A stretch of 64,000 bases of DNA from Eukaryota sp. TZLM1-RC (Eukaryota; Protista; Metamonada: BaSk clade). The stretch is from assembly GCA_040285825.1 (NCBI GenBank), contig JAUPSS010000003.1, positions 620,001-684,000 of the forward strand. Direction: 5' to 3'. Each line of letters begins with the position of its first letter. Position 1 is the first letter of the stretch. The position numbers were made by a program, and so were the translations under genes. This document shows, in pieces, positions 1 to 64,000 of the stretch. A model generated the notes under the pieces. That model did no database searches. It was not told the origin of the DNA and worked only from the letters and a program-made list of their open reading frames with translations.

Positions 1-430
1 TTCCCAAAAGTATTTTCATCTTCATTTTCAGATGACAACCTTCGCACAAGTGGTTCAACAAAAGCTTCAATGTGATGGCTTTTGCACATATCGTATAGGA
101 ATTTCATGAATTGATTGGGGAAAACATTTGGTTCAGATTTGTGGTGGCAATCTTTTGAGCTCAGAAGATAACTCATTCAAATATGAACTGATATTTGGAT
201 CTAACAAATGAGAATCTTCAGGAAATCTATGAAAAAATCATAAATGAAATTCTTGTCTCCACCCACAAAAACTGATTGACACAAAATAGAGGATATTGTA
301 AATTACAACAACTGCAAAGTCTGCTGCAGATAATAACTCATTTTCCAATATTCCTCTTTCTACATCCAATAAATCAGCAAAGCATTCTATCCTCAATGAA
401 TTAAAGGATCGACATAAACACATCGAATAC
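1..430 (-). mobile_element. Decayed fragment of CRE-like non-LTR retrotransposon (RT thumb/linker region)
   Basis: CRSFNSLRIECFADLLDVE (238-423) is near-identical to CRSFNSLRTEFFADLLDVE in the larger copy at 46880-47884; frameshifted. Confidence 0.75.
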
Positions 431-1074
431 AGGAGTCTAAATTATCAACATTCACATCACTTCAGTTAGACTTATCAACTCACATCCATTTGGCTGTAAC
501 CTGCAAATGGAAAACAATATCTTATCGAAACTATTGGAAAAAACTCACTTGATGTCTTCCAAAGTATATTCAATTATCTTATCATAAACAACACAGAAAA
601 GCTACATTTCTTTCTATTGATCATTTTAAAGGAGTCATGTTTAGAAGATTGACTTATTGAATTGACTAATTTTTTTGACAAACTGAAATATCCGAAAGAA
701 TCGTGTAGGTGAAATTTGAGAGCCATCATGAAAAATTCTAGAATGGATATCAGCCCCTCACTTCTGTTTGCCCGCTGTGGAATAGAACCAAAATGTTGTT
801 GTTAAAACATTAATTTTGACGCTACTGAAAAATCTTTCTACATTATCGCAACGGGCTGAAATCCACCCTTGGATCAATAGGCTGATCTTTATTCCGTCAA
901 ATTCAGATAGATAGATAGAACTGCAATTATTGTGTTATTATCTACTTCAACATCAAGAATATAATAATGAAGAGCGCTGGCCAAAGAAGGAAAAAAGGAA
1001 TTCAGAAAAAATTCCAAAAAATCGATTTCATCGAGGTTTCCTTACATTTATCTTTCATTTTCTTGTATGCAACA

Positions 1075-1758
1075 ATGTGTTCTATGTTAGATGCATCTTC
1101 AGCCACACAGTTGGATCAAGAACTGTTTGAATTTTATTCACTGGAGCAACTTGTAGAGTTAGCTGGTCAATCTGCCGCCTTGGCTATCAACGAAGGATTG
1201 ATGATTTCTGGCAAAAACGTTTTGGTGGTTTGTGGTCCTGGCAACAATGGTGCTGATGGTCTTGTGGTAGCTCGTTATTTGCAGCAATTTGGGGCCAATG
1301 TTGATGTATGGGAGCCTAAAAGATCCAACAAAACCTCTTTTTTGCCATTACTTCGCCAACAGTTGGATTTGTTTGATGTAACTCTTTTGGAAGAGAATGC
1401 ATCTTTAGATTTTACCAAATATGAATTAATTGTGGATGCACTGTTCGGTTTCAGCTTCAAACCACCTACTCGACCCCCACTGGACCTGGTAGTTGAGAAT
1501 TTAGCAAACTCGAAAGTACCAATTGTTTCTATAGATGTACCATCAGGATGGGATGTAGATAAGGGCCCTCTTGGTCAGAACAATATCAGACCAATAATGC
1601 TTGTATCTCTTACGATTCCAAAACCATGCAGCATGTATCTTCCAGAGGATTGTCAGCACTTTTTAGGGGGAAGATTTGTCCCCATTGAGATATTGAAGAA
1701 GTATGGAATCTCATCGTTACCATATGAAGGCAGTGAAATGATACATAAACTCAACTAA
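1075..1758 (+). CDS. NAXE: NAD(P)H-hydrate epimerase (YjeF N-terminal domain)
   Basis: Motifs CGPGNNGADGLVVARYL, IVDALFGFSF, SIDVPSGWDV and LVSLTxPK. Start moved to the ATG at 1075 (CAACA-ATG context, as seen before RPL32 and 17597). Confidence 0.92.
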   Translation: MCSMLDASSATQLDQELFEFYSLEQLVELAGQSAALAINEGLMISGKNVLVVCGPGNNGADGLVVARYLQQFGANVDVWEPKRSNKTSFLPLLRQQLDLFDVTLLEENASLDFTKYELIVDALFGFSFKPPTRPPLDLVVENLANSKVPIVSIDVPSGWDVDKGPLGQNNIRPIMLVSLTIPKPCSMYLPEDCQHFLGGRFVPIEILKKYGISSLPYEGSEMIHKLN

Positions 1759-1832
1759 ATCCAAAAATCGTTTTATATTACAAAAAGCTTTAGTCGGTTA
1801 AAAATACAATAATATTAAAAATAAAAAAACAA

Positions 1833-2822
1833 TCAAATCTTTCGAAAACTACACTTTTTCATCGTTCTTTCCATTCTTTTTCGCATTCGTTCACCATGAA
1901 TGAATACTCTATCAGCCATTAGAGACGAAGGTTTTTTTAATGTTGATTTCCTTGGTTCTTCCATTGATGGTAATATGCTCTGAGAAGAACAACTACTGGT
2001 AGAAAGACTTTCCTTTTCCTTTTTCCTTTCCTCATCCAAAATATCAGGTTGAGGAGATGGTGGCTCCACCTGTACATTAGAGTCGAAATATCGGCCTGTG
2101 AAAGTTTGGCAACCAAAGTCAATACTGGAGAGTACAACATTTTCAGGTTCAGTTTGGTCCTCTTCACTCAATTGTTCAGTGATTTCAATAACAACATCGT
2201 CATCAGAGTGATTAGTGGAATCTATTTCAATCTGCCCACCACCATCTTCTTCATCAAAAGTGGTTACGGAACTCAATGAGGTTCTTCGTGAAGGGGAATC
2301 TAAGTTAGTGATAGTGTCAGCAAGATCGTCAAGGTCTTGACTGATAGGTGATGACACGTGGAAGGTGGAAATGAACCGTTCAGCAAGAGAAATATCAGCA
2401 AGCAAAAGCCTTGCCTTTTCTGCAAATTCTAGTCCTTCTGCAGTGTTGACAACATTGGCAAAGGTTTGATTGAGGTTTGTCTTCGCCGTGGAAAGTTGGT
2501 GTTTAAGACTATCAATGTCTACTTCATTATATGGCTCGGGATCGGAGTAAACGGTCATAAAGGGAGAAAGGGGAACATTCAATAGGTGAGATAGGTCAGT
2601 TATGGCGTTGGTAGTGGCATTTATGACTTTAATCCGTATTGTGGTATTTGGTGCGACAGAGTTGATACAGTCAGTACGAAGTCGCCGCCACTGGCTAAGA
2701 AGAGCATGTCCCTTCTTCTGATATGATTCAGTTTTAGTGATGTCAGGTGTGTGTGACTGTATTGAAGAGAAATATCTGGAAGTACTGACGCGTAGTTGGG
2801 CTAGCTGACTATCAAAACACAT
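1833..2822 (-). CDS. Hypothetical protein with acidic/Ser-rich C-terminal half
   Basis: Long ORF with coding-like composition. The first 36 codons of the ORF-track call overlap a + strand retroposon scrap (LLDPNTSPY near 2885), so the start is placed at the ATG at 2822. Confidence 0.6.
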   Translation of the reverse strand: MCFDSQLAQLRVSTSRYFSSIQSHTPDITKTESYQKKGHALLSQWRRLRTDCINSVAPNTTIRIKVINATTNAITDLSHLLNVPLSPFMTVYSDPEPYNEVDIDSLKHQLSTAKTNLNQTFANVVNTAEGLEFAEKARLLLADISLAERFISTFHVSSPISQDLDDLADTITNLDSPSRRTSLSSVTTFDEEDGGGQIEIDSTNHSDDDVVIEITEQLSEEDQTEPENVVLSSIDFGCQTFTGRYFDSNVQVEPPSPQPDILDEERKKEKESLSTSSCSSQSILPSMEEPRKSTLKKPSSLMADRVFIHGERMRKRMERTMKKCSFRKI

Positions 2823-3399
2823 CCAATCATGGAATGGTAAAGTTGGGGAACAGTAAAGGAATACCAGAAGTATTCCCTTAAAAGTATTTGTTAGATCCAA
2901 ATACCAGTCCATATAAATAATAAGTCCCAAAGTATATAACCTATACCACTGCAGTTGATTCCCTTCTTAAAACAATTGTTTCACTCGCCCTAAAACCCTC
3001 TGATCATCGTAAATGATGTTGTCCATTATCATATTTATTTGAACAATAAATATGAAGGTGTAATGTAGGACAGAGTTTTTTTAACTTTTACAATCACTAG
3101 TACTTTGAGAATATTTCCATTTACTTATCTATTTATTATTTTTTCACAAACTAATCTAGTTTTGAACTGTAGTTGAACAGATCATGCCTATCTTAGTCCA
3201 CATTATAGCGGTTTAGGTTGGACGAAGGCTTATATTCTTACTTCGTGTGCTTTTATTGGTGGATGCAGAAACGCAATTTTTGAGTTTTCTGAAAGATTTG
3301 CCGATTGGGAAGATTTATTAATGACAACACAAAGTTCAACTGTTTTTGCATTAAATGAAGAAATTTCAAAAATTGATGTAGAAAAATGGAGTCGATACT

Positions 3400-3950
3400 T
3401 TCCCCAATCATTTAATAGCAATATTACAGAACAGAACTTTTAAATTTAAGATACACTCTTCGAACATTACAGAAACGATTGACTGCAATGTATGAAAATG
3501 TTCTTTATAATAATATATGCAGCTCGGCTGTTTCAATTCAAAATCTTCACTCATTGTTATTGGAAAGGGTGTTTGTGAAAACAAGTCATCAGATTCTTCA
3601 CTTTTTGTAACCATTGTACCACGAAGATTTGGATTGTGTGCCACTAATGAAGCACACACGGGTTATTCTCCCAGTATTGCAAATTTTCAGCATAAAAAAC
3701 TTTACTATCTTTTTCTAAATCTAACAACAGAAATTGAATCAAGTTCAATTTTCATTTTTTCAAAATTAACTTGTAACTCATTCTGAATTTGAGGCACATT
3801 TCCTAACCAACAACTAAGAAACATAGAAGCATCACTACTGTAGCTAGTAAAAGGGACAACAGAATCGTTTATGACAAGATCCTGAGCAGAAGAACCAATC
3901 AGGAGGCATTAGCTCGCATTAAGATGAAGCCCAATATTTTCATATGAATT
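3400..3950 (-). mobile_element. Decayed CRE-like retrotransposon fragments
   Basis: 3725-3950 closely matches 47600-47820 (e.g. GAAATTGAATCAAGTTCAATTTTCATTTTT); 3400-3660 resembles 54980-55200. Confidence 0.75.
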
Positions 3951-4032
3951 TGCAGCATTTTTGTTTTTTCCATTTACACAGAAATCTTGTTTTGGTACAA
4001 GATTTAAAAAATGCCAAAATTTGCTCTCTCAC

Positions 4033-4800
4033 ATGGCAACCACAATCGAGTTTGAAGTATCCATCTACCGTGGGAACTCCAGAGGGAACTGGGAAGAACC
4101 TGTTGATGGTATAGTGTCTCTTTCTCAGTCTACCACTGGTTTTGTCCTTGTGTTGATACCTTCTGACAGCACTCCTCGCACGTATCCTGTCAGTGACACG
4201 TTCAACTGGGTTTTTCTCAAGAATAAATCCATTGTGGCATTTGATACTGCTGACTTTCCTTTTGTTTTGTATACAGATGTTGTCGACAACCTTGACACTC
4301 TCCATAAAAAAGTCAAGCTTTGCCAATTAGCCACAGAAACACCAACTCACCAACTTCCGAAATTCAAACCCACTGCCTCTTCAAGTCAGCATCCCAAATC
4401 ACAAAACAAGGAGCCAGTCAAAACACAGTCCGTCACACCCAATTCCAGTTACTCGAGTCCTGTTCATGTAAAGGAAACCTCCAATGTAATTACTTGGAAG
4501 CCACTAACCATCTCAAAACAACAAGCGCAACCTGAACCACAACTTCCCCCCACCATTGAACAAACACTTACCATTGAACCTGTTCAGATCCCTGAACCAG
4601 AGAAAGAACCACAGGAAGAGGAAAGTGTCCATGATGAGTGTTGTACGCCTTCATCAGACTCTGTGCTGTCCAGGGAAGTGACCATTACCGAGTTTAAGGA
4701 TAATATTGTAAAATTAATTGAAGATCCAGCCTTTTTGATTGAGTTTTATGGACTTTATCAACAGTGTTTGCGAAGAAAAGTAACACAAAAGAATGCTTAA
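4033..4800 (+). CDS. Hypothetical protein
   Basis: Open frame with a globular N-terminus (MATTIEFEVSIY...) and a Pro/Ser/Glu-rich linker; no family recognised. Confidence 0.6.
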   Translation: MATTIEFEVSIYRGNSRGNWEEPVDGIVSLSQSTTGFVLVLIPSDSTPRTYPVSDTFNWVFLKNKSIVAFDTADFPFVLYTDVVDNLDTLHKKVKLCQLATETPTHQLPKFKPTASSSQHPKSQNKEPVKTQSVTPNSSYSSPVHVKETSNVITWKPLTISKQQAQPEPQLPPTIEQTLTIEPVQIPEPEKEPQEEESVHDECCTPSSDSVLSREVTITEFKDNIVKLIEDPAFLIEFYGLYQQCLRRKVTQKNA

Positions 4801-5091
4801 CTGTGGTTTAGCAATTTTAATTGGTGTTTTAAATGATCCTGGTATGTGTGGAATAAAGAATATTCTCTTTTTAGTACTCAACAAACAAATTAATTCAATT
4901 TTGTTTACACTAATTAACAAAGGGCACAGGAAAACACCCAATCTAATGAAAGTTCAAACTCGTCAGAAATGTGGAAAAATAGGCTGGTAATAAGTGTTGA
5001 CATAAATTAAATGTATAAATTACACAATTAATAAAAGTAATGATTAAGACCAAACTACCTACAAAAAACCTCACAAAGACTATTTAAACCA

Positions 5092-6072
5092 CTAAACAAC
5101 ATTACCAACTTCCCTTCTTATATTAGGAATCATTCTTGCACGTAATCCACTGACCCAATTGAACCTACAACCCTCACTACTCCACTTGAACAAAACAAAT
5201 GATAACAAAGTCGTCATTGACATTCCCATGACGGTAAACTTACTTACACCATGGCTTAGCTTGGCACAACTCCAAGGAATCACGTTAACCCGAGCTAAAG
5301 TTAGAGACCATTCAACAAAGAGAGGAGATGGTAGCTTGCACAAAAGAAGAATGAAGGAAAGGGTAGACAAACCACTGCCCAAACCAAAGTAAACCAGTCT
5401 GTGTTTAATCGGAACAATCCAAAGAAAAGAATCAATAGTGACCATTCTCGTAGCAATAGAAGTACTGTCAATAAGAAGGGAAAAGAATGAAAAGATAAAC
5501 AAGTGCATAAATACTGACTCGTAGCGACTACAACAGCGATTGGATCGAGACTTGTTGAAGAGGAACAGATTGCGCAAACCAATGAAGGTACCATGAGAAA
5601 GGGTGATGAACGTGGAGAGAGCAGAAGATGAAACGTCATTATAGGAGACTAGACATGCACCAATCAGAAACAAAATGGTATAAGAAATTGAGTTTGTGCA
5701 AATTCTTTTAGAATAAAATACAATGGAACAAAAACAAACGACAAGAACTGATATATTGGAAAGAGATGCGGTGAAAGATAGGGCAGAGATCAGTTGTGAA
5801 AGGGTTAGAGTTTTAACAGAAAGATAATGTAGTAGAAATATTGCAAAAACAGAAGGGAAAGAGACAAGGTTACCAACACAACGACAAACTCTACTTCCAG
5901 AGAGAACCATTGGTAGACAGACTAATAAAGAAGACAGATGATGAACAAAATTGAGAAAATCGGGATCAGTAATATCATTCATGAGAGTTCTATTATAGAA
6001 CCAATATGTATAAGTGGAGCCAATAAAGGTACATAATAGTAACAGAATGAATCCAACACGCCGTATACTCAT
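5092..6072 (-). CDS. Multi-pass membrane protein, probable drug/metabolite (triose-phosphate/nucleotide-sugar, SLC35-like) transporter
   Basis: 326 aa with about 9-10 hydrophobic segments and an N-terminal aromatic-FYNR pattern resembling TPT-family proteins. Confidence 0.5.
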   Translation of the reverse strand: MSIRRVGFILLLLCTFIGSTYTYWFYNRTLMNDITDPDFLNFVHHLSSLLVCLPMVLSGSRVCRCVGNLVSFPSVFAIFLLHYLSVKTLTLSQLISALSFTASLSNISVLVVCFCSIVFYSKRICTNSISYTILFLIGACLVSYNDVSSSALSTFITLSHGTFIGLRNLFLFNKSRSNRCCSRYESVFMHLFIFSFFSLLIDSTSIATRMVTIDSFLWIVPIKHRLVYFGLGSGLSTLSFILLLCKLPSPLFVEWSLTLARVNVIPWSCAKLSHGVSKFTVMGMSMTTLLSFVLFKWSSEGCRFNWVSGLRARMIPNIRREVGNVV

Positions 6073-6082
6073 TCTTGTAGAT

Positions 6083-6790
6083 ATTGTCTATAACAATGAA
6101 ATAAGTGTCCTTTTTACACCAATGAAGAGGGACTGAGTTTTTGAGAAGAAGATTTTCTTGACACCTTTTTCTTTGAACCTTTGTCAACCTTTACTCTCTG
6201 TAGGTATTCCGGTCTATCTCCACCTTTTACATGTGCTTCCATCACTGCCAACATATTCAGCGCAGCATCTTGATCTCTATTCCACAAACTTTCGCATGAT
6301 TTACACATGGTAAGCCCGTGACGAATGGACATCTCATGCCTCTTCAATCGCTATGGACTTCTGCATAATTGGAATGTTTCAACTGTTTTTCCGCTTTCAT
6401 ACAGTTGAAACAGCAACAGCTGTTTCGAAACTCATCAATTAAAAAGACTTTATGACCAGCCTTTAAATAAAATTCTCAAACCTTTTTCTTTGATAGGTTC
6501 TTTGAATTTCATGTGTTTTGGTTGTTCCCAGTCTCCGATTCCGATAACTACTTGACTGGCATCACCAATTACTTAGTGGAAGCACTGAATCATTTTTACC
6601 TCAGATCTTGTGCGATTAATCTCAGCCCACCATCTTAGTTTCCTAAATATTTTTTGATGATAGACTTCACCAATGGTACTATTGTTGATTTACAATTTAC
6701 AAAATTCTTTTGTTCAATGTGTCAAACCTGCAGCTTTTGGATTAAATTGGGATAAAGTTGCTTCACATTCTGCTACAGATTTAGTTTTTT
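6083..6790 (-). mobile_element. Fanzor (TnpB-like) remnant, family A, C-terminal half plus element 3' end
   Basis: Across frameshifts reads FRKLRWWAEINRTRSE, VIGIGDWEQPKHMKFKEP, VFLIDEFRNSCCCFNC (RuvC-II plus Zn finger) and RHGLTMCKSCESLWNRDQDAALNM (Zn finger plus RuvC-III). Paralogue at 38609-39310. Confidence 0.88.
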
Positions 6791-7488
6791 GATCAATATT
6801 ACCCAAGTTGAATGAGTAATCAATTCGTTGAGGTACATCACATCTCAATAAACTAATTGTTCGCTCCTTACACCGTTGAACGTATGGATGTTTAGATCCA
6901 TCGTTTGTAATTGAGCTTCGGATAGTTCAGAAGAATTCTTGTCTTTGAAGTCCGTTCTAGATTGATTACAAGTTATTTTTTGAATAAAATTTGGTGTTTT
7001 TAATCTTATCTATTTTCAAAAAGGCGTCTCGTAAAAACAAAACAGCAGTTTGATGACTACAGTGATAGACCGACATTTTACCAAAATTGATCCAATATTT
7101 GACAACGTCTCTTGTCAATTATAATATAAAAGGGTATGAAAATTTTATAAGTGGCAGATCATGAAAAAGCTTATTTCTTTAATTGTGTACTGCCCTTAAA
7201 CTATTATTTTATGGGAAATCATATTTGGAATAGTTTTCCCAAGTGCAATTTAGTCGACAACGGCTGTTTCGGAATACTGTCAATTAATAGTGAACTAATA
7301 AACTTTCTCTTTAGAAATCACTATAGGAAATCGTGTAATTAATATGAATTACGCTATTGCTCTAGTTTTTTCACATAGGCAACTGGTTAATTAGTTAGGA
7401 CTAGCATAATTCATACCTAATCTAATTGACATAAATACATTTGCTTCAGAAAAATCAAAATCCTTTAAATAAATTTGCTCCACATCCA

Positions 7489-10400
7489 ATGCTTGGAGGT
7501 CAACCCCGAATAGAGGACCCTCCACCTTTCCAAGTACATCTCTTTGCCATACTTTCCAAGTTTTCTTCGTCAACACATCCACATTCTGTTGTACTTGTTC
7601 TTTCTTATTTGGTTACTGTTCTTCAATGGACCGGTTTCAGTGGATCCAGTCTGTTCAGTACATCCTCGTTAATAACCTCATCACTTAGATTCACCCATTT
7701 ATATCACTTCTTTGCATCTACACCATCTCAAGTGTACACGGGCCTCATTATCTCATTTTTCACCATTGTGATATTTGTTGTTGGACTTTTTTTAGCCTCT
7801 GGTGACCAAATCCTGTACCCAACTGCAGTAAGGTTTATTCGTTACATCGCCACGTTTCACCACACATTCCTTGCTCTCCCTCTTGTTGGTGCGTCTCTCA
7901 CTCCCTTCATTTGCTCGAAATCAGATTCTTGCACCGTCCCATTTGCAATCATCCTCATTGGTTTCTTTCTTGCCATTATTCAGTCTCTATTAGCCATAAC
8001 GTTCTCCCTTTCTTGCTTTGATCAGAACATCAGATCAGTTAGGTCTTTTTCTGCCATCACTGCCAGATTCTTTTTTTACTGTCTTGTTTCTAGACTTGCT
8101 TCATTAAGCTTGGTTGAGCTTGATTTGTTCATCCCCCTTCGTTCTGCTTTTTTCATCACCGCTCTCTCTTTGTTTCCTTTGGGTATTCTGGTCTTGCAAC
8201 AACCTTTTATCCACTTTAAAACTAACAAGTATCTTTCAGTTTTGTACAGTTTTCCTTTTCCTTTGCTAGTAAGTGCTCTCTTCTCCTTGCCACTCTACCT
8301 TTACCCCATCTTTCTTGGTCCTTTGATCGCTCTTTCTATTTTTGTGTCTTCTAAAAGAATCAACCGTAACTGGCTTTCTTTCTCCCCTGAAGCATATGTT
8401 TCTCCCTCCCCTGACACAGAACCGCCAGCTATTGAAGCAATCAAATCTTGGTCACCCATCTCTGTTGCAGACGTGTCGATTGCTGTCAGATCGCTCTTTA
8501 CCACTGCCCCAGCAAAAGCATTAACGTCATGGAATATCATTTTCTCAACCTCTAGAAAGCAATTCCCTTCTTCTCCTCTTCCAATCTTTCTTCAATCTAG
8601 TATTCTTTTCTCTTTTCCTCATGACCACCACACTTCCTTGGCCATCGCAAAACCTCTCCTCCGCTATTCTCCATTAGATGTGCGGTTCATGGCATCTAGG
8701 CTGGTTGAGCAGTGTCAACGGTTCGGAAGAGGCCTTCAAACTGCCACATCCGGCTCTGCTACTGATCTACGTATTGCAAGCAAAGCATTGGAGCTTACAA
8801 GATCCAGAGCCCAAGCAGTTTTTGCTTCTCTAATTAATGTGCACCTGGGAGGGGCTGAGGAGCAACAGAAACTACTCCAATCAGTTTTAGTAGCTGCCCG
8901 TCAACTTTCTCAACAATCAAAACAGACTGATTCTGCATTTCTTAAAGCATTGGAGAAGTTCCCTAACGACCGGGACTTATTAGGAGAGTATGCTAGGTTC
9001 CTTGACGACATTCTTGCTGATGAAAGTCGTGCTGATGCAATGTGGGAACGATTTGACGATTTGAATGATGAACTAATGGCTCAAAAAGAACACGAAAAGA
9101 TCAAAAATAGATCAAAAAGAAGGGGTTCTGTTTCAGGGGATTCAGCCACGGAAGGGACAGGAACTAAGAGTGGTACTAATACAGGAACTGGAAGTGAAGA
9201 GGATCGTGCTGCTTCCCTTGATGATGAGTCACGGTTAGCTCAGCTGCTGGGAGTCTCCTCTGGTCAACAGAATTACGAGTTATGTACAGTGGTGGAGGGA
9301 GAGGAAAGTTGTGGATCGGATACTAATCAAAGTGATTCAAAAGTGATTAAAAGTTCTCACAGTAGTACCAAGTTTACAAATTCGTTATCTATAGACACTT
9401 CAAAAAAGGAAACCACTCAATCAACGGAGCAATCAACTCCCCCTACGACCCCCAACACTCAGAGAACCCCAATTACCCCAAGAAGGGCAAGTAGTTGGAA
9501 TATCAACTCTTTCAAAAGAGGAGTCTCTGATAATAGCCTTAAATTGACAGATCTACTTGGTTACTCAGTTTCTTCATTTGACGCTCCAGTCAATACCCTT
9601 ATGTTAAAAGATGAAGTCATTCAAGGTAATCAAGAGTCTAATACCGGCCGTAGGCTTGTGGTCAAGAGAAAACAGCATAAACAAGCACAAGAATTAAAAC
9701 AGAAAAAAAAGGAAGAAATTCCAAGGAATACACCCACTCCGAATAACATTTCAGAATCTGTTTCCTTAAACAGAAAGCCTTCTAATTTGGAGGATGCAAT
9801 AAATAAAGTCATGAATAAGAAGAAGAAAGTCCATTCTGTCAATTCCTCATCATTCAAGTTTAAGTCATTTGATTCTGACGACCCTTCAAGTATTTCTGTT
9901 GCAGAAGTGGACAGCGAGAGTGCTAGAAGTGATGTTGAGGTCCCTGAGTTTACCGTGCCAGGGGTATCGATTAAGAAGCTTGGTGCAACTTCCTCCGAGT
10001 CTAGTAGTGAAGCAAAGGGTGTAAAGTTTGATACTGGTGTGGTAGATCAGGTCCCTTCAAGTGAGTCTACTGAAGTGGATGAACCTCTATCAACTGAGCG
10101 GTCTGAAAATCTCTCTGTGATCAAAAGCGGTTCCTCTGAAGGTACCACTACCAGATCAAATTCTGTAAAGTTTAAATCTACTTCTTATGACACCACAAGA
10201 GGAACCACCACCCAACATTACGATGAATCAGTCGGGTCTACCCTTTCTTCTGGGAAAGCACCAAGAGGATGGTCCCATGTGGATGTAAAGTCAGTTACAA
10301 TGGGCACAACAGCTGATGTTCCTGAAGACATGCGGTCTCAGTCTACAGCCTATAGGAACCAAAGAAAGAGAAGAAGAAGGAAGCTCCATAGAGGAAGGAC

Positions 10401-13400
10401 ATCGTTGAAAGCAAAGAGTGCCAGCAGGAGGTTTTCAATGATGGCGTTTGCTGTCGTTTCTATTGGTTTTCTGTTGGCCTTTGTTGTTTACTTATCACAC
10501 CATTTTTACATAAACTCTTTGATGGATAAGGTAGTAGCTTCGGTATATCCTAGCTTCATTGCCACATCTACCACCTCAATTGCGAGGTCAGTCAGGTACA
10601 TAAGGAGAGACTTTTCTAACGCACAGAATGTTTTTGGGTTAGATGGACTGTTAGAGATGGCGATTAATGACCTAGATACTCTGTCGAAGCAACTCTATGT
10701 TGATAAGCTAAGTTCAAAGGTTGGGAAATTAAGAGACTTGTCTACAGTGATCCCTTCTAGTCAATCACTTTCCTTTTCCAACACTCGACAGTCGCCTCCT
10801 TTCCCTGTTTTTGGTTCCAACGTTTATTCTACTACCATTTCCCTTATTACTTCCATTTTAACTGAAGCAAAATCTGCTTTATCAAAGTTGTTGAGTAATG
10901 ACTTTGATCAAGTTGAAAGTGAGGCCGCATTCCTTACTCAAAACGCCATCTCTGTTTTTTCTAGATCCTTTTTAGATTCCACTATATTTATTTCGGATTT
11001 AAGAGTTTTTAATTCTTTGTTTCTATTAATTATCATTAGCTCAATCTTTTTTTCTTTAGTTTTTCTAGTATGGTCTTTTGTTTATGTTCTTCTCCCTGCT
11101 CTGAGCCTGACCTCACAACAGCTTTCTCGTTGGCTACACCTCTTCCTCTTGCTCCCGGGGGAGGCACTTCATTTGTTAGCTGGTTCTGAGCAACATTCTA
11201 AGATTGACCCTTTCCCGGAAACAGTTGATTCAGGTCACACTCCTGCTGTCAGTGGAAGCACGGTTTCTTTAAGTTCGGCCAGATTAAGTTCAAGTAATTT
11301 ACCATCAGAAGGAAGCAGTTCTGCTGGTGAAAGTAAAAGCTCATCCTTGATTAAATCTTTGGGTTTGATTCTCAAGGGTTTGTTTGTGGTTTTGTTGATC
11401 GGAATTGTTGTTGTTCTTGTAGTTTTGCCTTTAGAATCCATTCCAGCCTTCTCTGCCGATCAGTCTTTGTTGTACTCTGCCGATCTGTCTAAGTCTTGGT
11501 TGACTAACTCACTTGCCCAGTTGGACAGTGCTTGGGGGTTTGGAGGTCAATCACTTTCCTGTTTTTCACGTTTTTGGACTTTGCGGGTTAACAATCATCC
11601 CTCACTTACTAGATCAGCCATTAAATTGACTGGTCTCGGGCAGTCTGATGGTCTAGGAAATTCTGCTCTCTCAAATGTTAGGGAAAGTACTAGGTTACTG
11701 CTTGAGTTGGATTATCTACAGTTGATATCAATCAAACTGTCATCACTAGGCAATGGTTTCCCATCAGAATTGATTGGTTCTGTTTATGATTTTGAGTATT
11801 TTAAAGATGATACGTCTGCAGTTTATGATGGTAGTGAAGCTGATACAGTCAAAAGTAATGTGGAAAAGAGAAGAATTTCAAGAAAAGCCATTAGCAATCA
11901 ACGAGTTTTTGACCTTTTAGATCGTTTGGAAGACTATTTAGAGTCTCTTCATAATGAAGTTTTTCGTAGGTTTAACCAAATTTATGATAATATTCTGTCT
12001 AGAATCAGCAACCTTCGACTTTTACTAATTGTTTTTTCAATTTCTGCATTTTTTTGTCTGTTTTTTGTTCTTTTAATTTCCAAGATTCAGAAAAATTCAA
12101 GAAAAAGGTTTGGTTTAAGCACTATTCTATTTGGTCTTGTTTTTTCAATTGTTGTATCTTCTGCTTTTTTGGTTGTGTTGATTGTCGACAATCATCAGCA
12201 ATCGATCATCAATCAAGCGGAATTAATCAAAAATGATTACGACCTTTCTTTACCTATTTTTAAATACCTCTTCTTTTCCAAATTTTTTGTTCAACATCCC
12301 AGTAATCGTGCAATTGATTTGTTCCTTGAACAACGCAGCATCATTTTTGAACGATCCGAAAATTTGTCTCCAGAACAGTTTAAGAAATTTCAAAAAATTG
12401 ACAAAATATTCATCCAAATGACCGCTTTAGTTTCTTCTTCCTTGACAAATCCACAAAATCAGTTCTCAAATGTGACTTGGAATTACCTTGATTCTTCTAA
12501 ATTCTTTTCTGATCACGTGCATTTTGGTCTGCCACGGGTCCCTAACCCGGCTGACCCTCAATCAGGAGAATCAGGAAGGTGTTGGTTGACAAATTCCGAT
12601 GATGATTTTGAAATGGTAACAGATCAAAAACTCAGAGTTTCCCTTTGCATTTTGACTGATCGACAAGTGATTGAATTGATTAGTGATTTAACGTCATCTT
12701 TTTTGATTGACGAGTTTCTCGATTTTGACTCTGATTCTTTCCTTTTCCATGCCAAGTCTGTCTCTTTTATTGGGATAATAGCATTGATTGGCTTTTTATT
12801 CTTTTATTTTTCTAAGGAATCATTAACCATTAATTTCAATTCTCCGAATTTAGTTCCAAAAAACACAATCAAATGTGGTTCTCTCAACAGGACCTTCATT
12901 TCATCAATGTCTGGTCTGTCGAGCTATCCTGATTTGTCTAATTTATTTTCACTCAAAAACCAGTTAGCAGTGCTTGTCATTGCCTGCAGTTCAGTTGTAT
13001 TGGTTTCTCCTTTAGTAATGTTGTTTTCCGAGTCATTTTCAGCTTCCATTTCTCCTCTAGTCATCCACAGGAGCACACTTGCCAGCCTTCGAAGTTGTTA
13101 TGCCGGTAGGTTATTTGAAGAATTGGAGTTGTCTGTTGATCCTGTGATAACACATGACTATCTGACCCCTTTTGGTCCGAAAATTGGATTAGAAACCGTG
13201 GCGTATGCTGAAAGTGCATTAGATTTTGTTAATAAGCTCAGTACAGCTCACGATGCCCTCTTGTTTGGATCGTCAAAAATTTCTTCCTCTGTTGGTGAAT
13301 ACCCTTCAGCTGATGCCCTTTCCTTTGGTTTCCCCTTACCAAATCAATTAGCTTTGAATTCTGTTTTTGTTAATTCTGATTTGACGGATTTAGTTTTAAA

Positions 13401-13851
13401 TGGAGGTGCTGGAGCGCTGTTTCCACTCAATTCTTCTGCTGGCTCAGTGGCAAATCTTCCTCTCAGAGGCACTTGGTTTCATCGCTCTGTTGATGTTACT
13501 TTGAGGTATTATGTCGACCGGGCTAGACAGGTAAGTTACCTTGGTGGTGCTGGAAATATTACTCTGCCTGAGGGAATGGCATCTCTCACTCAGTCTGTTG
13601 AATCTGCAACAATGGTCGCTTCTGCTACACTTGTGGAATCGATCATGGAAGCTGCAGATTTCTCTAAGTCTTTAATGCTGGCTGTGTTTCTGGTTCAAAT
13701 TGTTTTATTTTTGGTCATTTATTTCAAAGGATTTAGGGGTATAGTTCGACAAGTCCACATTGAAGAGTCAACGCTCCATCAGTTGTTGCTGTTCGTTCCA
13801 AGTGAGCTAGTATCTACATGCCAACCATTTGAGAATGAATTAATTAGTTGA
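7489..13851 (+). CDS. Large multi-TM protein, TmcB/TmcC (tiny macrocysts)-like
   Basis: N-terminal TM cluster, a TPR-like segment AFLKALEKFPNDRDLLGEYARFLDDILADESRAD, a long Ser-rich linker and repeated TM pairs; first ATG at 7489. Confidence 0.7.
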   Translation: MLGGQPRIEDPPPFQVHLFAILSKFSSSTHPHSVVLVLSYLVTVLQWTGFSGSSLFSTSSLITSSLRFTHLYHFFASTPSQVYTGLIISFFTIVIFVVGLFLASGDQILYPTAVRFIRYIATFHHTFLALPLVGASLTPFICSKSDSCTVPFAIILIGFFLAIIQSLLAITFSLSCFDQNIRSVRSFSAITARFFFYCLVSRLASLSLVELDLFIPLRSAFFITALSLFPLGILVLQQPFIHFKTNKYLSVLYSFPFPLLVSALFSLPLYLYPIFLGPLIALSIFVSSKRINRNWLSFSPEAYVSPSPDTEPPAIEAIKSWSPISVADVSIAVRSLFTTAPAKALTSWNIIFSTSRKQFPSSPLPIFLQSSILFSFPHDHHTSLAIAKPLLRYSPLDVRFMASRLVEQCQRFGRGLQTATSGSATDLRIASKALELTRSRAQAVFASLINVHLGGAEEQQKLLQSVLVAARQLSQQSKQTDSAFLKALEKFPNDRDLLGEYARFLDDILADESRADAMWERFDDLNDELMAQKEHEKIKNRSKRRGSVSGDSATEGTGTKSGTNTGTGSEEDRAASLDDESRLAQLLGVSSGQQNYELCTVVEGEESCGSDTNQSDSKVIKSSHSSTKFTNSLSIDTSKKETTQSTEQSTPPTTPNTQRTPITPRRASSWNINSFKRGVSDNSLKLTDLLGYSVSSFDAPVNTLMLKDEVIQGNQESNTGRRLVVKRKQHKQAQELKQKKKEEIPRNTPTPNNISESVSLNRKPSNLEDAINKVMNKKKKVHSVNSSSFKFKSFDSDDPSSISVAEVDSESARSDVEVPEFTVPGVSIKKLGATSSESSSEAKGVKFDTGVVDQVPSSESTEVDEPLSTERSENLSVIKSGSSEGTTTRSNSVKFKSTSYDTTRGTTTQHYDESVGSTLSSGKAPRGWSHVDVKSVTMGTTADVPEDMRSQSTAYRNQRKRRRRKLHRGRTSLKAKSASRRFSMMAFAVVSIGFLLAFVVYLSHHFYINSLMDKVVASVYPSFIATSTTSIARSVRYIRRDFSNAQNVFGLDGLLEMAINDLDTLSKQLYVDKLSSKVGKLRDLSTVIPSSQSLSFSNTRQSPPFPVFGSNVYSTTISLITSILTEAKSALSKLLSNDFDQVESEAAFLTQNAISVFSRSFLDSTIFISDLRVFNSLFLLIIISSIFFSLVFLVWSFVYVLLPALSLTSQQLSRWLHLFLLLPGEALHLLAGSEQHSKIDPFPETVDSGHTPAVSGSTVSLSSARLSSSNLPSEGSSSAGESKSSSLIKSLGLILKGLFVVLLIGIVVVLVVLPLESIPAFSADQSLLYSADLSKSWLTNSLAQLDSAWGFGGQSLSCFSRFWTLRVNNHPSLTRSAIKLTGLGQSDGLGNSALSNVRESTRLLLELDYLQLISIKLSSLGNGFPSELIGSVYDFEYFKDDTSAVYDGSEADTVKSNVEKRRISRKAISNQRVFDLLDRLEDYLESLHNEVFRRFNQIYDNILSRISNLRLLLIVFSISAFFCLFFVLLISKIQKNSRKRFGLSTILFGLVFSIVVSSAFLVVLIVDNHQQSIINQAELIKNDYDLSLPIFKYLFFSKFFVQHPSNRAIDLFLEQRSIIFERSENLSPEQFKKFQKIDKIFIQMTALVSSSLTNPQNQFSNVTWNYLDSSKFFSDHVHFGLPRVPNPADPQSGESGRCWLTNSDDDFEMVTDQKLRVSLCILTDRQVIELISDLTSSFLIDEFLDFDSDSFLFHAKSVSFIGIIALIGFLFFYFSKESLTINFNSPNLVPKNTIKCGSLNRTFISSMSGLSSYPDLSNLFSLKNQLAVLVIACSSVVLVSPLVMLFSESFSASISPLVIHRSTLASLRSCYAGRLFEELELSVDPVITHDYLTPFGPKIGLETVAYAESALDFVNKLSTAHDALLFGSSKISSSVGEYPSADALSFGFPLPNQLALNSVFVNSDLTDLVLNGGAGALFPLNSSAGSVANLPLRGTWFHRSVDVTLRYYVDRARQVSYLGGAGNITLPEGMASLTQSVESATMVASATLVESIMEAADFSKSLMLAVFLVQIVLFLVIYFKGFRGIVRQVHIEESTLHQLLLFVPSELVSTCQPFENELIS

Positions 13852-14264
13852 GTTTTTGTCTATATGATGAAATTTTCCTTTTTTTGGTTGTAATTATATT
13901 AATAAATTTTGTTTAATGAATCTATGGTCAATGATCAATACTACCGAAGTAGCTGCCTACTGGAAGCCTACTGGTTGAAGTAGACTGATAACAACTATCT
14001 AATAGAAGAGAAGTAGACTGAAGCTGAATCTAGGAACTTTTCTTACCAGAGTTTATTGACTTGTCTTTTCAGTACAAGATTTTGAATAATCAACAATTAA
14101 ATCATTTCTCCCAAATAAAACAACAGTCTATTCTCCTCAGTCAACTATTAGGACTGTCCGAAATCAGTTTCGTTTAGACGGTCGGACCCGAACTCAACCA
14201 AACCTAGCATATTCCTGTCAGAAGAAGTGCATGGCGCATGACAACTATGACTAGATTTTACTAG

Positions 14265-15290
14265 TCAGTAAAAACTAAGTTCTAAGACAAACAGGCCTAC
14301 CTTCTTCACCGGATAACCAGTGATCAAATACATCAACATATTCAAACAAGCCATCTTGTTCCTATTCCAATACTTTGCCTTGACTGCTTCTCTACTTTCT
14401 GACTTTTTACATCGTGCTTTTGCATCATTAATACACTGAGAACTTCTACATTCCAAAAGCCCATGAGGAGATTTGAACGGTATTTTCTCAGCACTTTTAG
14501 GAATTGGATTCCTTGTTTTGATAGTTGTTTCAAACACTGTTTCAAAGCAAGAAGGACACTTTGAAGAAGTATGGCTTTCATCAATTAGAACAGTTTAAAA
14601 ACCTGGTTTAATACAACAACTTATCCATCTATTGGAAGGAGTTGGATTACTGATTGGTTTACGACCCAAGTCCCCAATACACAATACTATTTTGTCTTTA
14701 CCACCGAATGTTGTCAATAACTTGTTCACAATTTTTTCTTCAGTTTTTTGCCTATGGATATAACTTTGGATATTATGTATCCTCCATAAGGGTAAACTAT
14801 AAAATTGTTTCACTGCATTGTAGTGTTTACACTTGGCCAACAAAAACTCTCTGAATTTCTGGTAATCAACAGTTTTTGAATCATGATCACGTAATCACGA
14901 ATTCCATTCCTCAATGGTCATTGTCTGGTCTTCACTATTACCATTATTTTGTCTAACACAAAATTGTAACACTTGTTTGTGTTTTCTATTGAGACGTGAC
15001 CATTCACCATTTGTTAGACTCATCCATTCATATTTTTTCAGTGGATTTGAATTGGATTCTTCCGACTGTGCTCCAAATTGAATTAAATCTCTCCTTCCAA
15101 GATCACCAAAAACCACATTTTTATCACTATAATCTTCAGAATCAAGGTGATTAAAATCAGAGACTGATATCTTGGCAATATTTGAATCAGGTTTAAAGGT
15201 TAATCCTGCGAGATCGTCTCTCACAAACTGAAAACAAATACTTATACCATTGGTTACTGCATAATTATTGAATTTGAAACCATGAAGAAT
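14265..15290 (-). mobile_element. Fanzor remnant, family B (frameshifted)
   Basis: FKFNNYAVTNGISICFQF (WED-like), VVFGDLGRRDL (RuvC-I), VLCIGDL, VLIDESHTSSKCPSC (RuvC-II plus Zn), HGLLECRSSQC and YWNRNKMACLNM (RuvC-III, D>N). Confidence 0.85.
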
Positions 15291-15344
15291 GAGAAAAACT
15301 GATTCAAAAACGCAGCCAGAGGTGTAGTTAAGATGACAGTGCTC

Positions 15345-15813
15345 AGCAATGGTTTCAGACTGTTCAGACTTAATAGGAAGTGAGAGGCTTGGAGCAAAAT
15401 GGATGATTTTTGAAAATAGGAGTGGAGGTCCAGAAAATAACATTGTAGTGATGGGTGATTGGAAACAAACCAATTTTAGACAACAAGCACCTACACAGAG
15501 TATTGAATAACTAAAAATGTTTAAAGAACACAACTTCCGTCTATTGCTGCTGGATGAATATAGAACAAGTTCTCGATCTCATGCAGGTGTACTCGAGCGA
15601 AAAGAAGGTGAAAATGTGAAACATTAAGTACCTCATCCAACACCTTACAGAAGATCAAAGGCTCCAACGGTAATTAGACATAGGTGACTCACTTGCAAGG
15701 GGTGTGGAAGTCTATGGAATCGTAATGTCAATGCTGTTCTTAATATGATTCATGTTGTAGATCCGTATCTCAAAGGAAATGAAAGTCCTCAAGTTTTGAC
15801 AAGATCATCTTGA
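15345..15813 (+). mobile_element. Fanzor remnant, family C, C-terminal part (not in the ORF track)
   Basis: Manual translation: GGPENNIVVMGDWKQ...LLLLDEYRTSS ... LTCKGCGSLWNRNVNAVLNMIHVVDPYLKG*, with stops and frameshifts. Confidence 0.85.
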
Positions 15814-15837
15814 TTCATTTCATCTCCATATTCCAAA

Positions 15838-15871
15838 TTACTACTATTTGACATCTTTGTGCTACTAGCCG
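15838..15871 (+). promoter_or_regulatory. Conserved 34-nt pre-ATG leader element, copy 1
   Basis: TTACTACTATTTGACATCTTTGTGCTACTAGCCG|ATG; 28/34 identical to 38326-38359 (minus) and 27/34 to 29719-29752, all with the same spacing to ATG. Confidence 0.7.
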
Positions 15872-17110
15872 ATGTCTCTCAATACACCCCTCCATGAGGA
15901 TGACGAGGACGCAATCTGTTGTGATATTTGCTACGAGATGTTTGATGATCAGGACCATTCACCATTCACAATTTGTGAGAATGGACACACTGCATGCATG
16001 TGTTGTGCTCGAAAAGCAGCTCGCTGTTTCATCTGCCGTGAATCTATTTTGGAGAAGCTGATCCCTAATCGTGATGTGCTTAACATTCTCGAGGCAATCA
16101 ACAATAGTGGCCATCAAATCCCATTCATCCCTTATGACGATCTCCATGTTGAAAACACCCCTTTTATGACCGATAACACTGGAGAATTCAGAGAATGTAC
16201 TTGGAAAACAACTAACATGATTCTGAAGGTATACAAGGAATTAACTGAAGCTGGGAAGCTACGTCTCATGCAAGAAATAAAGAGAACACTCAATTTCAAC
16301 TTTCCCAATGTTATACGAGCATTTGGAACCACCACTCTACCATCTGGACAGATCGGCCTCATCATTGAGCATTGTGATGGATCTCTGTCTGATCTTATTC
16401 CCTCCGAAACGTCAGTGGAAAACATCAAATTGGCTCGTCAAGTAGTAGCTGCGGTTGAGTATCTCCACAATGCGAAGATGTGCCATTACAATCTCACCCC
16501 TGGAAAGATTCTATTGTCACACGGTGTTTGTAAGATCGCTGATTTTGGAACTTCGAAGATCATTGAGGAACACACCACTATGCCTTCTACTCAATTCAAT
16601 GAAGCTCTCCGTTATGCCCCCATTGAATTGATGGAAAATCGAAAAGAAGGTCCCAAAACCGATGTCTATAGTGTTGGTATCGTTTTGTTTGAGCTTTTGT
16701 GTGGAAAGCATGCATTTGGCAAGAAAATCCAACTTATGATGAAAGACAAAATGCAGAGTGCTCCCCTTCCTTTTCCCAATGACTGCCATGCCCAGCTACG
16801 GGAAATATTACAACGATGTGCATCAGCTGACCCCCACATGAGGCCACAACTCCACGAAATAGATCAAGTTCTTCATTCAATGCTAGATGTCTCTGTTTCT
16901 GGTGTTGACCGTGAAAAAGAACAGCTGAGGGCCGAAGTACGCACTTTGAGGAATGATATAGAACAATTTAGAACAAATGAAACAAAGCTACGACAGCAAT
17001 TGCTTCAGGAAAAACAGCGTTACACATGTTTAGAACAGCGGTTTAAGGAAAAAATGGACAACTTTGCCTCTCTGAGCCGTAAGTTTGGCAGATTGTGTGA
17101 GGGTCTCTAG
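15872..17110 (+). CDS. RING-finger / TKL-like pseudokinase / coiled-coil protein
   Basis: CDIC...CENGHTACMCC...CFICR RING finger. Kinase fold has DFG, YAPIE and DVYSVG, but HRD is replaced by HYN and there is no GxGxxG. C-terminal coiled coil. Confidence 0.85.
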   Translation: MSLNTPLHEDDEDAICCDICYEMFDDQDHSPFTICENGHTACMCCARKAARCFICRESILEKLIPNRDVLNILEAINNSGHQIPFIPYDDLHVENTPFMTDNTGEFRECTWKTTNMILKVYKELTEAGKLRLMQEIKRTLNFNFPNVIRAFGTTTLPSGQIGLIIEHCDGSLSDLIPSETSVENIKLARQVVAAVEYLHNAKMCHYNLTPGKILLSHGVCKIADFGTSKIIEEHTTMPSTQFNEALRYAPIELMENRKEGPKTDVYSVGIVLFELLCGKHAFGKKIQLMMKDKMQSAPLPFPNDCHAQLREILQRCASADPHMRPQLHEIDQVLHSMLDVSVSGVDREKEQLRAEVRTLRNDIEQFRTNETKLRQQLLQEKQRYTCLEQRFKEKMDNFASLSRKFGRLCEGL

Positions 17111-17596
17111 TTGTTTGTAGTTATAAATAATTTTGAAGTGAAAAATGCTGCAGTTAGACAGTATCTAATTCATAGATTGAATACGTGAATATGACATTTG
17201 TTACTTCTTTGTGTGTGAGTACAGTGTATCGTATTGAAATTTGAATTTTCTTCAAATATCATTCAAAATTTGTAAACTTAAAAATTTCACCTTTTTCAAA
17301 ATCTACGAATTAATTTAATGAAGAATTATTGCATTTATTGAATTTGCACACTTAATTAAATTAACTCATAACTAATGGGACGACTATCATTGAACCAAGA
17401 TTTCCTCTACAAAATCTTGATCTGCTTGCTGTCTAGCTAAAGCTTCTCTTATTCGATTGAAAAACCGTGGTAATCTATTAATAATGGCAAATTGAATCCG
17501 TGAACGCCATAAAAAAATTAATTAATTTGAAAGTAATAAATTAAAAATAAAAAAATAAAAAAACTTTCTTTATCTATTCACACAAGGAACACAACA

Positions 17597-18007
17597 ATGA
17601 ACACGAACTATATATCTCCTCATGACCTTGCAAGTCTTTTTCGTGACAATGCAAACATTATGGTGGTGGATGTACGTTCATATGACTACACTTCAGGCAA
17701 ACTTCCTACCTCAATCAACATTCCTTCTCACCAGTTTGAAGATATAGGGGTTGTAGAAAACCTGACTCACCTTGTTTCAAAAGCTGCACCTGATCTCGTC
17801 GTCTTTCATTGCCACTTGAGTCAAGAACGAGGACCTTTTTGTTATAGAGTGTTTTCAAACACTTTTCGAGCCCTCTATCCACAGAATAAGACAAAGATTT
17901 GTGTTCTCGAAGGAGGATTTAAGAACTATAGAAGATTGTTTTGCGAAGATTCTAAGTTGTATGTTCCATTGGCAGAGACTGTTTCAAACCATGATGTGTC
18001 GGACTGA
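17597..18007 (+). CDS. Cdc25-like/ACR2-type single-domain rhodanese (phosphatase/arsenate reductase)
   Basis: VVDVR, VFHCHLSQERGP (HCx5R) and VLEGGF motifs. Confidence 0.88.
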   Translation: MNTNYISPHDLASLFRDNANIMVVDVRSYDYTSGKLPTSINIPSHQFEDIGVVENLTHLVSKAAPDLVVFHCHLSQERGPFCYRVFSNTFRALYPQNKTKICVLEGGFKNYRRLFCEDSKLYVPLAETVSNHDVSD

Positions 18008-18499
18008 GTTTTAACAAGGACAAAGAGAACTTTGAGGGGTATGTTGCCTACAATTGATCATATTTGGAACAAGAATTGTGGCAAAAGACTCTCCTTTTAT
18101 TTATTGTATTCATTTTTACTCAGTATTTTGTTTTTTGCAATGTAAATTTTTCGTCACAACATAAATGTGTTTGTGTAATAGTTCCAATTAAAGCAGTAAA
18201 TCAAAGTAAATGATATTTCTCCTTTTTTTCTTGTTTGACTTTAAGTCCCTGTGTGCAGTCTCAAGATATACTGAAAAAATATTGTTCATTAGACGTTGAT
18301 AGCTCTAGATTAAAGTCAGGATAATTTTGGTTAATTCTCTATGTTAATCATAGAATACGTTTAAAATGTCACTTAAAATTGGTTAATTACTGCATAATTA
18401 ATCAAGTGTCCAGCAAGGAGACACTTTAAATCCTCTTCTTTTTGTTTAAATATTCACAAAAATTTGGCCATCTCGAAACTTAAATGGGAAAATTGCATC

Positions 18500-19078
18500 A
18501 AACAACCCCATTTACCTTTTCAGAAACAAGCAATTCCCGTTTCCATGTCTTTCAATCCACATTTACCGCAAGGGAGCGTACACTTAGTGCCCTTCTCTAC
18601 CACAATTACCACATCTTCTTGCCTTCTTTCTTCCAACTGCCAAGACCTTCTTTGCCATAAATCGATTCCTTTTCAGCTCTGCATGATTTGATTCAACACG
18701 AGTTGTGGTGTAGCTATTGAAATGAGTGAACTGGTCTGTGTAGCAATGTAAAAATTCAGTTCCAACTGGTAGTAAGCTCTGCTCGATATAATCAACAGCT
18801 TTTTGAATTAACTAGTTGCTCCACAAATCAAGTTCTTGTAAGTGAATAGGAAATCGTTCAATAAAAGTTTCATTGAGGATTAGGTTTCATTGATTAGCAC
18901 AGCAGGAACATCGGAAATACACGGAGACACCAGGTTTATGAGCACATAAGTGAAAAGCAAAGCCTTGCTCATTACTCCATCTTTTCCAATATTCCAAGAG
19001 GGTCTTGAAGGAAGAACTTCTTTGTAGGGGACTGATATCATTCACTCTAGCACTATTGCATTCAGGATGTTGTATCAT
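18500..19078 (-). mobile_element. Internally deleted MULE/Mutator transposase remnant
   Basis: FAR1-like DBD (WSNEQGF...YFRC) at 18887-19078, then YTDQFTHFNSYTTTRVESNHAELK (~18670-18750), matching the MULE TTxRVESxH motif. Confidence 0.7.
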
Positions 19079-19486
19079 GATAAAATTTTAGAAAGTACAA
19101 GTTTAGCAAAAAGTACAAGTTTAGCAAAAATGTTAGTACTAGAATTGAACCAAGACCAAAGATCCTTTATTGAAAAAACACAAGGTGTTGGAACTGTGAA
19201 TGGAATCCAGAAAGTCTTTACTGAAGAAACAAGACATGAAACAGTACCAGAAGAATATGCACAGGACTTTATTGAACAAACGAGAGATCAAGATGAAGGT
19301 GAAGCAGAGACTTTTGCATCAAAAAAGCGTAGTTATCGCTGTGGCAACTGCTTGATGTCAGGTCATAGAGCTCCCCAGTGCCCAAATCCAAGAAAAGACA
19401 CGAAGGAAAAACGAAGATATCGGTGTTCAAAGTGTGGTCCAGAAGGTCATAAAGCAACTAACTGTAGCAGGGATCTGAATCAATAA
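19067..19486 (+). CDS. Small protein or transposase C-terminal remnant with two CCHC zinc knuckles
   Basis: CGNCLMSGHRAPQC and CSKCGPEGHKATNC; sits in a transposon-debris spacer. Confidence 0.5.
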   Translation: MLYHDKILESTSLAKSTSLAKMLVLELNQDQRSFIEKTQGVGTVNGIQKVFTEETRHETVPEEYAQDFIEQTRDQDEGEAETFASKKRSYRCGNCLMSGHRAPQCPNPRKDTKEKRRYRCSKCGPEGHKATNCSRDLNQ

Positions 19487-20059
19487 TAAATCAATTGATT
19501 TTGTGTTAACAAGTGTTTCCGGTTGGTATTTGAAAATGCAAATGCATTTGAGGTTGGATTTTGAAAATTGAAAATGACAGAGGTTTGATTTTGAAAACTG
19601 ATATTGGCAGAGGTTGGATTTTGCAAATGACCCAACTCAAATGCCCAACTCACAAAAGTATTGCACACATGGACGATATTTAACTTGTTCGTCCATTTAA
19701 TTTACCACAAACAGTGGTTTAAGACATTGCTAATTCATATGAAAATATTGAAAAAATTTCATTTTATACCTGACAAATGACTCTCAATTGGTCACTTTTC
19801 ATGTACTTTTGATCAATGTTTCTGTTGTTACACTCACGAACTATAGAGGTGATGCTTTTACACTTAATGGTTGCTACTTATGGAATTCTTCTAAATTCTC
19901 AATTAATAACAAAGTATTTTGGAAAAATGACAATGAACTAGATCCCATTTCCTCTTTAGTTTTTGAAAAGCATATCGAATTTGAATTAAATACACAAATC
20001 TTAATAGTAAGTGCAATTTTATTGTATGTAAAAGTCTCATAGAATTGAATCTTTTTTTG

Positions 20060-20520
20060 AAACATTGTTGTCAAATCTGTTTGATGCTGAGGATGATGTA
20101 ATAAAATGAAAAAAAAGATGTCATATTACCTGGATTCGAAGGATCAACTATTTTAATAGATGTGATGTCTCTTGTTCCTCTATGCTCCTAATGAGAGGTT
20201 TATTACGTATGCAAAGTATAATCCTCATTCCGACGCCAAAAACTTCACAATTGAAAATATATTAAACGTTTATCCAAATTGTCTACCCAATACCATGTAA
20301 ATTACAATTTGTATCCATTTGTATTTTTTTAATTGGTTCACTTGCTCCTATTGCGGCAACTTTTTTGGCAAATTGAAAACTCAATGTGGAAGTTCAGTAA
20401 ATAAAAAAGATGTTAAAACAGAGCCAATAGAACTTTTGACAGATTATTTTGGCAAACTAGAATTGTATTTTCTGCTTTTGAGGGTATGTTGAAGATGGTT
20501 TTTCATGGTTTGCATGTAAT
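20060..20520 (+). mobile_element. Decayed CRE-like REL endonuclease fragment
   Basis: Nucleotide similarity to the reverse complement of 46300-46750 (GATGTCATATTACCTG..., AATTTGTATCCATTTGTATTTT). Confidence 0.7.
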
Positions 20521-21929
20521 TTTCAACTTCACTGTAGCCTTAAGTTGAAGAATTGGAAAAAGGAAAAGTATGAGATAATGTGAATGAGGTAAAGTTGATT
20601 TATTTTGTCCTTATTCTAATTAAGCCTAAAGGCGCCAACATCACAGGGAATGGTGAAATTAATTACTGATTCACTATTTCCCTATGGTTGATTTTCAGAA
20701 TCTTTAGTAATTAACTTCTGTGATGGTGGAGAGGCAGGTTTTCAACTTGTTGAAATTCTGTTGTGATTAAATTTTTGAAGAAGACCAAATTCTTCGCCGG
20801 TGCAGCAAAAGATGCAATGGAGCGACAGTTTTGTTACATACGAACTGTCAGCGTCTTGGCCTGTGGTCTTGCTCAGTATTTTATACTGATGCATTTGAAC
20901 ATGGCCCACTGGTTGTACCATCAACAATTCTAGTATCAATGCCAAGACTTTGTGGTGATGGCCAATCCTCCAGTCCGGCGACCCTTTGAAAACCACCGAA
21001 AGGTCTACAAGGCTCTCTTTTATGCTTCTGACCCAACCAGGTGGCAATTTCCCCCTCTGAGTTGTGATAAAAGGACTGACAACTGATACCATTCTGGCAT
21101 CCGAAGCTTTCGCGCACTCCAAAGGGCGAACAGCTTTTGTCAAATAAAGACAGATGGCCCAGTTGTATGGAAGCTTAACTTCTACAAAACAATGGCAGTC
21201 TTCTTTGACTGTCCAGCTCCGAAAAATATGCTGCTGCGTTTCTTAAAAATTCGGCCGTTTCAGAGCAGGTACTTGGTTGGTATGAGCAACACCATGCTCA
21301 CATAACTGATTTGTTTAAACAACAAGTTGGTGACCCTGCTAGGTTCCAAGCGCTCTTAGAAGAAACTGACATTTAACTGAACGCTGAATCGATGACTTTT
21401 ATCTTCTCCGCCAACCTCCGTATTTTGTCCTTCCTTGAGAGCATGGCGGGTGAAACATTGAAGAGACACGCTCTCGTTTCATCCGCAAGCTACTCACCAA
21501 ATTTATTTTATTCAGTCAACAACTTGAAAAACCCTTCTTGCGTTTAAATCCAAACCGACAACTACTGAAAAACCCATTCAAGTATCTGAGTAGTAGATAG
21601 CTTTTTTCATTATTGCGCACAAAAATTGATCGTATATTTATGGCAATTTGCCTATAAAAATCATTAAAAATATTTTAAAAATCGAACATACAATTCTATT
21701 TTACCAATTTTCAGGAGTGAATATTCTTTCAATTCATACCTTCAGAACTGGAGTGCACAGAAGTCTTCAAGGAATGGCAAGGAATGAAGTATGCTTAACG
21801 TCTATCTAGATTGCATGAATTAATCAAAAGCCAGAAGTGCGTTTTGATAGAAAATCATAGTGATAAAAATCTGTGTAATTTTTTTTAAAAAAAGTTTTTG
21901 ATTTCTTACTTTCAAAAAACTAAACACAA

Positions 21930-23060
21930 AAATTAAAATTCCAAATTTTCATATGCCAAATCTACCAAAAGAATTGACTGGACGTTTTTCCTTCATAAAA
22001 GCGACCAAAAAATAATAAAGCAGAAGACAATAACGATACAACACCTTTGACAATTGAAAATACAATTCTGTTCTGCCAAAACGTTTTGTCAAAAATTCTT
22101 CCTGTACGTTGTTTTACAATTTCAACATAATCATCCAAAAGAGATAAAGCAAGTGGTCCAAGCGTACGATGTAAGGAAAAAGCAAATGGACAAAGGACAT
22201 AATGAGTATGAGATTCAGCATTCAAGGATGCCAACTTTGCTCTATATTTATCAATTTTAGAATTTTCAGCAACAGACAGCGGATTCTTGTGTTTTGACTG
22301 AGCTAATGGTATGAAAGAATTATTACACACATCAGTTGATCTCGGATCAGTGATGATAGTGGTCCCATCAAGTCCTTCAAGCATTAAATCAGCTCTGTTA
22401 CGACCAAGTATTCAAAGTGTCCCCATCAACAAAACGAGAAAGTAATGGTTTCAAATAGGAGACAATTCTGTGAGGCTTAGACATACAATAGAGCTGATCT
22501 CTAACTGCATCATGGACTTTTGATCGAAAAGTAATAAAATGTTTACAGTTTAACAAAAGATTTGGAGAAATTTTTGATCCACATTTGCAAACCAAATTAT
22601 GAGGAACGTTATTGGGCCAAAACAACCATCGAAGGCGCATTGTACAAGAAAATGTGGTATCATCTAAAAGAAGTCCATAAATTTGAGAAATTAAACAAGA
22701 TGAAGAACTATTTTGAGAATCTAACATGAAATTTGCGAAAGCGGGATCTTTTTTGGCCGAGCCAAGACGAACATTAAAATCCAAACCTTCACAAACTATT
22801 AAATTTTGTTGCAATTTTTTAATACTATACCTCAAATTAACTAGTGTTCTAGGTTGTACTTCCTGCATATTATCGGAAAAGCATTTATTTCAAATTTCAG
22901 GAGGCAAACAATCAAAAGCATTTTGCAAGGTCTCTTAAATAATTATTACTTGTAGGATTCAATAAATTAACATCATTAGGAAAACGGTTGCAAAATTCAA
23001 AAACAAAATTGATTGATGGGGTTTGAGTAGAACAAAACCTTAATTAAGGTTTGTTGTTTT
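21930..23060 (-). mobile_element. CRE-like retrotransposon 3' part (CCHC plus restriction-like endonuclease), frameshifted
   Basis: CKCGS...LLNCKHFITFRSKVHDAVRDQL, GLDGTTIITD, KIDKY and PFAFSL...FWQNRIVFSI; A-rich 3' tail near 21930. Confidence 0.85.
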
Positions 23061-23148
23061 GTTTTACAATGTGTCTGTTTCCGGAATAATTTTTCTTCTA
23101 ATTCTGGAATTTGGAATTCCAGCAGTTGGTGTTGGAAATACACTTTAC

Positions 23149-24684
23149 ACAGAATTACGACTAACTTTAATGAATCAATGGAATTGATTGGGGTATTTCG
23201 TAATAGAGGTATTGGGAAAGTTTTAAAATTTTTAAAAATAATGGTTTTGCTAATGTGCAATTCTAGTTTTCAGTATGATCTACCAATGCAAAAATTAAAT
23301 GTCTAATTGCAAAAAAATCTAGTTAGTGCAAATAGCATGAGTTCACAACAATGTGGCAAAATGTCCCAGAACTTGAGAGTACCTCTGGCAACCACAGAGA
23401 AATAGATAAAGAAGCATTGGTGTTTCAAAAAAAGTGAACAGCAAAGTTGCTATCCGTGAATGCTGAATCGCATATTCATTATGTCCTTTGTCCATTTCCT
23501 TTTTTCCTACATGGATCCCTTGGACCACTTGCTCCTATCTTTCTTGGATGATTTTGTTGAAATTGTGAAACAACGTACAGGAAGAATTTTTGTCAAAATG
23601 TTTTGGCAGAACAGAATTGTATTTTCAATTTTTAAAGTTGTTGTCACCTTATTATCTTCTGCTTTATTATCTTTGGTTTTTTCTATGAAGGAAAAACTTC
23701 CAGTCGATTCTTTTTGGTTGATTGGAAGAATGAAGATTTAGAATTTTAAGGTTTGTTGTTTAGTTTCTCGTTGGACTAATTTAAATCAGCCTAAAAAAGA
23801 AAAGGGTGAATTTATGGTTATTTGTACTCAAAACGTACGTTAAAAACCACGAGTGGTCAACATTATGGCAAAAAGGGGGTTGAAATTTGATGTAAAAGGC
23901 CTTTGTTCGTCATCATATATCAAAATGCCTCGTTGTGACATTTCACATGCCATTGACAATAAACAAAAATTAGAAACGTTTATTGAACTGAAACAGACAA
24001 CAGTCATCTTAAAGCCTTTGAAAAGAGCACTGTGTTATTTGTACAACAAAATCATTCTACAAGCAACGTTGGAGTGTCTATATAGCGTGAAAGTTGGTGA
24101 CGTCCAAGGCATAATCAAATTAGTTCAACCGAACATTGATACTATTTTTAGAGTTCTAATATTTCATCAGAGTGTTCATTCAACCGACCTATCATTGGGC
24201 CTCATTCTTTTTACGTTGATTAATTCATCTTTTTGGGTACCAGAGAAAAAGACTGCGAGGTTAATCGTGGCAAAAAGTAATACAAAATTCATGGATGTTA
24301 TATTTTAAGGAATACTTGGAGTGTGTTCAAGCAAAGTGTGTAAACATGCAATTTATAAGGAAGATTCTGCTTCCATTTAAATGGCCCTTCCTTCAGCTTG
24401 GACTGGACTGCTTCGATTAGACATGACAAACATCCCCTTTACAGCAAGCAACTGGTTGTTCACTTTCTCTAATATGCTTTAAGACACTTCTCAGAAATGA
24501 TGCTCAAACTGCTTTGGCCGATTTGTTGTGCGTTGAGGATATTCAGGAAAGCCGATAGTCTTTATTTTTAAAAGTTTTTATTTTCATTACACAGGTGGGA
24601 CAAGTGTATCAACTGCCACACATCTCTACATTTCGTCCCAAGATTATTTTTAACAATGCCTTAAAATAAGATTAAATTCAGATT
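23149..24684 (+). repeat. ~1.5-kb block duplicated in inverted orientation at 48252-49773
   Basis: Near-identical reverse-complement sequence; the ORF pairs 23460/49181, 23853/48797 and 23343/49394 are almost identical. Confidence 0.95.
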
Positions 24685-25573
24685 GAGTTCAGTGAGAAGC
24701 GATAGGTTAAATGAGCAAAGAAGATTTGGGTAAGTGAAGTGATTGTGGGTAGTTTTATATAAATAATTTATCATCTAAGTGCTCTTTTGTAGACAGTGTT
24801 CTGTAAAAATTGTCTCTAAGTAAAACAGTGTTTGAAATCCGTCAATAAGATAATGCACAATAATCCTGCACACGTGTAACACGTGTCCAAACAGAGAGGG
24901 AGAGAAAAAGGGAGAATTGTTGAGATAGCTGAATGGGAAGAGGACAAGAGGTAAAGGAAGAAGAAGGAAACTGGAAAAAACATAAAGTTTAGAGTAACAA
25001 TGACCAATATAGCAAAAGGGTAAATTGAGCTGACGTTGATGACCCTTAATAGAGATACAGTGGATAGGCATTTGATACCAATGTAGAAATTAGCAATCAA
25101 TTTGAAATTGCCAGACATCGTGTCAAACAGCGAGATTATCTTGACTCTTCCCATTCTTCTAACATCATGCAGCAAAAGGAGAACAAGGATAACGAGGTTA
25201 CGGACCCGGTTCCCACCTCCTCTTTCAACCTGTTCTTCACAGAACAGCAGAGTACTTCCTCCCGAACTCCTTAGTCGGAAACAGTCATCCTGCTTTACAG
25301 AAATAAACAGAGGGTCAGAACCTCGATTTCCTATCGGAATCGTTGTTCTGATCCTTCCGTGGGGGGTAGAGTATTGCACTTTTTTCAGTCATCATGTGAG
25401 TCATGATATGGGTGCAGTTGAATCAGCCATGGTGCTAATCACCTTAGATACAGGATGTTTCTTTTGTTTTTGTTTTGTTTTGAATTGTTTTTTTTGTTGT
25501 TTTTGATTTTGTTGTTTTTTGTGGTTTAGGTACTTGCACTTTAGATACGGGATGTTGTGTTTTAAATTGTTGA

Positions 25574-26636
25574 TTTAATAATGTTGAGTTTGATTACTAT
25601 GTTAATAATTTATGTTTTCAATCCAGAACCTGCCAACATCTTTTATCAACATACTCATTTACTGTTGATTTAACAATGGATGGAGATGTTGAAGCAAATC
25701 CAGGTCCCAGAAAGAGAAGATCTAAATTTAAATCAACTCCTCCATCAAAAATTATAAGAAATGCAATTTTTGATCAACAAACATCAGGGCGTAAGCTAAA
25801 AGCACAACAAAAAGCATTGAACCAAGAAATTTGCATTAAGAATACAATGTTGAATATCGAGAACAGGAAGATTTTGACAAAGAAACCATTGAAACCGAGT
25901 ATGGTCAGAAAAATTGGGCCAAGTCGTAGTGGCTTCAAGCCTGATCCATTGATTCAATTCAAATCAATGAACCCAAATCAAATTCTTCCCACTGTTATGT
26001 GCTTCGATCTTGAAATCTATCAGGATGGTCATCTTTACCAAAATCATGATGGCCAATTTCTCAGTCCTGACGAGATTATCAACAAAAAGAGAAAAGAGGG
26101 TGCAAATCTTTTAAAAAAAACTGATGAGCAAATGGGTGAATGGATTTCAGATCAACAAGTGTTTTTAATTTCACTTGTTATTGGTAAGTTTGATCGCCAT
26201 AATTTCTTTTTGGAGAGTAAATATTCACTTATATTGAGAATTAGTCCTCAAATCAGATTACCTGACATTGATATGGATATTCAGGCAGAAATTTTCTCTG
26301 ACGAAAAACCTTGCTTCATAGGTTCTTAAACCTTATTGGTACTCATCAACCTCATTGTTTTCTTAATCACAATTTAATGCAGTTTGATTTGCAGGTTTTA
26401 AAAAATAGATTAAATTATTTTGATTTACCATTTTTTACTGTTCGAGATGATACAGCAATTGATGTACTCAATCAACTATCACCGAGATGGAGAGAAGTTG
26501 TTATCAGGGAAAATGGCTTTTTTCTTTTTATGGTTTTTGCCAAAAAATTTATTAAAATACCCTACGGACATGGATTAGGCAATCTGGCATATAAAATGAT
26601 AAATGAAAAGAAAATCAAACTTCATCAGGAATTTTC
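25574..26636 (+). pseudogene. 2A/StopGo motif followed by a family-B DNA polymerase 3'-5' exonuclease domain (frameshifted)
   Basis: Frame open from 25574: ...SFTVDLTMDGDVEANPGP, then VMCFDLE (ExoI), FSDEK/LLHRFLNLIGTHQPHCFLNHNLMQFDLQVLKNR (ExoII) and GLGNLAYKMINEKK. Confidence 0.75.
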
Positions 26637-27555
26637 CCATATAAAAATCCTCAAATATTCCTAAAACTAACAATTACAATTGCCCAATAGATCTCCAGTA
26701 GAGAGAAAAAACCTTATCATATTTCTCCTGCTTCAACCACTGTAGGCCCTGGATATTTTCCTATTGATACAAGAACAATATGGACAATTATTAGACAAAC
26801 ATTGATGGACGATTTGTTGCCTGATCAGAGATTAAAAATGTCCAATACACTAGCCCAAATTACGAAATTCAAACCACCTCAGCAATTTGACTTTTGGTCT
26901 AATATTCTCGATTTAAACCAAGAAAACAAAAGGTTTATAAATTCAACAACATTATTCACACAGATGGATTTAATATTGCAGTAGAATTTGTTTGTCGGGA
27001 TTTACAAGGTCAGAAATGTAAGCCAGACAACAAGGCCAGTATTTCTGATTTATATATTCATGATGTTGATGTTGATGCTTTTCAAGACAAACGAATTGTT
27101 GTTTGTGATCCTGGAAAACGTGATTTATTGTATTTTGGGAGTAAAAAGACTGATCAAGAACTAGCCATGGTGCCTGAACATGAAACTGAACAGCAAAGAA
27201 ATAGTCGGGTGATGAATCAAGACAAGAAGTACAAATGGTTGAGAATGACTCAGATGTCCTGGTCTTTGAAAAGTAGGATGAATGTAAAAACGATGGGCGA
27301 CAAAGTATATTGAGGTGTATTACGACGGGAACCAAATGACAGAGTCTAACGAAATGACAATTGGAAATGCAAACACCGAATCATCCGCGTTTGCTGCCAA
27401 TTCAGCAACTTTTATATATTTTTCCAACTTTGTGGTTGCCAAACTTCGGCAAGTTTTTTTGACAATTGACTTTCACAGTCTTGATTTGTGGAGCATTCAT
27501 AAAATGCAAGCTTTTCTTCACAAGTAAAAGTTTGAAAGTTGGTTGTTAAAAACCT
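26637..27555 (+). mobile_element. Fanzor remnant, family D (REC/WED, RuvC-I, bridge-helix region)
   Basis: KNPQIFLKL...KPYHISPASTTVGPGYFPIDT, FNNIIHTDGFNIAVEF, IVVCDPGKRDLLYFG (RuvC-I) and LWSIHKMQAFLHK*KFESW; truncated before RuvC-II. Confidence 0.8.
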
Positions 27556-27617
27556 TTTTTATTCATACTTTGCTTTATATCTGCGTAATTCACTTCAATA
27601 TCTTCATCCAACAAGTT

Positions 27618-27641
27618 TCTACTACCATTTGCTAATAACCG
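27618..27641 (+). promoter_or_regulatory. Shorter variant of the conserved pre-ATG leader
   Basis: TACTACCATTTGCTAATAACCG|ATG keeps both end motifs with the middle deleted. Confidence 0.45.
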
Positions 27642-29279
27642 ATGTCTACCATCTCGGAACTTCCAAACTATATTACCCATAACATCGATCTTGCTGATGC
27701 TTCAACCTTCATTGACCTTTTGCGACAAGTTGATGATCAGATCTTCGGTGGTTTTGAGCAGTATGAATCATGCTTGTCTGATTCAATCGTCAGCAAACTA
27801 CAATTCATTGCTGATCAGATCAAACAGGTTCTCTCCCAAGGTGGTCTAGTACTAATGGCAGGTGCTGGTACCAGTGGACGTTTAGCCCATCTTTGTTGTC
27901 GTCGTGGAAATGACATACTCTCTTCATACACTTTTTCAGGAAAGTTCATTCCTTTGGTCGCTGGAGGTAACCCTGCATTGATTTCAGCGCAAGAAGGGGC
28001 GGAAGACTCTTCACTTCTAGCCAAGCAAGACATCAACACTTACATTTCTACAGACAAACCCATCATCTACATTGGAATAACATGTGGCCTCTCTGCGCCC
28101 TATGTCGGTGTTCAACTGTCAGAGTGCTTGAAAAAGCCCAACATTCAAACCGTAGTTTTGGGTTTCAGCCCAGTTGCTTTGGCCAGGAACACCCCAGTTC
28201 CCGGATGTGATGGGACTTTTAAGGAAATTCTCGACAAATCTCTTGACCAAGGAGGACTTGCTCTTACTCCAGTGGTAGGCCCCGAAGCAATCACGGGTTC
28301 TACTAGAATGAAGGGGGGTACGGTGACCTTGTTGTTGTTGGTGGATGTTATTGATGCTGCTTTGATGGGAGCAGAGGTGAGGTGTGGGTTGGCCAGTGTC
28401 AATAGTAATGTCAAGATACTGTACAATCAGCTCAAAATGTCTCAATCAATCAAAAAATTGATGGAAACTGCAGGTAAGGCCCTCATGAACGGCAACAGAA
28501 TCTTTTACTTTGGCGATAATTATCCTGGTCAGATGGCGGTTATTGATGCCTCTGAATGCCCTCCTACCTTCGGGGCTTCACCTTCCGATGTACAAGGGTT
28601 TATAACTGGTGGCTGGGATTGTCTGGGGGTCGACAAGGAAACTTTCCCAAAGGAAGACATGTATTTGATTGATGTTGCTGATTTTGAGTCTAGTGTCAAA
28701 GTTTCTCAAGGTGATCTCTGTTTGTTTTTGAGCGAATACAATATTATCAATGAAGAATTAAACAGACTGTTATCAGAAACTAGGTCCAAATGTCAATGCT
28801 TTGTTGTCAATATACGTGATGTCTCTTGTAGAAAACCATGTCATGATGAGAATTTGGTTGACTTGCCTATCAAATTTGATTTTCTTTCTTCTCTAATTTG
28901 TTTTAAATTAGTCTTGAATCTGGTCTCGACGTTTGCCCATGTGTATATTGGAAAAATTTTTCAAAACAGAATGGCTGATCTGAGATTATCAAATACCAAA
29001 CTACTTAATAGAGCTAGTGTTACCCTTTCAAAGATTCTTGACATTAGCAAGGAAGTCGCCAGAAGTCATTTATTGACCGTAATTTATGGTTGTCCTGTTG
29101 AGGAGACATCCAATACTAATGAACTAGATCACATTGAGGCAGCAGTTCATGTTGCGCATATAGTACCCAAAGCTATTCTTTTAGCATTAGGGTTTAGTCT
29201 CGAAGAGTCATGTAAAATTGTTGAAAATTCTGTAAAAGAAAATATTCCAATAAGTTCGTTAATCGCTGATAGAATGTAA
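27642..29279 (+). CDS. Glucokinase regulatory protein-like / MurQ (MurNAc-6-P etherase)-like double-SIS protein
   Basis: GAGTSGRL, EGAEDS, GITCGLSAPYV, GPEAITGSTRMKGG, DASECPPTFG and NRMADLRLSNTKL. Confidence 0.88.
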   Translation: MSTISELPNYITHNIDLADASTFIDLLRQVDDQIFGGFEQYESCLSDSIVSKLQFIADQIKQVLSQGGLVLMAGAGTSGRLAHLCCRRGNDILSSYTFSGKFIPLVAGGNPALISAQEGAEDSSLLAKQDINTYISTDKPIIYIGITCGLSAPYVGVQLSECLKKPNIQTVVLGFSPVALARNTPVPGCDGTFKEILDKSLDQGGLALTPVVGPEAITGSTRMKGGTVTLLLLVDVIDAALMGAEVRCGLASVNSNVKILYNQLKMSQSIKKLMETAGKALMNGNRIFYFGDNYPGQMAVIDASECPPTFGASPSDVQGFITGGWDCLGVDKETFPKEDMYLIDVADFESSVKVSQGDLCLFLSEYNIINEELNRLLSETRSKCQCFVVNIRDVSCRKPCHDENLVDLPIKFDFLSSLICFKLVLNLVSTFAHVYIGKIFQNRMADLRLSNTKLLNRASVTLSKILDISKEVARSHLLTVIYGCPVEETSNTNELDHIEAAVHVAHIVPKAILLALGFSLEESCKIVENSVKENIPISSLIADRM

Positions 29280-29718
29280 GTTTTTTAGGGTTTTCTTTCT
29301 AGTTTTACATTTTGGTTTCAGGACCTTTTTTGACCAATATTTTTTATTTATACACTTATTTATTTATACTTGTTTTGTCCACATTTTCTCCTGAGTCATC
29401 AATCCTGTTTTTGCAAAGCAAATAGTCGCGTTGGGAATTGGATGAACATAGTGCTTTGTTTTGAAACAACGGTAGTAGTGCTTAAATGAATTGAAATAAA
29501 TACAACTAAAATTCCTTGAAATTTTTACAAACAATGAATGTGACAATATAGCTTAAAAGCAGTTTATTCAATGTACATCTATCGAAATAGTAGACTCCCA
29601 TTGATTTTCTCTCTTAACAGTCTAATGTGTTAAATATGTTGGTTCTGGGTTTCAAGTGGCTTTCACTTTCCTCATTCTAAAATAATTATAATAATAATCC
29701 TTCATTTATCTCACCAAA

Positions 29719-29752
29719 TTACTGCAATTTTGCGTTTTTGTGCTACTAGCAG
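29719..29752 (+). promoter_or_regulatory. Conserved 34-nt pre-ATG leader element, copy 2
   Basis: TTACTGCAATTTTGCGTTTTTGTGCTACTAGCAG|ATG. Confidence 0.7.
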
Positions 29753-31270
29753 ATGCAGACATTAGTTTTCCCTCCCTCAACACGATCTGTCTCACTCAAA
29801 GTGATTCTACATGTCTGTCTTTTAGCAATCACTATCTTTCAAATCAATATTCCTGTCCAAACATCTGTTAATTATCTTGCTGATGCGTCCAACACTCTCT
29901 ATGAGTACTTCATTCCTGAAGATTTTCAAGAAGATGAACCCATTAAAGAAAGAATCTACTACCTTTCATCAATAGAAGAAGTAAAATCCATTCTTGACCA
30001 CACAGTTGACGTTGTCTCCCGTCTTACCTCGTCATCCCTCTCTGTCTGGCACAGTATTCAATCTCCCATGCTTTCCTTTACAGCATTTCCCGGTACTGGA
30101 TGGGTAATATACCCAGATACCAAGTACCCTCAACTTCCATCAATTCTCAACAATAATCATAATCTGACCAACGTTGACTGGTCAGATGAACTTCTTTTGT
30201 CATGCCTTCAAGCATGTCAGTACGCTATAATTGAGACGACTGTTGATCATTCCGAGATTGTTAGCTCAGGTGCATTACTGAATAAGTGGAAGATTAAGCA
30301 ACAGCTTGAGTTAATCAAAGGAAGTGGTTTGATTTCATTGACAGTCAATTATGATCGCTTCTTTGATGGAAACAAGTTCAATCAGTCTACAAGAATCCTA
30401 TTGACCAGGTATTTACTTGATTCCTTGGCAGTCATTTTGTCTTTTGTTTTAACTTTTGTTTTGATAGTTCAATCAAGACTCTTTTTCCAAACGTTTTCAA
30501 TTGAATTAAATCGCCTTAAAAGATTTAAAAAGTTGGATATCGATTCCCAGGCACTTGTCAACCAATCATCACCTCTAGTTAAACTCAATTCATCCAATTC
30601 CGGAAAATCTGGTTTTTTGTCAGAGTTTTTTTCTTTTTGGACTGTTATTCTGCTTTTAGGAGCCTTTTTCACAACAATTGGTTCATTATTGGATTTATTT
30701 TCCCTAAGCATTTCCAAATACAATTTCAATAACATTCGTTTTCTTCAAGGTCTAGGTGCCTTTTTGACCTCAATTCATGCATGTCGGTACTTTGAATCAA
30801 ACTCAAACCTTTACCTGATCATTACGTCAGTAAAAAGAGCTTTTCCTCAAGCATCTCTTTGGTTTTTCTCAGTTTTGCCAATCTTTCTTGGTTACTCTCT
30901 TTTAGGGTACTCTCTTTTCAAACCCCTTTCTCCTTTTCTTTTTGGGACGGTAGGACAGTCTTCAGTGACTTTGTTTGCTGCTTTGAATGGTGATGCTGTT
31001 GCTGAGTTTTTTGACGCTGTATACTCAAGTTACCCTGTTTTTAGTCGACTTTTCTTTTACACCTTTATCTCATTATCAACTTATTGTGTTTTGAATGTTT
31101 TCAGAGTAATTATTGAACATGCTTACCATTCAACAGAACTTTCTGAAGAAGCTTCTGGTTATGAGTTGGTTGAAAAACCCATCCCAATTCCAATAGAGGA
31201 GATTAAACAAGTGCTGAGTAGTAGATTTGGGGAGATTAATAACCAAGTTGTGAGTAGGTTAAAAAAATAA
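29753..31270 (+). CDS. Mucolipin (TRPML)/polycystin-type cation channel
   Basis: TM1, a large luminal loop and 5 further TMs; pore region TLFAALNGD and RLFFYTFISL...LNVF. Confidence 0.85.
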   Translation: MQTLVFPPSTRSVSLKVILHVCLLAITIFQINIPVQTSVNYLADASNTLYEYFIPEDFQEDEPIKERIYYLSSIEEVKSILDHTVDVVSRLTSSSLSVWHSIQSPMLSFTAFPGTGWVIYPDTKYPQLPSILNNNHNLTNVDWSDELLLSCLQACQYAIIETTVDHSEIVSSGALLNKWKIKQQLELIKGSGLISLTVNYDRFFDGNKFNQSTRILLTRYLLDSLAVILSFVLTFVLIVQSRLFFQTFSIELNRLKRFKKLDIDSQALVNQSSPLVKLNSSNSGKSGFLSEFFSFWTVILLLGAFFTTIGSLLDLFSLSISKYNFNNIRFLQGLGAFLTSIHACRYFESNSNLYLIITSVKRAFPQASLWFFSVLPIFLGYSLLGYSLFKPLSPFLFGTVGQSSVTLFAALNGDAVAEFFDAVYSSYPVFSRLFFYTFISLSTYCVLNVFRVIIEHAYHSTELSEEASGYELVEKPIPIPIEEIKQVLSSRFGEINNQVVSRLKK

Positions 31271-31379
31271 GAGAGAGGGGTATTTTATAGTTTTATTAAA
31301 TTATTTATTTATTATTTTTATTAAATTATTTATTATTTTTATTAAATTATTTATTTATTATTTTTAATAAATTATTTTG

Positions 31380-32313
31380 TTAGTTTAGCATTATAAATTG
31401 TTCCAATGACTTTTGGAAATTATTATTTTCAGAAACAGTTGACTTTACCTCAATTGAAACTGAAGATTTTTTAAGAACTGTTCCGAAACTACAGAAGAAG
31501 ATTATTACTTATTTAGAAGCTGAATCACTGAACAATCAATAGCTTGGCTAACAACTCCGGTGATTCCTCTTTGAAATTATTTTTGTCTTCTTTGTGTAAT
31601 TTAAATTTTTCCACAATAGTTCATCTTGCTTGATAACTCAAGTTGCTCGCCCTTTTGGATTACTGCTTTCGGATATTCAATTTTTGACAGTTATGCGAAT
31701 TAAACTTAGTCTACCTCCTCCTCAATATCTATCAAATATGAAATGTAAATGTGGTGCTTATGGTTCTTTTAATCACCTTATCTCCTGCTGTAAATTCACT
31801 CAAAAAAGATCAATTATCCACAATGCTGTTCGTGATTGTATTTACGATTTGCTAAAATGTGCTCATCACACAGTCCGTTTAGAACCACTGTTTGATGAAT
31901 TAAATTTCAGTTTGAGCCAAAAACGAGGTGACATTCAATGTGCTTGTTATGATGGAACTGAACTAATTATCGATTGTAGTACCGTATCTCTATGGAAAAG
32001 AAGATCCAATTCTGACATTCAACATTTACTTAAAGTTGCAGAACATTCCAAGAAATCAAGAAATGAAGCCCTTCTTCAACTTCTCAATCGAACAACAGGT
32101 AGAAACATCAGATTTGTTCCAATTGCTATATCAATTTTTGGTACCATTGGAAATGAAGGTCTTCATTTTTTAGATGATTTAGAAAAACTTCTCAAAGAAA
32201 GTGGTCGCACATTTGATTTTCTGATTTGGAAGAACAGAATCATATTTTCGTTATTTAAAGCTCTTTCTCATTATATTAACTCCATTTTGAATAACATTAC
32301 GGAGTTTTTATAA
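31380..32313 (+). mobile_element. CRE-like retrotransposon 3' part (divergent family), REL endonuclease
   Basis: CKCG...HLISC...HNAVRD, KRGDI, IIDC and FVPIAISIFG...WKNRIIFS. Confidence 0.8.
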
Positions 32314-32511
32314 CAATCGAGTTGCTATACAAGTGAATAGCGAAAATCTCCCGTCATTCAGTGGATGGGGTTTGTAGTAGAAAAAAGTATTAGTGAAAGT
32401 TTTTGGATGAGTTTTAGAACGTGTCTGTTCCAGGAATAAATTCTCTTAATATTCTCAAGTGAATTAGATAATTTAATTTAGTTAATTTTTAATTTTTAAT
32501 TTACTGTTTTA

Positions 32512-33654
32512 TTAGGTTTTGATTAATTTGAATAATTCAGTTGCTATATTGGACTTTGACCAAATGAACCTACTATTAGAATTTAAACTAGATCCACAAC
32601 TTCTGTTTTTAAACTGTTTCAATTTCCTGAAAAAAACCACACTAGAAAAAGAATTCAACTCAGTTGGTAAAGGTACCTTGAGTCCAGGTTGTCGATAAAG
32701 GTTCATTTGGTCAATAAAATTGATTATGAATTCATCAAACCCATCTACAACTTCCTCGAAATCAGACTTAGCAAAGGGGGTAACTAAAGAGATAACGGAA
32801 ATACGCAAAACAATTATCGCAACTGAAAGACAAGTTCCGTGACAATTCAATAAATGCAAACATTTTTGTGAAAGTTTGGCAAATTTTTTGATAATAGAAA
32901 CTCGATTTCTAATTGAAGAACGTTCAATAAAACATCGTATTAAGGAAGAAATAAAAGAAATTAAAAACACAAAAGCTGGTCTTCGTATAATAGTCATTAC
33001 ATCTGATTGCGTGGTGGAATATAGTAAATAAATACCTTCAAAATCGCAACGTGCAAGAACTGAATTAGAGATGAAAAATGATTGGGAAATTGGTGTAGAC
33101 CAGCAAGAAAGGCAACTATAAAAATAGTCAAAGTGTTGAAAATCAGACCGATTCTGTGTGAAAAGCTCAAAACTATTGTCAATGACAAAAGAATTCAATA
33201 AAACTGACAGTCGGGAAAAACTATTGATGTGTGCAAGACTACTGGGCGAGACGAGTGTCTTGCAAAATGTTATCAAATCTGATGGTAAAGCCGAATCAAT
33301 CCATTGAGAGGGGTAAGAATTTGATGAGTCAGATGGATTCGAATCAGTTGACGGAAGATTACGGATACCATGAAACGTCAGAAACCCCATGGTAATAGAT
33401 AATAGATTAGTGGAAGAAACAGAATCACTTGTTGAATTGGATGAATTCATTGCTCGCTTAGGAACCTGTGGATAAAGAGTATAGGGCAAGGCAACTGTGT
33501 CTTTAATGTGCTTTGCTGGTATCTTGCGATTGGAATGAATAGATGGAATTGATGAGGAGCTGTGTTTGCAATCATGGAATGCCTTTGTCATTTCAGGGTT
33601 GGGTTTTATATTCAACGCCTCCAAAAACATTAGGGTGTCCGAGGGAGCATCCAT
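32512..33654 (-). CDS. Hypothetical protein with degenerate RasGEF (CDC25)-like C-terminal region
   Basis: RVSIIKKFAKLSQKCLHLLNCHG resembles the RasGEF R-x2-I-x2-F-x6-C-x2-L-x-N motif; start taken at the first ATG. Confidence 0.45.
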   Translation of the reverse strand: MDAPSDTLMFLEALNIKPNPEMTKAFHDCKHSSSSIPSIHSNRKIPAKHIKDTVALPYTLYPQVPKRAMNSSNSTSDSVSSTNLLSITMGFLTFHGIRNLPSTDSNPSDSSNSYPSQWIDSALPSDLITFCKTLVSPSSLAHINSFSRLSVLLNSFVIDNSFELFTQNRSDFQHFDYFYSCLSCWSTPISQSFFISNSVLARCDFEGIYLLYSTTQSDVMTIIRRPAFVFLISFISSLIRCFIERSSIRNRVSIIKKFAKLSQKCLHLLNCHGTCLSVAIIVLRISVISLVTPFAKSDFEEVVDGFDEFIINFIDQMNLYRQPGLKVPLPTELNSFSSVVFFRKLKQFKNRSCGSSLNSNSRFIWSKSNIATELFKLIKT

Positions 33655-33959
33655 GTAGAAAAGTAAAAATTGAAAACAAAACACAAATGTCTGGTATGTT
33701 TATTTGAATTAAAGCAAATGTTGAAACAAACAGGCCACGCATAGGCTCTGTAATAGGCAGAGATACATAAAAAGGAAATAATACGTACGAATATGACTCG
33801 TTGAATGTACACAATTTCTAAATTCTAGTGTCAGTGAACACAAAAACGTTGACAACAGGTTACAATAAAGGAAAAGATGTCAAATGAGAATGTATCCAAT
33901 AAATATGGCGTTGAAGAGCATTGAAATGAAAAAAGTTCCTTTTCCCTTTACCTACAACA

Positions 33960-34392
33960 ATGGTTCAAGCTATAACCAAACCCACCATTGTCAAGAAGAA
34001 GACCAACAAATTCGTTCGCTTCCAGTCTGATCGATTCCATCGTGTCAAGGTTTGTTCTTCTTACATTTATCCAATTTCAGCCTAGCTGGCGCAAGCCCCG
34101 TGGTATTGACAGTCGTATCAGAAGAAGGTTCAAGGGTGTCACTGTCATGCCTTCCATAGGTTTCGGATCTAACAAAAAGACCAGATTTATGCATAAGGAC
34201 GGTTTCTTCCGTGTTGTTATTCAAAACATGGCTGACCTCGAAGCTCTTACTATGAACAACAGACGCTTTGCCGCTACCATTGCTCATGGTGTGTCCAAGA
34301 AGAACCGCAAGGAACTTGTTGCTCGTGCTAAGGCTCTCAACATTAATGTTACTAACGCTGAAGCCCGTCTCCGTCTCGAAGAAACTGCTTAA
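33960..34392 (+). CDS. RPL32: 60S ribosomal protein L32 (eL32), two exons 33960-34049 and 34081-34392
   Basis: [30 protein letters not shown] joined to [19 protein letters not shown] by a 31-nt GT..AG intron (34050-34080). Confidence 0.96.
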
Positions 34393-35721
34393 GTGTTATT
34401 TAGTCTGTGAAGATTTACATCCTTAATCCTGTTTCGATCCATTCAATAAATATTGTCAGGGTATTTTTGTCACAACAACCATGTTCTTTTTATCAACATG
34501 GAGATTCATAATACCAACATTAAGATGTTTTGGTTGTAGAATTGAAAAAGTTTTTCCTTTACTAGCAATATAATAAACTAGGAATATAGGAATGTTATCT
34601 TAAATCATACTTTGATTTACCTTATCCATTGTTGTGATGGTCCTCTCAATTAGGTTAGTTAAATCAAACATTTATGGAAATGTCAGTAGTAATGATCTGT
34701 GCCTACAACAGAAGGAGTTTCATTACGAAACAAAATGTACAAACTAAAGAAATTCTGAAACAAAATAAACAATCTAAAATTCTGAAACAAAATAAACACA
34801 AGAAGTTGCTTGTAATACTGTATTAAATTCTTCCTTGACCAAGTATAATATGATGACCACAATTTTTATCAATTTGATCGTTACGAAGACTCTTGCTGTT
34901 GTAAGATGTATGTTGTTTGATGGTGTCGAAGTTTGTTTTGAAGATTTTGATTTCTAGATTGTATTTTTGAAAATAAATTAAACCAGTATTAAAAATATTG
35001 CATCATATAGTTTTCTCAAAACGTCAACCCTTTATTTTATCACGCTTTGAAAGCGTTTATGTTTACTGGGTTGTTCTACAATGATAACGTAATATTCATG
35101 ACATGATGCAGTAAGAGATTAAATTTTCATTAAAACAAAAGATACAAGAACCTCGTGAGTCGCAGAGCGTTTACTAAAAAAACCACCGTCATTCAATGAC
35201 GAGGTGGAACAAACATCAGTCCAAAGTACATTTTACACACTGAACCTGTTGAAGCAGCTCAAACACACCACCTGCACAAATTTATAAACCAAATTTTCAT
35301 CAAAAATGAACAAGTAATAATCTAGAAGAAAATTGGTTTTAAATTATATCATTCAATGACACGAATTTTCAAAATCAGACCAACAGCTTATTGTTTCATT
35401 AAGGAAAACATTGCCCCATATCCATAATTAAATTCTATTTTACTTTAACTTTTTGTGTGTTTTTACTCGTCATTTTGTCGTTCAACTGCTGTCAATAGAG
35501 TCCGAGGGGCGAGAAATCATTGGCAAGAAAAATGAAATGGGATCTGATTGCGATGTGCAAATGATATGCCAATGTTTATCACCCTGTTAATCCTTTAATA
35601 CTGACCTTAAGGGATGTGGTGTCAAAACTTGTACCAAACTAAATCTATCAATAATACTTACTTTTTTCAAGGAATCAAATAACCACACAACGAAAAATCA
35701 TTTATTGCAAAGCAACAACTA

Positions 35722-38325
35722 CTAACCAGACAATCTCTGCTTTATACTTTTATGCAACAAAGTCAAAAAGTCCAGATAAGAAATACTAGAACTACTCAAC
35801 TTTGTTTCAACAAGATACTCGTAAAAATCGCGTTGCTCGACAGATTCGTGCCTCACGACCCTGATAGAGTTGATTAAAGACTCCAATCCAAGCTCTGAAG
35901 TAACCAATTTTTTGACAACCAAGGCTTCAAACGAATCATTCTTCAGTTGAGTGGAATTGTTTTCAATTTCAAATAGCGAATTAAACATTTGAAGATCAAC
36001 ATCTTTCCCAACAAAAATAATTGGCTCTTCACTTAAAACCACATAGACTCCTGTAGTCTTGACAAATTCAGATGAAAGACGAAGATATGAAGGTGGGAGT
36101 TCCAAAGGAGTAGAGATGAATTCATCAACATTGTAACTATAAATAGAAACAAGTCTCTGAACTTCTTCCTTTTCCAGGTAATCAGAGATGCAAACCATTT
36201 GAGGGTGGATCAACTTTAGACAATCTGAAACACTAGAGACTAAGGAACTAAACATCAAACAAGCCCTTCTATCCGAATGACAAGGCTCTAGCCTTAACAA
36301 AGGACTCTTCAACAGAGATAAAACCAAAACTGGGAGCAACCTAAACTTTTCAGGTAAAACTAACTGAGTATCATGAGTAGGGCCTTGTGACTGACGGACA
36401 GAAGACCGATAAGTGGCTAATAATGAAACGACACGTTTTATAATGTCTTCTCTGAGGTCAGGAATCTTAGCTCCATCAGTTGAAATGCTATTGGCCACTG
36501 ATTTTACCAATAAAGACATTATACACTCAATGTCAACTTCCTTAAACATTTCTGCAAGGTTATTCTTGATAGGAATCGCCGAGTTGATCACTCTAATAAT
36601 ACGCTCTCCACGTGAGGAGGTAAACAATACCGCAACTTGAGAATAAAAATAAGGGCCGTTCAATTCAGTGGAATAGTTCATTGGAATCAACACACCAAAG
36701 TTATTGCTTACAGAAATGACAGGAATGGAAACTAACTGCTTCTGACCTTGGAAGAGATGACCTAATATAGTGTAATCAACATTCTGACCAATACGGACCC
36801 TGAGCACAGATTCCCAGGCATTTATCTTGCACAACGAATCCTTTACACCTCTAGAGAGCAACTCAAACGCGGAGGGGCCACCAACCATTGGTCTAACTCC
36901 AACTACAGAGCCTCCAGTAATCTTTGATAATGAACCAATGGAGGCGACATCGATGTATTCACTACAATCAATGAACGAGTCTATGGTGATTTGCCTTCTA
37001 CAGCATTGGACAGCAACATCCTTAATTACTGGCGACCCTACCTTTAAGAGTTCGTGTATGTGAGAAGGAGCAACAGAGTGAACGTTTTCGTATTTGCGTT
37101 CTCTGTGTTCAAGGGAAAAGCTTCCAAGATCAGGACGTTGTGCCGCAAATAGTAAAATTCTTCCTCCATTGAATCCTATAATAGAAGCTCCTGCCACAAC
37201 TGCCGACCCTAAACAGTTCGATTTAATATTATTTTTGTTGTGTAATTCCTCGGAAAGAGAGGGAATATAATCCAAAAGTCCTTCAATAGCACCGTAGTTT
37301 GCCCTTAAATTGACAACCAACCCTTCTGCAGAGGGGATAAACATGTCCTCCACATCAGGCACAACAAACTCTTGGGCCTTATCATTAAAAAACTTAAAGA
37401 ATCGAAGTTTTGTATCAAACACAAGAAACCCAACCAACGTCCTTTCATCACCAGAAATGCACTGTAAGGAGCTTCTAATGGTATCACAAACAGCCTTAAC
37501 AAACCCTGACTGGTGGGCGTTGGTAGACACATCAATAAGGAAGTAATAACAAGGGGCTTGTGGAGGCCTCATTGTGTACTCTGAGGGAGCAGAAAAGTCG
37601 ACAACAGAATTGGTTAATTCTTGGAGGGAATTGTTAGAGGAGAGCCTATAGATAAACGACTCGTCTGTTTCACAAGATTTCTTACATATATTACAAACAA
37701 ACCTTCTGCCGCCGTCGTGAAACTCAAAGTACGGATTAACATATGTTCTACAATAAGAACAACGAAGAGGACCAGCTTCACCCAAATTGACTCTTTCCAC
37801 ACTGATAGATGGGTCTTTGAGGTCAGGGAAGGGGGAAACAACGAATCCACAAGGGAAGGTCCACTTGGAAGCAATGGAAGGAGAAGAGGGGAGGCAAGAC
37901 ACAGCATGACGGATGAAGGAAGGAGGGGCAGGGGGAACAGGAAGAGTAGCTGATGTAGGGGTGAATGATGGAGGGGTGGTGGAAGGAACAGTTGCAGGAG
38001 ATACTGTTGAGGGAGATGGAGTGACTGTGGATGGAGTTGGGACATTTGGTGGGAGAGGAGAAGACTGTACAGGGTGAGAAGAGCGAGAATGTTGCCGAGG
38101 AGGGGGTGGAAGGGAAGAACTAGGTGGTTGGGATTTCTGAGAACGGGGTGGGGGAGGAACAGTGGATACTGGGTGATGGGAAGCAGTAGTAGGGGGTTGA
38201 GGTTGCTCATCAGTTTCTTGCTGATGAGGAGGTTTAACGGAGAGAGAAGCGAATGCTGTAGGAGGCAAGTCAACATGCCCCATAACGGCACGCTGGGGAT
38301 GATGATAACTTCCCTTTTCGGACAT
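35722..38325 (-). CDS. SEC24: COPII coat protein Sec24
   Basis: Pro-rich N-terminus, RCSYCRTYVNPY...CNIC zinc finger, trunk vWA YYFLIDVS and GERIIRVIN. Confidence 0.95.
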   Translation of the reverse strand: MSEKGSYHHPQRAVMGHVDLPPTAFASLSVKPPHQQETDEQPQPPTTASHHPVSTVPPPPRSQKSQPPSSSLPPPPRQHSRSSHPVQSSPLPPNVPTPSTVTPSPSTVSPATVPSTTPPSFTPTSATLPVPPAPPSFIRHAVSCLPSSPSIASKWTFPCGFVVSPFPDLKDPSISVERVNLGEAGPLRCSYCRTYVNPYFEFHDGGRRFVCNICKKSCETDESFIYRLSSNNSLQELTNSVVDFSAPSEYTMRPPQAPCYYFLIDVSTNAHQSGFVKAVCDTIRSSLQCISGDERTLVGFLVFDTKLRFFKFFNDKAQEFVVPDVEDMFIPSAEGLVVNLRANYGAIEGLLDYIPSLSEELHNKNNIKSNCLGSAVVAGASIIGFNGGRILLFAAQRPDLGSFSLEHRERKYENVHSVAPSHIHELLKVGSPVIKDVAVQCCRRQITIDSFIDCSEYIDVASIGSLSKITGGSVVGVRPMVGGPSAFELLSRGVKDSLCKINAWESVLRVRIGQNVDYTILGHLFQGQKQLVSIPVISVSNNFGVLIPMNYSTELNGPYFYSQVAVLFTSSRGERIIRVINSAIPIKNNLAEMFKEVDIECIMSLLVKSVANSISTDGAKIPDLREDIIKRVVSLLATYRSSVRQSQGPTHDTQLVLPEKFRLLPVLVLSLLKSPLLRLEPCHSDRRACLMFSSLVSSVSDCLKLIHPQMVCISDYLEKEEVQRLVSIYSYNVDEFISTPLELPPSYLRLSSEFVKTTGVYVVLSEEPIIFVGKDVDLQMFNSLFEIENNSTQLKNDSFEALVVKKLVTSELGLESLINSIRVVRHESVEQRDFYEYLVETKLSSSSISYLDFLTLLHKSIKQRLSG

Positions 38326-38359
38326 CAGCTAATAGCACACTAATGTCAAACAGTAGTAA
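38326..38359 (-). promoter_or_regulatory. Conserved 34-nt pre-ATG leader element, copy 3
   Basis: Minus strand TTACTACTGTTTGACATTAGTGTGCTATTAGCTG|ATG. Confidence 0.7.
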
Positions 38360-38608
38360 CCCGTTGAGAATTTGATAAAAATTGATGATATTTTTTCACC
38401 ACCATAGTGTCTGTGTTTTCAACAATATTCAACCATTTAAATTTCGAAATATTCCAACACCTAATCGTCTCTCATTGATTTTAATTTTAATTCTTTAATT
38501 AATTTAATATTGTTTCGAAGAATTGTTTCTCGAATTGATTTCAGGGATTGTGAGAGTGATGGACAATTGTGAGAGGTTGTAGAATTTGGAGTTTCACTTG
38601 TTATAGTG

Positions 38609-39310
38609 ATTGTCTAAAACAATGCAATAAGTGTCCTTTTACACCGATGTAGAGGGACTGAATTTTGAGAAGTTGAAGATTTTCTTCTTGATACCTTTTT
38701 CTTTGAACCTTTGGCAACCTTGACTCTCTGCAGGTATTCCGGTCTGTCTCCACCTTTTACATGTGCTTCCATCACTGCCAACATATTTAGCGAAGCATCT
38801 CGATCTCTATTCCACAAACTTTCGCATGATTTACACATGGTAAGCCCGTGACGAATAGACATCTCGTGCCTCTTCGATCGCTATGGACTTCTGCATAATT
38901 GGAATGTTTCAACTGTTTTCTCAGCTTTCTTACAGTTGAAACAGCAACAACTGTTTCGAAACTCATCAATTAAAAAGACTTTATGACCAGCCTTTAAATA
39001 AAATTCTCAAACCTTTTCCTGTGGTAGGTTCTTTGAATTTCATGTGTTTTGGTTGTTCCCAGTCTCCGATTCCAATAACTATTTCACTGGGATCACCAAT
39101 TACTTATTTGAAGCACTGAATCATTTTTACCTCAGATCTTGTGCGATTAATCTCAGCCCACCATCTTAGTTTCCTAAATAATTTTTGATGATAGACTTCA
39201 CCAACAATACTATTGTTGATTTACAATTTACAAAATTCTTTTGTTCAATCTGTCAAACCTGCAGCTTTTGGATTAATATGGGATAAAGTTGCCTCCCATT
39301 CTGCTACAGA
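38609..39310 (-). mobile_element. Fanzor remnant, family A (second copy)
   Basis: High nucleotide identity to 6083-6790; GDWEQPKHMKFKEP, IDEF and CKSCESLWNRDRDASLNM. Confidence 0.88.
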
Positions 39311-39929
39311 GTATTTTTTATGCCGGCATTTCATTTATATTTTGGTCTTAAAAAAACCCTTCATCTACAAAGCGATAGTAAAGGACTTCTTCCATGGTTG
39401 ACAGTCTTACTTTGAGAATTTCTTTTCTTCAATCTCAAGAATCAATTTCAAAATATTTGATATCTTACAAATTTGCCAATTTGCTACCATCTTATCATTC
39501 ACGCACGACAACCAAATTCTTTTTTAGATAATGTTTTTGTGGTATCTCAAATCTCAACTCTTCATCAAATCTCCTCTTCAGTTTCAGGCCAACTTGTCTT
39601 ATTTCTCACTCTATCTCCAACAATATTGAGTTTCTTATTGGTTATATTATTCAGTCTCAAAAGCTAATCTAGAACTCCTTAGCTGTTCAAGCTCAGTTCT
39701 TATTGGTTGCAATAACACGAAACATAATGCTGTAAATACCAAATTTATTATTAAAAGTGTTCTACTTTCTCAGTCAAATTTATTACAAAGAATTACAAAG
39801 AAATCTCCTATTTATTTTATGACTCTCAAATAGACAATTATAGCTAGAATTTTGTACCTTTCATTGTTTCATGTTCATCTTCTGACTATGCTAATGTTGA
39901 TTCCAGTTATCTCCTTTCATAGAACCCTG

Positions 39930-40665
39930 TCTGTATAAATTGATAGTTTTTGGAGATGTAGAGCCTAATCCTGGTACTGAATCTCAAAAGTTATTAACTA
40001 AATTGCCTCGAAAAAGAACAAGCTATCAGTTTAAAATTTTGAGATACGACACACCTCTCAAGAATTGAGGAAGGATGAGCAAAAGATTGATACCACACCA
40101 CATCCACAAAGTTTCAGTCAGAATTGAGCTGATGGACCTCAACAGTAATAAACTTGTTGAGTTTCCCGGAGTTTATCTTGATCTGCATTGAAACATACAA
40201 TGTTGGCGAGGAGTGGCATCTGTTTCAGAAGAAGTAGACAAACTCCGAAAGACTAAACACAAATTTGACATAGAACGTCTGGAAGTTTTTTCGATTTGTT
40301 GTATTTGGGGTTTTTCTATATAGACGACTAGGGTGTTTGTTGTGATTATTTGTAGGTTCGCCGTTGCCAATCAGAAATCAAAGCTTTCTCTTCATATATT
40401 GAAAGATCTACATTTAGTCCTGGCGTTTTGACTACTTTTTATTTAATGGCTTATAATTTGATATAGTTTTGATAAATAAGTTAGGCCATTTCCCCTATGC
40501 AGGTTCTTGCTATATTAGTAATGCCTTATCAGACTCTGGGGGGAGAACAAAGATCCAACAATGGAAAACAATGTTTATGTTTGCTTTATTTTCTGAAAAA
40601 AAATTACTATCCCTGTGAAAACTCGATTTTCTTGCACATCAATTGCTTGCGGAAGTTAAACCAAA
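39930..40665 (+). pseudogene. Second, more decayed 2A plus PolB-exonuclease module
   Basis: GDVEPNPGT (39952-39978), LICIETYNVGEEWHLFQ (40178-40228), EVFSICCIWG, LMAYNLI*F(+1)D (40443-40473) and KLDFLAHQLLAEVK (40619-40660), colinear with the 25.6-26.6 kb copy. Confidence 0.55.
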
Positions 40666-41860
40666 ACAACACAATGTACCTTTTATCACAGTTCTTTTTG
40701 TATATTTCAACTGTTTGCTGCATCAACAGTTAAAATTGTCAGTGAATTGTTTTAGGTCAAAGCAGACAAATGATCATCAAACTCAAAAGTGTTTGTCTTC
40801 ATGATTTTAGGTCACCCAAAAAGTATAGTCTGAATGCTGGTTTAAAACCAGCGATGAATCAAAAGCAAACAAAGTATGCAATTGAATTCCCCATTCTATT
40901 CTGCCGAAACTATTTCCTGTACGCTGTTTCACAGTAATCGACAAAGTCATCTCAGTGTTTCTGGAAGGCATTTCCAGAAACAAAGCTGTTTGTAAGACAT
41001 TCCAGAAAGAAGTTTGTTTTCATTAAAAAAAGCTGTATATTAGAATAAGTGTATGATGTAAACGCTCTCACAAATGTTTCAAGTGCCCAAAACAGGGACA
41101 TAATGCTCGAACGGTCCCAATGTTGGAAATAATGATGTTGCAAATTTTATTAAGTGTGCATGTTCAATTAATATTTTTTATACTGTTAAGGGAATAAGGA
41201 TAAAGATAATTGTATTTAAACTTATACTATATTAAGGTACTCACTAGTGAGTTATCTACACTACCTTCTCCTGTTTTCTTCATTAATATTATTTACAGTT
41301 GTTTTTCCGCTGGCTTTGCGGATAACACTTTTGCTGAGGCACGGGCAGAGCCTGTGCTGAGCTATTGGATTCTTAAAATTACATTTTCTTTTAACTGGTT
41401 CCTTGTTGAATCGTAGACGATAAGTCTTGGTCATAAGGCATTCCCCCAAAGCTTTTTGATCCATCAAAATTTGAAAATTAAACACTCTAGGAAATCGAAA
41501 TCTAATGAAGTTGTGCAGAAAATATGGCTGCAATAATGTTACTGCGAAGTGTGGCAGCAAAGATGATCACAGTGTGTTAGATTGACTTTATACAAGCCAG
41601 TTTATAGGTTATAAGTTGTACCAATTTGAATCTTTTAATTCTGTGGTTTTCATTCGAAATGCATACTTTCTTCAAACATCATTCAAACTTATTTCAAGAA
41701 CTTTCATTCTTTGTGAGAAGTATGATCAATGAATTCTTCCTTCTATGTTGTAGCCACATTCACTCATAGATCTTCCTCTATTCCTGGTGAATCGTTGATG
41801 TGTGCATTGTGTGAACACTCTTTCCCGTCTCATCACATTTTTCTCGATGTTTTTATACAA

Positions 41861-42939
41861 CATCAGTGGTGGAAAAAAACGCAGAAGAGGAAAAACAAAT
41901 ACAACAAACTCTGATAACAATAACAATGATGTAGATGAAGATAATTTAATAACAAAGTAGTGTTTAAGATAGTAACGTAACGTACATTCAACAAGTCCTA
42001 ATGACAAAAACAAAATAATTCCAAATCAGTAAATTCAACAAGAGTTTACTTACCGCAGCAGCGTTTAGTGTAACTAATGTAAATTCTTTAAGAAAATAGA
42101 AAAAATTGGTCAAATAAAGAGTGTATTTTGTATCTGTATTTTTGTATTATGTATTTTCATTTTGGCGTTGTACTTCACAGGTATGGTTAAATCTTTATTT
42201 CTCAAAACAATGGACTGCACCCAGAAATCTCCTTTGGGTTAAGGGAAAATCCTAGAAGCCATCATCTTCACGAACCTTCCAGTACTTACAATATATTGAG
42301 GATCAAGGTCACTACCACTTTGCAAACTGTTTTGAATTTGCGTGGTTGATAATCATTTGTGTGAATACTAGTGAATAATATAATATAATATAATATAATA
42401 TAATATAATATAATATAATATAATATAATATAATATAATATAATATAATATAATATAATATAATATAATATAATAGAATATAATATAATATAATATAATA
42501 TAATATAATATAATATAATAGAATATAATATAATATAATATAATATAATATAATATAATATAATATAATATAATATAACATAAGATAATATAATATAATA
42601 TAATATAATATAATATAATATAATATAATATAATATAATATAATATAATATAATATAATATAATATAATATAATATAATATAATATAATATAATATAATA
42701 TAATATAATATAATATAATATAATATAATATAATAATATATAATGTTAGTGACTGTAGTATTATAGGTGATTTAAATTGTAACTAAAAGTGCTAATACTG
42801 ACCACATAACTAATAGTTCCAAAATAAAATATTATCGATTCATCTTTTATTATAGTGTTCGTGCAAGTGTTGGTGAAAAAAGTGGTGTGATGAAAGAGGA
42901 TTTTATAATTAAGTGTACAAAACGAAAACCACAGTTGAA
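41861..42939 (+). repeat. Dispersed ~1-kb repeat containing a (TAATA)n tract; inverted copy at 60837-61719
   Basis: Both flanks of the microsatellite match the 61-kb copy in reverse complement. Confidence 0.9.
42374..42744. repeat. (TAATA)n pentanucleotide microsatellite, ~370 bp
   Basis: Directly visible, with a few interruptions. Confidence 0.98.
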
Positions 42940-43040
42940 TTATCCACCAATTCAACCCAAATCAAATTCCAAACTCTCCAACCAAATACACATACAATCT
43001 TCATTGATCAACATGAATACATTTTAAATCTTGCACTGGA

Positions 43041-44933
43041 ATGCATCCATCCATCCGTCAACTCAAATCAGGACTAGAACATGGTTCTCGATTGTCTGAT
43101 TATGAAATTACGTCGCTCTTAGGCAAAGGCGCATTTTCCAATGTATTTCATGGAGTCTCCAAGCATACGGGACACGATGTAGCCATCAAAGTTGTCGATA
43201 AGAAAGCAGCAAAGGCGAATAACACCATCCATCGAATCATATCTGAAATCGAACTTCATTCACGCTTGGAACACTTTAACATTGTCGATCTGTACTCTTA
43301 CTCAGAGGACAAGTCATCCTTCTACATCATCATGGAATATTGTAATCAAGGGGATCTCTTTACATATCTTCACGAACATGGGAGTCTTCCGGAAGAAACG
43401 GTTCGTCAATTTGGTAAACAAATTGTCAGTTCTCTCTCGTACTTGCACTCTCACAACATTGTTCATCGAGACTTAAAATTGTCCAATATTCTTTTAAAAA
43501 CCGATACCAATGCGACCTCACCATCCCTGAAACTTGCTGACTTTGGTTTAGCGGTGTATCTTGAGGATAACAATTCCGAAGCAAACACCATTTGTGGAAC
43601 CTTGAACTACATTGCCCCTGAAGTATTTGCAAGGAAGCCTTATGGTAAACCTAGTGATCGATGGTCACTCGGTTGCCTTTTGTTTGCACTAGTTTCAGGT
43701 TATCTACCCTTTGACGGTCAGGAACCCCCCAAAACAAATGTTCGTCTTGTGTTTCCAAGTCATGTTTCTTCAAATGCAAAAGATTTGATTACGAAATTGT
43801 TAAAGGTTTCTCCTAACGAAAGATTAGATCTTGCCTGCATACAATTACATCCTTTCTTCAATGATCATAATGACCATGAATCTTGTAGGTCAACACCTAC
43901 AACCTATTATAGGCCTGCATCACGACTCTCAAATCTCACATCAATGTCTCCATTGACAACACCCACAATCAAGCAGAAACGGTTCAAAGTAAAGCAGCAT
44001 CTTACACCATTGTCAACTCATAACGTCAGGACGTTCACTCATACAGCCAAGCTGGGTAAAGCAGTAATTGAAGGACCAGGGAAAGCTGTCAAGCTAGTGT
44101 TTGATGCTGATGGTTCAGTCTTTTCTGTTTCAGGTGATGGAAGGGAGATAACCGTCACAAAACCTTCTACAAGTGGAGATATGGTCAGCACTGTCTACGA
44201 ATTAGCTGAATTACCATCAAAATATCACAAAAAGTATCTCTATGCTGCAAATTTTGTACAAATTGTTGCCCAAAAGACAGCAGTTGTCGAGTACAGGACG
44301 GACTCGGCTGTTTTTACACTCACTGCAGCAGACACTTTTATTGGGAAGTTTCAGGAAGGGATTGAATTGGAGATTCAACGAGATAAACTGAAGGTTTTGC
44401 AAGCTAATGGTGACCTTAACACTAGCTATCAGATCAGTTCAGACTTTTCTAGTATATGTTCTCCTTCCCCGCCCCAATCCTTGTCTTTTGCCATTAGTCA
44501 CATGCTGGAGTCTTTTCAGCTGTGTGCCAATCTCGCACGATCAGCCCATGAAGATCTCCCCATCTCAGTCATTCATCCTTCAGCAATGAGCAAGGAGGAC
44601 ACAAAGCCTGAAAAATCTAATACACCAGAAGATAACACTTCAAGTGTAACCTCTGTAGTCAATATCACTTCAGCAGTTGATAATTGTTCTCTCAATAGCC
44701 CTGTTTTTGATCCTAATATTGGTTGGGGGTTTCGTATTGGGAATGGGACGGTGATGTTTGCTTTGAGTAATGGAACTCTTCTTTCCCTGTCACGTTCGGG
44801 ACAAGTGGTTTCTGTCCTGAAAGGAGCACTTGAAGGTAGGACCTTCAACCTACTTTCCGACTCTATTCCTCAATCTGTTATGAGTCATATATCACTAGTG
44901 GCACCATTGTTGGCTAAAATGAACTCAAAATGA
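43041..44933 (+). CDS. PLK4: Polo-like kinase 4 (SAK)-like
   Basis: Intact kinase (LGKGAFS, VAIK, HRDLKLSN, DFGLA, CGTLNYIAPE) plus a cryptic polo-box region (VSGDG...LPSKYHKKYLYAANFVQIV) and a C-terminal polo box. Confidence 0.88.
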   Translation: MHPSIRQLKSGLEHGSRLSDYEITSLLGKGAFSNVFHGVSKHTGHDVAIKVVDKKAAKANNTIHRIISEIELHSRLEHFNIVDLYSYSEDKSSFYIIMEYCNQGDLFTYLHEHGSLPEETVRQFGKQIVSSLSYLHSHNIVHRDLKLSNILLKTDTNATSPSLKLADFGLAVYLEDNNSEANTICGTLNYIAPEVFARKPYGKPSDRWSLGCLLFALVSGYLPFDGQEPPKTNVRLVFPSHVSSNAKDLITKLLKVSPNERLDLACIQLHPFFNDHNDHESCRSTPTTYYRPASRLSNLTSMSPLTTPTIKQKRFKVKQHLTPLSTHNVRTFTHTAKLGKAVIEGPGKAVKLVFDADGSVFSVSGDGREITVTKPSTSGDMVSTVYELAELPSKYHKKYLYAANFVQIVAQKTAVVEYRTDSAVFTLTAADTFIGKFQEGIELEIQRDKLKVLQANGDLNTSYQISSDFSSICSPSPPQSLSFAISHMLESFQLCANLARSAHEDLPISVIHPSAMSKEDTKPEKSNTPEDNTSSVTSVVNITSAVDNCSLNSPVFDPNIGWGFRIGNGTVMFALSNGTLLSLSRSGQVVSVLKGALEGRTFNLLSDSIPQSVMSHISLVAPLLAKMNSK

Positions 44934-45938
44934 TGTGAAAATGATATATTTTTTTGTTTTTTGAATTTCTTCTATTCAACGTTCTTGCTTTTGATTTGGT
45001 TTTCTGTAAATTTACTTGGGTCAATCTAAGTTTTTTTAATTTTAAATGAAATTCATTATTTCAGCCATTTTTAAAATATCTTGTTTTAAGTTACGCTTCC
45101 TTCCAAATAAGTCTTAGGTCAGACTATAGTATATGGGAGACTGAGTCTCATATCCGAATATCAAAATCAAACCAAAGGTTCAATCCCCTTCCAAAGACTC
45201 ATTCACTAATGTAAGCAGTCATTCCAACTTTATTTTACCAAACAGCATGGCAAGGAGCCAAAAAGTTGATTTCACAATTCGTTGTCGGCACCCTCAGTTA
45301 GAATGGATGGAGCATATACTAAGTTCCAAGAAGAGAACTTGAACTTTTGTCTTGGAGAAGTACTGTTTTTGTTTTGTATCATTAGATAAATTGAATAAAC
45401 CACTAATAAAAATATTCGGAGCAACTCTATTGTATATTTAGAGATCATGTTTCCGTCTATCAGTTAGTTCACCTGAATGGTTCCTTTTAGATCATGAAAA
45501 CCAAACAATAAAACTATGCTTCAGTCATATGACTCTACAGTACTAGAAGTTTATGTGGTATTCACGCTTGATTGTCGGCTTGCTAAGTAAAAGCTTTCAG
45601 GTTTTCAGTACAACTAATGATAAAAATTGTGAATATTAAATTGATAGAATGTTTTTCTTTATCTCACAACACCACTATTTCCCAAAACATAGCCAAAAAG
45701 TGAGACTAATTTTGAATCGTTCACTAAAACAAAAGATGTAAAATATGGTAAGCGATGTCATTCAGTGTAATTTACATGTAAGACTTATTTCCAATGCAGT
45801 AAATCACATGAGAGTGCATTTGCTCATGCAACAGTTACCTTTCTGCAAACATTTCCTTCAATTCCAATTTATGATTGGTGCTGGGTTCTTGATCCCAAAG
45901 TTCAGATTATACAAATTATTTATTACACAAATCTGTGA

Positions 45939-46198
45939 ACTGTGAATTTCACTTATCATGCATTCCCCTGTGAAATTCACTCCTGTTTTCAACTTTCTCA
46001 ATGTCTACTCACAGGCTGTAAGAGACATGTAGCGTCAATTGACAAAGACAATCATGATCTTCATCAATGGGCTACCTCACTTAAATACACCTACTGCTTT
46101 CACAGAACAAAGCCTCGCGACTTGATGTATCTAAGTGGATCTAACCAAATGCTACCAATGCACTTGTAGATCGGTTTCAAAAGTTTTTAAAACAAAGT
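45939..46198 (-). ncRNA. Orphan copy of the candidate Fanzor omegaRNA scaffold
   Basis: Direct repeat of 57618-57875; the same hairpins are retained and homology stops at the same 3' base. Confidence 0.55.
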
Positions 46199-46199
46199 A

Positions 46200-48295
46200 A
46201 TATATTTTTTTTAATTAATTTTAATTTTATTCTAAACCTATAAATCAACATCTAAAAAATCCATCTCTCCCAAAACAAAAACACTAGATGCAACTCTCTC
46301 ATAGTGAGATCCAAGAGAAAGCAAAGCATCAGAAACCATCTTCAACATCCCCTTAAAAATAGAAAACACAATTCTATTTTGCCAAAACAATCTGTTGAAA
46401 TTTCTGCCAGTTCTTCTCTTTACAATCATTTCAAAATCATCCAAAAACGTAAAGCAGTTGGTGCAAGTGAACCAAAAAGGGAAAATACAAATGGATACAA
46501 ATTGTATTTTGCATGCTGTAGACTGGCCAATTTGGACAAAGGTTCATTGTATTTTTTGAATATAAAATTTTCATCATTTGAAAGGGGATTATGAATTTCA
46601 GAATTAACAAGCCTTTCATTTGAGGCATTACATGGATCAACAGACATTACATCCAATAAAATGAAGCTTCCATCTAATACAGGTAATATGACATCACCTC
46701 TATTATTCTTATGAAAATCATTTTCAGCATCAAACAGATTTGACAACAAAGGTTCCAAGAAGGATTCAATTCTATGAGATTTACACATACAATATAACTG
46801 GTCTCTTACAGCATCATGAACCTTGCTTCTAAAAAGTAATAAAATGTTTACAATTTAACAAATGAGTAGTTGTAATTTCTCAAGAACATTTACAAATTAA
46901 ATTATGAGGTAAATTATCAGGCCAGATAAAGGAACGAAATCTCATATTTAGAGTCCAAGCAGAATCGGATAAGAGAGTACCATAAACTTGTGGAATTGTT
47001 GTTACTAAGGCAGAAGAAGTACTGTCACACATATCTTGTAAAAGATTTGCAAAAGCGGGATTCTTTTTCTTGGCCAAGCCAAGTCTAACATCAAAATCCA
47101 AGCTTTCAAAAATCTTTGACAATTTTTGTTGAAGCTTTTTACAGCAAAACTGTAAATTAAATAGAGATCGGTTTGGAATTTCTTGAATTGATTGAGGAAA
47201 ACATTTGGTCCAAATTTGTGGCGGTAATTTTTCAAGTTCACAAGATAACTCATACAAATAGGGACTACAATTGGGGACTAACAGATGAGAATCATCAGGA
47301 AATCTACGAGAAAATTCATAAATAAAATTTTTGCCACCACCCAAGAATGCTGATTGACACAAAATTGAAGATTTAGTAAATCCAATACCCCCCAAATTTG
47401 CTGAAGAAAATAAGTGACTTTTCAACATTCCTGGTTCTACATCCAATAAATCAGCAAAAAATTCTGTTCTCAATGAATTGAATGAACGACAAAAATCTAA
47501 TGCTATGGAAGGAGCACAAGATCTCAAAATGTGGGTTATTCTCCCAGTGTAGCAAATTTTAAGCATGAAAAATTTAATATGCTTTTCAATATCTAAAGAA
47601 GAAATTGAATCAAGTTCAATTTTCATTTTTTCCAAAATAACTTGCAATTCATTATGAATTTGAGGCACATTTCCTAACCAACAACCAAGGAACTTAAAAG
47701 CATCACTACTATAATTAGTAAAAGGGACAATAGAATCGTTTATCACAAGGTCTTGAGCAGAAGAGCCAATCAGAAGGCATTTGCTGGCATTAAGATGAAG
47801 CCCAATATTTTCATATGAATCGGCAATTTCTTGAGCAACCAATTCTAGTAAATCAAATGAACCAGTCAAGGATATATCATCCATATAAGCAACTATTTTT
47901 ATAGAAGGGTATTTTTACTTAATGATATTTAAAGTTTTGTGAATAGCTAAACAAAACAATAATGGACCTAAAGGATCACCTTGCTTCACTCCAGAAGATG
48001 ATTTAAGAGCAAATGAATTAAAAATTAAATCTGATTCTTTCCCATAAAAATGGTAGAAAAAACTCGATAGCTCAGGAAAATTAGATTTAATAACTTCAAA
48101 AATTGCTTCTCGCTTTACAGAATTAAAAGCATTTTTAAAGTCGAGATTAAAAATAAAATTATTTTCCTCTGCATTAAAAAAGGTATCAGAGGCAATAGCA
48201 GCAACCGAAGCACCATCAATTGTTTTGATTCCAAATTGATGAGGATTCAAAAATCTGAATTTAATCTTATTTTAAGGCATTGTTAAAAATAATCT
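46200..48295 (-). mobile_element. CRE-like non-LTR retrotransposon (RT plus CCHC plus REL), 5'-truncated, frameshifted
   Basis: PHQFGI, LDFKNAFNSV, GVKQGDPLGP, AYMDDI, FKFLG, CKC...HLLNC...HDAVRD, RGDV...DV and KKY; A-rich tail near 46200-46235. Confidence 0.92.
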
Positions 48296-49773
48296 TGGGA
48301 CGAAATGTAGAGATGTGTGGCAGTTGATACACTTGTCCCACCTGTGTAATGAAAATAAAAACTTTTAAAAATAAAGACTATCGGCTTTCCTGAATATCCT
48401 CAACGAACAACAAATCGGCCAAAGCAGTTTGAGCATCATTTCTGAGAAGTGTCTTAAAGCATATTAGAGAAAGTGAACAACCAGTTGCTTGCTGTAAAGG
48501 GGATGTTTGTCATGTCTAATCGAAGCAGTCCAGTCCAAGCTGAAGGAAGGGCCATTTAAATGGAAGCAGAATCTTCCTTATAAATTGCATGTGTACTCAC
48601 TTTGCTTGAACACACTCCAAGTATTCCTTAAAATATAACATCCATGAATTTTGTATTACTTTTTGCCACGATTAACCTCGCAGTCTTTTTCTCTGGTACC
48701 CAAAAAGATGAATTAATCAACGTAAAAAGAATGAGGCCCAATGATAGGTCGGTTGAATGAACACTCTGATGAAATATTAGAACTCTAAAAATAGTATCAA
48801 TGTTCGGTTATGCATTGGACGTCACCAACTTTCACGCTATATAGACACTCCAACGTTGCTTGTAGAATGATTTTGTTGTACAAATAACACAGTGCTCTTT
48901 TCAAACGCTTTAAGATGGCTGTTGTCTGTTTCAGTTCAATAAACGTTTCTAATTTTTGTTTATTGTCAATGGCATGTGAAATGTCACAACGAGGCATTTT
49001 GATATATGATGACGAACAAAGGCCTTTTACATCAAATTGCAACCCCTTTTATGCCATAATGTTGACCACTCGTGGTTTTTAACGTACGTTTTGAGTACAA
49101 ATAACCATAAATTCACCCTTTTCTTTTTTAGGCTGATTTAAATTAGTCCAACGAGAAACTAAACAACAACCCTTAAAATTCTAAATCTTCATTCTTCCAA
49201 TCAACCAAAAAGAATCGACTGGAAGTTTTTCCTTCATAGAAAAAACCAAAGATAATAAAGCAGAAGATAATAAGGTGACAACAACTTTAAAAATTGAAAA
49301 TACAATTCTGTTCTGCCAAAACATTTTGACAAAAATTCTTCCTGTACGTTGTTTCACAATTTCAACAAAATCATCCAAGAAAGATAGGAGCAAGTGGTCC
49401 AATGGATCTATGTAGGAAAAAAGGAAATGGACAAAGGACATAATGAATATGCGATTCAGCATTCACGGATAGCAACTTTGCTGTTCACTTTTTTTGAAAC
49501 ACCAATGCTTCTTTATCTATTTCTCTGTGGTTGCCAGAGGTACTCTCAAGTTCTGGGACATTTTGCCACATTGTTGTGAACTCATGCTATTTGCACTAAC
49601 TAGATTTTTTTGCAATTAGACATTTAATTTTTGCATTGGTAGATCATACTGAAAACTAGAATTGCACATTAGCAAAACCATTATTTTTAAAAATTTTAAA
49701 ACTTTCCCAATACCTCTATTACGAAATACCCCAATCAATTCCATTGATTCATTAAAGTTAGTCGTAATTCTGT
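48252..49773 (-). repeat. Inverted copy of the 23149-24684 block
   Basis: Near-identical reverse complement, with one short indel near 48810. Confidence 0.95.
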
Positions 49774-50129
49774 TTACACTGGTCACTTTCTCTTACTTCA
49801 TAAACTAGGTTCTGGTTATGTCGCAACGGAACCTTGAATATACCTCCTTGTGCAACAAGTGCTTCTCTCTCAATAGTCTTTCTTATTTTGCTCTCTTGTG
49901 TGGTTTTTATGATTTGTCTTTTTGTCATTCATTCATATTTCCCTCAGTTTCCATCTTTTCCGAGCCTTAGAACTCCCCTTGTACTCTTTCTACGTGTTCT
50001 TCTACTCATCTTTGTCACTTTTTTACGTTATATATGCAGTTGGTTCTCTTTAAAAAAAGCATATAGCAAGGGGGTTAGGGCGAGTCCAACAATTTTTTTA
50101 ACAAATTTTTTATTCAACCCATCATAATT

Positions 50130-50550
50130 TACAACTATAACAACATGTTTTATTACTTTTAGAAGCAAGGTTCACGATGCTGTAAGAGATCAATTATATT
50201 GTATGTGTAAGTTTCATTGAATTGAATCCTTTCTGGAAACTCTCTTTTCAAATCTGATACTGATGATGATTTCCATAAGAACGATAGAGGTGATGTCATA
50301 TTATCTGGATTAGATGGACCCTTCACTTTATTGATGTAATGTTTGTTGATCCTTGTAATGCCTCAAGTGAAAGGCTTGCTAATTCTGAAATTCATAGTCC
50401 TCTTTCAAATGCTGAAAATTTCACAATTAAAAATTCAATGAACGTTTATCCAAATTGTCCAGCCAACAGCATGCAAAATACAATTTGTATCTGTTTGTAT
50501 TTTCTCTATTTGGTCACTTGCTCCTACAACCATACGTTTTTTGGCAACAA
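50130..50550 (+). mobile_element. CRE-like REL fragment
   Basis: VDPCNASSERLANSEIHSPLSNAENF matches the 46426-46788 copy. Confidence 0.85.
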
Positions 50551-50615
50551 ACCACCACAGTCAAAAATATTGCAACACCTGCACTCCTCACTCTTAAAGA
50601 AGTAACACTCTGGTC

Positions 50616-53600
50616 ATGGACAAGATTTTTGTTGTGACATTACTACTTGGTCTATCCACAGCAAATCTTGTTTTAACTCTTTCAAACGTGTTCACGTCAC
50701 CATCTGACCCTATCGATAGTCAATTTGTTGTACCAATAGATTCACAACACTATTGTCAAACCCTTTACCCAATTCAATCTCAATCGCTTCTTCATTCCGC
50801 AATTCGCAAAGGCTATCTTCACCATTCCCACGATCTACTTTCGGATGTACTAGATACTTCATCTCTACACTTTTCATCTTTTCCACCTGGCCTCCGATCG
50901 AGTTGTTCTTCTGACAACCTCATCAATCCTAACTTTGATTCTTCTTCATTCCGAGATTATGTTCGCTTGAGGAATCTTGTTGCCAATTCCATTGAGTTTG
51001 ACTTTTTCCTCACCAAGTCTATTCGGACCTCTAAATTCAAACCTTTTTTTATCTCAAGCTTCAAGAATTTTTTAATAAGTTTCCAATTTCTTTTTGAATT
51101 TGAAGAATTGTTTTCTCTTTACACGGAACTACTTAATTCTTTGAATAACCCTTGCATCACTACTATACCGTTTCCTGAATTCACTTTTGAAGGATTGACT
51201 ATTTCGGAAGTGCGGAATAGGTTTTCCGTTTATTTGTTGTTCACTGTCTTCACTCATTCTTTAAATTTGTATTGCCAAACTTCTTTCAGTATTGAGGACA
51301 AACTAAATCACTTAGTTGTGGAATTGCAAACCATTCAGGAATTAAATAATTGTTTTGTTTCTTTTTTAATAAAAATTGTTTCTGAATTCAAGTCCAACTT
51401 CCACTCACAGTCACCTTTTGATTCTCCTTTACGCTTGCATCCGATTTCTGGTTGCTTTGATGCCTCAAGTCTGGTTAATTTGAATCATATTTCTCTTGAC
51501 TTGTTACCCAGTGATTTCGCTTCCAAAGTTGGCCCTGCAGTTGATCTTTTTACCTCACTAGATGGAAGGTTTTTCATTTTCAAACCAAGAAGTGCTAGAG
51601 ATGCTTTAGTCACCAAAGAAACGGCCGAGTTGGTGTTTAACCTATCTAGTATCCACCACATTAATCCAACATCTTTCAACTTTACTTCTCTTTATCATTC
51701 GTTTGTTACTGAATCTGATGTCTGTGAATCTGGTTACATTTACCTTTCTTTTCACGGTGATTGTTATCCTGCCCCTGTCGGTTCGTTTGCCTCCACTGAT
51801 GGTGTTGGCAGGGTCTGTCCCTCTCTCAATCATCCATTAGCTAAGTACACTGGTCCTGAAGGGTGGCCTGGGGATGATCATGGTAGACCATTGGGGGGAA
51901 GTTGTCCTTTTGTCTGTGATTCTGTTAATCATATCGCTGCTTTAATTGATAAAGGAAAGCTTAGTTGTGTAGAATTGGCTTATGGGTCAGTTTCTCCTGA
52001 TGGTTTGACTATTCAAGACTGTGAAGTATTTTTGACCGACTTTATTGACCCTCAGCTCGGGGTTGGGGACCTTTGCAAGTATTCCCCCAACTCCTTGTTT
52101 ATTCTTCGTTCTGAAACCACACAGCCATTCGTTTTAAAATTTCAAATTCCAGTGGTCAAATACGAAAGTCCATCTAACTTTGGGTTTTCTTTGTTTTCCA
52201 TTTACGATCCAGGCTCCAATGATTATATTCTGTTTCTTGGTCATTATTCAGGTGATTATTTCCTGGTTTATAACCATAATGTTATTGATTTTCCCATCAC
52301 AGGAAGAAAGGAGGAAACTATCGAATTTAGACTCCATTACGATTACTTTGAACTTTGGGTTGGGAATCGATTTGTTTGTTCTCAAACCTTTACATTGAAG
52401 GACCAATTTGTCTACTATTTTGGAGGACCTTTTATTGACACCAAGAACCTCAATGTTGAAGAACCTCTTAAAGAACATCTCTCGTCATTAGTTGGTTTAG
52501 TGCCATTCTTCACTGAGGACAGTGAGCAACAATGGATAAGCACAATTGCCGTCTCAAACTATCCAAACTTGGTCCCCAACCTTGGATATCCAAACTTGGA
52601 TTATTCAGTCGTTGACTTATTTGCGACTGATCTCTTTTCGAAAATTTCTGCCTCTACAACCACGCAACTCGTTTCTAACCACTCAATCAACACCTTTCCT
52701 GTTCTTCCGAGTTCTTTCAGACTTGTTGTTCAATATGATGGACCATTCACCGTCACAGTATTTGGTTTCACTGACTCTAATCAGGTGGAAAGCAGGGACT
52801 TTGGATTCTATGCTGATGAGGAATCATTTTTGTTTACTGTTTCTACTTCTATTCAGCCCTTCCAATTGACCATCTACCCATCAACGGTGGAGGTGATGGA
52901 AGTATCTGATACTGAAGACAAATCTAGACTGGCTTTTGAGTTTTACACTTTTTCGACTGTGTTTGGATTGGTTATGCTACCTTCACATTCATTTATGTCT
53001 TATCGTGCGTACTGTCCTGATGGTTCTCTGTTCAGTCCTCCTTTTTCTGTCTATGATTGCTTGTGCGATCAAGGCTATGTTATGACTCTGGGAGAGTGTA
53101 AGCAAATCCCTGAGACACATTCTTTGGGTCCTCCATTAATTACAGTTCATCAGGAAAAAATGGTAGAGGTTACAGTAAAATCATCCAAATCAACCTTTAC
53201 AACTGTCAATGTTTCTTTTAATGGAGACGAATATGTCTATCATTCCAGCTCTGGACACCTTTATTTGGAATTTGAACCTGTTGTTGGCCATTCAATCGAT
53301 ATTTATGCTGTAAGTCGTTCACTGACCCCCTCCCCCACCAATTACTCTACATCAACAAAGTCCTTCACTGTTCAAGGCTATCTACCATCACCATTGATTT
53401 ATCCTCCTTTTGGAAGTAGGGTTGAACATGAGCTGATCGTAAGAGCTGAGCTGCCTGGCTGGAATTCGTCTGATTCAGATCTTGACTTTAGGTGGGAGTA
53501 TGGTAGTGGATCCATAGTTTCTTTCTCCTCAAAGCCATTTCCTATTCGTTTGTCGACTTCTGCTGATGTTTCTATTCGTGCTTTCAAGACTGGAATGGTT

Positions 53601-54278
53601 GGGTCACCTGTGGTCAGTGGATTCTATTCAGTTGAACTACGACCTGCTATCTCATCTGAATCTGCACTCGGTCAGGTTTTCTTGTACTTGCTGACTGCAC
53701 TTGGTTCATTGGCTGCCACAATTGCGTCCTATAAATGGATAAGATTGAAGGTGGACGCCATTCAAAAGCAAAAGGAGATGGTTTTGGTTTCTTCTGAAGT
53801 TGTTCAAGATCGTCCTTTAGACCAACAAAATGAAGACTCAAAGTCTGATTTAGAGGACAATTGTTTACTTTGTGACGGGCTTGCCTCCTTCTTATGTCAT
53901 ACTTGCTCTTCGAACAGCACGGGTAGTTGTCTGTTATGCCATGGTTGCTTTATTCATCACCAGTCGTTATTCAAAACTGATCACGTTGCTTCCCGACGGC
54001 CTTTTTGTGATTGTTGTGGTAATGGGCCTCTTCCTAGGATCAGAGTCTGTTCTAGTTGTCATTTGTTGCAATGTGATGCTTGTTTGGATAGTGGAACTCA
54101 CAATTGCTTAAATCATATCAATTTTATCGAAAGGCCTTTGTGTAACCTGTGTGACAACCAAGAAGCTTTCTATTCGTGTCATTATTGTGGATTAACTGAA
54201 ATTTGTTTCAATTGTGACGAAGAAGTTCATAATATTGGTAGAAATTCCCATCATATCCGCAGTGTCATTCAATTCTAA
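50616..54278 (+). CDS. Type I membrane protein: signal peptide, Cys-containing ectodomain with an Fn3-associated-like module, TM, cytoplasmic B-box-like zinc fingers
   Basis: N-terminal hydrophobic signal; PLIYPPFG...IRAFKTG...SPVVSGFY; TM GQVFLYLLTALGSLAATIASY; C-terminal CxxC...CxxC...CxxCDxxxH repeats. Confidence 0.7.
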   Translation: MDKIFVVTLLLGLSTANLVLTLSNVFTSPSDPIDSQFVVPIDSQHYCQTLYPIQSQSLLHSAIRKGYLHHSHDLLSDVLDTSSLHFSSFPPGLRSSCSSDNLINPNFDSSSFRDYVRLRNLVANSIEFDFFLTKSIRTSKFKPFFISSFKNFLISFQFLFEFEELFSLYTELLNSLNNPCITTIPFPEFTFEGLTISEVRNRFSVYLLFTVFTHSLNLYCQTSFSIEDKLNHLVVELQTIQELNNCFVSFLIKIVSEFKSNFHSQSPFDSPLRLHPISGCFDASSLVNLNHISLDLLPSDFASKVGPAVDLFTSLDGRFFIFKPRSARDALVTKETAELVFNLSSIHHINPTSFNFTSLYHSFVTESDVCESGYIYLSFHGDCYPAPVGSFASTDGVGRVCPSLNHPLAKYTGPEGWPGDDHGRPLGGSCPFVCDSVNHIAALIDKGKLSCVELAYGSVSPDGLTIQDCEVFLTDFIDPQLGVGDLCKYSPNSLFILRSETTQPFVLKFQIPVVKYESPSNFGFSLFSIYDPGSNDYILFLGHYSGDYFLVYNHNVIDFPITGRKEETIEFRLHYDYFELWVGNRFVCSQTFTLKDQFVYYFGGPFIDTKNLNVEEPLKEHLSSLVGLVPFFTEDSEQQWISTIAVSNYPNLVPNLGYPNLDYSVVDLFATDLFSKISASTTTQLVSNHSINTFPVLPSSFRLVVQYDGPFTVTVFGFTDSNQVESRDFGFYADEESFLFTVSTSIQPFQLTIYPSTVEVMEVSDTEDKSRLAFEFYTFSTVFGLVMLPSHSFMSYRAYCPDGSLFSPPFSVYDCLCDQGYVMTLGECKQIPETHSLGPPLITVHQEKMVEVTVKSSKSTFTTVNVSFNGDEYVYHSSSGHLYLEFEPVVGHSIDIYAVSRSLTPSPTNYSTSTKSFTVQGYLPSPLIYPPFGSRVEHELIVRAELPGWNSSDSDLDFRWEYGSGSIVSFSSKPFPIRLSTSADVSIRAFKTGMVGSPVVSGFYSVELRPAISSESALGQVFLYLLTALGSLAATIASYKWIRLKVDAIQKQKEMVLVSSEVVQDRPLDQQNEDSKSDLEDNCLLCDGLASFLCHTCSSNSTGSCLLCHGCFIHHQSLFKTDHVASRRPFCDCCGNGPLPRIRVCSSCHLLQCDACLDSGTHNCLNHINFIERPLCNLCDNQEAFYSCHYCGLTEICFNCDEEVHNIGRNSHHIRSVIQF

Positions 54279-54979
54279 TTACTTGTTGTTTTTATTGAGA
54301 GTTTGTTCGTATTACTTGTGTACATTTATAAATTTCTTAAGACTTGATTTGTAAAATTCACATTCGGTGACGTTTCAAACTATCATAATTGATTACCACT
54401 GAAAAAGTCTACATTGTCTTATTGTGGTAACCACAAACCTAACTAAAATACAGGATCATTGAACAATTTACAATGTAATTCAACTCAAGAATGACATGTT
54501 GTTGTTTACACAGAAGGGGACCCATACACGAGTTTCAATTATTTGCTGATTCTATTTGGAAATCATCCAATAGCATTGAACACGGGGCTCTTGTGGTTCA
54601 TCTGAATTCATTTCAAATTCAAAAAATGTTTCCTTCACTACAGTTAAGTTGATATGCATGATGTTTTAATACTCCCAAGACTTGACGATTTTTGAAGAAA
54701 GCAGATTTGTGTTTAAAAGGAATTATTCAACAAAATTGGCCTCTGACTGAACTTACTTAAGTTGTTACTTTCAAATTCTTCGATAAGTACAACCGTTGAT
54801 AATATTGAAATTGAAACCAAATTATATTCATTTGTTACTATTCGTCATCTAGTTTTTAGGAAATACTAATGAAATCATAAAATCACTGCTGTTGTTGATT
54901 TCTGAAACATTTAATTGATGTACAGAAACACACTCAATTTACTATAATGAGACTTTGTTTTAATTCACAATTCGATGCG

Positions 54980-55200
54980 TTACTTCTCTTGCTTTCATAA
55001 AACATTTTATCAAATATTCTTCCTGTACGTTAAACACGCTTCTAACATTACAGAAACGAATGAGCAAAATGTATGTAGATATTTTAAAAATATCTGCTCC
55101 GCTCTTTTATATCAAGACCTTCATTCATTGTTTTTTGGAAAACGTGTTTGGGAGAATAATTCTTCACTGTTTGTCACCATTATGTTGCCAAGATTTGAAC
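54980..55200 (-). mobile_element. Small CRE-like REL scrap
   Basis: Matches the RTGRIFDK/FW region and the 3400-3660 scrap. Confidence 0.5.
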
Positions 55201-55786
55201 TATGAGTTAATAACGAAGTCCGTTTGTAACAAAAGTGAGATAATTTCTGTATATTCCGATGGACCAAGTTCTATTAAAAGAAACATGCATTTATTCCTAT
55301 TCATCATAGATCATTTCTACATCAAACTTTTTGATGTTCTAAATTGATAACATATCGTTCTTTATTACATGATGCTGATGGAGATATTGTTTTTAATGAG
55401 GCAAGAAATGCAAGAATTGCATGCTTTAAAGAGACTTTGCAGAAAGAAACGCTGTCATTCAATAAGTTTCGTTCTGATAAAAGAGGTAGTGGATATTTGA
55501 TGCGATTAGATAGATAACTCTAAAATTGTTGATTTGCTCTTCTGTAATATCGCAAATGATACTTTGGTTCGAAGAAGGAAACTTAAAACTGTAGGTACTT
55601 TTAAATTCAAAAAATAGAAAATGTGATGAGCATACTGGTTGTAGAAGCATCGATAGTAAATCAGAGGTCTTGAGCAACCTTATCAAGTGATTAAAACTAA
55701 TGGTAACAGGTGATTTTGTTTCATCAATTTTTAAATCCATTTCCCACCAGTAATCAAAACGAGTCAACTTTTTGTACTATTATCCT

Positions 55787-56590
55787 ATGTCATTTCCCTC
55801 TGAAGACATTATCGAAGCAGCTTTTCCTCAGAAAGTACATTGTTCTCTTGTCGAACAAGGACTGCGACGAGATGGGCGTGATTTTCTACAAAGACGTGAA
55901 ATGTCTGCAGTTCACAACTGTCTCAAATTCGCAGATGGATCATCACTAGTCAAGCTTCATGGAACTTCTGCTTTGTGTTCCATTAAATGCAGACTGGCTT
56001 CCATAGACCAAGCCCCTTCTTTTTCTGTCTCGGTCTCCTTTGCCAATGTCTGCAACTCACCAGATCAGCCACATCTTTCATCCATTCTAAACGATCTCAT
56101 TCAAAGCTATCCTCCCATCAATCTTTCCTCTCTTGATCCTCCCACTCCTAACCACAACTGGCTTATAAGCATTTCCATAACCTTTCTCAGCTCTGATGGT
56201 TCTGAACTTGATGCCGCTCTCCACTCCATCAATACTGCATTCTCCTCTTTACTTTGTCCCCAGTATTCCATTAAGGAGGACACTGGGGTTCTTTCCAGAA
56301 CAGGCAGTGTTGCTCTAACTACCCTTAACAATTATCTCGTTAGTGGAACTTTTGTAATAACAAATGATAAACTCTTATTTGATCCCACTAATAGTGAAAT
56401 CGTCAATAGTGATTCATTATTACAAGTAGTTTTAAAGTCAAATACTTCTTTGTCAAATCTTTCAGATGATGTTGATGAACGTAACTCCCAATTGACTTTA
56501 GCAAGGTGTCACCTATCCAGTGGAAGTGGGGTTGGTTGTAGTCTAGTAAGTAAAGCAATCAATTATTTGAGGGAGGTTACAGGCGTATAG
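55787..56590 (+). CDS. Exosome RNase PH-like subunit (Rrp42/43/45 group, most like Rrp43)
   Basis: GLRRDGRDFLQRR, ADGSSLVKL, DGSELDA and FDPT motifs. Confidence 0.85.
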   Translation: MSFPSEDIIEAAFPQKVHCSLVEQGLRRDGRDFLQRREMSAVHNCLKFADGSSLVKLHGTSALCSIKCRLASIDQAPSFSVSVSFANVCNSPDQPHLSSILNDLIQSYPPINLSSLDPPTPNHNWLISISITFLSSDGSELDAALHSINTAFSSLLCPQYSIKEDTGVLSRTGSVALTTLNNYLVSGTFVITNDKLLFDPTNSEIVNSDSLLQVVLKSNTSLSNLSDDVDERNSQLTLARCHLSSGSGVGCSLVSKAINYLREVTGV

Positions 56591-56726
56591 ATTGTTTATT
56601 GATAACTTTAGTTTAATTCAATTTCATTATGTTCAATGTTTAGTAGAGGTAAAAATACAATTGACAAGAAGGTTTTTAATTGTGCAGCCTTAAAAAATTA
56701 AACAGAATAAATGATCATTTTTTGAA

Positions 56727-57596
56727 TTATTCAGGAAATTTTAAATTAATTTCTTTCAAGATATCAAAAACACATACATTAAAATCAAACTTTGAATTAA
56801 ATTCTTCAATAAATACTCGGATAGTCAGTTTCAATATACTTTCTAATTCTAAATGAAATTCTTGGCTCTTTAACTCCCCATAAACAGTTTTTCTCAATTC
56901 AACCACCTTTTTCCCTATAGACCTCAAATCCAATGATTTAAACAAAATTGAAACACTTCTCTTCAAGGCAATATCAATAGCACTCAGTGTTGACAACGGG
57001 CAGCTTACTCTACTCCCCGTGGAGGGAGGAGATGGTGGTCCATTTTGCCAAATGCAACAAAGAGAATCAACTAAAGAGCCAATGTCGTTGATTTCGGGTG
57101 AATAAACGATATTTGAACAATCCTTAGGAACTTCCATAGCAAGTGCAATGTTGTGAATGGATTTTTCCGGCACTCTTGCCAGCCCAGTCCTCTTTGAATT
57201 CCTTTCTAAACAATGGTGTAATGGGGTATCAAAGTATATTGTGGCAAAAGATGCGTTGCACTGGATAGCTAGTCGTTTGTATGGAAGCCTCATTGAATGG
57301 TAGGGGTGGTTATCATCAATTATTAACAATAGAGGATCCCCTGCTGAGTTCACTGCATTGAAAGCTTTTTCAAACGCAAGTTGTTTCGTTTGATGCCACG
57401 TTTCTCTGTTCCATTCGTTTGAATTGATTGTCTGTGCTATATTGTCTAAAGAAATGATGTTAACATCAACTGATTTAGAAAACTGTAACCTTTGTGTGAA
57501 GTAAGAAGCAAGACCTTGAAGTTTCAAAGCGGATGTAGATTTAAGAGAAGCTGGCAGTCCTATAAGACAGCAAATACACACTGGAGGAGTGTTCAT
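56727..57596 (-). CDS. PSTK: O-phosphoseryl-tRNA(Sec) kinase (PSTK)/KTI12-like P-loop kinase
   Basis: GLPASLKST P-loop, IIDDNHPYHSMR and CLERNSKR...VP. Confidence 0.72.
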   Translation of the reverse strand: MNTPPVCICCLIGLPASLKSTSALKLQGLASYFTQRLQFSKSVDVNIISLDNIAQTINSNEWNRETWHQTKQLAFEKAFNAVNSAGDPLLLIIDDNHPYHSMRLPYKRLAIQCNASFATIYFDTPLHHCLERNSKRTGLARVPEKSIHNIALAMEVPKDCSNIVYSPEINDIGSLVDSLCCIWQNGPPSPPSTGSRVSCPLSTLSAIDIALKRSVSILFKSLDLRSIGKKVVELRKTVYGELKSQEFHLELESILKLTIRVFIEEFNSKFDFNVCVFDILKEINLKFPE

Positions 57597-57617
57597 TTGT
57601 TAGGCCATGACAAAGGT

Positions 57618-57875
57618 ACTGTGAATTTCACATATCATACATTCCCCTGTGAAATTCACTCCTGTTTTCAACTCCCTCAGTGTCTACTCACAGGCTGTAA
57701 GAGACATGTAGCATCATTTGACAAAGACAATCATGATCTTCATCAATGGGCTACCTCACTTAAATACACCTACTGCTTTCACAGAACAAAGCCTCGCGAC
57801 TTGATGTATCTAAGTGGATCTACCAAATGCTACTAAGGCATTTGTAGATCGGTCTCAAAAGTTTTTCAAAAAAGT
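57618..57875 (-). ncRNA. Candidate Fanzor omegaRNA scaffold / element right end
   Basis: Starts ~80 nt after the Fanzor stop; series of hairpins including GATCTACAAATGC/GCATTTGGTAGATC, CACTTAGATACATC/GGTGTATTTAAGTG and a perfect GTGAATTTCAC/GTGAAATTCAC; repeated at 45939. Confidence 0.6.
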
Positions 57876-57952
57876 CAAAAATAAAATAAAAAACTCAAAA
57901 TAAAATATCAGTTTTTCCACAGATTTTGTTTCTGTTTGCTCAGGTTCCCCAT

Positions 57953-59191
57953 TCATCTCCTCAACAGAGCGTCTGGGCAAATGTATATTGCGGGCCACAA
58001 TTCCGCTATCTTCTTAATTTGAATATTTTTTGCAGCGGAAATATCTCTGTCATATACTATTTGACACTCAGTACAAATACGCATCTGCCATGAGATTGCT
58101 TGAATATTTTCTGCCATGCAACAACTTGACATTTAGCCTGTATTAAATTCACTGGTTGACAAGTGCTTCACGTCCTTTTGATAACACAACCATTTTCTGA
58201 AAGCCCTTGCTGATCCATATCGATTGACTTTTCGGCAATGAGAAGGGAAATTAGCAGAACCCACAGCAAGATACAGTTTTTCAGGATGTCCAGCCAGCCT
58301 TTGAAATTTGTTGAGACTCTCTCTGAACCGTCTCTCTTTTCGTCTGCGGTTATCAAATTTAACTATTTTCCATTTCTGGCGATTACTTTCCAAATACACT
58401 TTCCTCCTGACCAAATTCCAATGGTTCAAATATTGGTTGAAATTTTGAACGGAATATTGGTTGGGAGAGTGTTTACTGGGTGAAGGTTTTGTCATGTATC
58501 TTCTGCCAGTTAGACAAGGGATAACTCCACATTGATTATCATTTAAGAAGTAACCACATAATCTTGATTGGCCCAGATCAACACCAATAAGGGGCTTTTC
58601 AGGTAAAATTTCGACTGGTTGTCTACGTCTTCGACGGGGCATTTTTTTAGTGCCCTTCAACTGTGTTTCTCTGGTTTTGTTGGCATTAGGGTCACTTTTC
58701 ATTTCATTTTTTGATCTTCTTTTCTTTTTCGGTGGTTCATCCAGCTCATCTGTGTTTTCTGAGTCATTATTTTTACCTTCAAAGGTCAAAAGCAGTTCAT
58801 TACCATTAGTTTTCAATAAATTTTTGTTAAATCTATTTTTCAAACTTTTTCTGTTGATTTTGAATTTTTGGTAAGGACATTGTTTGAATATTCGTTTCAG
58901 ACAGGTATTTTTGATAAACTTTGTTTTGGAAGATGATCCTTCAATAATTCGAAATTTTTTCACAGAGTGGAAAATTTGTGAAGGTACCTCAATAAATTTA
59001 GAACCTTTGTGAGAGGCTAAAGGTATTATTCTAAATTTCTTCCAGCAATGCATATGAGACAAGAAAGTGAGTAAGTATTGTGAAATTTTAAGATTAAAGA
59101 GAAGAAGCTCACCAATTTTCTTTGATGAAAAGGTGATTTTATCATATGAGGACAGAAGGGAAGCAGAAGTAGAGGTTTTCACTATTCCCAC
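57953..59191 (-). mobile_element. Fanzor nuclease gene, family E, 5'-truncated with a single premature TAA at 58133-58135
   Basis: FRIIPL, KTNG, LIGVDLG (RuvC-I D), LAVGSA and STSEFNTG (RuvC-II E), then in the same frame *MSSCC...RICTEC...YDRDISAAKNI (Zn finger, RuvC-III D); stop at 57953. Confidence 0.88.
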
Positions 59192-59273
59192 ACTTTCCCC
59201 TCACTTCATAAACTAGGTTCATAAACTAGGTATCCTTTGTAAAAGTTTCTGGAATTTCAACTCTATGTAACTC

Positions 59274-59693
59274 ATGAAAGACGCTCTCAGCATCATCAAC
59301 AGATTAGTCCACGATACTTCTTTGTCTAAAGAACGTTTCTTTGTTGGTTTTGAGGATAGATTTGGCGGTGTATTCTTCCTCCCTCTTCACGATTTTCTTG
59401 CCTTATCTGTACCATCTCACAGAATTCGCTACATATCTAAAGGAAACTCAATTCTCTGGTCTCGCACAAAACGAATCAACCTTATTGGCTCTGTTGCACC
59501 TTCTGTTTCTTTATTCTCATCTCCAACACCTGGTGTTCTCTCCCGATATCTTCCTCCTCATGCTACTGGCAGAAAGAATTTCCAGTTACCCTTCTTCTCT
59601 AACATTGTTTCTTGTAGTGTAGGTGTTCATCATACATTGGCACTCACTGCTTGTGGTAATTGCTATGGATTTGGTGACAAAGGTAATAATAAT
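59274..59693 (+). pseudogene. Interrupted gene: MJ1316 (DUF504/LENG9-type RNA end-recognition) domain plus RCC1 repeat
   Basis: IINRLVHD...VGFEDRFGG...VPSHRIRYI...LWSR, then SVGVHHTLALTACGNCYGFG; cut by a MULE insertion at 59694. Confidence 0.7.
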
Positions 59694-60820
59694 GAGAATG
59701 TCTAAATTCACAACTTATTACTAGGATTGTCCAGGTTCAGTTCAGTTCAGGTTCAGGTTCCGAACTAGTTTGAACTGGTTCTGAACCAGTTCACCCAATG
59801 TCTCATATTGTTTTTCTACTACTGTTTATAACTTGTATTCAGTTATTGCAATGACATAAAATAAATGAATACAACCAGTAATGAATAAATATATGCTTTA
59901 TTTTTGTTTAATTTTTGTTTAATTTGGTTTTTCAAACTGTCAAATCAAAATTTATATTTTCCATTTCGTTCATTTCTATGGAAGAAGATACAATATCTTC
60001 TCCTTTCACTTCACCCAACAGGTCGTGGGTTCTGAAATATATGACCCGTCTCCCAAATGGTCTTGTCCGTTGTGACGTTACTACCTGTGAATGAAATGCC
60101 AACCCCTATGGTAAGAACACCGGAAATGGAACCTTAATGCGTCTTCTCCGTAGAAATCATAACTCTGTTTGTATTGTTTTCAAAATAAAAATTTTTTTTA
60201 AAAAAAAGACTATTCTTTTATTATACCGGTTCGGAACTGGTTCAGTTCGGTTCAGGTTCCAAATTTTTTTTTGAACTGAACTGAACTTGGACAGCCCTAC
60301 TTATTACACAACTTCACTTTTTACACAATACTCAAAAACGACAATTTTTGTAACAACAATGAGCAACCTTGAGACTGTAACAACTAAACCCCCTCTTCAT
60401 TCTTTTCCTTCTAAACAAGATCTTGTCCAAACTCTCAAGCTTTGGGCTTTCCAACACGGCTTTGTTCTCTCTACGTCATCTTCTAGTTCTGATTCTTTTG
60501 TCTACGTTATTGGTGATCGAGGTTACCAAAACAGCCGAAATGCTGATGGTGTCCGTTTATCTAAAAAAACTGGTTGTGTTTTCCAGAATTATTACCGACA
60601 ATAAAATGGAGTTTGTTCCAACGTTGAAGTAGAGGGTATTCACTCCTCTCACGGTTTCATAGACAATCTTGCTGGCCGTTACGGCCACTTAGGTCAAACG
60701 GAAGCTTAGTGTTTGTGGAACAGAAGGTATAAGAAAAATTGTCGCACGACAAAATTATGTCGTATTATGAGGTTGTGTAAAACGTGAAGTTGTGTAATAA
60801 ATTGTGAATTAGACATTCTC
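59694..60820 (+). mobile_element. Non-autonomous MULE-like DNA transposon
   Basis: TIRs GAGAATGTCTAA(A)TTCACAA, 8-bp TSD ATAATAAT (59686-59693 / 60821-60828) and a FAR1-like DBD FPSKQDL...WAFQHGF...SKKTGCVF. Confidence 0.85.
59722..60299 (+). mobile_element. hAT-family deletion derivative nested in the MULE left TIR
   Basis: TIRs TAGG(A/G)(T/C)TGTCCA(G/A)GTTCAGTTCAG, 8-bp TSD CTTATTAC (59714-59721 / 60300-60307), subterminal GTTCA repeats and a BED finger remnant from 59978 (SWVLKYM...CDVTTC...GTLMRLLRRNH). Confidence 0.88.
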
Positions 60821-60836
60821 ATAATAATTTGAAATT

Positions 60837-61719
60837 TTCAACTGTGGCTTTCGTTTTGTACACTTAATTATAAAATCCTCTTTCACCAACACTATTCTTT
60901 TCACCAACATTTGCACGAACACTATAATAAAAGATGAATCGATAATATTTTATTTTGGAACTATTAGTTATGTGGTGAGTATTAGCACTTTTAGTTACAA
61001 TTTAAATCAACTATAATACTACAGTCACTAATATTATATTATATTATATTATATTATATTATATTATATTATATTATATTATATTATATTATATTATATT
61101 ATATTATATTATATTATATTATATTATATTATATTATATTATATTATATTATATTATATTATATTATATTATATTATATTATATTATATTATATTATATT
61201 ATATTATTCACTAGTATTTACACAAATGATTATGAACCACGCAAATTCAAAACAGTTTGCAAAATGGTATTGACCTTGGTCCTCGATATATTGTAAGTAC
61301 TGGAAGGTTCGTGAAGATGATGGCTTCTAGGATTTTTCCTTAACCCAAAGGAGATTTCTGGGTGCAGTCCATTGTTTTGAGAAATACAGATTTAACCATA
61401 CCTGTGAAATACAACACCAAAATGAGAATACATAATACAAAAATACAGATACAAAATACACTCTCTATTTGACGAATTTTTTCTATTATCTTAAGAAAAT
61501 CAACGTTAGTTACACTAAACGCTGCTGCGTAAGTAAACTACTGTTGAATATAGTGATATGGAATTATTTTGTTGTTTTTTTATTAGGACTTGTTGAGTGT
61601 ACGTTACGTTACTATCTTAAACACTACTTTTTGATTTAATTATCTTCATCTACATCATTGTTATTGTATTCAGAGTGTGTTGTATTTGTTCTTACTCTTC
61701 TGCGTATTTTCCACTGATG
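60837..61719 (-). repeat. Second copy of the microsatellite-containing repeat; possibly part of the gypsy 3' LTR
   Basis: Reverse complement of 41861-42939; (ATATT)n at 61031-61207. Confidence 0.85.
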
Positions 61720-61847
61720 CTCTATCCATATGATAACAAGAATAAGGAATAATTTATTAGAATTTCACCGGCCCTTATAAAGGCCATCACTAGTGAACTA
61801 TGTTATATAAATATAAATGTACTAGACTAATTGTCCACAGTACAACA

Positions 61848-64000
61848 CTACCTTTTCCCTCTCTTAGATCTCGAACGAGAGCTACGAGTACTGACTGCAG
61901 GGGAATTAGTCTTAGATTTGGAATTAGAAGATACCTTCCGTTTCCTGGTAGTGTGAGGACTAATAGAGCGCAAATATGTTTGATATGCCTCAGTGCTTTT
62001 GACGTCAGCAACTGGGACAGACGAAGTCTCGCCGCCATACCAAACTGCGGTACAATAAGGAACTTTATTATTGTTCGAATCTACGTAATCAAAGTGATCT
62101 ATAATTTTAACGATTACAGATTCTTCCATATCGCCAGCAGCAATATTCTTATGCCAATCAAGATCTTCTTTAGGGAAGTCTGAAAGGTATAGTTTACAAT
62201 GATTTATACTTGCCGTAGACATCGAACCAGTGACAAGATTCTTGAGTAATAAACTTTTATTGGATTTAACGTCTTCAACGAGAAAAGGGCCAGCGAAGCA
62301 ACCATGGAGTTTACCATTAGTCTTTAATCGCAAAACTAAGTCACCTTTATTAAAAGGGTTCCTATGTTTGTTAACTTCAGGCAGTTGTTGAGCTTGCCTG
62401 AGCTCTGCCTCTTCTCTCTTCTTTGAAATCCTTTCAAGTTTTGCTTCAAGATCTTTAACAAAGGGAATATTAACATTAGCTGATTTTATTAATTCAAACA
62501 TATTACTAGGATCAGCTCTAGGGCTGTGGTCGCTACCAAACATTAAATTGTAGGGCGAATGATCAGTAACTCTACTAATAGTTGAATTGATTTGAAGTTG
62601 TACAATTGGGATATATTCACTCCAATTGCTATAATCGCCAGAGTCCACCAAAATCTTTCTTAGACTTTGTAAGATGTCTCTGTGTCGTCTTTCTACTAAA
62701 CCATTGCTTTGTGAAAAGCTAGTTAGTGAACGACTTACTTCAATGTTTAATAAATCGCATAACCCTTTGAATATGGCATTTGCAAATTCAATACCATTGT
62801 CACTATGAATCAACAGTGGGATACCAAAAATTGATACTACACTCCATAGGAGGTGATTGGTTGCCTCCACTGCATTCAATTCCTTTACAGGGCAAATGAT
62901 CGTATACCTAGTGAACGAATCTACGAAAACTATTAAATATTTGAATCCATTATCATCTTGTTGTAATGGTCCAATAGTATCTGCGTTTAATCGTGCAAAG
63001 GTCGATCAGCCCAAAGAGAGCCAGATGATTCAATGACATTTTTAGGCACGTGTGCCGTCTTTTGACATGCTGGGCATCTCTTAATATGATTAATCATGTC
63101 TTTGCGCATGTCGGGCCAAAAGTAATCACTATTGAGTAATTTCTTTACGCTAGTCGTCACACTAGGATGGCCAACATTTGCATGTCCATGAATGATAGTT
63201 AAAGTCTGCTTCTTTAAACTATCTGGGATAACAATCTTCCCACGATTGTTGGTATACAATTGAATATCTGAATTATAATTGTAATCTTTATAATAATCAG
63301 GATTTGAATCAACATCTATAAGTTGTTCTTGCCTAATCTTTGAGATCCAAGTGTCAAATAAATCAAATTTAGTATCCTCAACTGCTTCTTTCAGTGCAGA
63401 TAAGCTATTGATCGTGGGTAGCTCAATTGTGGACGGTTGAGTAATATCATCCCTTAACAAATTAACTCTAGTTAATAAATTTAAATAGGGTAATTGTTCT
63501 TCAACTCTGTGAGATGCCAAGTTTCTCACTTGTTGGACTCGAGGGGTTTTGGGTTTGGTATCAACCAATCTAGACAACATGTCTGCCCAATAATTCTCCT
63601 CGCCTGCCGTGTGGACTACATCAAAATTGAATTCTGACAATATTGGTAGCCACCTCTTCACAATTCTGTTCTTTTCAGGAGCTGATATAAGGTATGCTAA
63701 ATTTCTATGATCAGTGAAAATAGTTAATTTCCTCGAAATTAAATAATTTTCTAAACTACTGTCAGTGAGAATTAGTAAAATTGCATACAACTCTTTCTGA
63801 AGTACAGACCAATTCTTTTGTGAAGTTGATAATAATCTGCTAAAGAAGGCAATAGGTACAACCTTTCTCTTAATTAGCGGTGTCGTAGGATCTTTAGGTG
63901 GGTTAGCTTCTTGCCATATTACTCCACCTACAGCCACATCAGACGCATCAGCACTTATTAAAAATATGCTTGTCTTCTGAGGGCAATTCAAGAGGGATAT
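61848..64000 (-). mobile_element. Ty3/gypsy LTR retrotransposon pol (RNase H, integrase, chromodomain-like tail), frameshift near 62990
   Basis: DASD...ELYAI...TDH...ADMLSR RNase H; H-H-CPAC; D..SDNG..ERRH; GPF motif; polypurine tract AAGAGAGGGAAAAGG followed by TAG and a TGTTG LTR start at 61847. Confidence 0.93.

Follow-up and report, generated by a model that had tools for sequence, protein, structure and literature searches.

To our knowledge, structured RNA elements common to many unrelated mRNAs are rare in eukaryotes. A fixed tail, bulge and top combined with a covarying stem form the pattern of a protein-read RNA hairpin, and the replicase operator of phage MS2 is a translational operator that buries a start codon, its hairpin holding the AUG and showing a bulge and a small loop to the protein. 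For the iron-responsive element (IRE), the anatomy as well as atypical IRE-like hairpins of Trichomonas vaginalis have been described (PMC4693282). Introns of related fornicates are, according to the published passages on them, short and 5'-biased; their 5' block is conserved, branch and 3' site are fused into one further block, and one of these introns lies in a 5' UTR (PMC6679479, PMC10711314); for fungal telomerase RNA, the second step of splicing is described as blocked by an A at +1 and by altered branch or 3' nucleotides (PMC4299874). Among spliced leaders, those of flatworms are reported to end in ATG (PMC12582326), and 22-23% of Symbiodinium genes are reported to carry leader relics (PMC5585692).

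We analysed a window of 64 kb, that is, the whole stretch of 64,000 nucleotides from the metamonad Eukaryota sp. TZLM1-RC to which all positions below refer; the host is likely a free-living anaerobic protist, and its SEC24 homologs indicate a metamonad of skoliomonad-like affinity. A short unit adjoins the start codon of four genes in the window, and in the three full copies its variable middle is, as judged from the sequence, complementary to the start of the gene concerned, which is what is new here. Literature searches revealed no structured element of this kind described for skoliomonads.

A short unit at four start codons

Three 34-mers at 15838 (+), 29719 (+) and 38359 (-) can be aligned without gaps and end directly at an ATG (spacing 0). 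Copy 1 shares 27/34 positions with copy 2 and 28/34 with copy 3, bearing out the preliminary description on position, spacing and identity, and copies 2 and 3 share 24/34. The next best match to any copy within the window is 22/34, and 3,000,000 random window draws against copy 1 yielded a maximum of 21/34 outside the three copies. Since a purine precedes every copy, the unit is best taken as 35 nt. The shorter variant announced before the gene at 27642 is real and has in common with the full copies the 5' box and TGCTA-N-TA-R-CCG. A further variant claimed before 55787 is indeed weak, and it does not rise above background in profile or covariance-model scans.

Features of the unit and its host genes (positions in the window; numbering of arms relative to the ATG)
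Feature	Positions	Strand	Remarks
Unit copy 1, 35 nt	15837..15871	+	RTTACTRC 5' box, T-run, pairing arm, TGT, TGCTA-N-TAGC box, C-N-G
Unit copy 2, 35 nt	29718..29752	+	
Unit copy 3, 35 nt	38326..38360	-	
Short copy 4, 27 nt	27615..27641	+	5' box, CAT, TGCTA-A-TAAC-CG; predicted leader stem absent
3'-box look-alike, weak	55775..55786	+	ahead of the RNase PH gene; putative member at most
Copy 1 arm (-22 to -17)	15850..15855	+	complement of 15871-15876 (-1 to +5, ATG covered); Watson-Crick 6/6
Copy 2 arm	29731..29736	+	complement of 29752-29757; 2 pairs changed on both sides relative to copies 1 and 3; 2 G-U pairs
Copy 3 arm	38342..38347	-	complement of 38326-38321; predicted stem reaches 9 bp
Protein kinase, 412 aa	15872..17110	+	weak N-terminal RING-like match
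GKRP/MurQ-like SIS-domain protein, 545 aa	27642..29279	+	start agrees with relative's N-terminus
Predicted channel-like membrane protein, 505 aa	29753..31270	+	homologs with PF08016 and PF00520
SEC24, 867 aa	35722..38325	-	start codon orthologous to starts of two unit-free relatives

All four units adjoin an ATG (4/4), and about 4/18 host-like starts carry one. Covariance-model scanning of the 64 kb revealed no further significant site (best other E 0.49) and no copy in intergenic or repeat DNA of the window; within the same 64 kb, no copy was found inside coding sequence or away from an ATG. The 5' box has 28 matches, and a 3' box follows at 16-24 nt only in the four units. One further 5'-box match has a similar box 47 nt away, and the match at 60077 lies inside a broken BED-finger-like frame (label assigned by eye). 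The window is repeat-rich, and reverse transcriptase remnants lie nearby.

No obvious common pathway unites the four host genes. The label SEC24 given in the preliminary description is correct; its "RING kinase" is a kinase whose RING match falls under the Pfam cut-off, and its "mucolipin" is plausible only, the protein itself having no Pfam hit and its homologs carrying PF08016 and PF00520, which we take to be channel families.

At 20/20 called gene starts examined in two relatives, including both SEC24 orthologs, the unit is absent, and the covariance model gave a best E of 1.1 on the relatives' loci L001 and L002; the unit thus appears to be lineage-specific. The SEC24 start, being orthologous in the relatives, is the ancestral one.

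Complementarity between the unit and the coding start

In every full copy, the variable middle (-22 to -17) complements positions -1 to +5 of the gene behind it; the register is the same throughout, and all three share a 6-bp helix. Over seven positions, 20/21 cells are paired and three pairs are altered on both sides, whereas slid registers are paired at 29-52%. Three of the 18 cells of the 6-bp core depart from Watson-Crick pairing, all of them as G-U on the mRNA strand. With any register allowed, equally good pairing was reached by 38/20,000 draws in which the three leaders were joined to starts of other actual genes, by 152/20,000 permutations of leader columns and by 8/20,000 random gene triples; these nulls are post hoc, the helix having first been found by folding. 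The arm of copy 2 pairs fully with just 2/35 other gene starts. The genes of copies 1 and 3 both start with ATGTC, and the double changes come from copy 2 together with one pair broken in copy 1. The covariation score was reached by 18/500 shuffles, and the covariation comes mostly from one copy (copy 2) out of three full copies in all.

In the predicted fold, a lower stem joins -22 to -16 with -2 to +5, and above it lie a UGU-containing bulge and a weak GCU-ANU-AGC top or, alternatively, an open loop; the 5' tail, RUUACURC, is predicted to be single-stranded. In the three full copies the AUG is thus placed in a stem that shows covariation, and copy 4 keeps the boxes with no such stem on folding. 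The inner 3-bp stem is invariant and so lends no covariation support. Sense hairpins are predicted to be more stable than antisense ones for copy 2 (-8.8 versus -4.8) and copy 3 (-10.0 versus -3.9), and about equal for copy 1. The leader of copy 2 folds best with its own start (-9.8 versus -5.6), and that of copy 3 folds better with the copy 2 start (-12.8) than with its own (-10.0). Compared with shuffled sequences, the units have unexceptional folding z-scores (-1.4 to +0.5), AUG pairing of at least 0.96 is also seen in 3/35 control genes, and with the unit removed it is still high (0.79 for copy 1, 0.95 for copy 2).

In our view the best explanation, at a probability of about 0.4, is an mRNA hairpin that hides the start codon and offers a fixed tail, bulge and loop to a trans-acting factor. 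The unit would sit in the mRNA leader, where the hairpin formed with the gene's own start hides the AUG, and its fixed parts would be shown to one RNA-binding factor, giving a joint translation setting across unit-bearing genes. At -7 to -10 kcal/mol the stem is weak by itself, so a bound protein would likely be needed either to hold it closed or to unfold it, in the manner of iron-responsive elements. A C-rich, G-poor, ordinary-looking pre-ATG stretch adjoins the 5' side of the unit, and from this composition directly upstream we infer that the unit is transcribed.

The gene-matched arm, with its compensatory and wobble changes, argues both against a spliced-leader relic that is constant and neutral and against a promoter acting in DNA only. 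The latter would have a dimeric factor bind the GCTA-N-TAGC palindrome, with TTACT as initiator and very short leaders. A variable palindrome centre is what a dimer site would be expected to have, the position is fixed, and copy 4 has the boxes without the stem; however, an arm that follows the coding start and a one-strand G-U bias are left unexplained, ordinary pre-ATG composition is pushed upstream, beyond the unit, and the hairpins are weak when folded as DNA (-1.8 to -3.9), so that we give this reading very little weight. The preliminary proposal of a promoter or translation element is accordingly divided: its translational half fits best, by virtue of an arm-start pairing that it had not seen, whereas its promoter half does not explain the arm.

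Should the start-hiding hairpin be correct, one binding protein could switch many genes together. A unit able to colonize start codons and afterwards adapt its stem to each gene's coding start would be a fast route to a translational regulon or to a new intron type, and if the local density of units holds, hundreds of copies or more are to be expected.

Origin, spread and possible removal of the unit

Under the start-hiding reading, the copies likely descend from a single source, either a small mobile unit or one derived from an intron, and were copied into start codons, mostly at ATGTC starts, after which selection would have kept them while arm and coding start changed together. The unit could also be the footprint of a very small mobile element, introner- or MITE-like, with C-R-R/ATG as its insertion site and without a function today; the complementarity would then be a leftover inverted repeat. 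Its sharp ends, its apparent restriction to this lineage (0/20 starts in the two relatives) and the repeat-rich surroundings would suit such a footprint, as would the C-R-R found before 4/4 units versus 3/34 controls, which reads as a loose C-N-G-A-T target duplication (a loose C-N-R-R-T repeat is present at both unit ends), and the ATGTC start of 3/4 host genes versus 4/34 controls. Yet intergenic and repeat DNA of the window, where neutral insertions should survive, holds no copy, clear terminal inverted repeats are not seen, and the copy 2 arm fits its differing start with G-U departures confined to one strand, which points to selection on RNA. We hold a footprint without function to be decidedly unlikely. 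The preliminary suggestion of an element inserting at start codons may nevertheless describe the origin of the unit, which gives the impression of having been inserted between an ordinary leader and the start codon, although not its upkeep.

A relict spliced leader that, in flatworm style, contributed the AUG at its end and became fixed in the genome via cDNA would account for the zero spacing. Leader-like length, a sharp 5' end and the reverse transcriptase remnants are compatible with it, the share of host-like starts with a unit is near the Symbiodinium relic share, and RTTAC, the reverse complement of a GTAAY donor, might be what a donor-containing first hairpin would need. However, the complementarity is gene-specific, and a constant leader cannot follow each gene's first coding bases; a native-looking leader adjoins the unit on its upstream side; the window, L001 and L002 hold no copy with GT after it, and there was no Rfam hit. 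Dinoflagellate relics are, in the part of the literature that describes them, scattered across 500 bp upstream (PMC5585692). Retrogene marks, namely a poly-A remnant or intron loss relative to orthologs, were not seen, although old copies could have lost them: an A-run of at least 6 within 300 nt past the stop is absent in 3/4 genes, SEC24 having one run of 6, and the SEC24 start is ancestral. Because the relatives' SEC24 genes are intronless as well, absence of introns is no sign of retroposition. The preliminary description's relict spliced leader is weakened by the gene-matched arm, the native leader upstream and the lack of a poly(A) remnant or donor-like copy in the window, and we regard it as very improbable.

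The genome had also been called intron-poor, which is only partly right: eL32 in the window has one GT-AG intron of 31 nt, verified by reading frame, and in the relatives' loci gene-model lengths point to introns of about 28-43 nt in 6/20 called genes. Together these seven, one verified and six inferred, form our set of ordinary introns, with lengths of 28-41 nt; exhaustive searching of the window for introns was discarded as too noisy. The unit lengths of 35 and 27 nt agree with the 28-41 nt of this set, and the unit could be a short intron of atypical kind in the 5' UTR, or serve as substrate for the first splicing step only. Once it is removed, the leader would be ordinary again and the AUG free, and while it is retained the stem would hide the AUG and the 3' junction. 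All units (4/4) start with R-T and end with C-N-G, and in all four TGCTA-N-T (-12 to -6) pairs 6/6, with -7 bulged, with what we take to be the U2 branch-recognition hexamer, a pairing found for 0.6% of 7-mers and at 1/34 control starts; A occupies -7 in 5/7 ordinary introns. With the unit removed, the C-rich, G-poor pre-ATG stretch is back (C minus G of 7, 7, 4 and 7 versus 2, -2, -3 and 5). Against this, 0/4 units have GT-AG ends (AT-CG, AT-AG, GT-TG and GT-CG), the branch position is A in just 1/4, and +1, -7 and -2, the positions most needed by the spliceosome, vary while neighbouring positions are fixed. A GT-AG reading, of 32 nt and ending at -4, exists for copy 3 only. Moreover, no copy was found within coding sequence of the 64 kb, the sole verified local intron (eL32) is GT-AG with a different 5' site, and the four units are of common ancestry, so that 4/4 does not amount to four independent tests. 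We judge an intron unlikely; among the alternatives to the start-hiding hairpin it is the main one. A bolder version is plainly unlikely: a new class of short leader introns, or of gene-matched trans-spliced leaders, without GT-AG ends, in which an internal guide pairs with its own coding start and couples start access to removal, at the start codons of possibly one gene in five within a single metamonad lineage.

Comparison with known systems

Rfam searching (E up to 1) gave no match, a tRNA scan found none, and a sigma-70 scan was not applicable. A pattern scan of prokaryote genomes found none; two metagenome hits both lay inside long open frames and led from their ATG into ORFs of only 2 and 6 codons, and were taken as chance. 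Viral sequences gave no match to a tight pattern and five hits to a loose one, likewise taken as chance (ORFs of 30-42 codons, 1-4/6 helix pairs, three hits being one sequence). The in-frame stop at -6 might have closed an upstream ORF, but this was dismissed, there being by eye no in-frame ATG near copies 1 and 2, and an IRE1-type loop, bulge-helix-bulge, hammerhead core, Helitron ends and a U12-type 5' site did not fit by eye against their consensus sequences.

Like euglenid nonconventional introns as characterized in PMC3935182, the unit has non-GT-AG ends and a purine first, and RNA structure is implicated; the end pairing by which that account defines them (+4,+5 with -7,-6) fails in 4/4 units. 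Dinoflagellate relict leaders (PMC5585692) and AUG-ending flatworm leaders (PMC12582326) are, as portrayed there, likewise short, common to unrelated genes and present in diverged copies, and differ from the unit in its gene-matched middle, the native-looking leader upstream and the lack of donor or retrogene marks in the window. Diplomonad short introns, including the 5' UTR intron of Spironucleus vortens Rps15, share with the unit a length of about 35 nt, conserved 5' and 3' blocks, an RCTA-type branch-like box near the 3' end and a 5'-biased position (PMC6679479). The units depart from the introns of that account in that 0/4 are GT-AG, most lack an A at the branch position, and their middle is paired with the coding start downstream instead of with a stretch inside the intron.

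The MS2 operator differs in that the unit belongs to eukaryotic nuclear genes and is repeated on several unrelated ones, with no known binding protein. As for the IRE/IRP system, an IRE is a 5' UTR hairpin of about 30 nt and, like the unit, a small weak hairpin near the start of unrelated mRNAs (PMC4693282). Both combine fixed bulge and loop letters with variable stem letters, and translation control is predicted for the unit as well. By the anatomy given in that source the unit is not an IRE: the CAGUGN/UAGUAN hexaloop is absent in 4/4 units, no single-C bulge lies under a 5-bp upper stem, and no Rfam family is matched at E up to 1. What sets the unit apart from the IRE is that the 3' strand of its predicted stem consists of the AUG and the first coding bases in every full copy, and that a fixed 5' tail is part of it.

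Copies of the unit and their place before the start codon

Three ungapped copies had been described at 15838+, 29719+ and 38359-, each directly before a start codon, and we recovered all three in the window, each abutting its ATG. A purine precedes each full copy, which extends the unit to 35 nt. Pairwise identities were 27, 28 and 24 of 34, in line with the 27-28/34 described for copy 1 against the other two. The shorter variant proposed before 27642 is present as a 27-nt version (copy 4), and the weak variant proposed before 55787 is indeed a look-alike, and a weak one. The best other match in the window to any full copy reached 22/34; profile scores were 46-49 for the copies, high by construction, and ≤9.4 elsewhere in the window. 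The pattern TGCTAHTARCNGATG matched exactly at the four unit-bearing starts only (within the window).

Control starts (n = 34; 14 from the window and 20 from relatives, with the doubtful ORFs 19067 and 25676 dropped and eL32 added) are C-rich and G-poor over the 20-30 nt that precede the ATG. At the four unit-bearing genes this signature occupies the stretch immediately 5' of the unit. The excess of C over G in 30 nt was 2, -2, -3 and 5 with the unit in place; taking the unit out gave 7, 7, 4 and 7, against a control median of 4. A positional score shifted likewise in three of the four genes, yet stayed inside the control spread. Because the pre-ATG signature sits upstream of the unit, we infer that the unit came to lie between an ordinary leader and the start codon and forms part of the transcript.

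Features of the window
Feature	Position	Strand	Remarks
Unit, copy 1	15837-15871	+	kinase
Unit, copy 2	29718-29752	+	channel-like protein
Unit, copy 3	38326-38360	-	SEC24
Unit, copy 4	27615-27641	+	GKRP/MurQ-like protein
GKRP/MurQ-like gene	27642-29279	+	
Ribosomal protein eL32	33960-34392	+	without leader unit
eL32 intron	34050-34080	+	31 nt, GT-AG
725-bp repeat, first copy	6072-6789		copies 93% identical; ends at ATG of next entry
ORF	6072-5092	-	start in predicted hairpin
725-bp repeat, second copy	38598-39319		~270 nt upstream of SEC24
LTR-like repeats, inverted pair	41855-42939; 60837-61725		contain short-period tandem array
Integrase-domain ORFs	61848-64000		adjoin second LTR-like repeat
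Inverted duplicate, 1.5 kb	23146-24684; 48252-49776		98% identical
Reverse transcriptase fragments	46880-48271		alongside the inverted duplicate
Broken-frame chain	25574-27527	+	may be what is left of a Polinton-like or viral insert
DNA polymerase B exonuclease match	26302-26661		within the chain
GTTCA/TGAAC-type repeat arrays	59730-60350		region likely a DNA transposon remnant
Broken BED-finger-like frame	59978		flanked by the arrays; labelled by eye
Three same-phase open frames	14265-15578	-	single stop codons between; no Pfam match

Complementarity between the arm and the start of its own gene

Folding of the unit with the first coding bases paired the variable arm (-22 to -17, counted back from the ATG) with -1 to +5 in one register in all three full copies. 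The copy 2 gene starts ATGCA and those of copies 1 and 3 start ATGTC; the copy 2 arm differs at exactly the two positions facing the changed start (G-C to U-A, A-U to G-C). The changes at two further helix positions stay within Watson-Crick and G-U pairing. At a seventh position copy 2 has U-A and copy 3 has A-U, while in copy 1 the pair is lost. Pairing amounted to 95% in the shared register versus 29-52% in slid registers. In nulls run after the helix had been found, a common helix of at least 6 in any register arose in 38/20,000 trials with 35 other real starts (15 window, 20 relatives), 152/20,000 with columns -26 to -15 permuted and 8/20,000 with random gene triples. This arm-to-start complementarity is a newly recognised point, beyond the shared leader.

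In copies 2 and 3 folding favours the mRNA strand over its complement, and in copy 1 the two strands fold about alike. Several points count against the helix. The covariation evidence leans on copy 2 among three full copies, and the copy 3 leader folds better with the copy 2 start than with its own. Single-sequence folding z-scores of the units were ordinary, and folding of copy 4 gave no such stem. The inner GCU-AGC stem is invariant among the copies and contributes only ~1 kcal/mol.

Part of the pattern is accounted for by each of three readings that leave the gene-matched arm unexplained: a neutral mobile footprint (cf. PMC9860276), which is improbable, and a relict spliced leader (cf. PMC5585692 and PMC12582326) or a DNA promoter palindrome, both marginally less probable still.

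Host lineage and relatives

Among named homologs of SEC24, the closest come from Eukaryota sp. TZLM3-RCL (53%) and GEM-RC1 (49%), with other eukaryotes at ~30%; to judge by their names, these two match skoliomonads, members of the BaSk clade of metamonads (PMC11316075). The relatives' N-termini align with the SEC24 and GKRP-like starts, and the channel-like protein carries ~10 residues more than its relatives. Across the SEC24 loci of the relatives, all 20 called gene starts examined lacked the unit (a further gene, truncated at a locus end, was excluded), and a covariance model gave a best E of 1.1 there. Since the relatives lack the unit and the starts align, it looks lineage-specific and placed before an ancestral ATG. 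Gene order around SEC24 is not kept: neighbours in the window differ from those in both relatives' loci (around 10001). The best listed match of the GKRP/MurQ-like protein is the skoliomonad ortholog; the named ones among the next listed are almost all bacterial or etherase-labelled (32-38% identity), and transfer from bacteria is possible.

The element was not found in literature on metamonad spliced leaders, introners and AUG-sequestering stems, covered mostly at listing level; one paper naming Skoliomonas (PMC11316075) contains 'leader' and 'spliceosom' 0 times and 'intron' once.

Possible readings: an atypical intron or a protein-read hairpin

The strongest rival, though unlikely, is an atypical intron. 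Short GT-AG introns occur in the lineage (eL32; 6/20 relatives' genes, from length), and the unit's size fits. If -7 is bulged out, TGCTA-N-T (-12 to -6) is fully complementary to the U2 hexamer; A at -7 is frequent in ordinary introns here, and diplomonad introns have a similar two-block build (PMC6679479, PMC10711314). GT-AG ends are absent from all four units, however, and the variable positions are the three splice-critical ones, the reverse of a working intron; a first-step-only splicing substrate (PMC4299874) would suit that variability.

We tentatively favour, at a probability of about 0.4, a leader hairpin read by a protein, because the tail, bulge and top are fixed and the covarying AUG stem is of modest stability. 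The fixed 5' tail, bulge and top would be the parts that the protein reads, and the stem, by covering the AUG, would gate initiation. Such a hairpin would resemble the iron-responsive element in mode of action, but the unit has no IRE loop and is not an IRE; likewise, it would work similarly to a phage operator without being one.

Follow-up and report, generated by a model that had tools for sequence, protein, structure and literature searches.

What does a genome keep when it keeps only part of an RNA-guided nuclease? Fanzors are eukaryotic RNA-guided nucleases, in development for genome editing, and the question arose for us in a 64,000-nucleotide stretch of the genome assembly of Eukaryota sp. 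TZLM1-RC (GCA_040285825.1, contig JAUPSS010000003.1, forward-strand positions 620,001 to 684,000), which we call the window and number from its first letter. An earlier note, made from the letters of the window, had seen there a working Fanzor nuclease split by the annotation of open reading frames, a structured RNA tract behind it and, between that tract and the next gene, a guide. TZLM1-RC is Skoliomonas litria, and the two genomes with which we compare it most often, GEM-RC1 and TZLM3-RCL, belong to Skoliomonas spp.; all are free-living anaerobic metamonads of soda lakes (PMC11603281). Our literature search found no paper that links the term 'Fanzor' to Metamonada, and the Fanzor surveys it returned were without metamonads. 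The answer we reached is that the minus strand of the window from 57617 to 59675 very probably holds a decayed and immobile copy of a non-autonomous transposon with terminal inverted repeats (TIRs), in which a Fanzor1-type gene has died and the RNA module is intact.

The reading frame is where the question begins. The earlier note had described a minus-strand frame interrupted by a single TAA and carrying RuvC-I, RuvC-II, zinc-finger and RuvC-III motifs, and all of this we found where it had placed them. An ORF of 352 aa (58133–59191) ends at the TAA (58133–58135), past which the frame continues for 59 aa (57956–58132) until a TGA (57953–57955, minus strand). Set against P0024, an intact relative of 651 aa, the first piece of the remnant (58136–59146, minus strand) corresponds to residues ~255–590 and carries, all on the same strand, the WED motif LKTNGNELLLTF (58781–58816), an NLS-like PPKKKRRSK (58709–58735), the RuvC-I motif GVDLG (58571–58585), AVGSANF with a Gly at the canonical RuvC-II position (58247–58267) and SEFNT with the alternative Glu (58139–58153). 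The second piece, with its TGA (57953–58132, minus strand), supplies the zinc-finger cysteines in SSCCM (58115–58129) and CTEC (58064–58075) and the RuvC-III motif DRDISAAKNI (58022–58051).

One in-frame TAA between two pieces that jointly hold every catalytic motif is an invitation to read through it, and the earlier note did so, with the implication that the gene works, by stop-codon read-through or by a variant genetic code. We regard this as highly improbable. The window has 19 ORFs that are 250 aa or longer, of which ten end in TAA, five in TAG and four in TGA; since all three codons end long ORFs the genetic code is standard, and we rejected a variant one, TAA being an ordinary stop here. 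In every aligned relative, the codon in question is AAA and encodes Lys (FNTSK, where the window has FNTG*). Nor would the read-through protein have a beginning. When P0024 is searched against the window by tblastn, the alignment starts at residue 255 of 651, and comparison with another S. litria locus, L010, explains where the rest went: window position 59172 aligns with both L010 2395 and L010 3237, which places the junction of an 841-nt internal deletion at 59171–59172 (minus strand), the missing segment being L010 2396–3236. The Fanzor gene of L010 starts at 2501, and the deletion took the last ~105 nt of the 5′ leader, the ATG and the first ~245–250 codons. We also considered the GTG at 59191 as the start of the gene and rejected it; similarity to the full-length relatives sets in at ~59146–59172, at about residue 255 of 651. 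A further lesion is a T-rich insertion of 54 nt (57867–57920, minus strand), which follows the stop codon, ahead of the RNA module, and is unique to the window copy. Judged by its relatives, then, the TAA has to be counted as a real nonsense mutation, and the window gene is dead; the nuclease could not be made from this locus, and the working enzyme supposedly masked by the splitting of its frame has to be given up. The window is in common company, as the 651-aa ORF is intact in one (L003) of six sampled Fanzor loci of S. litria and broken in the window, L001, L008, L009 and L010. In GEM-RC1, where P0037 and P0041 are intact nucleases, loci L004 and L005 have intact Fanzor ORFs.

Was the dead gene really a Fanzor? 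The assignment to the Fanzor/TnpB family has stood up, in two steps: the C-terminal piece matches the C terminus of TnpB, and Fanzor1 is what both the profile of the family and its fold point to. The 59-aa piece aligns with the extreme C-terminal end of the TnpB models PF07282 (E = 3.2e-4) and NF040570, guided_TnpB (E = 1.6e-4). By the bit scores of PF07282, for which the cut-off is 26.3, the window fragment alone falls short at 21.2 and its full-length relatives pass at 27.6–34.7. The 352-aa piece matched nothing in Pfam or NCBIfam, searches of the PDB with single sequences gave nothing meaningful and retrieved no solved Fanzor, and a shallow profile of the family reached, at best, the C terminus of Cas12m. 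The family is also a small one. An exhaustive HMMER search with P0024 recovered 32 proteins among 1.84 billion representatives, and the clusters of relatives that we inspected came from three Skoliomonas genomes, plus two or three metagenome proteins; the close relatives of the window protein are from TZLM1-RC itself and the remoter ones from GEM-RC1 and TZLM3-RCL.

An alignment of 18 members brings out the active site. D444, G550, C597, C612, C615, R621 and D622 are invariant and E587 is conserved in at least 90%. In characterized Fanzors, the canonical RuvC-II Glu has become Gly or Pro and an alternative Glu lies ~45 residues downstream (PMC10530073, PMC10711439). Here, G550 sits in an AVGSA strand and E587, 37 residues further on, in (S/D)EFNTSK, aligned with DEykTS of the Spizellomyces protein SpuFz. 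The RuvC-I Asp is in DLG in the subfamily of the window and in DPG or DPN in remoter members, aligned with iDPn of SpuFz; and the nearly invariant G369 of the WED domain, in TNG in the window subfamily and TDG in distant members, aligns with sITTDG. A TDG motif in the WED domain is a feature of Fanzor1 (PMC10711439). A profile built from the 18 sequences matches SpuFz (8GKH) with E = 1.3e-7 over profile positions 250–599, from the WED domain to the C terminus, in an alignment that takes in the TDG-type motif, the DPG-type RuvC-I, the alternative Glu, the zinc finger, the RuvC-III RD and a terminal PEVF motif. Structure prediction leads to the same place by a rougher road. The AlphaFold model is poor (pLDDT 52.8 overall, with only the RuvC region above 70, at 70–89), and the TM scores in Foldseek are low because of it; the best four hits are nonetheless SpuFz (E 1e-4, probability 1.0), the top 49 are all structures of the Fanzor, TnpB or Cas12 families, and VIA-align gives Z scores of 10–12 to the RuvC domains of Cas12f, TnpB, Fanzor2 and Cas-phi. 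The dN/dS ratio comes to 0.09 across species and to ~0.3 among copies, and the family has therefore evolved under purifying selection. To judge by its motifs, profile and fold, this is a very divergent Fanzor1-like family that has kept all the catalytic hallmarks of Fanzor1.

The earlier note had called this an RNA-guided OMEGA locus. It is not a self-contained unit of that kind and turns out to be the right two-thirds of a larger, TIR-bounded element of 3.4–3.8 kb, which in its intact form runs from a left inverted repeat through a left arm of ~1.2–1.4 kb and the 651-aa Fanzor1-type gene to the structured RNA module of ~250 nt, with the right inverted repeat inside its last hairpin. GEM-RC1 shows the plan most cleanly: the repeated unit is 3.44 kb, and the inverted repeats at its two ends match perfectly over 13 bp. 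In L004, TACTGTGAATTTC stands at 1792 and the complement ends at 5236. The S. litria copies have at least 3.4 kb in common, and their left ends read TACTGTGGTTGAATTTC in L009, TACAGTGG, with one mismatch, in L003, and TCTGTGG, which is without the A, in L008. In the window, the right repeat, the reverse complement of TACTGTGAATTTC, occupies 57617–57629 on the minus strand and provides the last hairpin with its 3′ arm. A TA adjoins CTGTG...CACAG at most element ends; it may belong to the repeat or represent a target duplication. The five left flanks in our sample all finish with AT ahead of TA-CTGTG, which would weakly predict a target-adjacent motif resembling (T)ATTA. Within the 3.4–3.8-kb unit, we found no ORF for a TnpA-type (HUH) transposase or for a serine recombinase, and its ends are inverted repeats. 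Neither a transposase partner nor an empty site came to light, so mobility and target duplication are read from the ends.

Of the left arm, the window retains 59172–59675 (minus strand), 504 nt that are 99% identical to L010 1892–2395 and 95% identical to L009 1621–2111. The left-arm sequence that L003, L008, L009 and L010 have in common beyond this point has no match in the window, which thus is without the outer ~0.55–1.2 kb of the arm, left inverted repeat included; with that end gone, the copy is immobile. A breakpoint common to the window and L001, at 59247, had been a candidate for the left end and was dropped, as similarity to L009 and L010 runs on to 59675 and the TIRs lie further out. 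The arm also accounts for what had looked like a neighboring host gene. An ORF of 143 aa on the plus strand (59274–59702), with an MJ1316 domain (PF04457, E = 1.6e-11) and a partial RCC1 repeat, lies in the left arm, divergently oriented to the Fanzor gene. The same ORF stands beside Fanzor in L010, L009, L003 and L008 and so belongs to the repeat, which a single-copy host gene would not. The GEM-RC1 element lacks it, and it is probably a captured fragment of a host gene.

This leaves the RNA, the part of the locus that has aged best. The tract that the earlier note had folded by eye, and had placed about 80 nt past the stop, begins ~78 nt after the stop codon and fills 57618–57875 on the minus strand, ~258 nt that we regard as a candidate omegaRNA (reRNA) scaffold. 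ViennaRNA folds the minus strand at −89.3 kcal/mol (z = −4.45, none of 200 shuffles as good) and the plus strand at −70.4 kcal/mol, so that the Fanzor strand is the better by 19 kcal/mol. All five stems of the earlier note reappear in the minus-strand fold; stem 4 (TGTCT-CTTACAG/TGTGAG-TAGACA) is not a conserved one, since it is absent in the sister species GEM-RC1, where 20 nt of it are missing. Rfam has no family for the 258-nt tract. The boundary proposed at 57618 is just where similarity ends, there or one base later, both in a second copy within the window and in every related locus. In all complete copies, the module finishes with GAAATTCACAGT, followed by A (seven of nine) or T, and beyond CACAGT(A/T) the flanks of all nine copies are fully different.

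That second copy, at about 45938–46198 on the minus strand, has no Fanzor ORF. It is 96% identical to the first, ends at the same 3′ boundary and keeps 70 of the 72 pairs of the consensus structure described below; its left end is weakly TIR-like (14 of 21 bases by eye), and it may be a miniature deletion derivative. An orphan of this kind is what one would expect if the 258-nt repeat were an unrelated MITE that had come to rest beside a Fanzor pseudogene by chance. The company kept by the other copies makes such a coincidence extremely unlikely. The module lies at the same place past the Fanzor stop in eight other loci of two species (L001, L003, L008, L009 and L010 in S. litria; L002, L004 and L005 in GEM-RC1), and the partner inverted repeat lies at the opposite end of the Fanzor gene, away from the module. 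We read the tract as a constituent of the Fanzor element. With the scaffold as query, nhmmer finds the two window copies and Fanzor-linked copies only. The 28-nt invariant core had no exact match in the metagenome contigs scanned, and in the third species, TZLM3-RCL, related nucleases (L006, L011) are followed by tails of 84–139 nt in which no scaffold homologue is recognizable.

Two species are enough to see what is being preserved. Between them, 81% of the aligned positions in the module are identical, and 89–91% of those in its 97-nt core, against ~70% for the coding sequence, the synonymous sites of which are saturated. A seven-sequence alignment yields a consensus structure of 72 pairs, and as it spans two lineages its covariation amounts to one set of fixed differences. 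Paired positions in the alignment are truly paired in 98.8% of cells, compared with 34–43% when partners are slid by one to three columns, and such cells as are unpaired are singletons of individual decayed copies only. The fixed differences between the species that fall at paired positions number 14, and all 14 keep the pair, five by double and nine by one-sided compatible changes; consensus helices 1 and 7 do not vary. The dead window locus still forms 72 of the 72 pairs, six of them G·U. The compensatory changes that the earlier note had proposed to look for are thus there, and with them the points on which it had let its reading rest: the protein has RuvC similarity, the repeat accompanies Fanzor ORFs, covariation is seen in its stems and it does not have the features of an unrelated MITE. 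On these comparisons, selection is seen to act on the protein and likewise on the fold of the RNA, and the identification of the module as a guide-RNA scaffold is well supported by the cross-species comparison.

Conserved hairpins need not make a guide, of course. They could be the cis-acting right end of the transposon, as subterminal DNA bound by a transposase, or an element in the 3′-UTR of the Fanzor mRNA that serves its stability or processing. The last hairpin does include the terminal inverted repeat, and recognition by a transposase could explain part of the conservation. Several observations make this alternative unlikely, however. The compensatory changes span 250 nt, far past a TIR. 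The fold is the stronger on the Fanzor strand by the margin given above, and the 6–12 conserved G·U pairs of each copy would turn into A·C mismatches if the structure belonged to the opposite strand or to duplex DNA. To our knowledge, the guide RNA of every characterized Fanzor or TnpB is encoded at the right end of its element, which is exactly the position that the module occupies. In Fanzor1, moreover, the guide RNA is reported to take the TIR and the target duplication into its scaffold and to extend ~15 nt beyond (PMC10711439); the 3′ arm of our terminal hairpin is the right inverted repeat, and so matches that report.

If the module is a guide-RNA scaffold, as we prefer to think, then its guide would come from the flank. 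By analogy with characterized systems, we infer a guide of 20–21 nt in front of the ATG of the next gene, where the earlier note had put one of 21 nt, at 57597–57616 on the minus strand. Its first base would be 57617, or 57616 if the A past CACAGT belongs to the element; that A may be part of the inverted repeat or of a TA target duplication. The next gene (56727–57596, minus strand) encodes a PSTK/KTI12-like P-loop kinase of the host and starts, on the same strand, 20–21 nt past the element end. As to the surroundings of the family at large, the nearest same-strand ORF past the right end starts after 20, 63 and 101 nt in three of nine copies and after more than 500 nt in two, and there is none within 1.5 kb in the remaining four, a loose pattern that does not support any docking of right ends at start codons in this family. 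The two relatives in TZLM3-RCL end 84 and 139 nt before same-strand genes.

The mechanism that we attach to these observations (protein kinship, element anatomy, lesions, and an RNA conserved across species with compensatory changes on the Fanzor strand) is borrowed from Fanzor/TnpB biology. In intact copies, the module would be transcribed together with ~15–21 nt of flanking DNA, which would serve as the guide. The RNA would bind the nuclease and direct it to cleave matching DNA beside a target-adjacent motif, and as the target would in essence be the unoccupied insertion site, cleavage would favor the retention or spread of the element. The RNA of the window copy, if it is transcribed, could act only in trans, with protein made by an intact copy, for instance P0024 of L003. 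One can imagine a system built on this principle, in which the RNA module survives the loss of the nuclease gene and goes on to work in trans. Dead copies such as the one described here, its scaffold intact 20 nt upstream of the PSTK start codon, and solo modules such as 45938–46198 would then provide extra guides to the few intact nucleases. Were it so, Skoliomonas would have a dispersed, multi-guide Fanzor system. We think this improbable, and it is no better favored than the simple youth of the copies because the dead ORF remnant, too, is ~96% identical to its intact paralogue.

What, then, has the window to offer? A correction, to begin with: the locus is a fossil, and the adjacent 'MJ1316-RCC1 gene' is the element's and not the host's. 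More usefully, and despite the divergence of the family, the scaffold can be defined from sequence alone by comparing two species, and P0024 or P0037 with its own scaffold makes a ready protein-plus-scaffold pair for biochemistry. Going by its sequence, we place the fossil among the known Fanzor1 TIR elements, as a copy of a new and very divergent member, and its scaffold is a candidate guide RNA.

How does the Skoliomonas family stand beside the systems already known? Its nearest kin are the Fanzor1 TIR transposons, represented by SpuFz1 of Spizellomyces punctatus (8GKH) and by the elements of insect viruses (PMC10711439). It shares with them a length of ~650 aa, an NLS-like basic patch, a DPG-type RuvC-I, a Gly at RuvC-II, an alternative Glu just before an NTS..C zinc finger and a RuvC-III of the form RD..AA.N, and its WED motif may count as TDG-type. 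It shares the setting as well: a gene alone in a non-autonomous TIR element that has, at its right end, a structured RNA with the TIR in the last stem. It differs in its distance (12–13% identity in the Foldseek alignments), in the DLG and TNG that replace DPG and TDG in the Skoliomonas subfamily and in its metamonad host; the S. litria element, in addition, carries an ORF for an MJ1316 fragment, and the window copy is dead.

The prokaryotic TnpB/omegaRNA systems (ISDra2, IS200/IS605, IS607) are further away. The RuvC fold is held in common (Z of 11.6 to 8H1J) and, by analogy, so would be a right-end guide RNA with a flank-derived guide and a presumed role in retention of the element. The Skoliomonas element, in contrast, has no TnpA, and its ends are inverted repeats and not the subterminal hairpins of IS200/IS605; its protein is much larger, with an active site rearranged around the alternative Glu. 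Fanzor2 proteins are TnpB-sized and are usually found in IS607-type elements. Their mimivirus representative ApmFz2 (9B0L) has the same alternative-Glu RuvC as the Skoliomonas protein (Z of 11.5, rmsd of 4.2 over 156 residues), but the Skoliomonas profile and the fold of the whole protein both rank Fanzor1 first.

The only intact Fanzor reading frame among the S. litria loci we sampled is P0024, and it sits in a damaged element. The L003 copy that encodes it has a right end without the last ~7 nt and carries a ~148-nt deletion where the MJ1316 ORF meets the Fanzor leader (the L003 sites noted for these lesions are 2849-2851 and 5226). Because of these lesions, S. litria may have its working Fanzor protein in one copy and its working RNA ends in another. 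L003 also holds an additional GAAATTCACAGTA end (7314-7326), followed immediately by the near-palindromic CAGTGAAT and lying ~120 nt upstream of a 780-aa gene that extends past the edge of the locus. It may mark where a related element terminates, perhaps the autonomous one.

An ORF annotated as an MJ1316 RNA-end-recognition domain plus RCC1 lies at 59274-59702 (+) in the window, and we can rule it out as a single-copy host gene, as it is repeated within the left arms of Fanzor elements. Its protein is 90-96% identical to the copies in L010 (1871-2293) and L009 (1777-2022), while in L003 and L008 the matching part is shorter, with 83-87% identity. The Fanzor element of GEM-RC1, a second Skoliomonas species, is without it. 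The ORF is a left-arm component, probably a captured gene fragment; that it takes part in RNA-end handling for the guide RNA is a conceivable but unsupported idea.

At the other end of the window element, a PSTK/KTI12-like gene (56727-57596) on the same strand starts 20-21 nt past the right end. With so short a spacer (57597-57617), the gene must have its promoter within the Fanzor element or depend on read-through transcription out of it. Elsewhere in the window, at 45938-46198 (-), is a solo scaffold without any Fanzor ORF that keeps 70 of the 72 pairs. The AT-rich DNA directly upstream resembles the left inverted repeat, with 14 matches in 21 positions, so this copy may be a miniature deletion derivative of ~275 nt. 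Other repeat families lie beside the Fanzor elements: three segments (46292-47505, 17333-17518 and 3178-3654) are 90-96% identical to portions of L003 and show this genome region to be a mosaic of young repeats.

Fanzor relatives at 31-40% identity occur in TZLM3-RCL, a third Skoliomonas (L006 3001-4980 and 5065; L011 3001-4512 and 4652). No homologue of the 250-nt scaffold was seen at either locus, and in L006 the upstream XPG gene model has absorbed the Fanzor N terminus. The nuclease genes are followed by host genes on the same strand (WD40, CK2-beta), with only 84-139 nt from stop codon to ATG.
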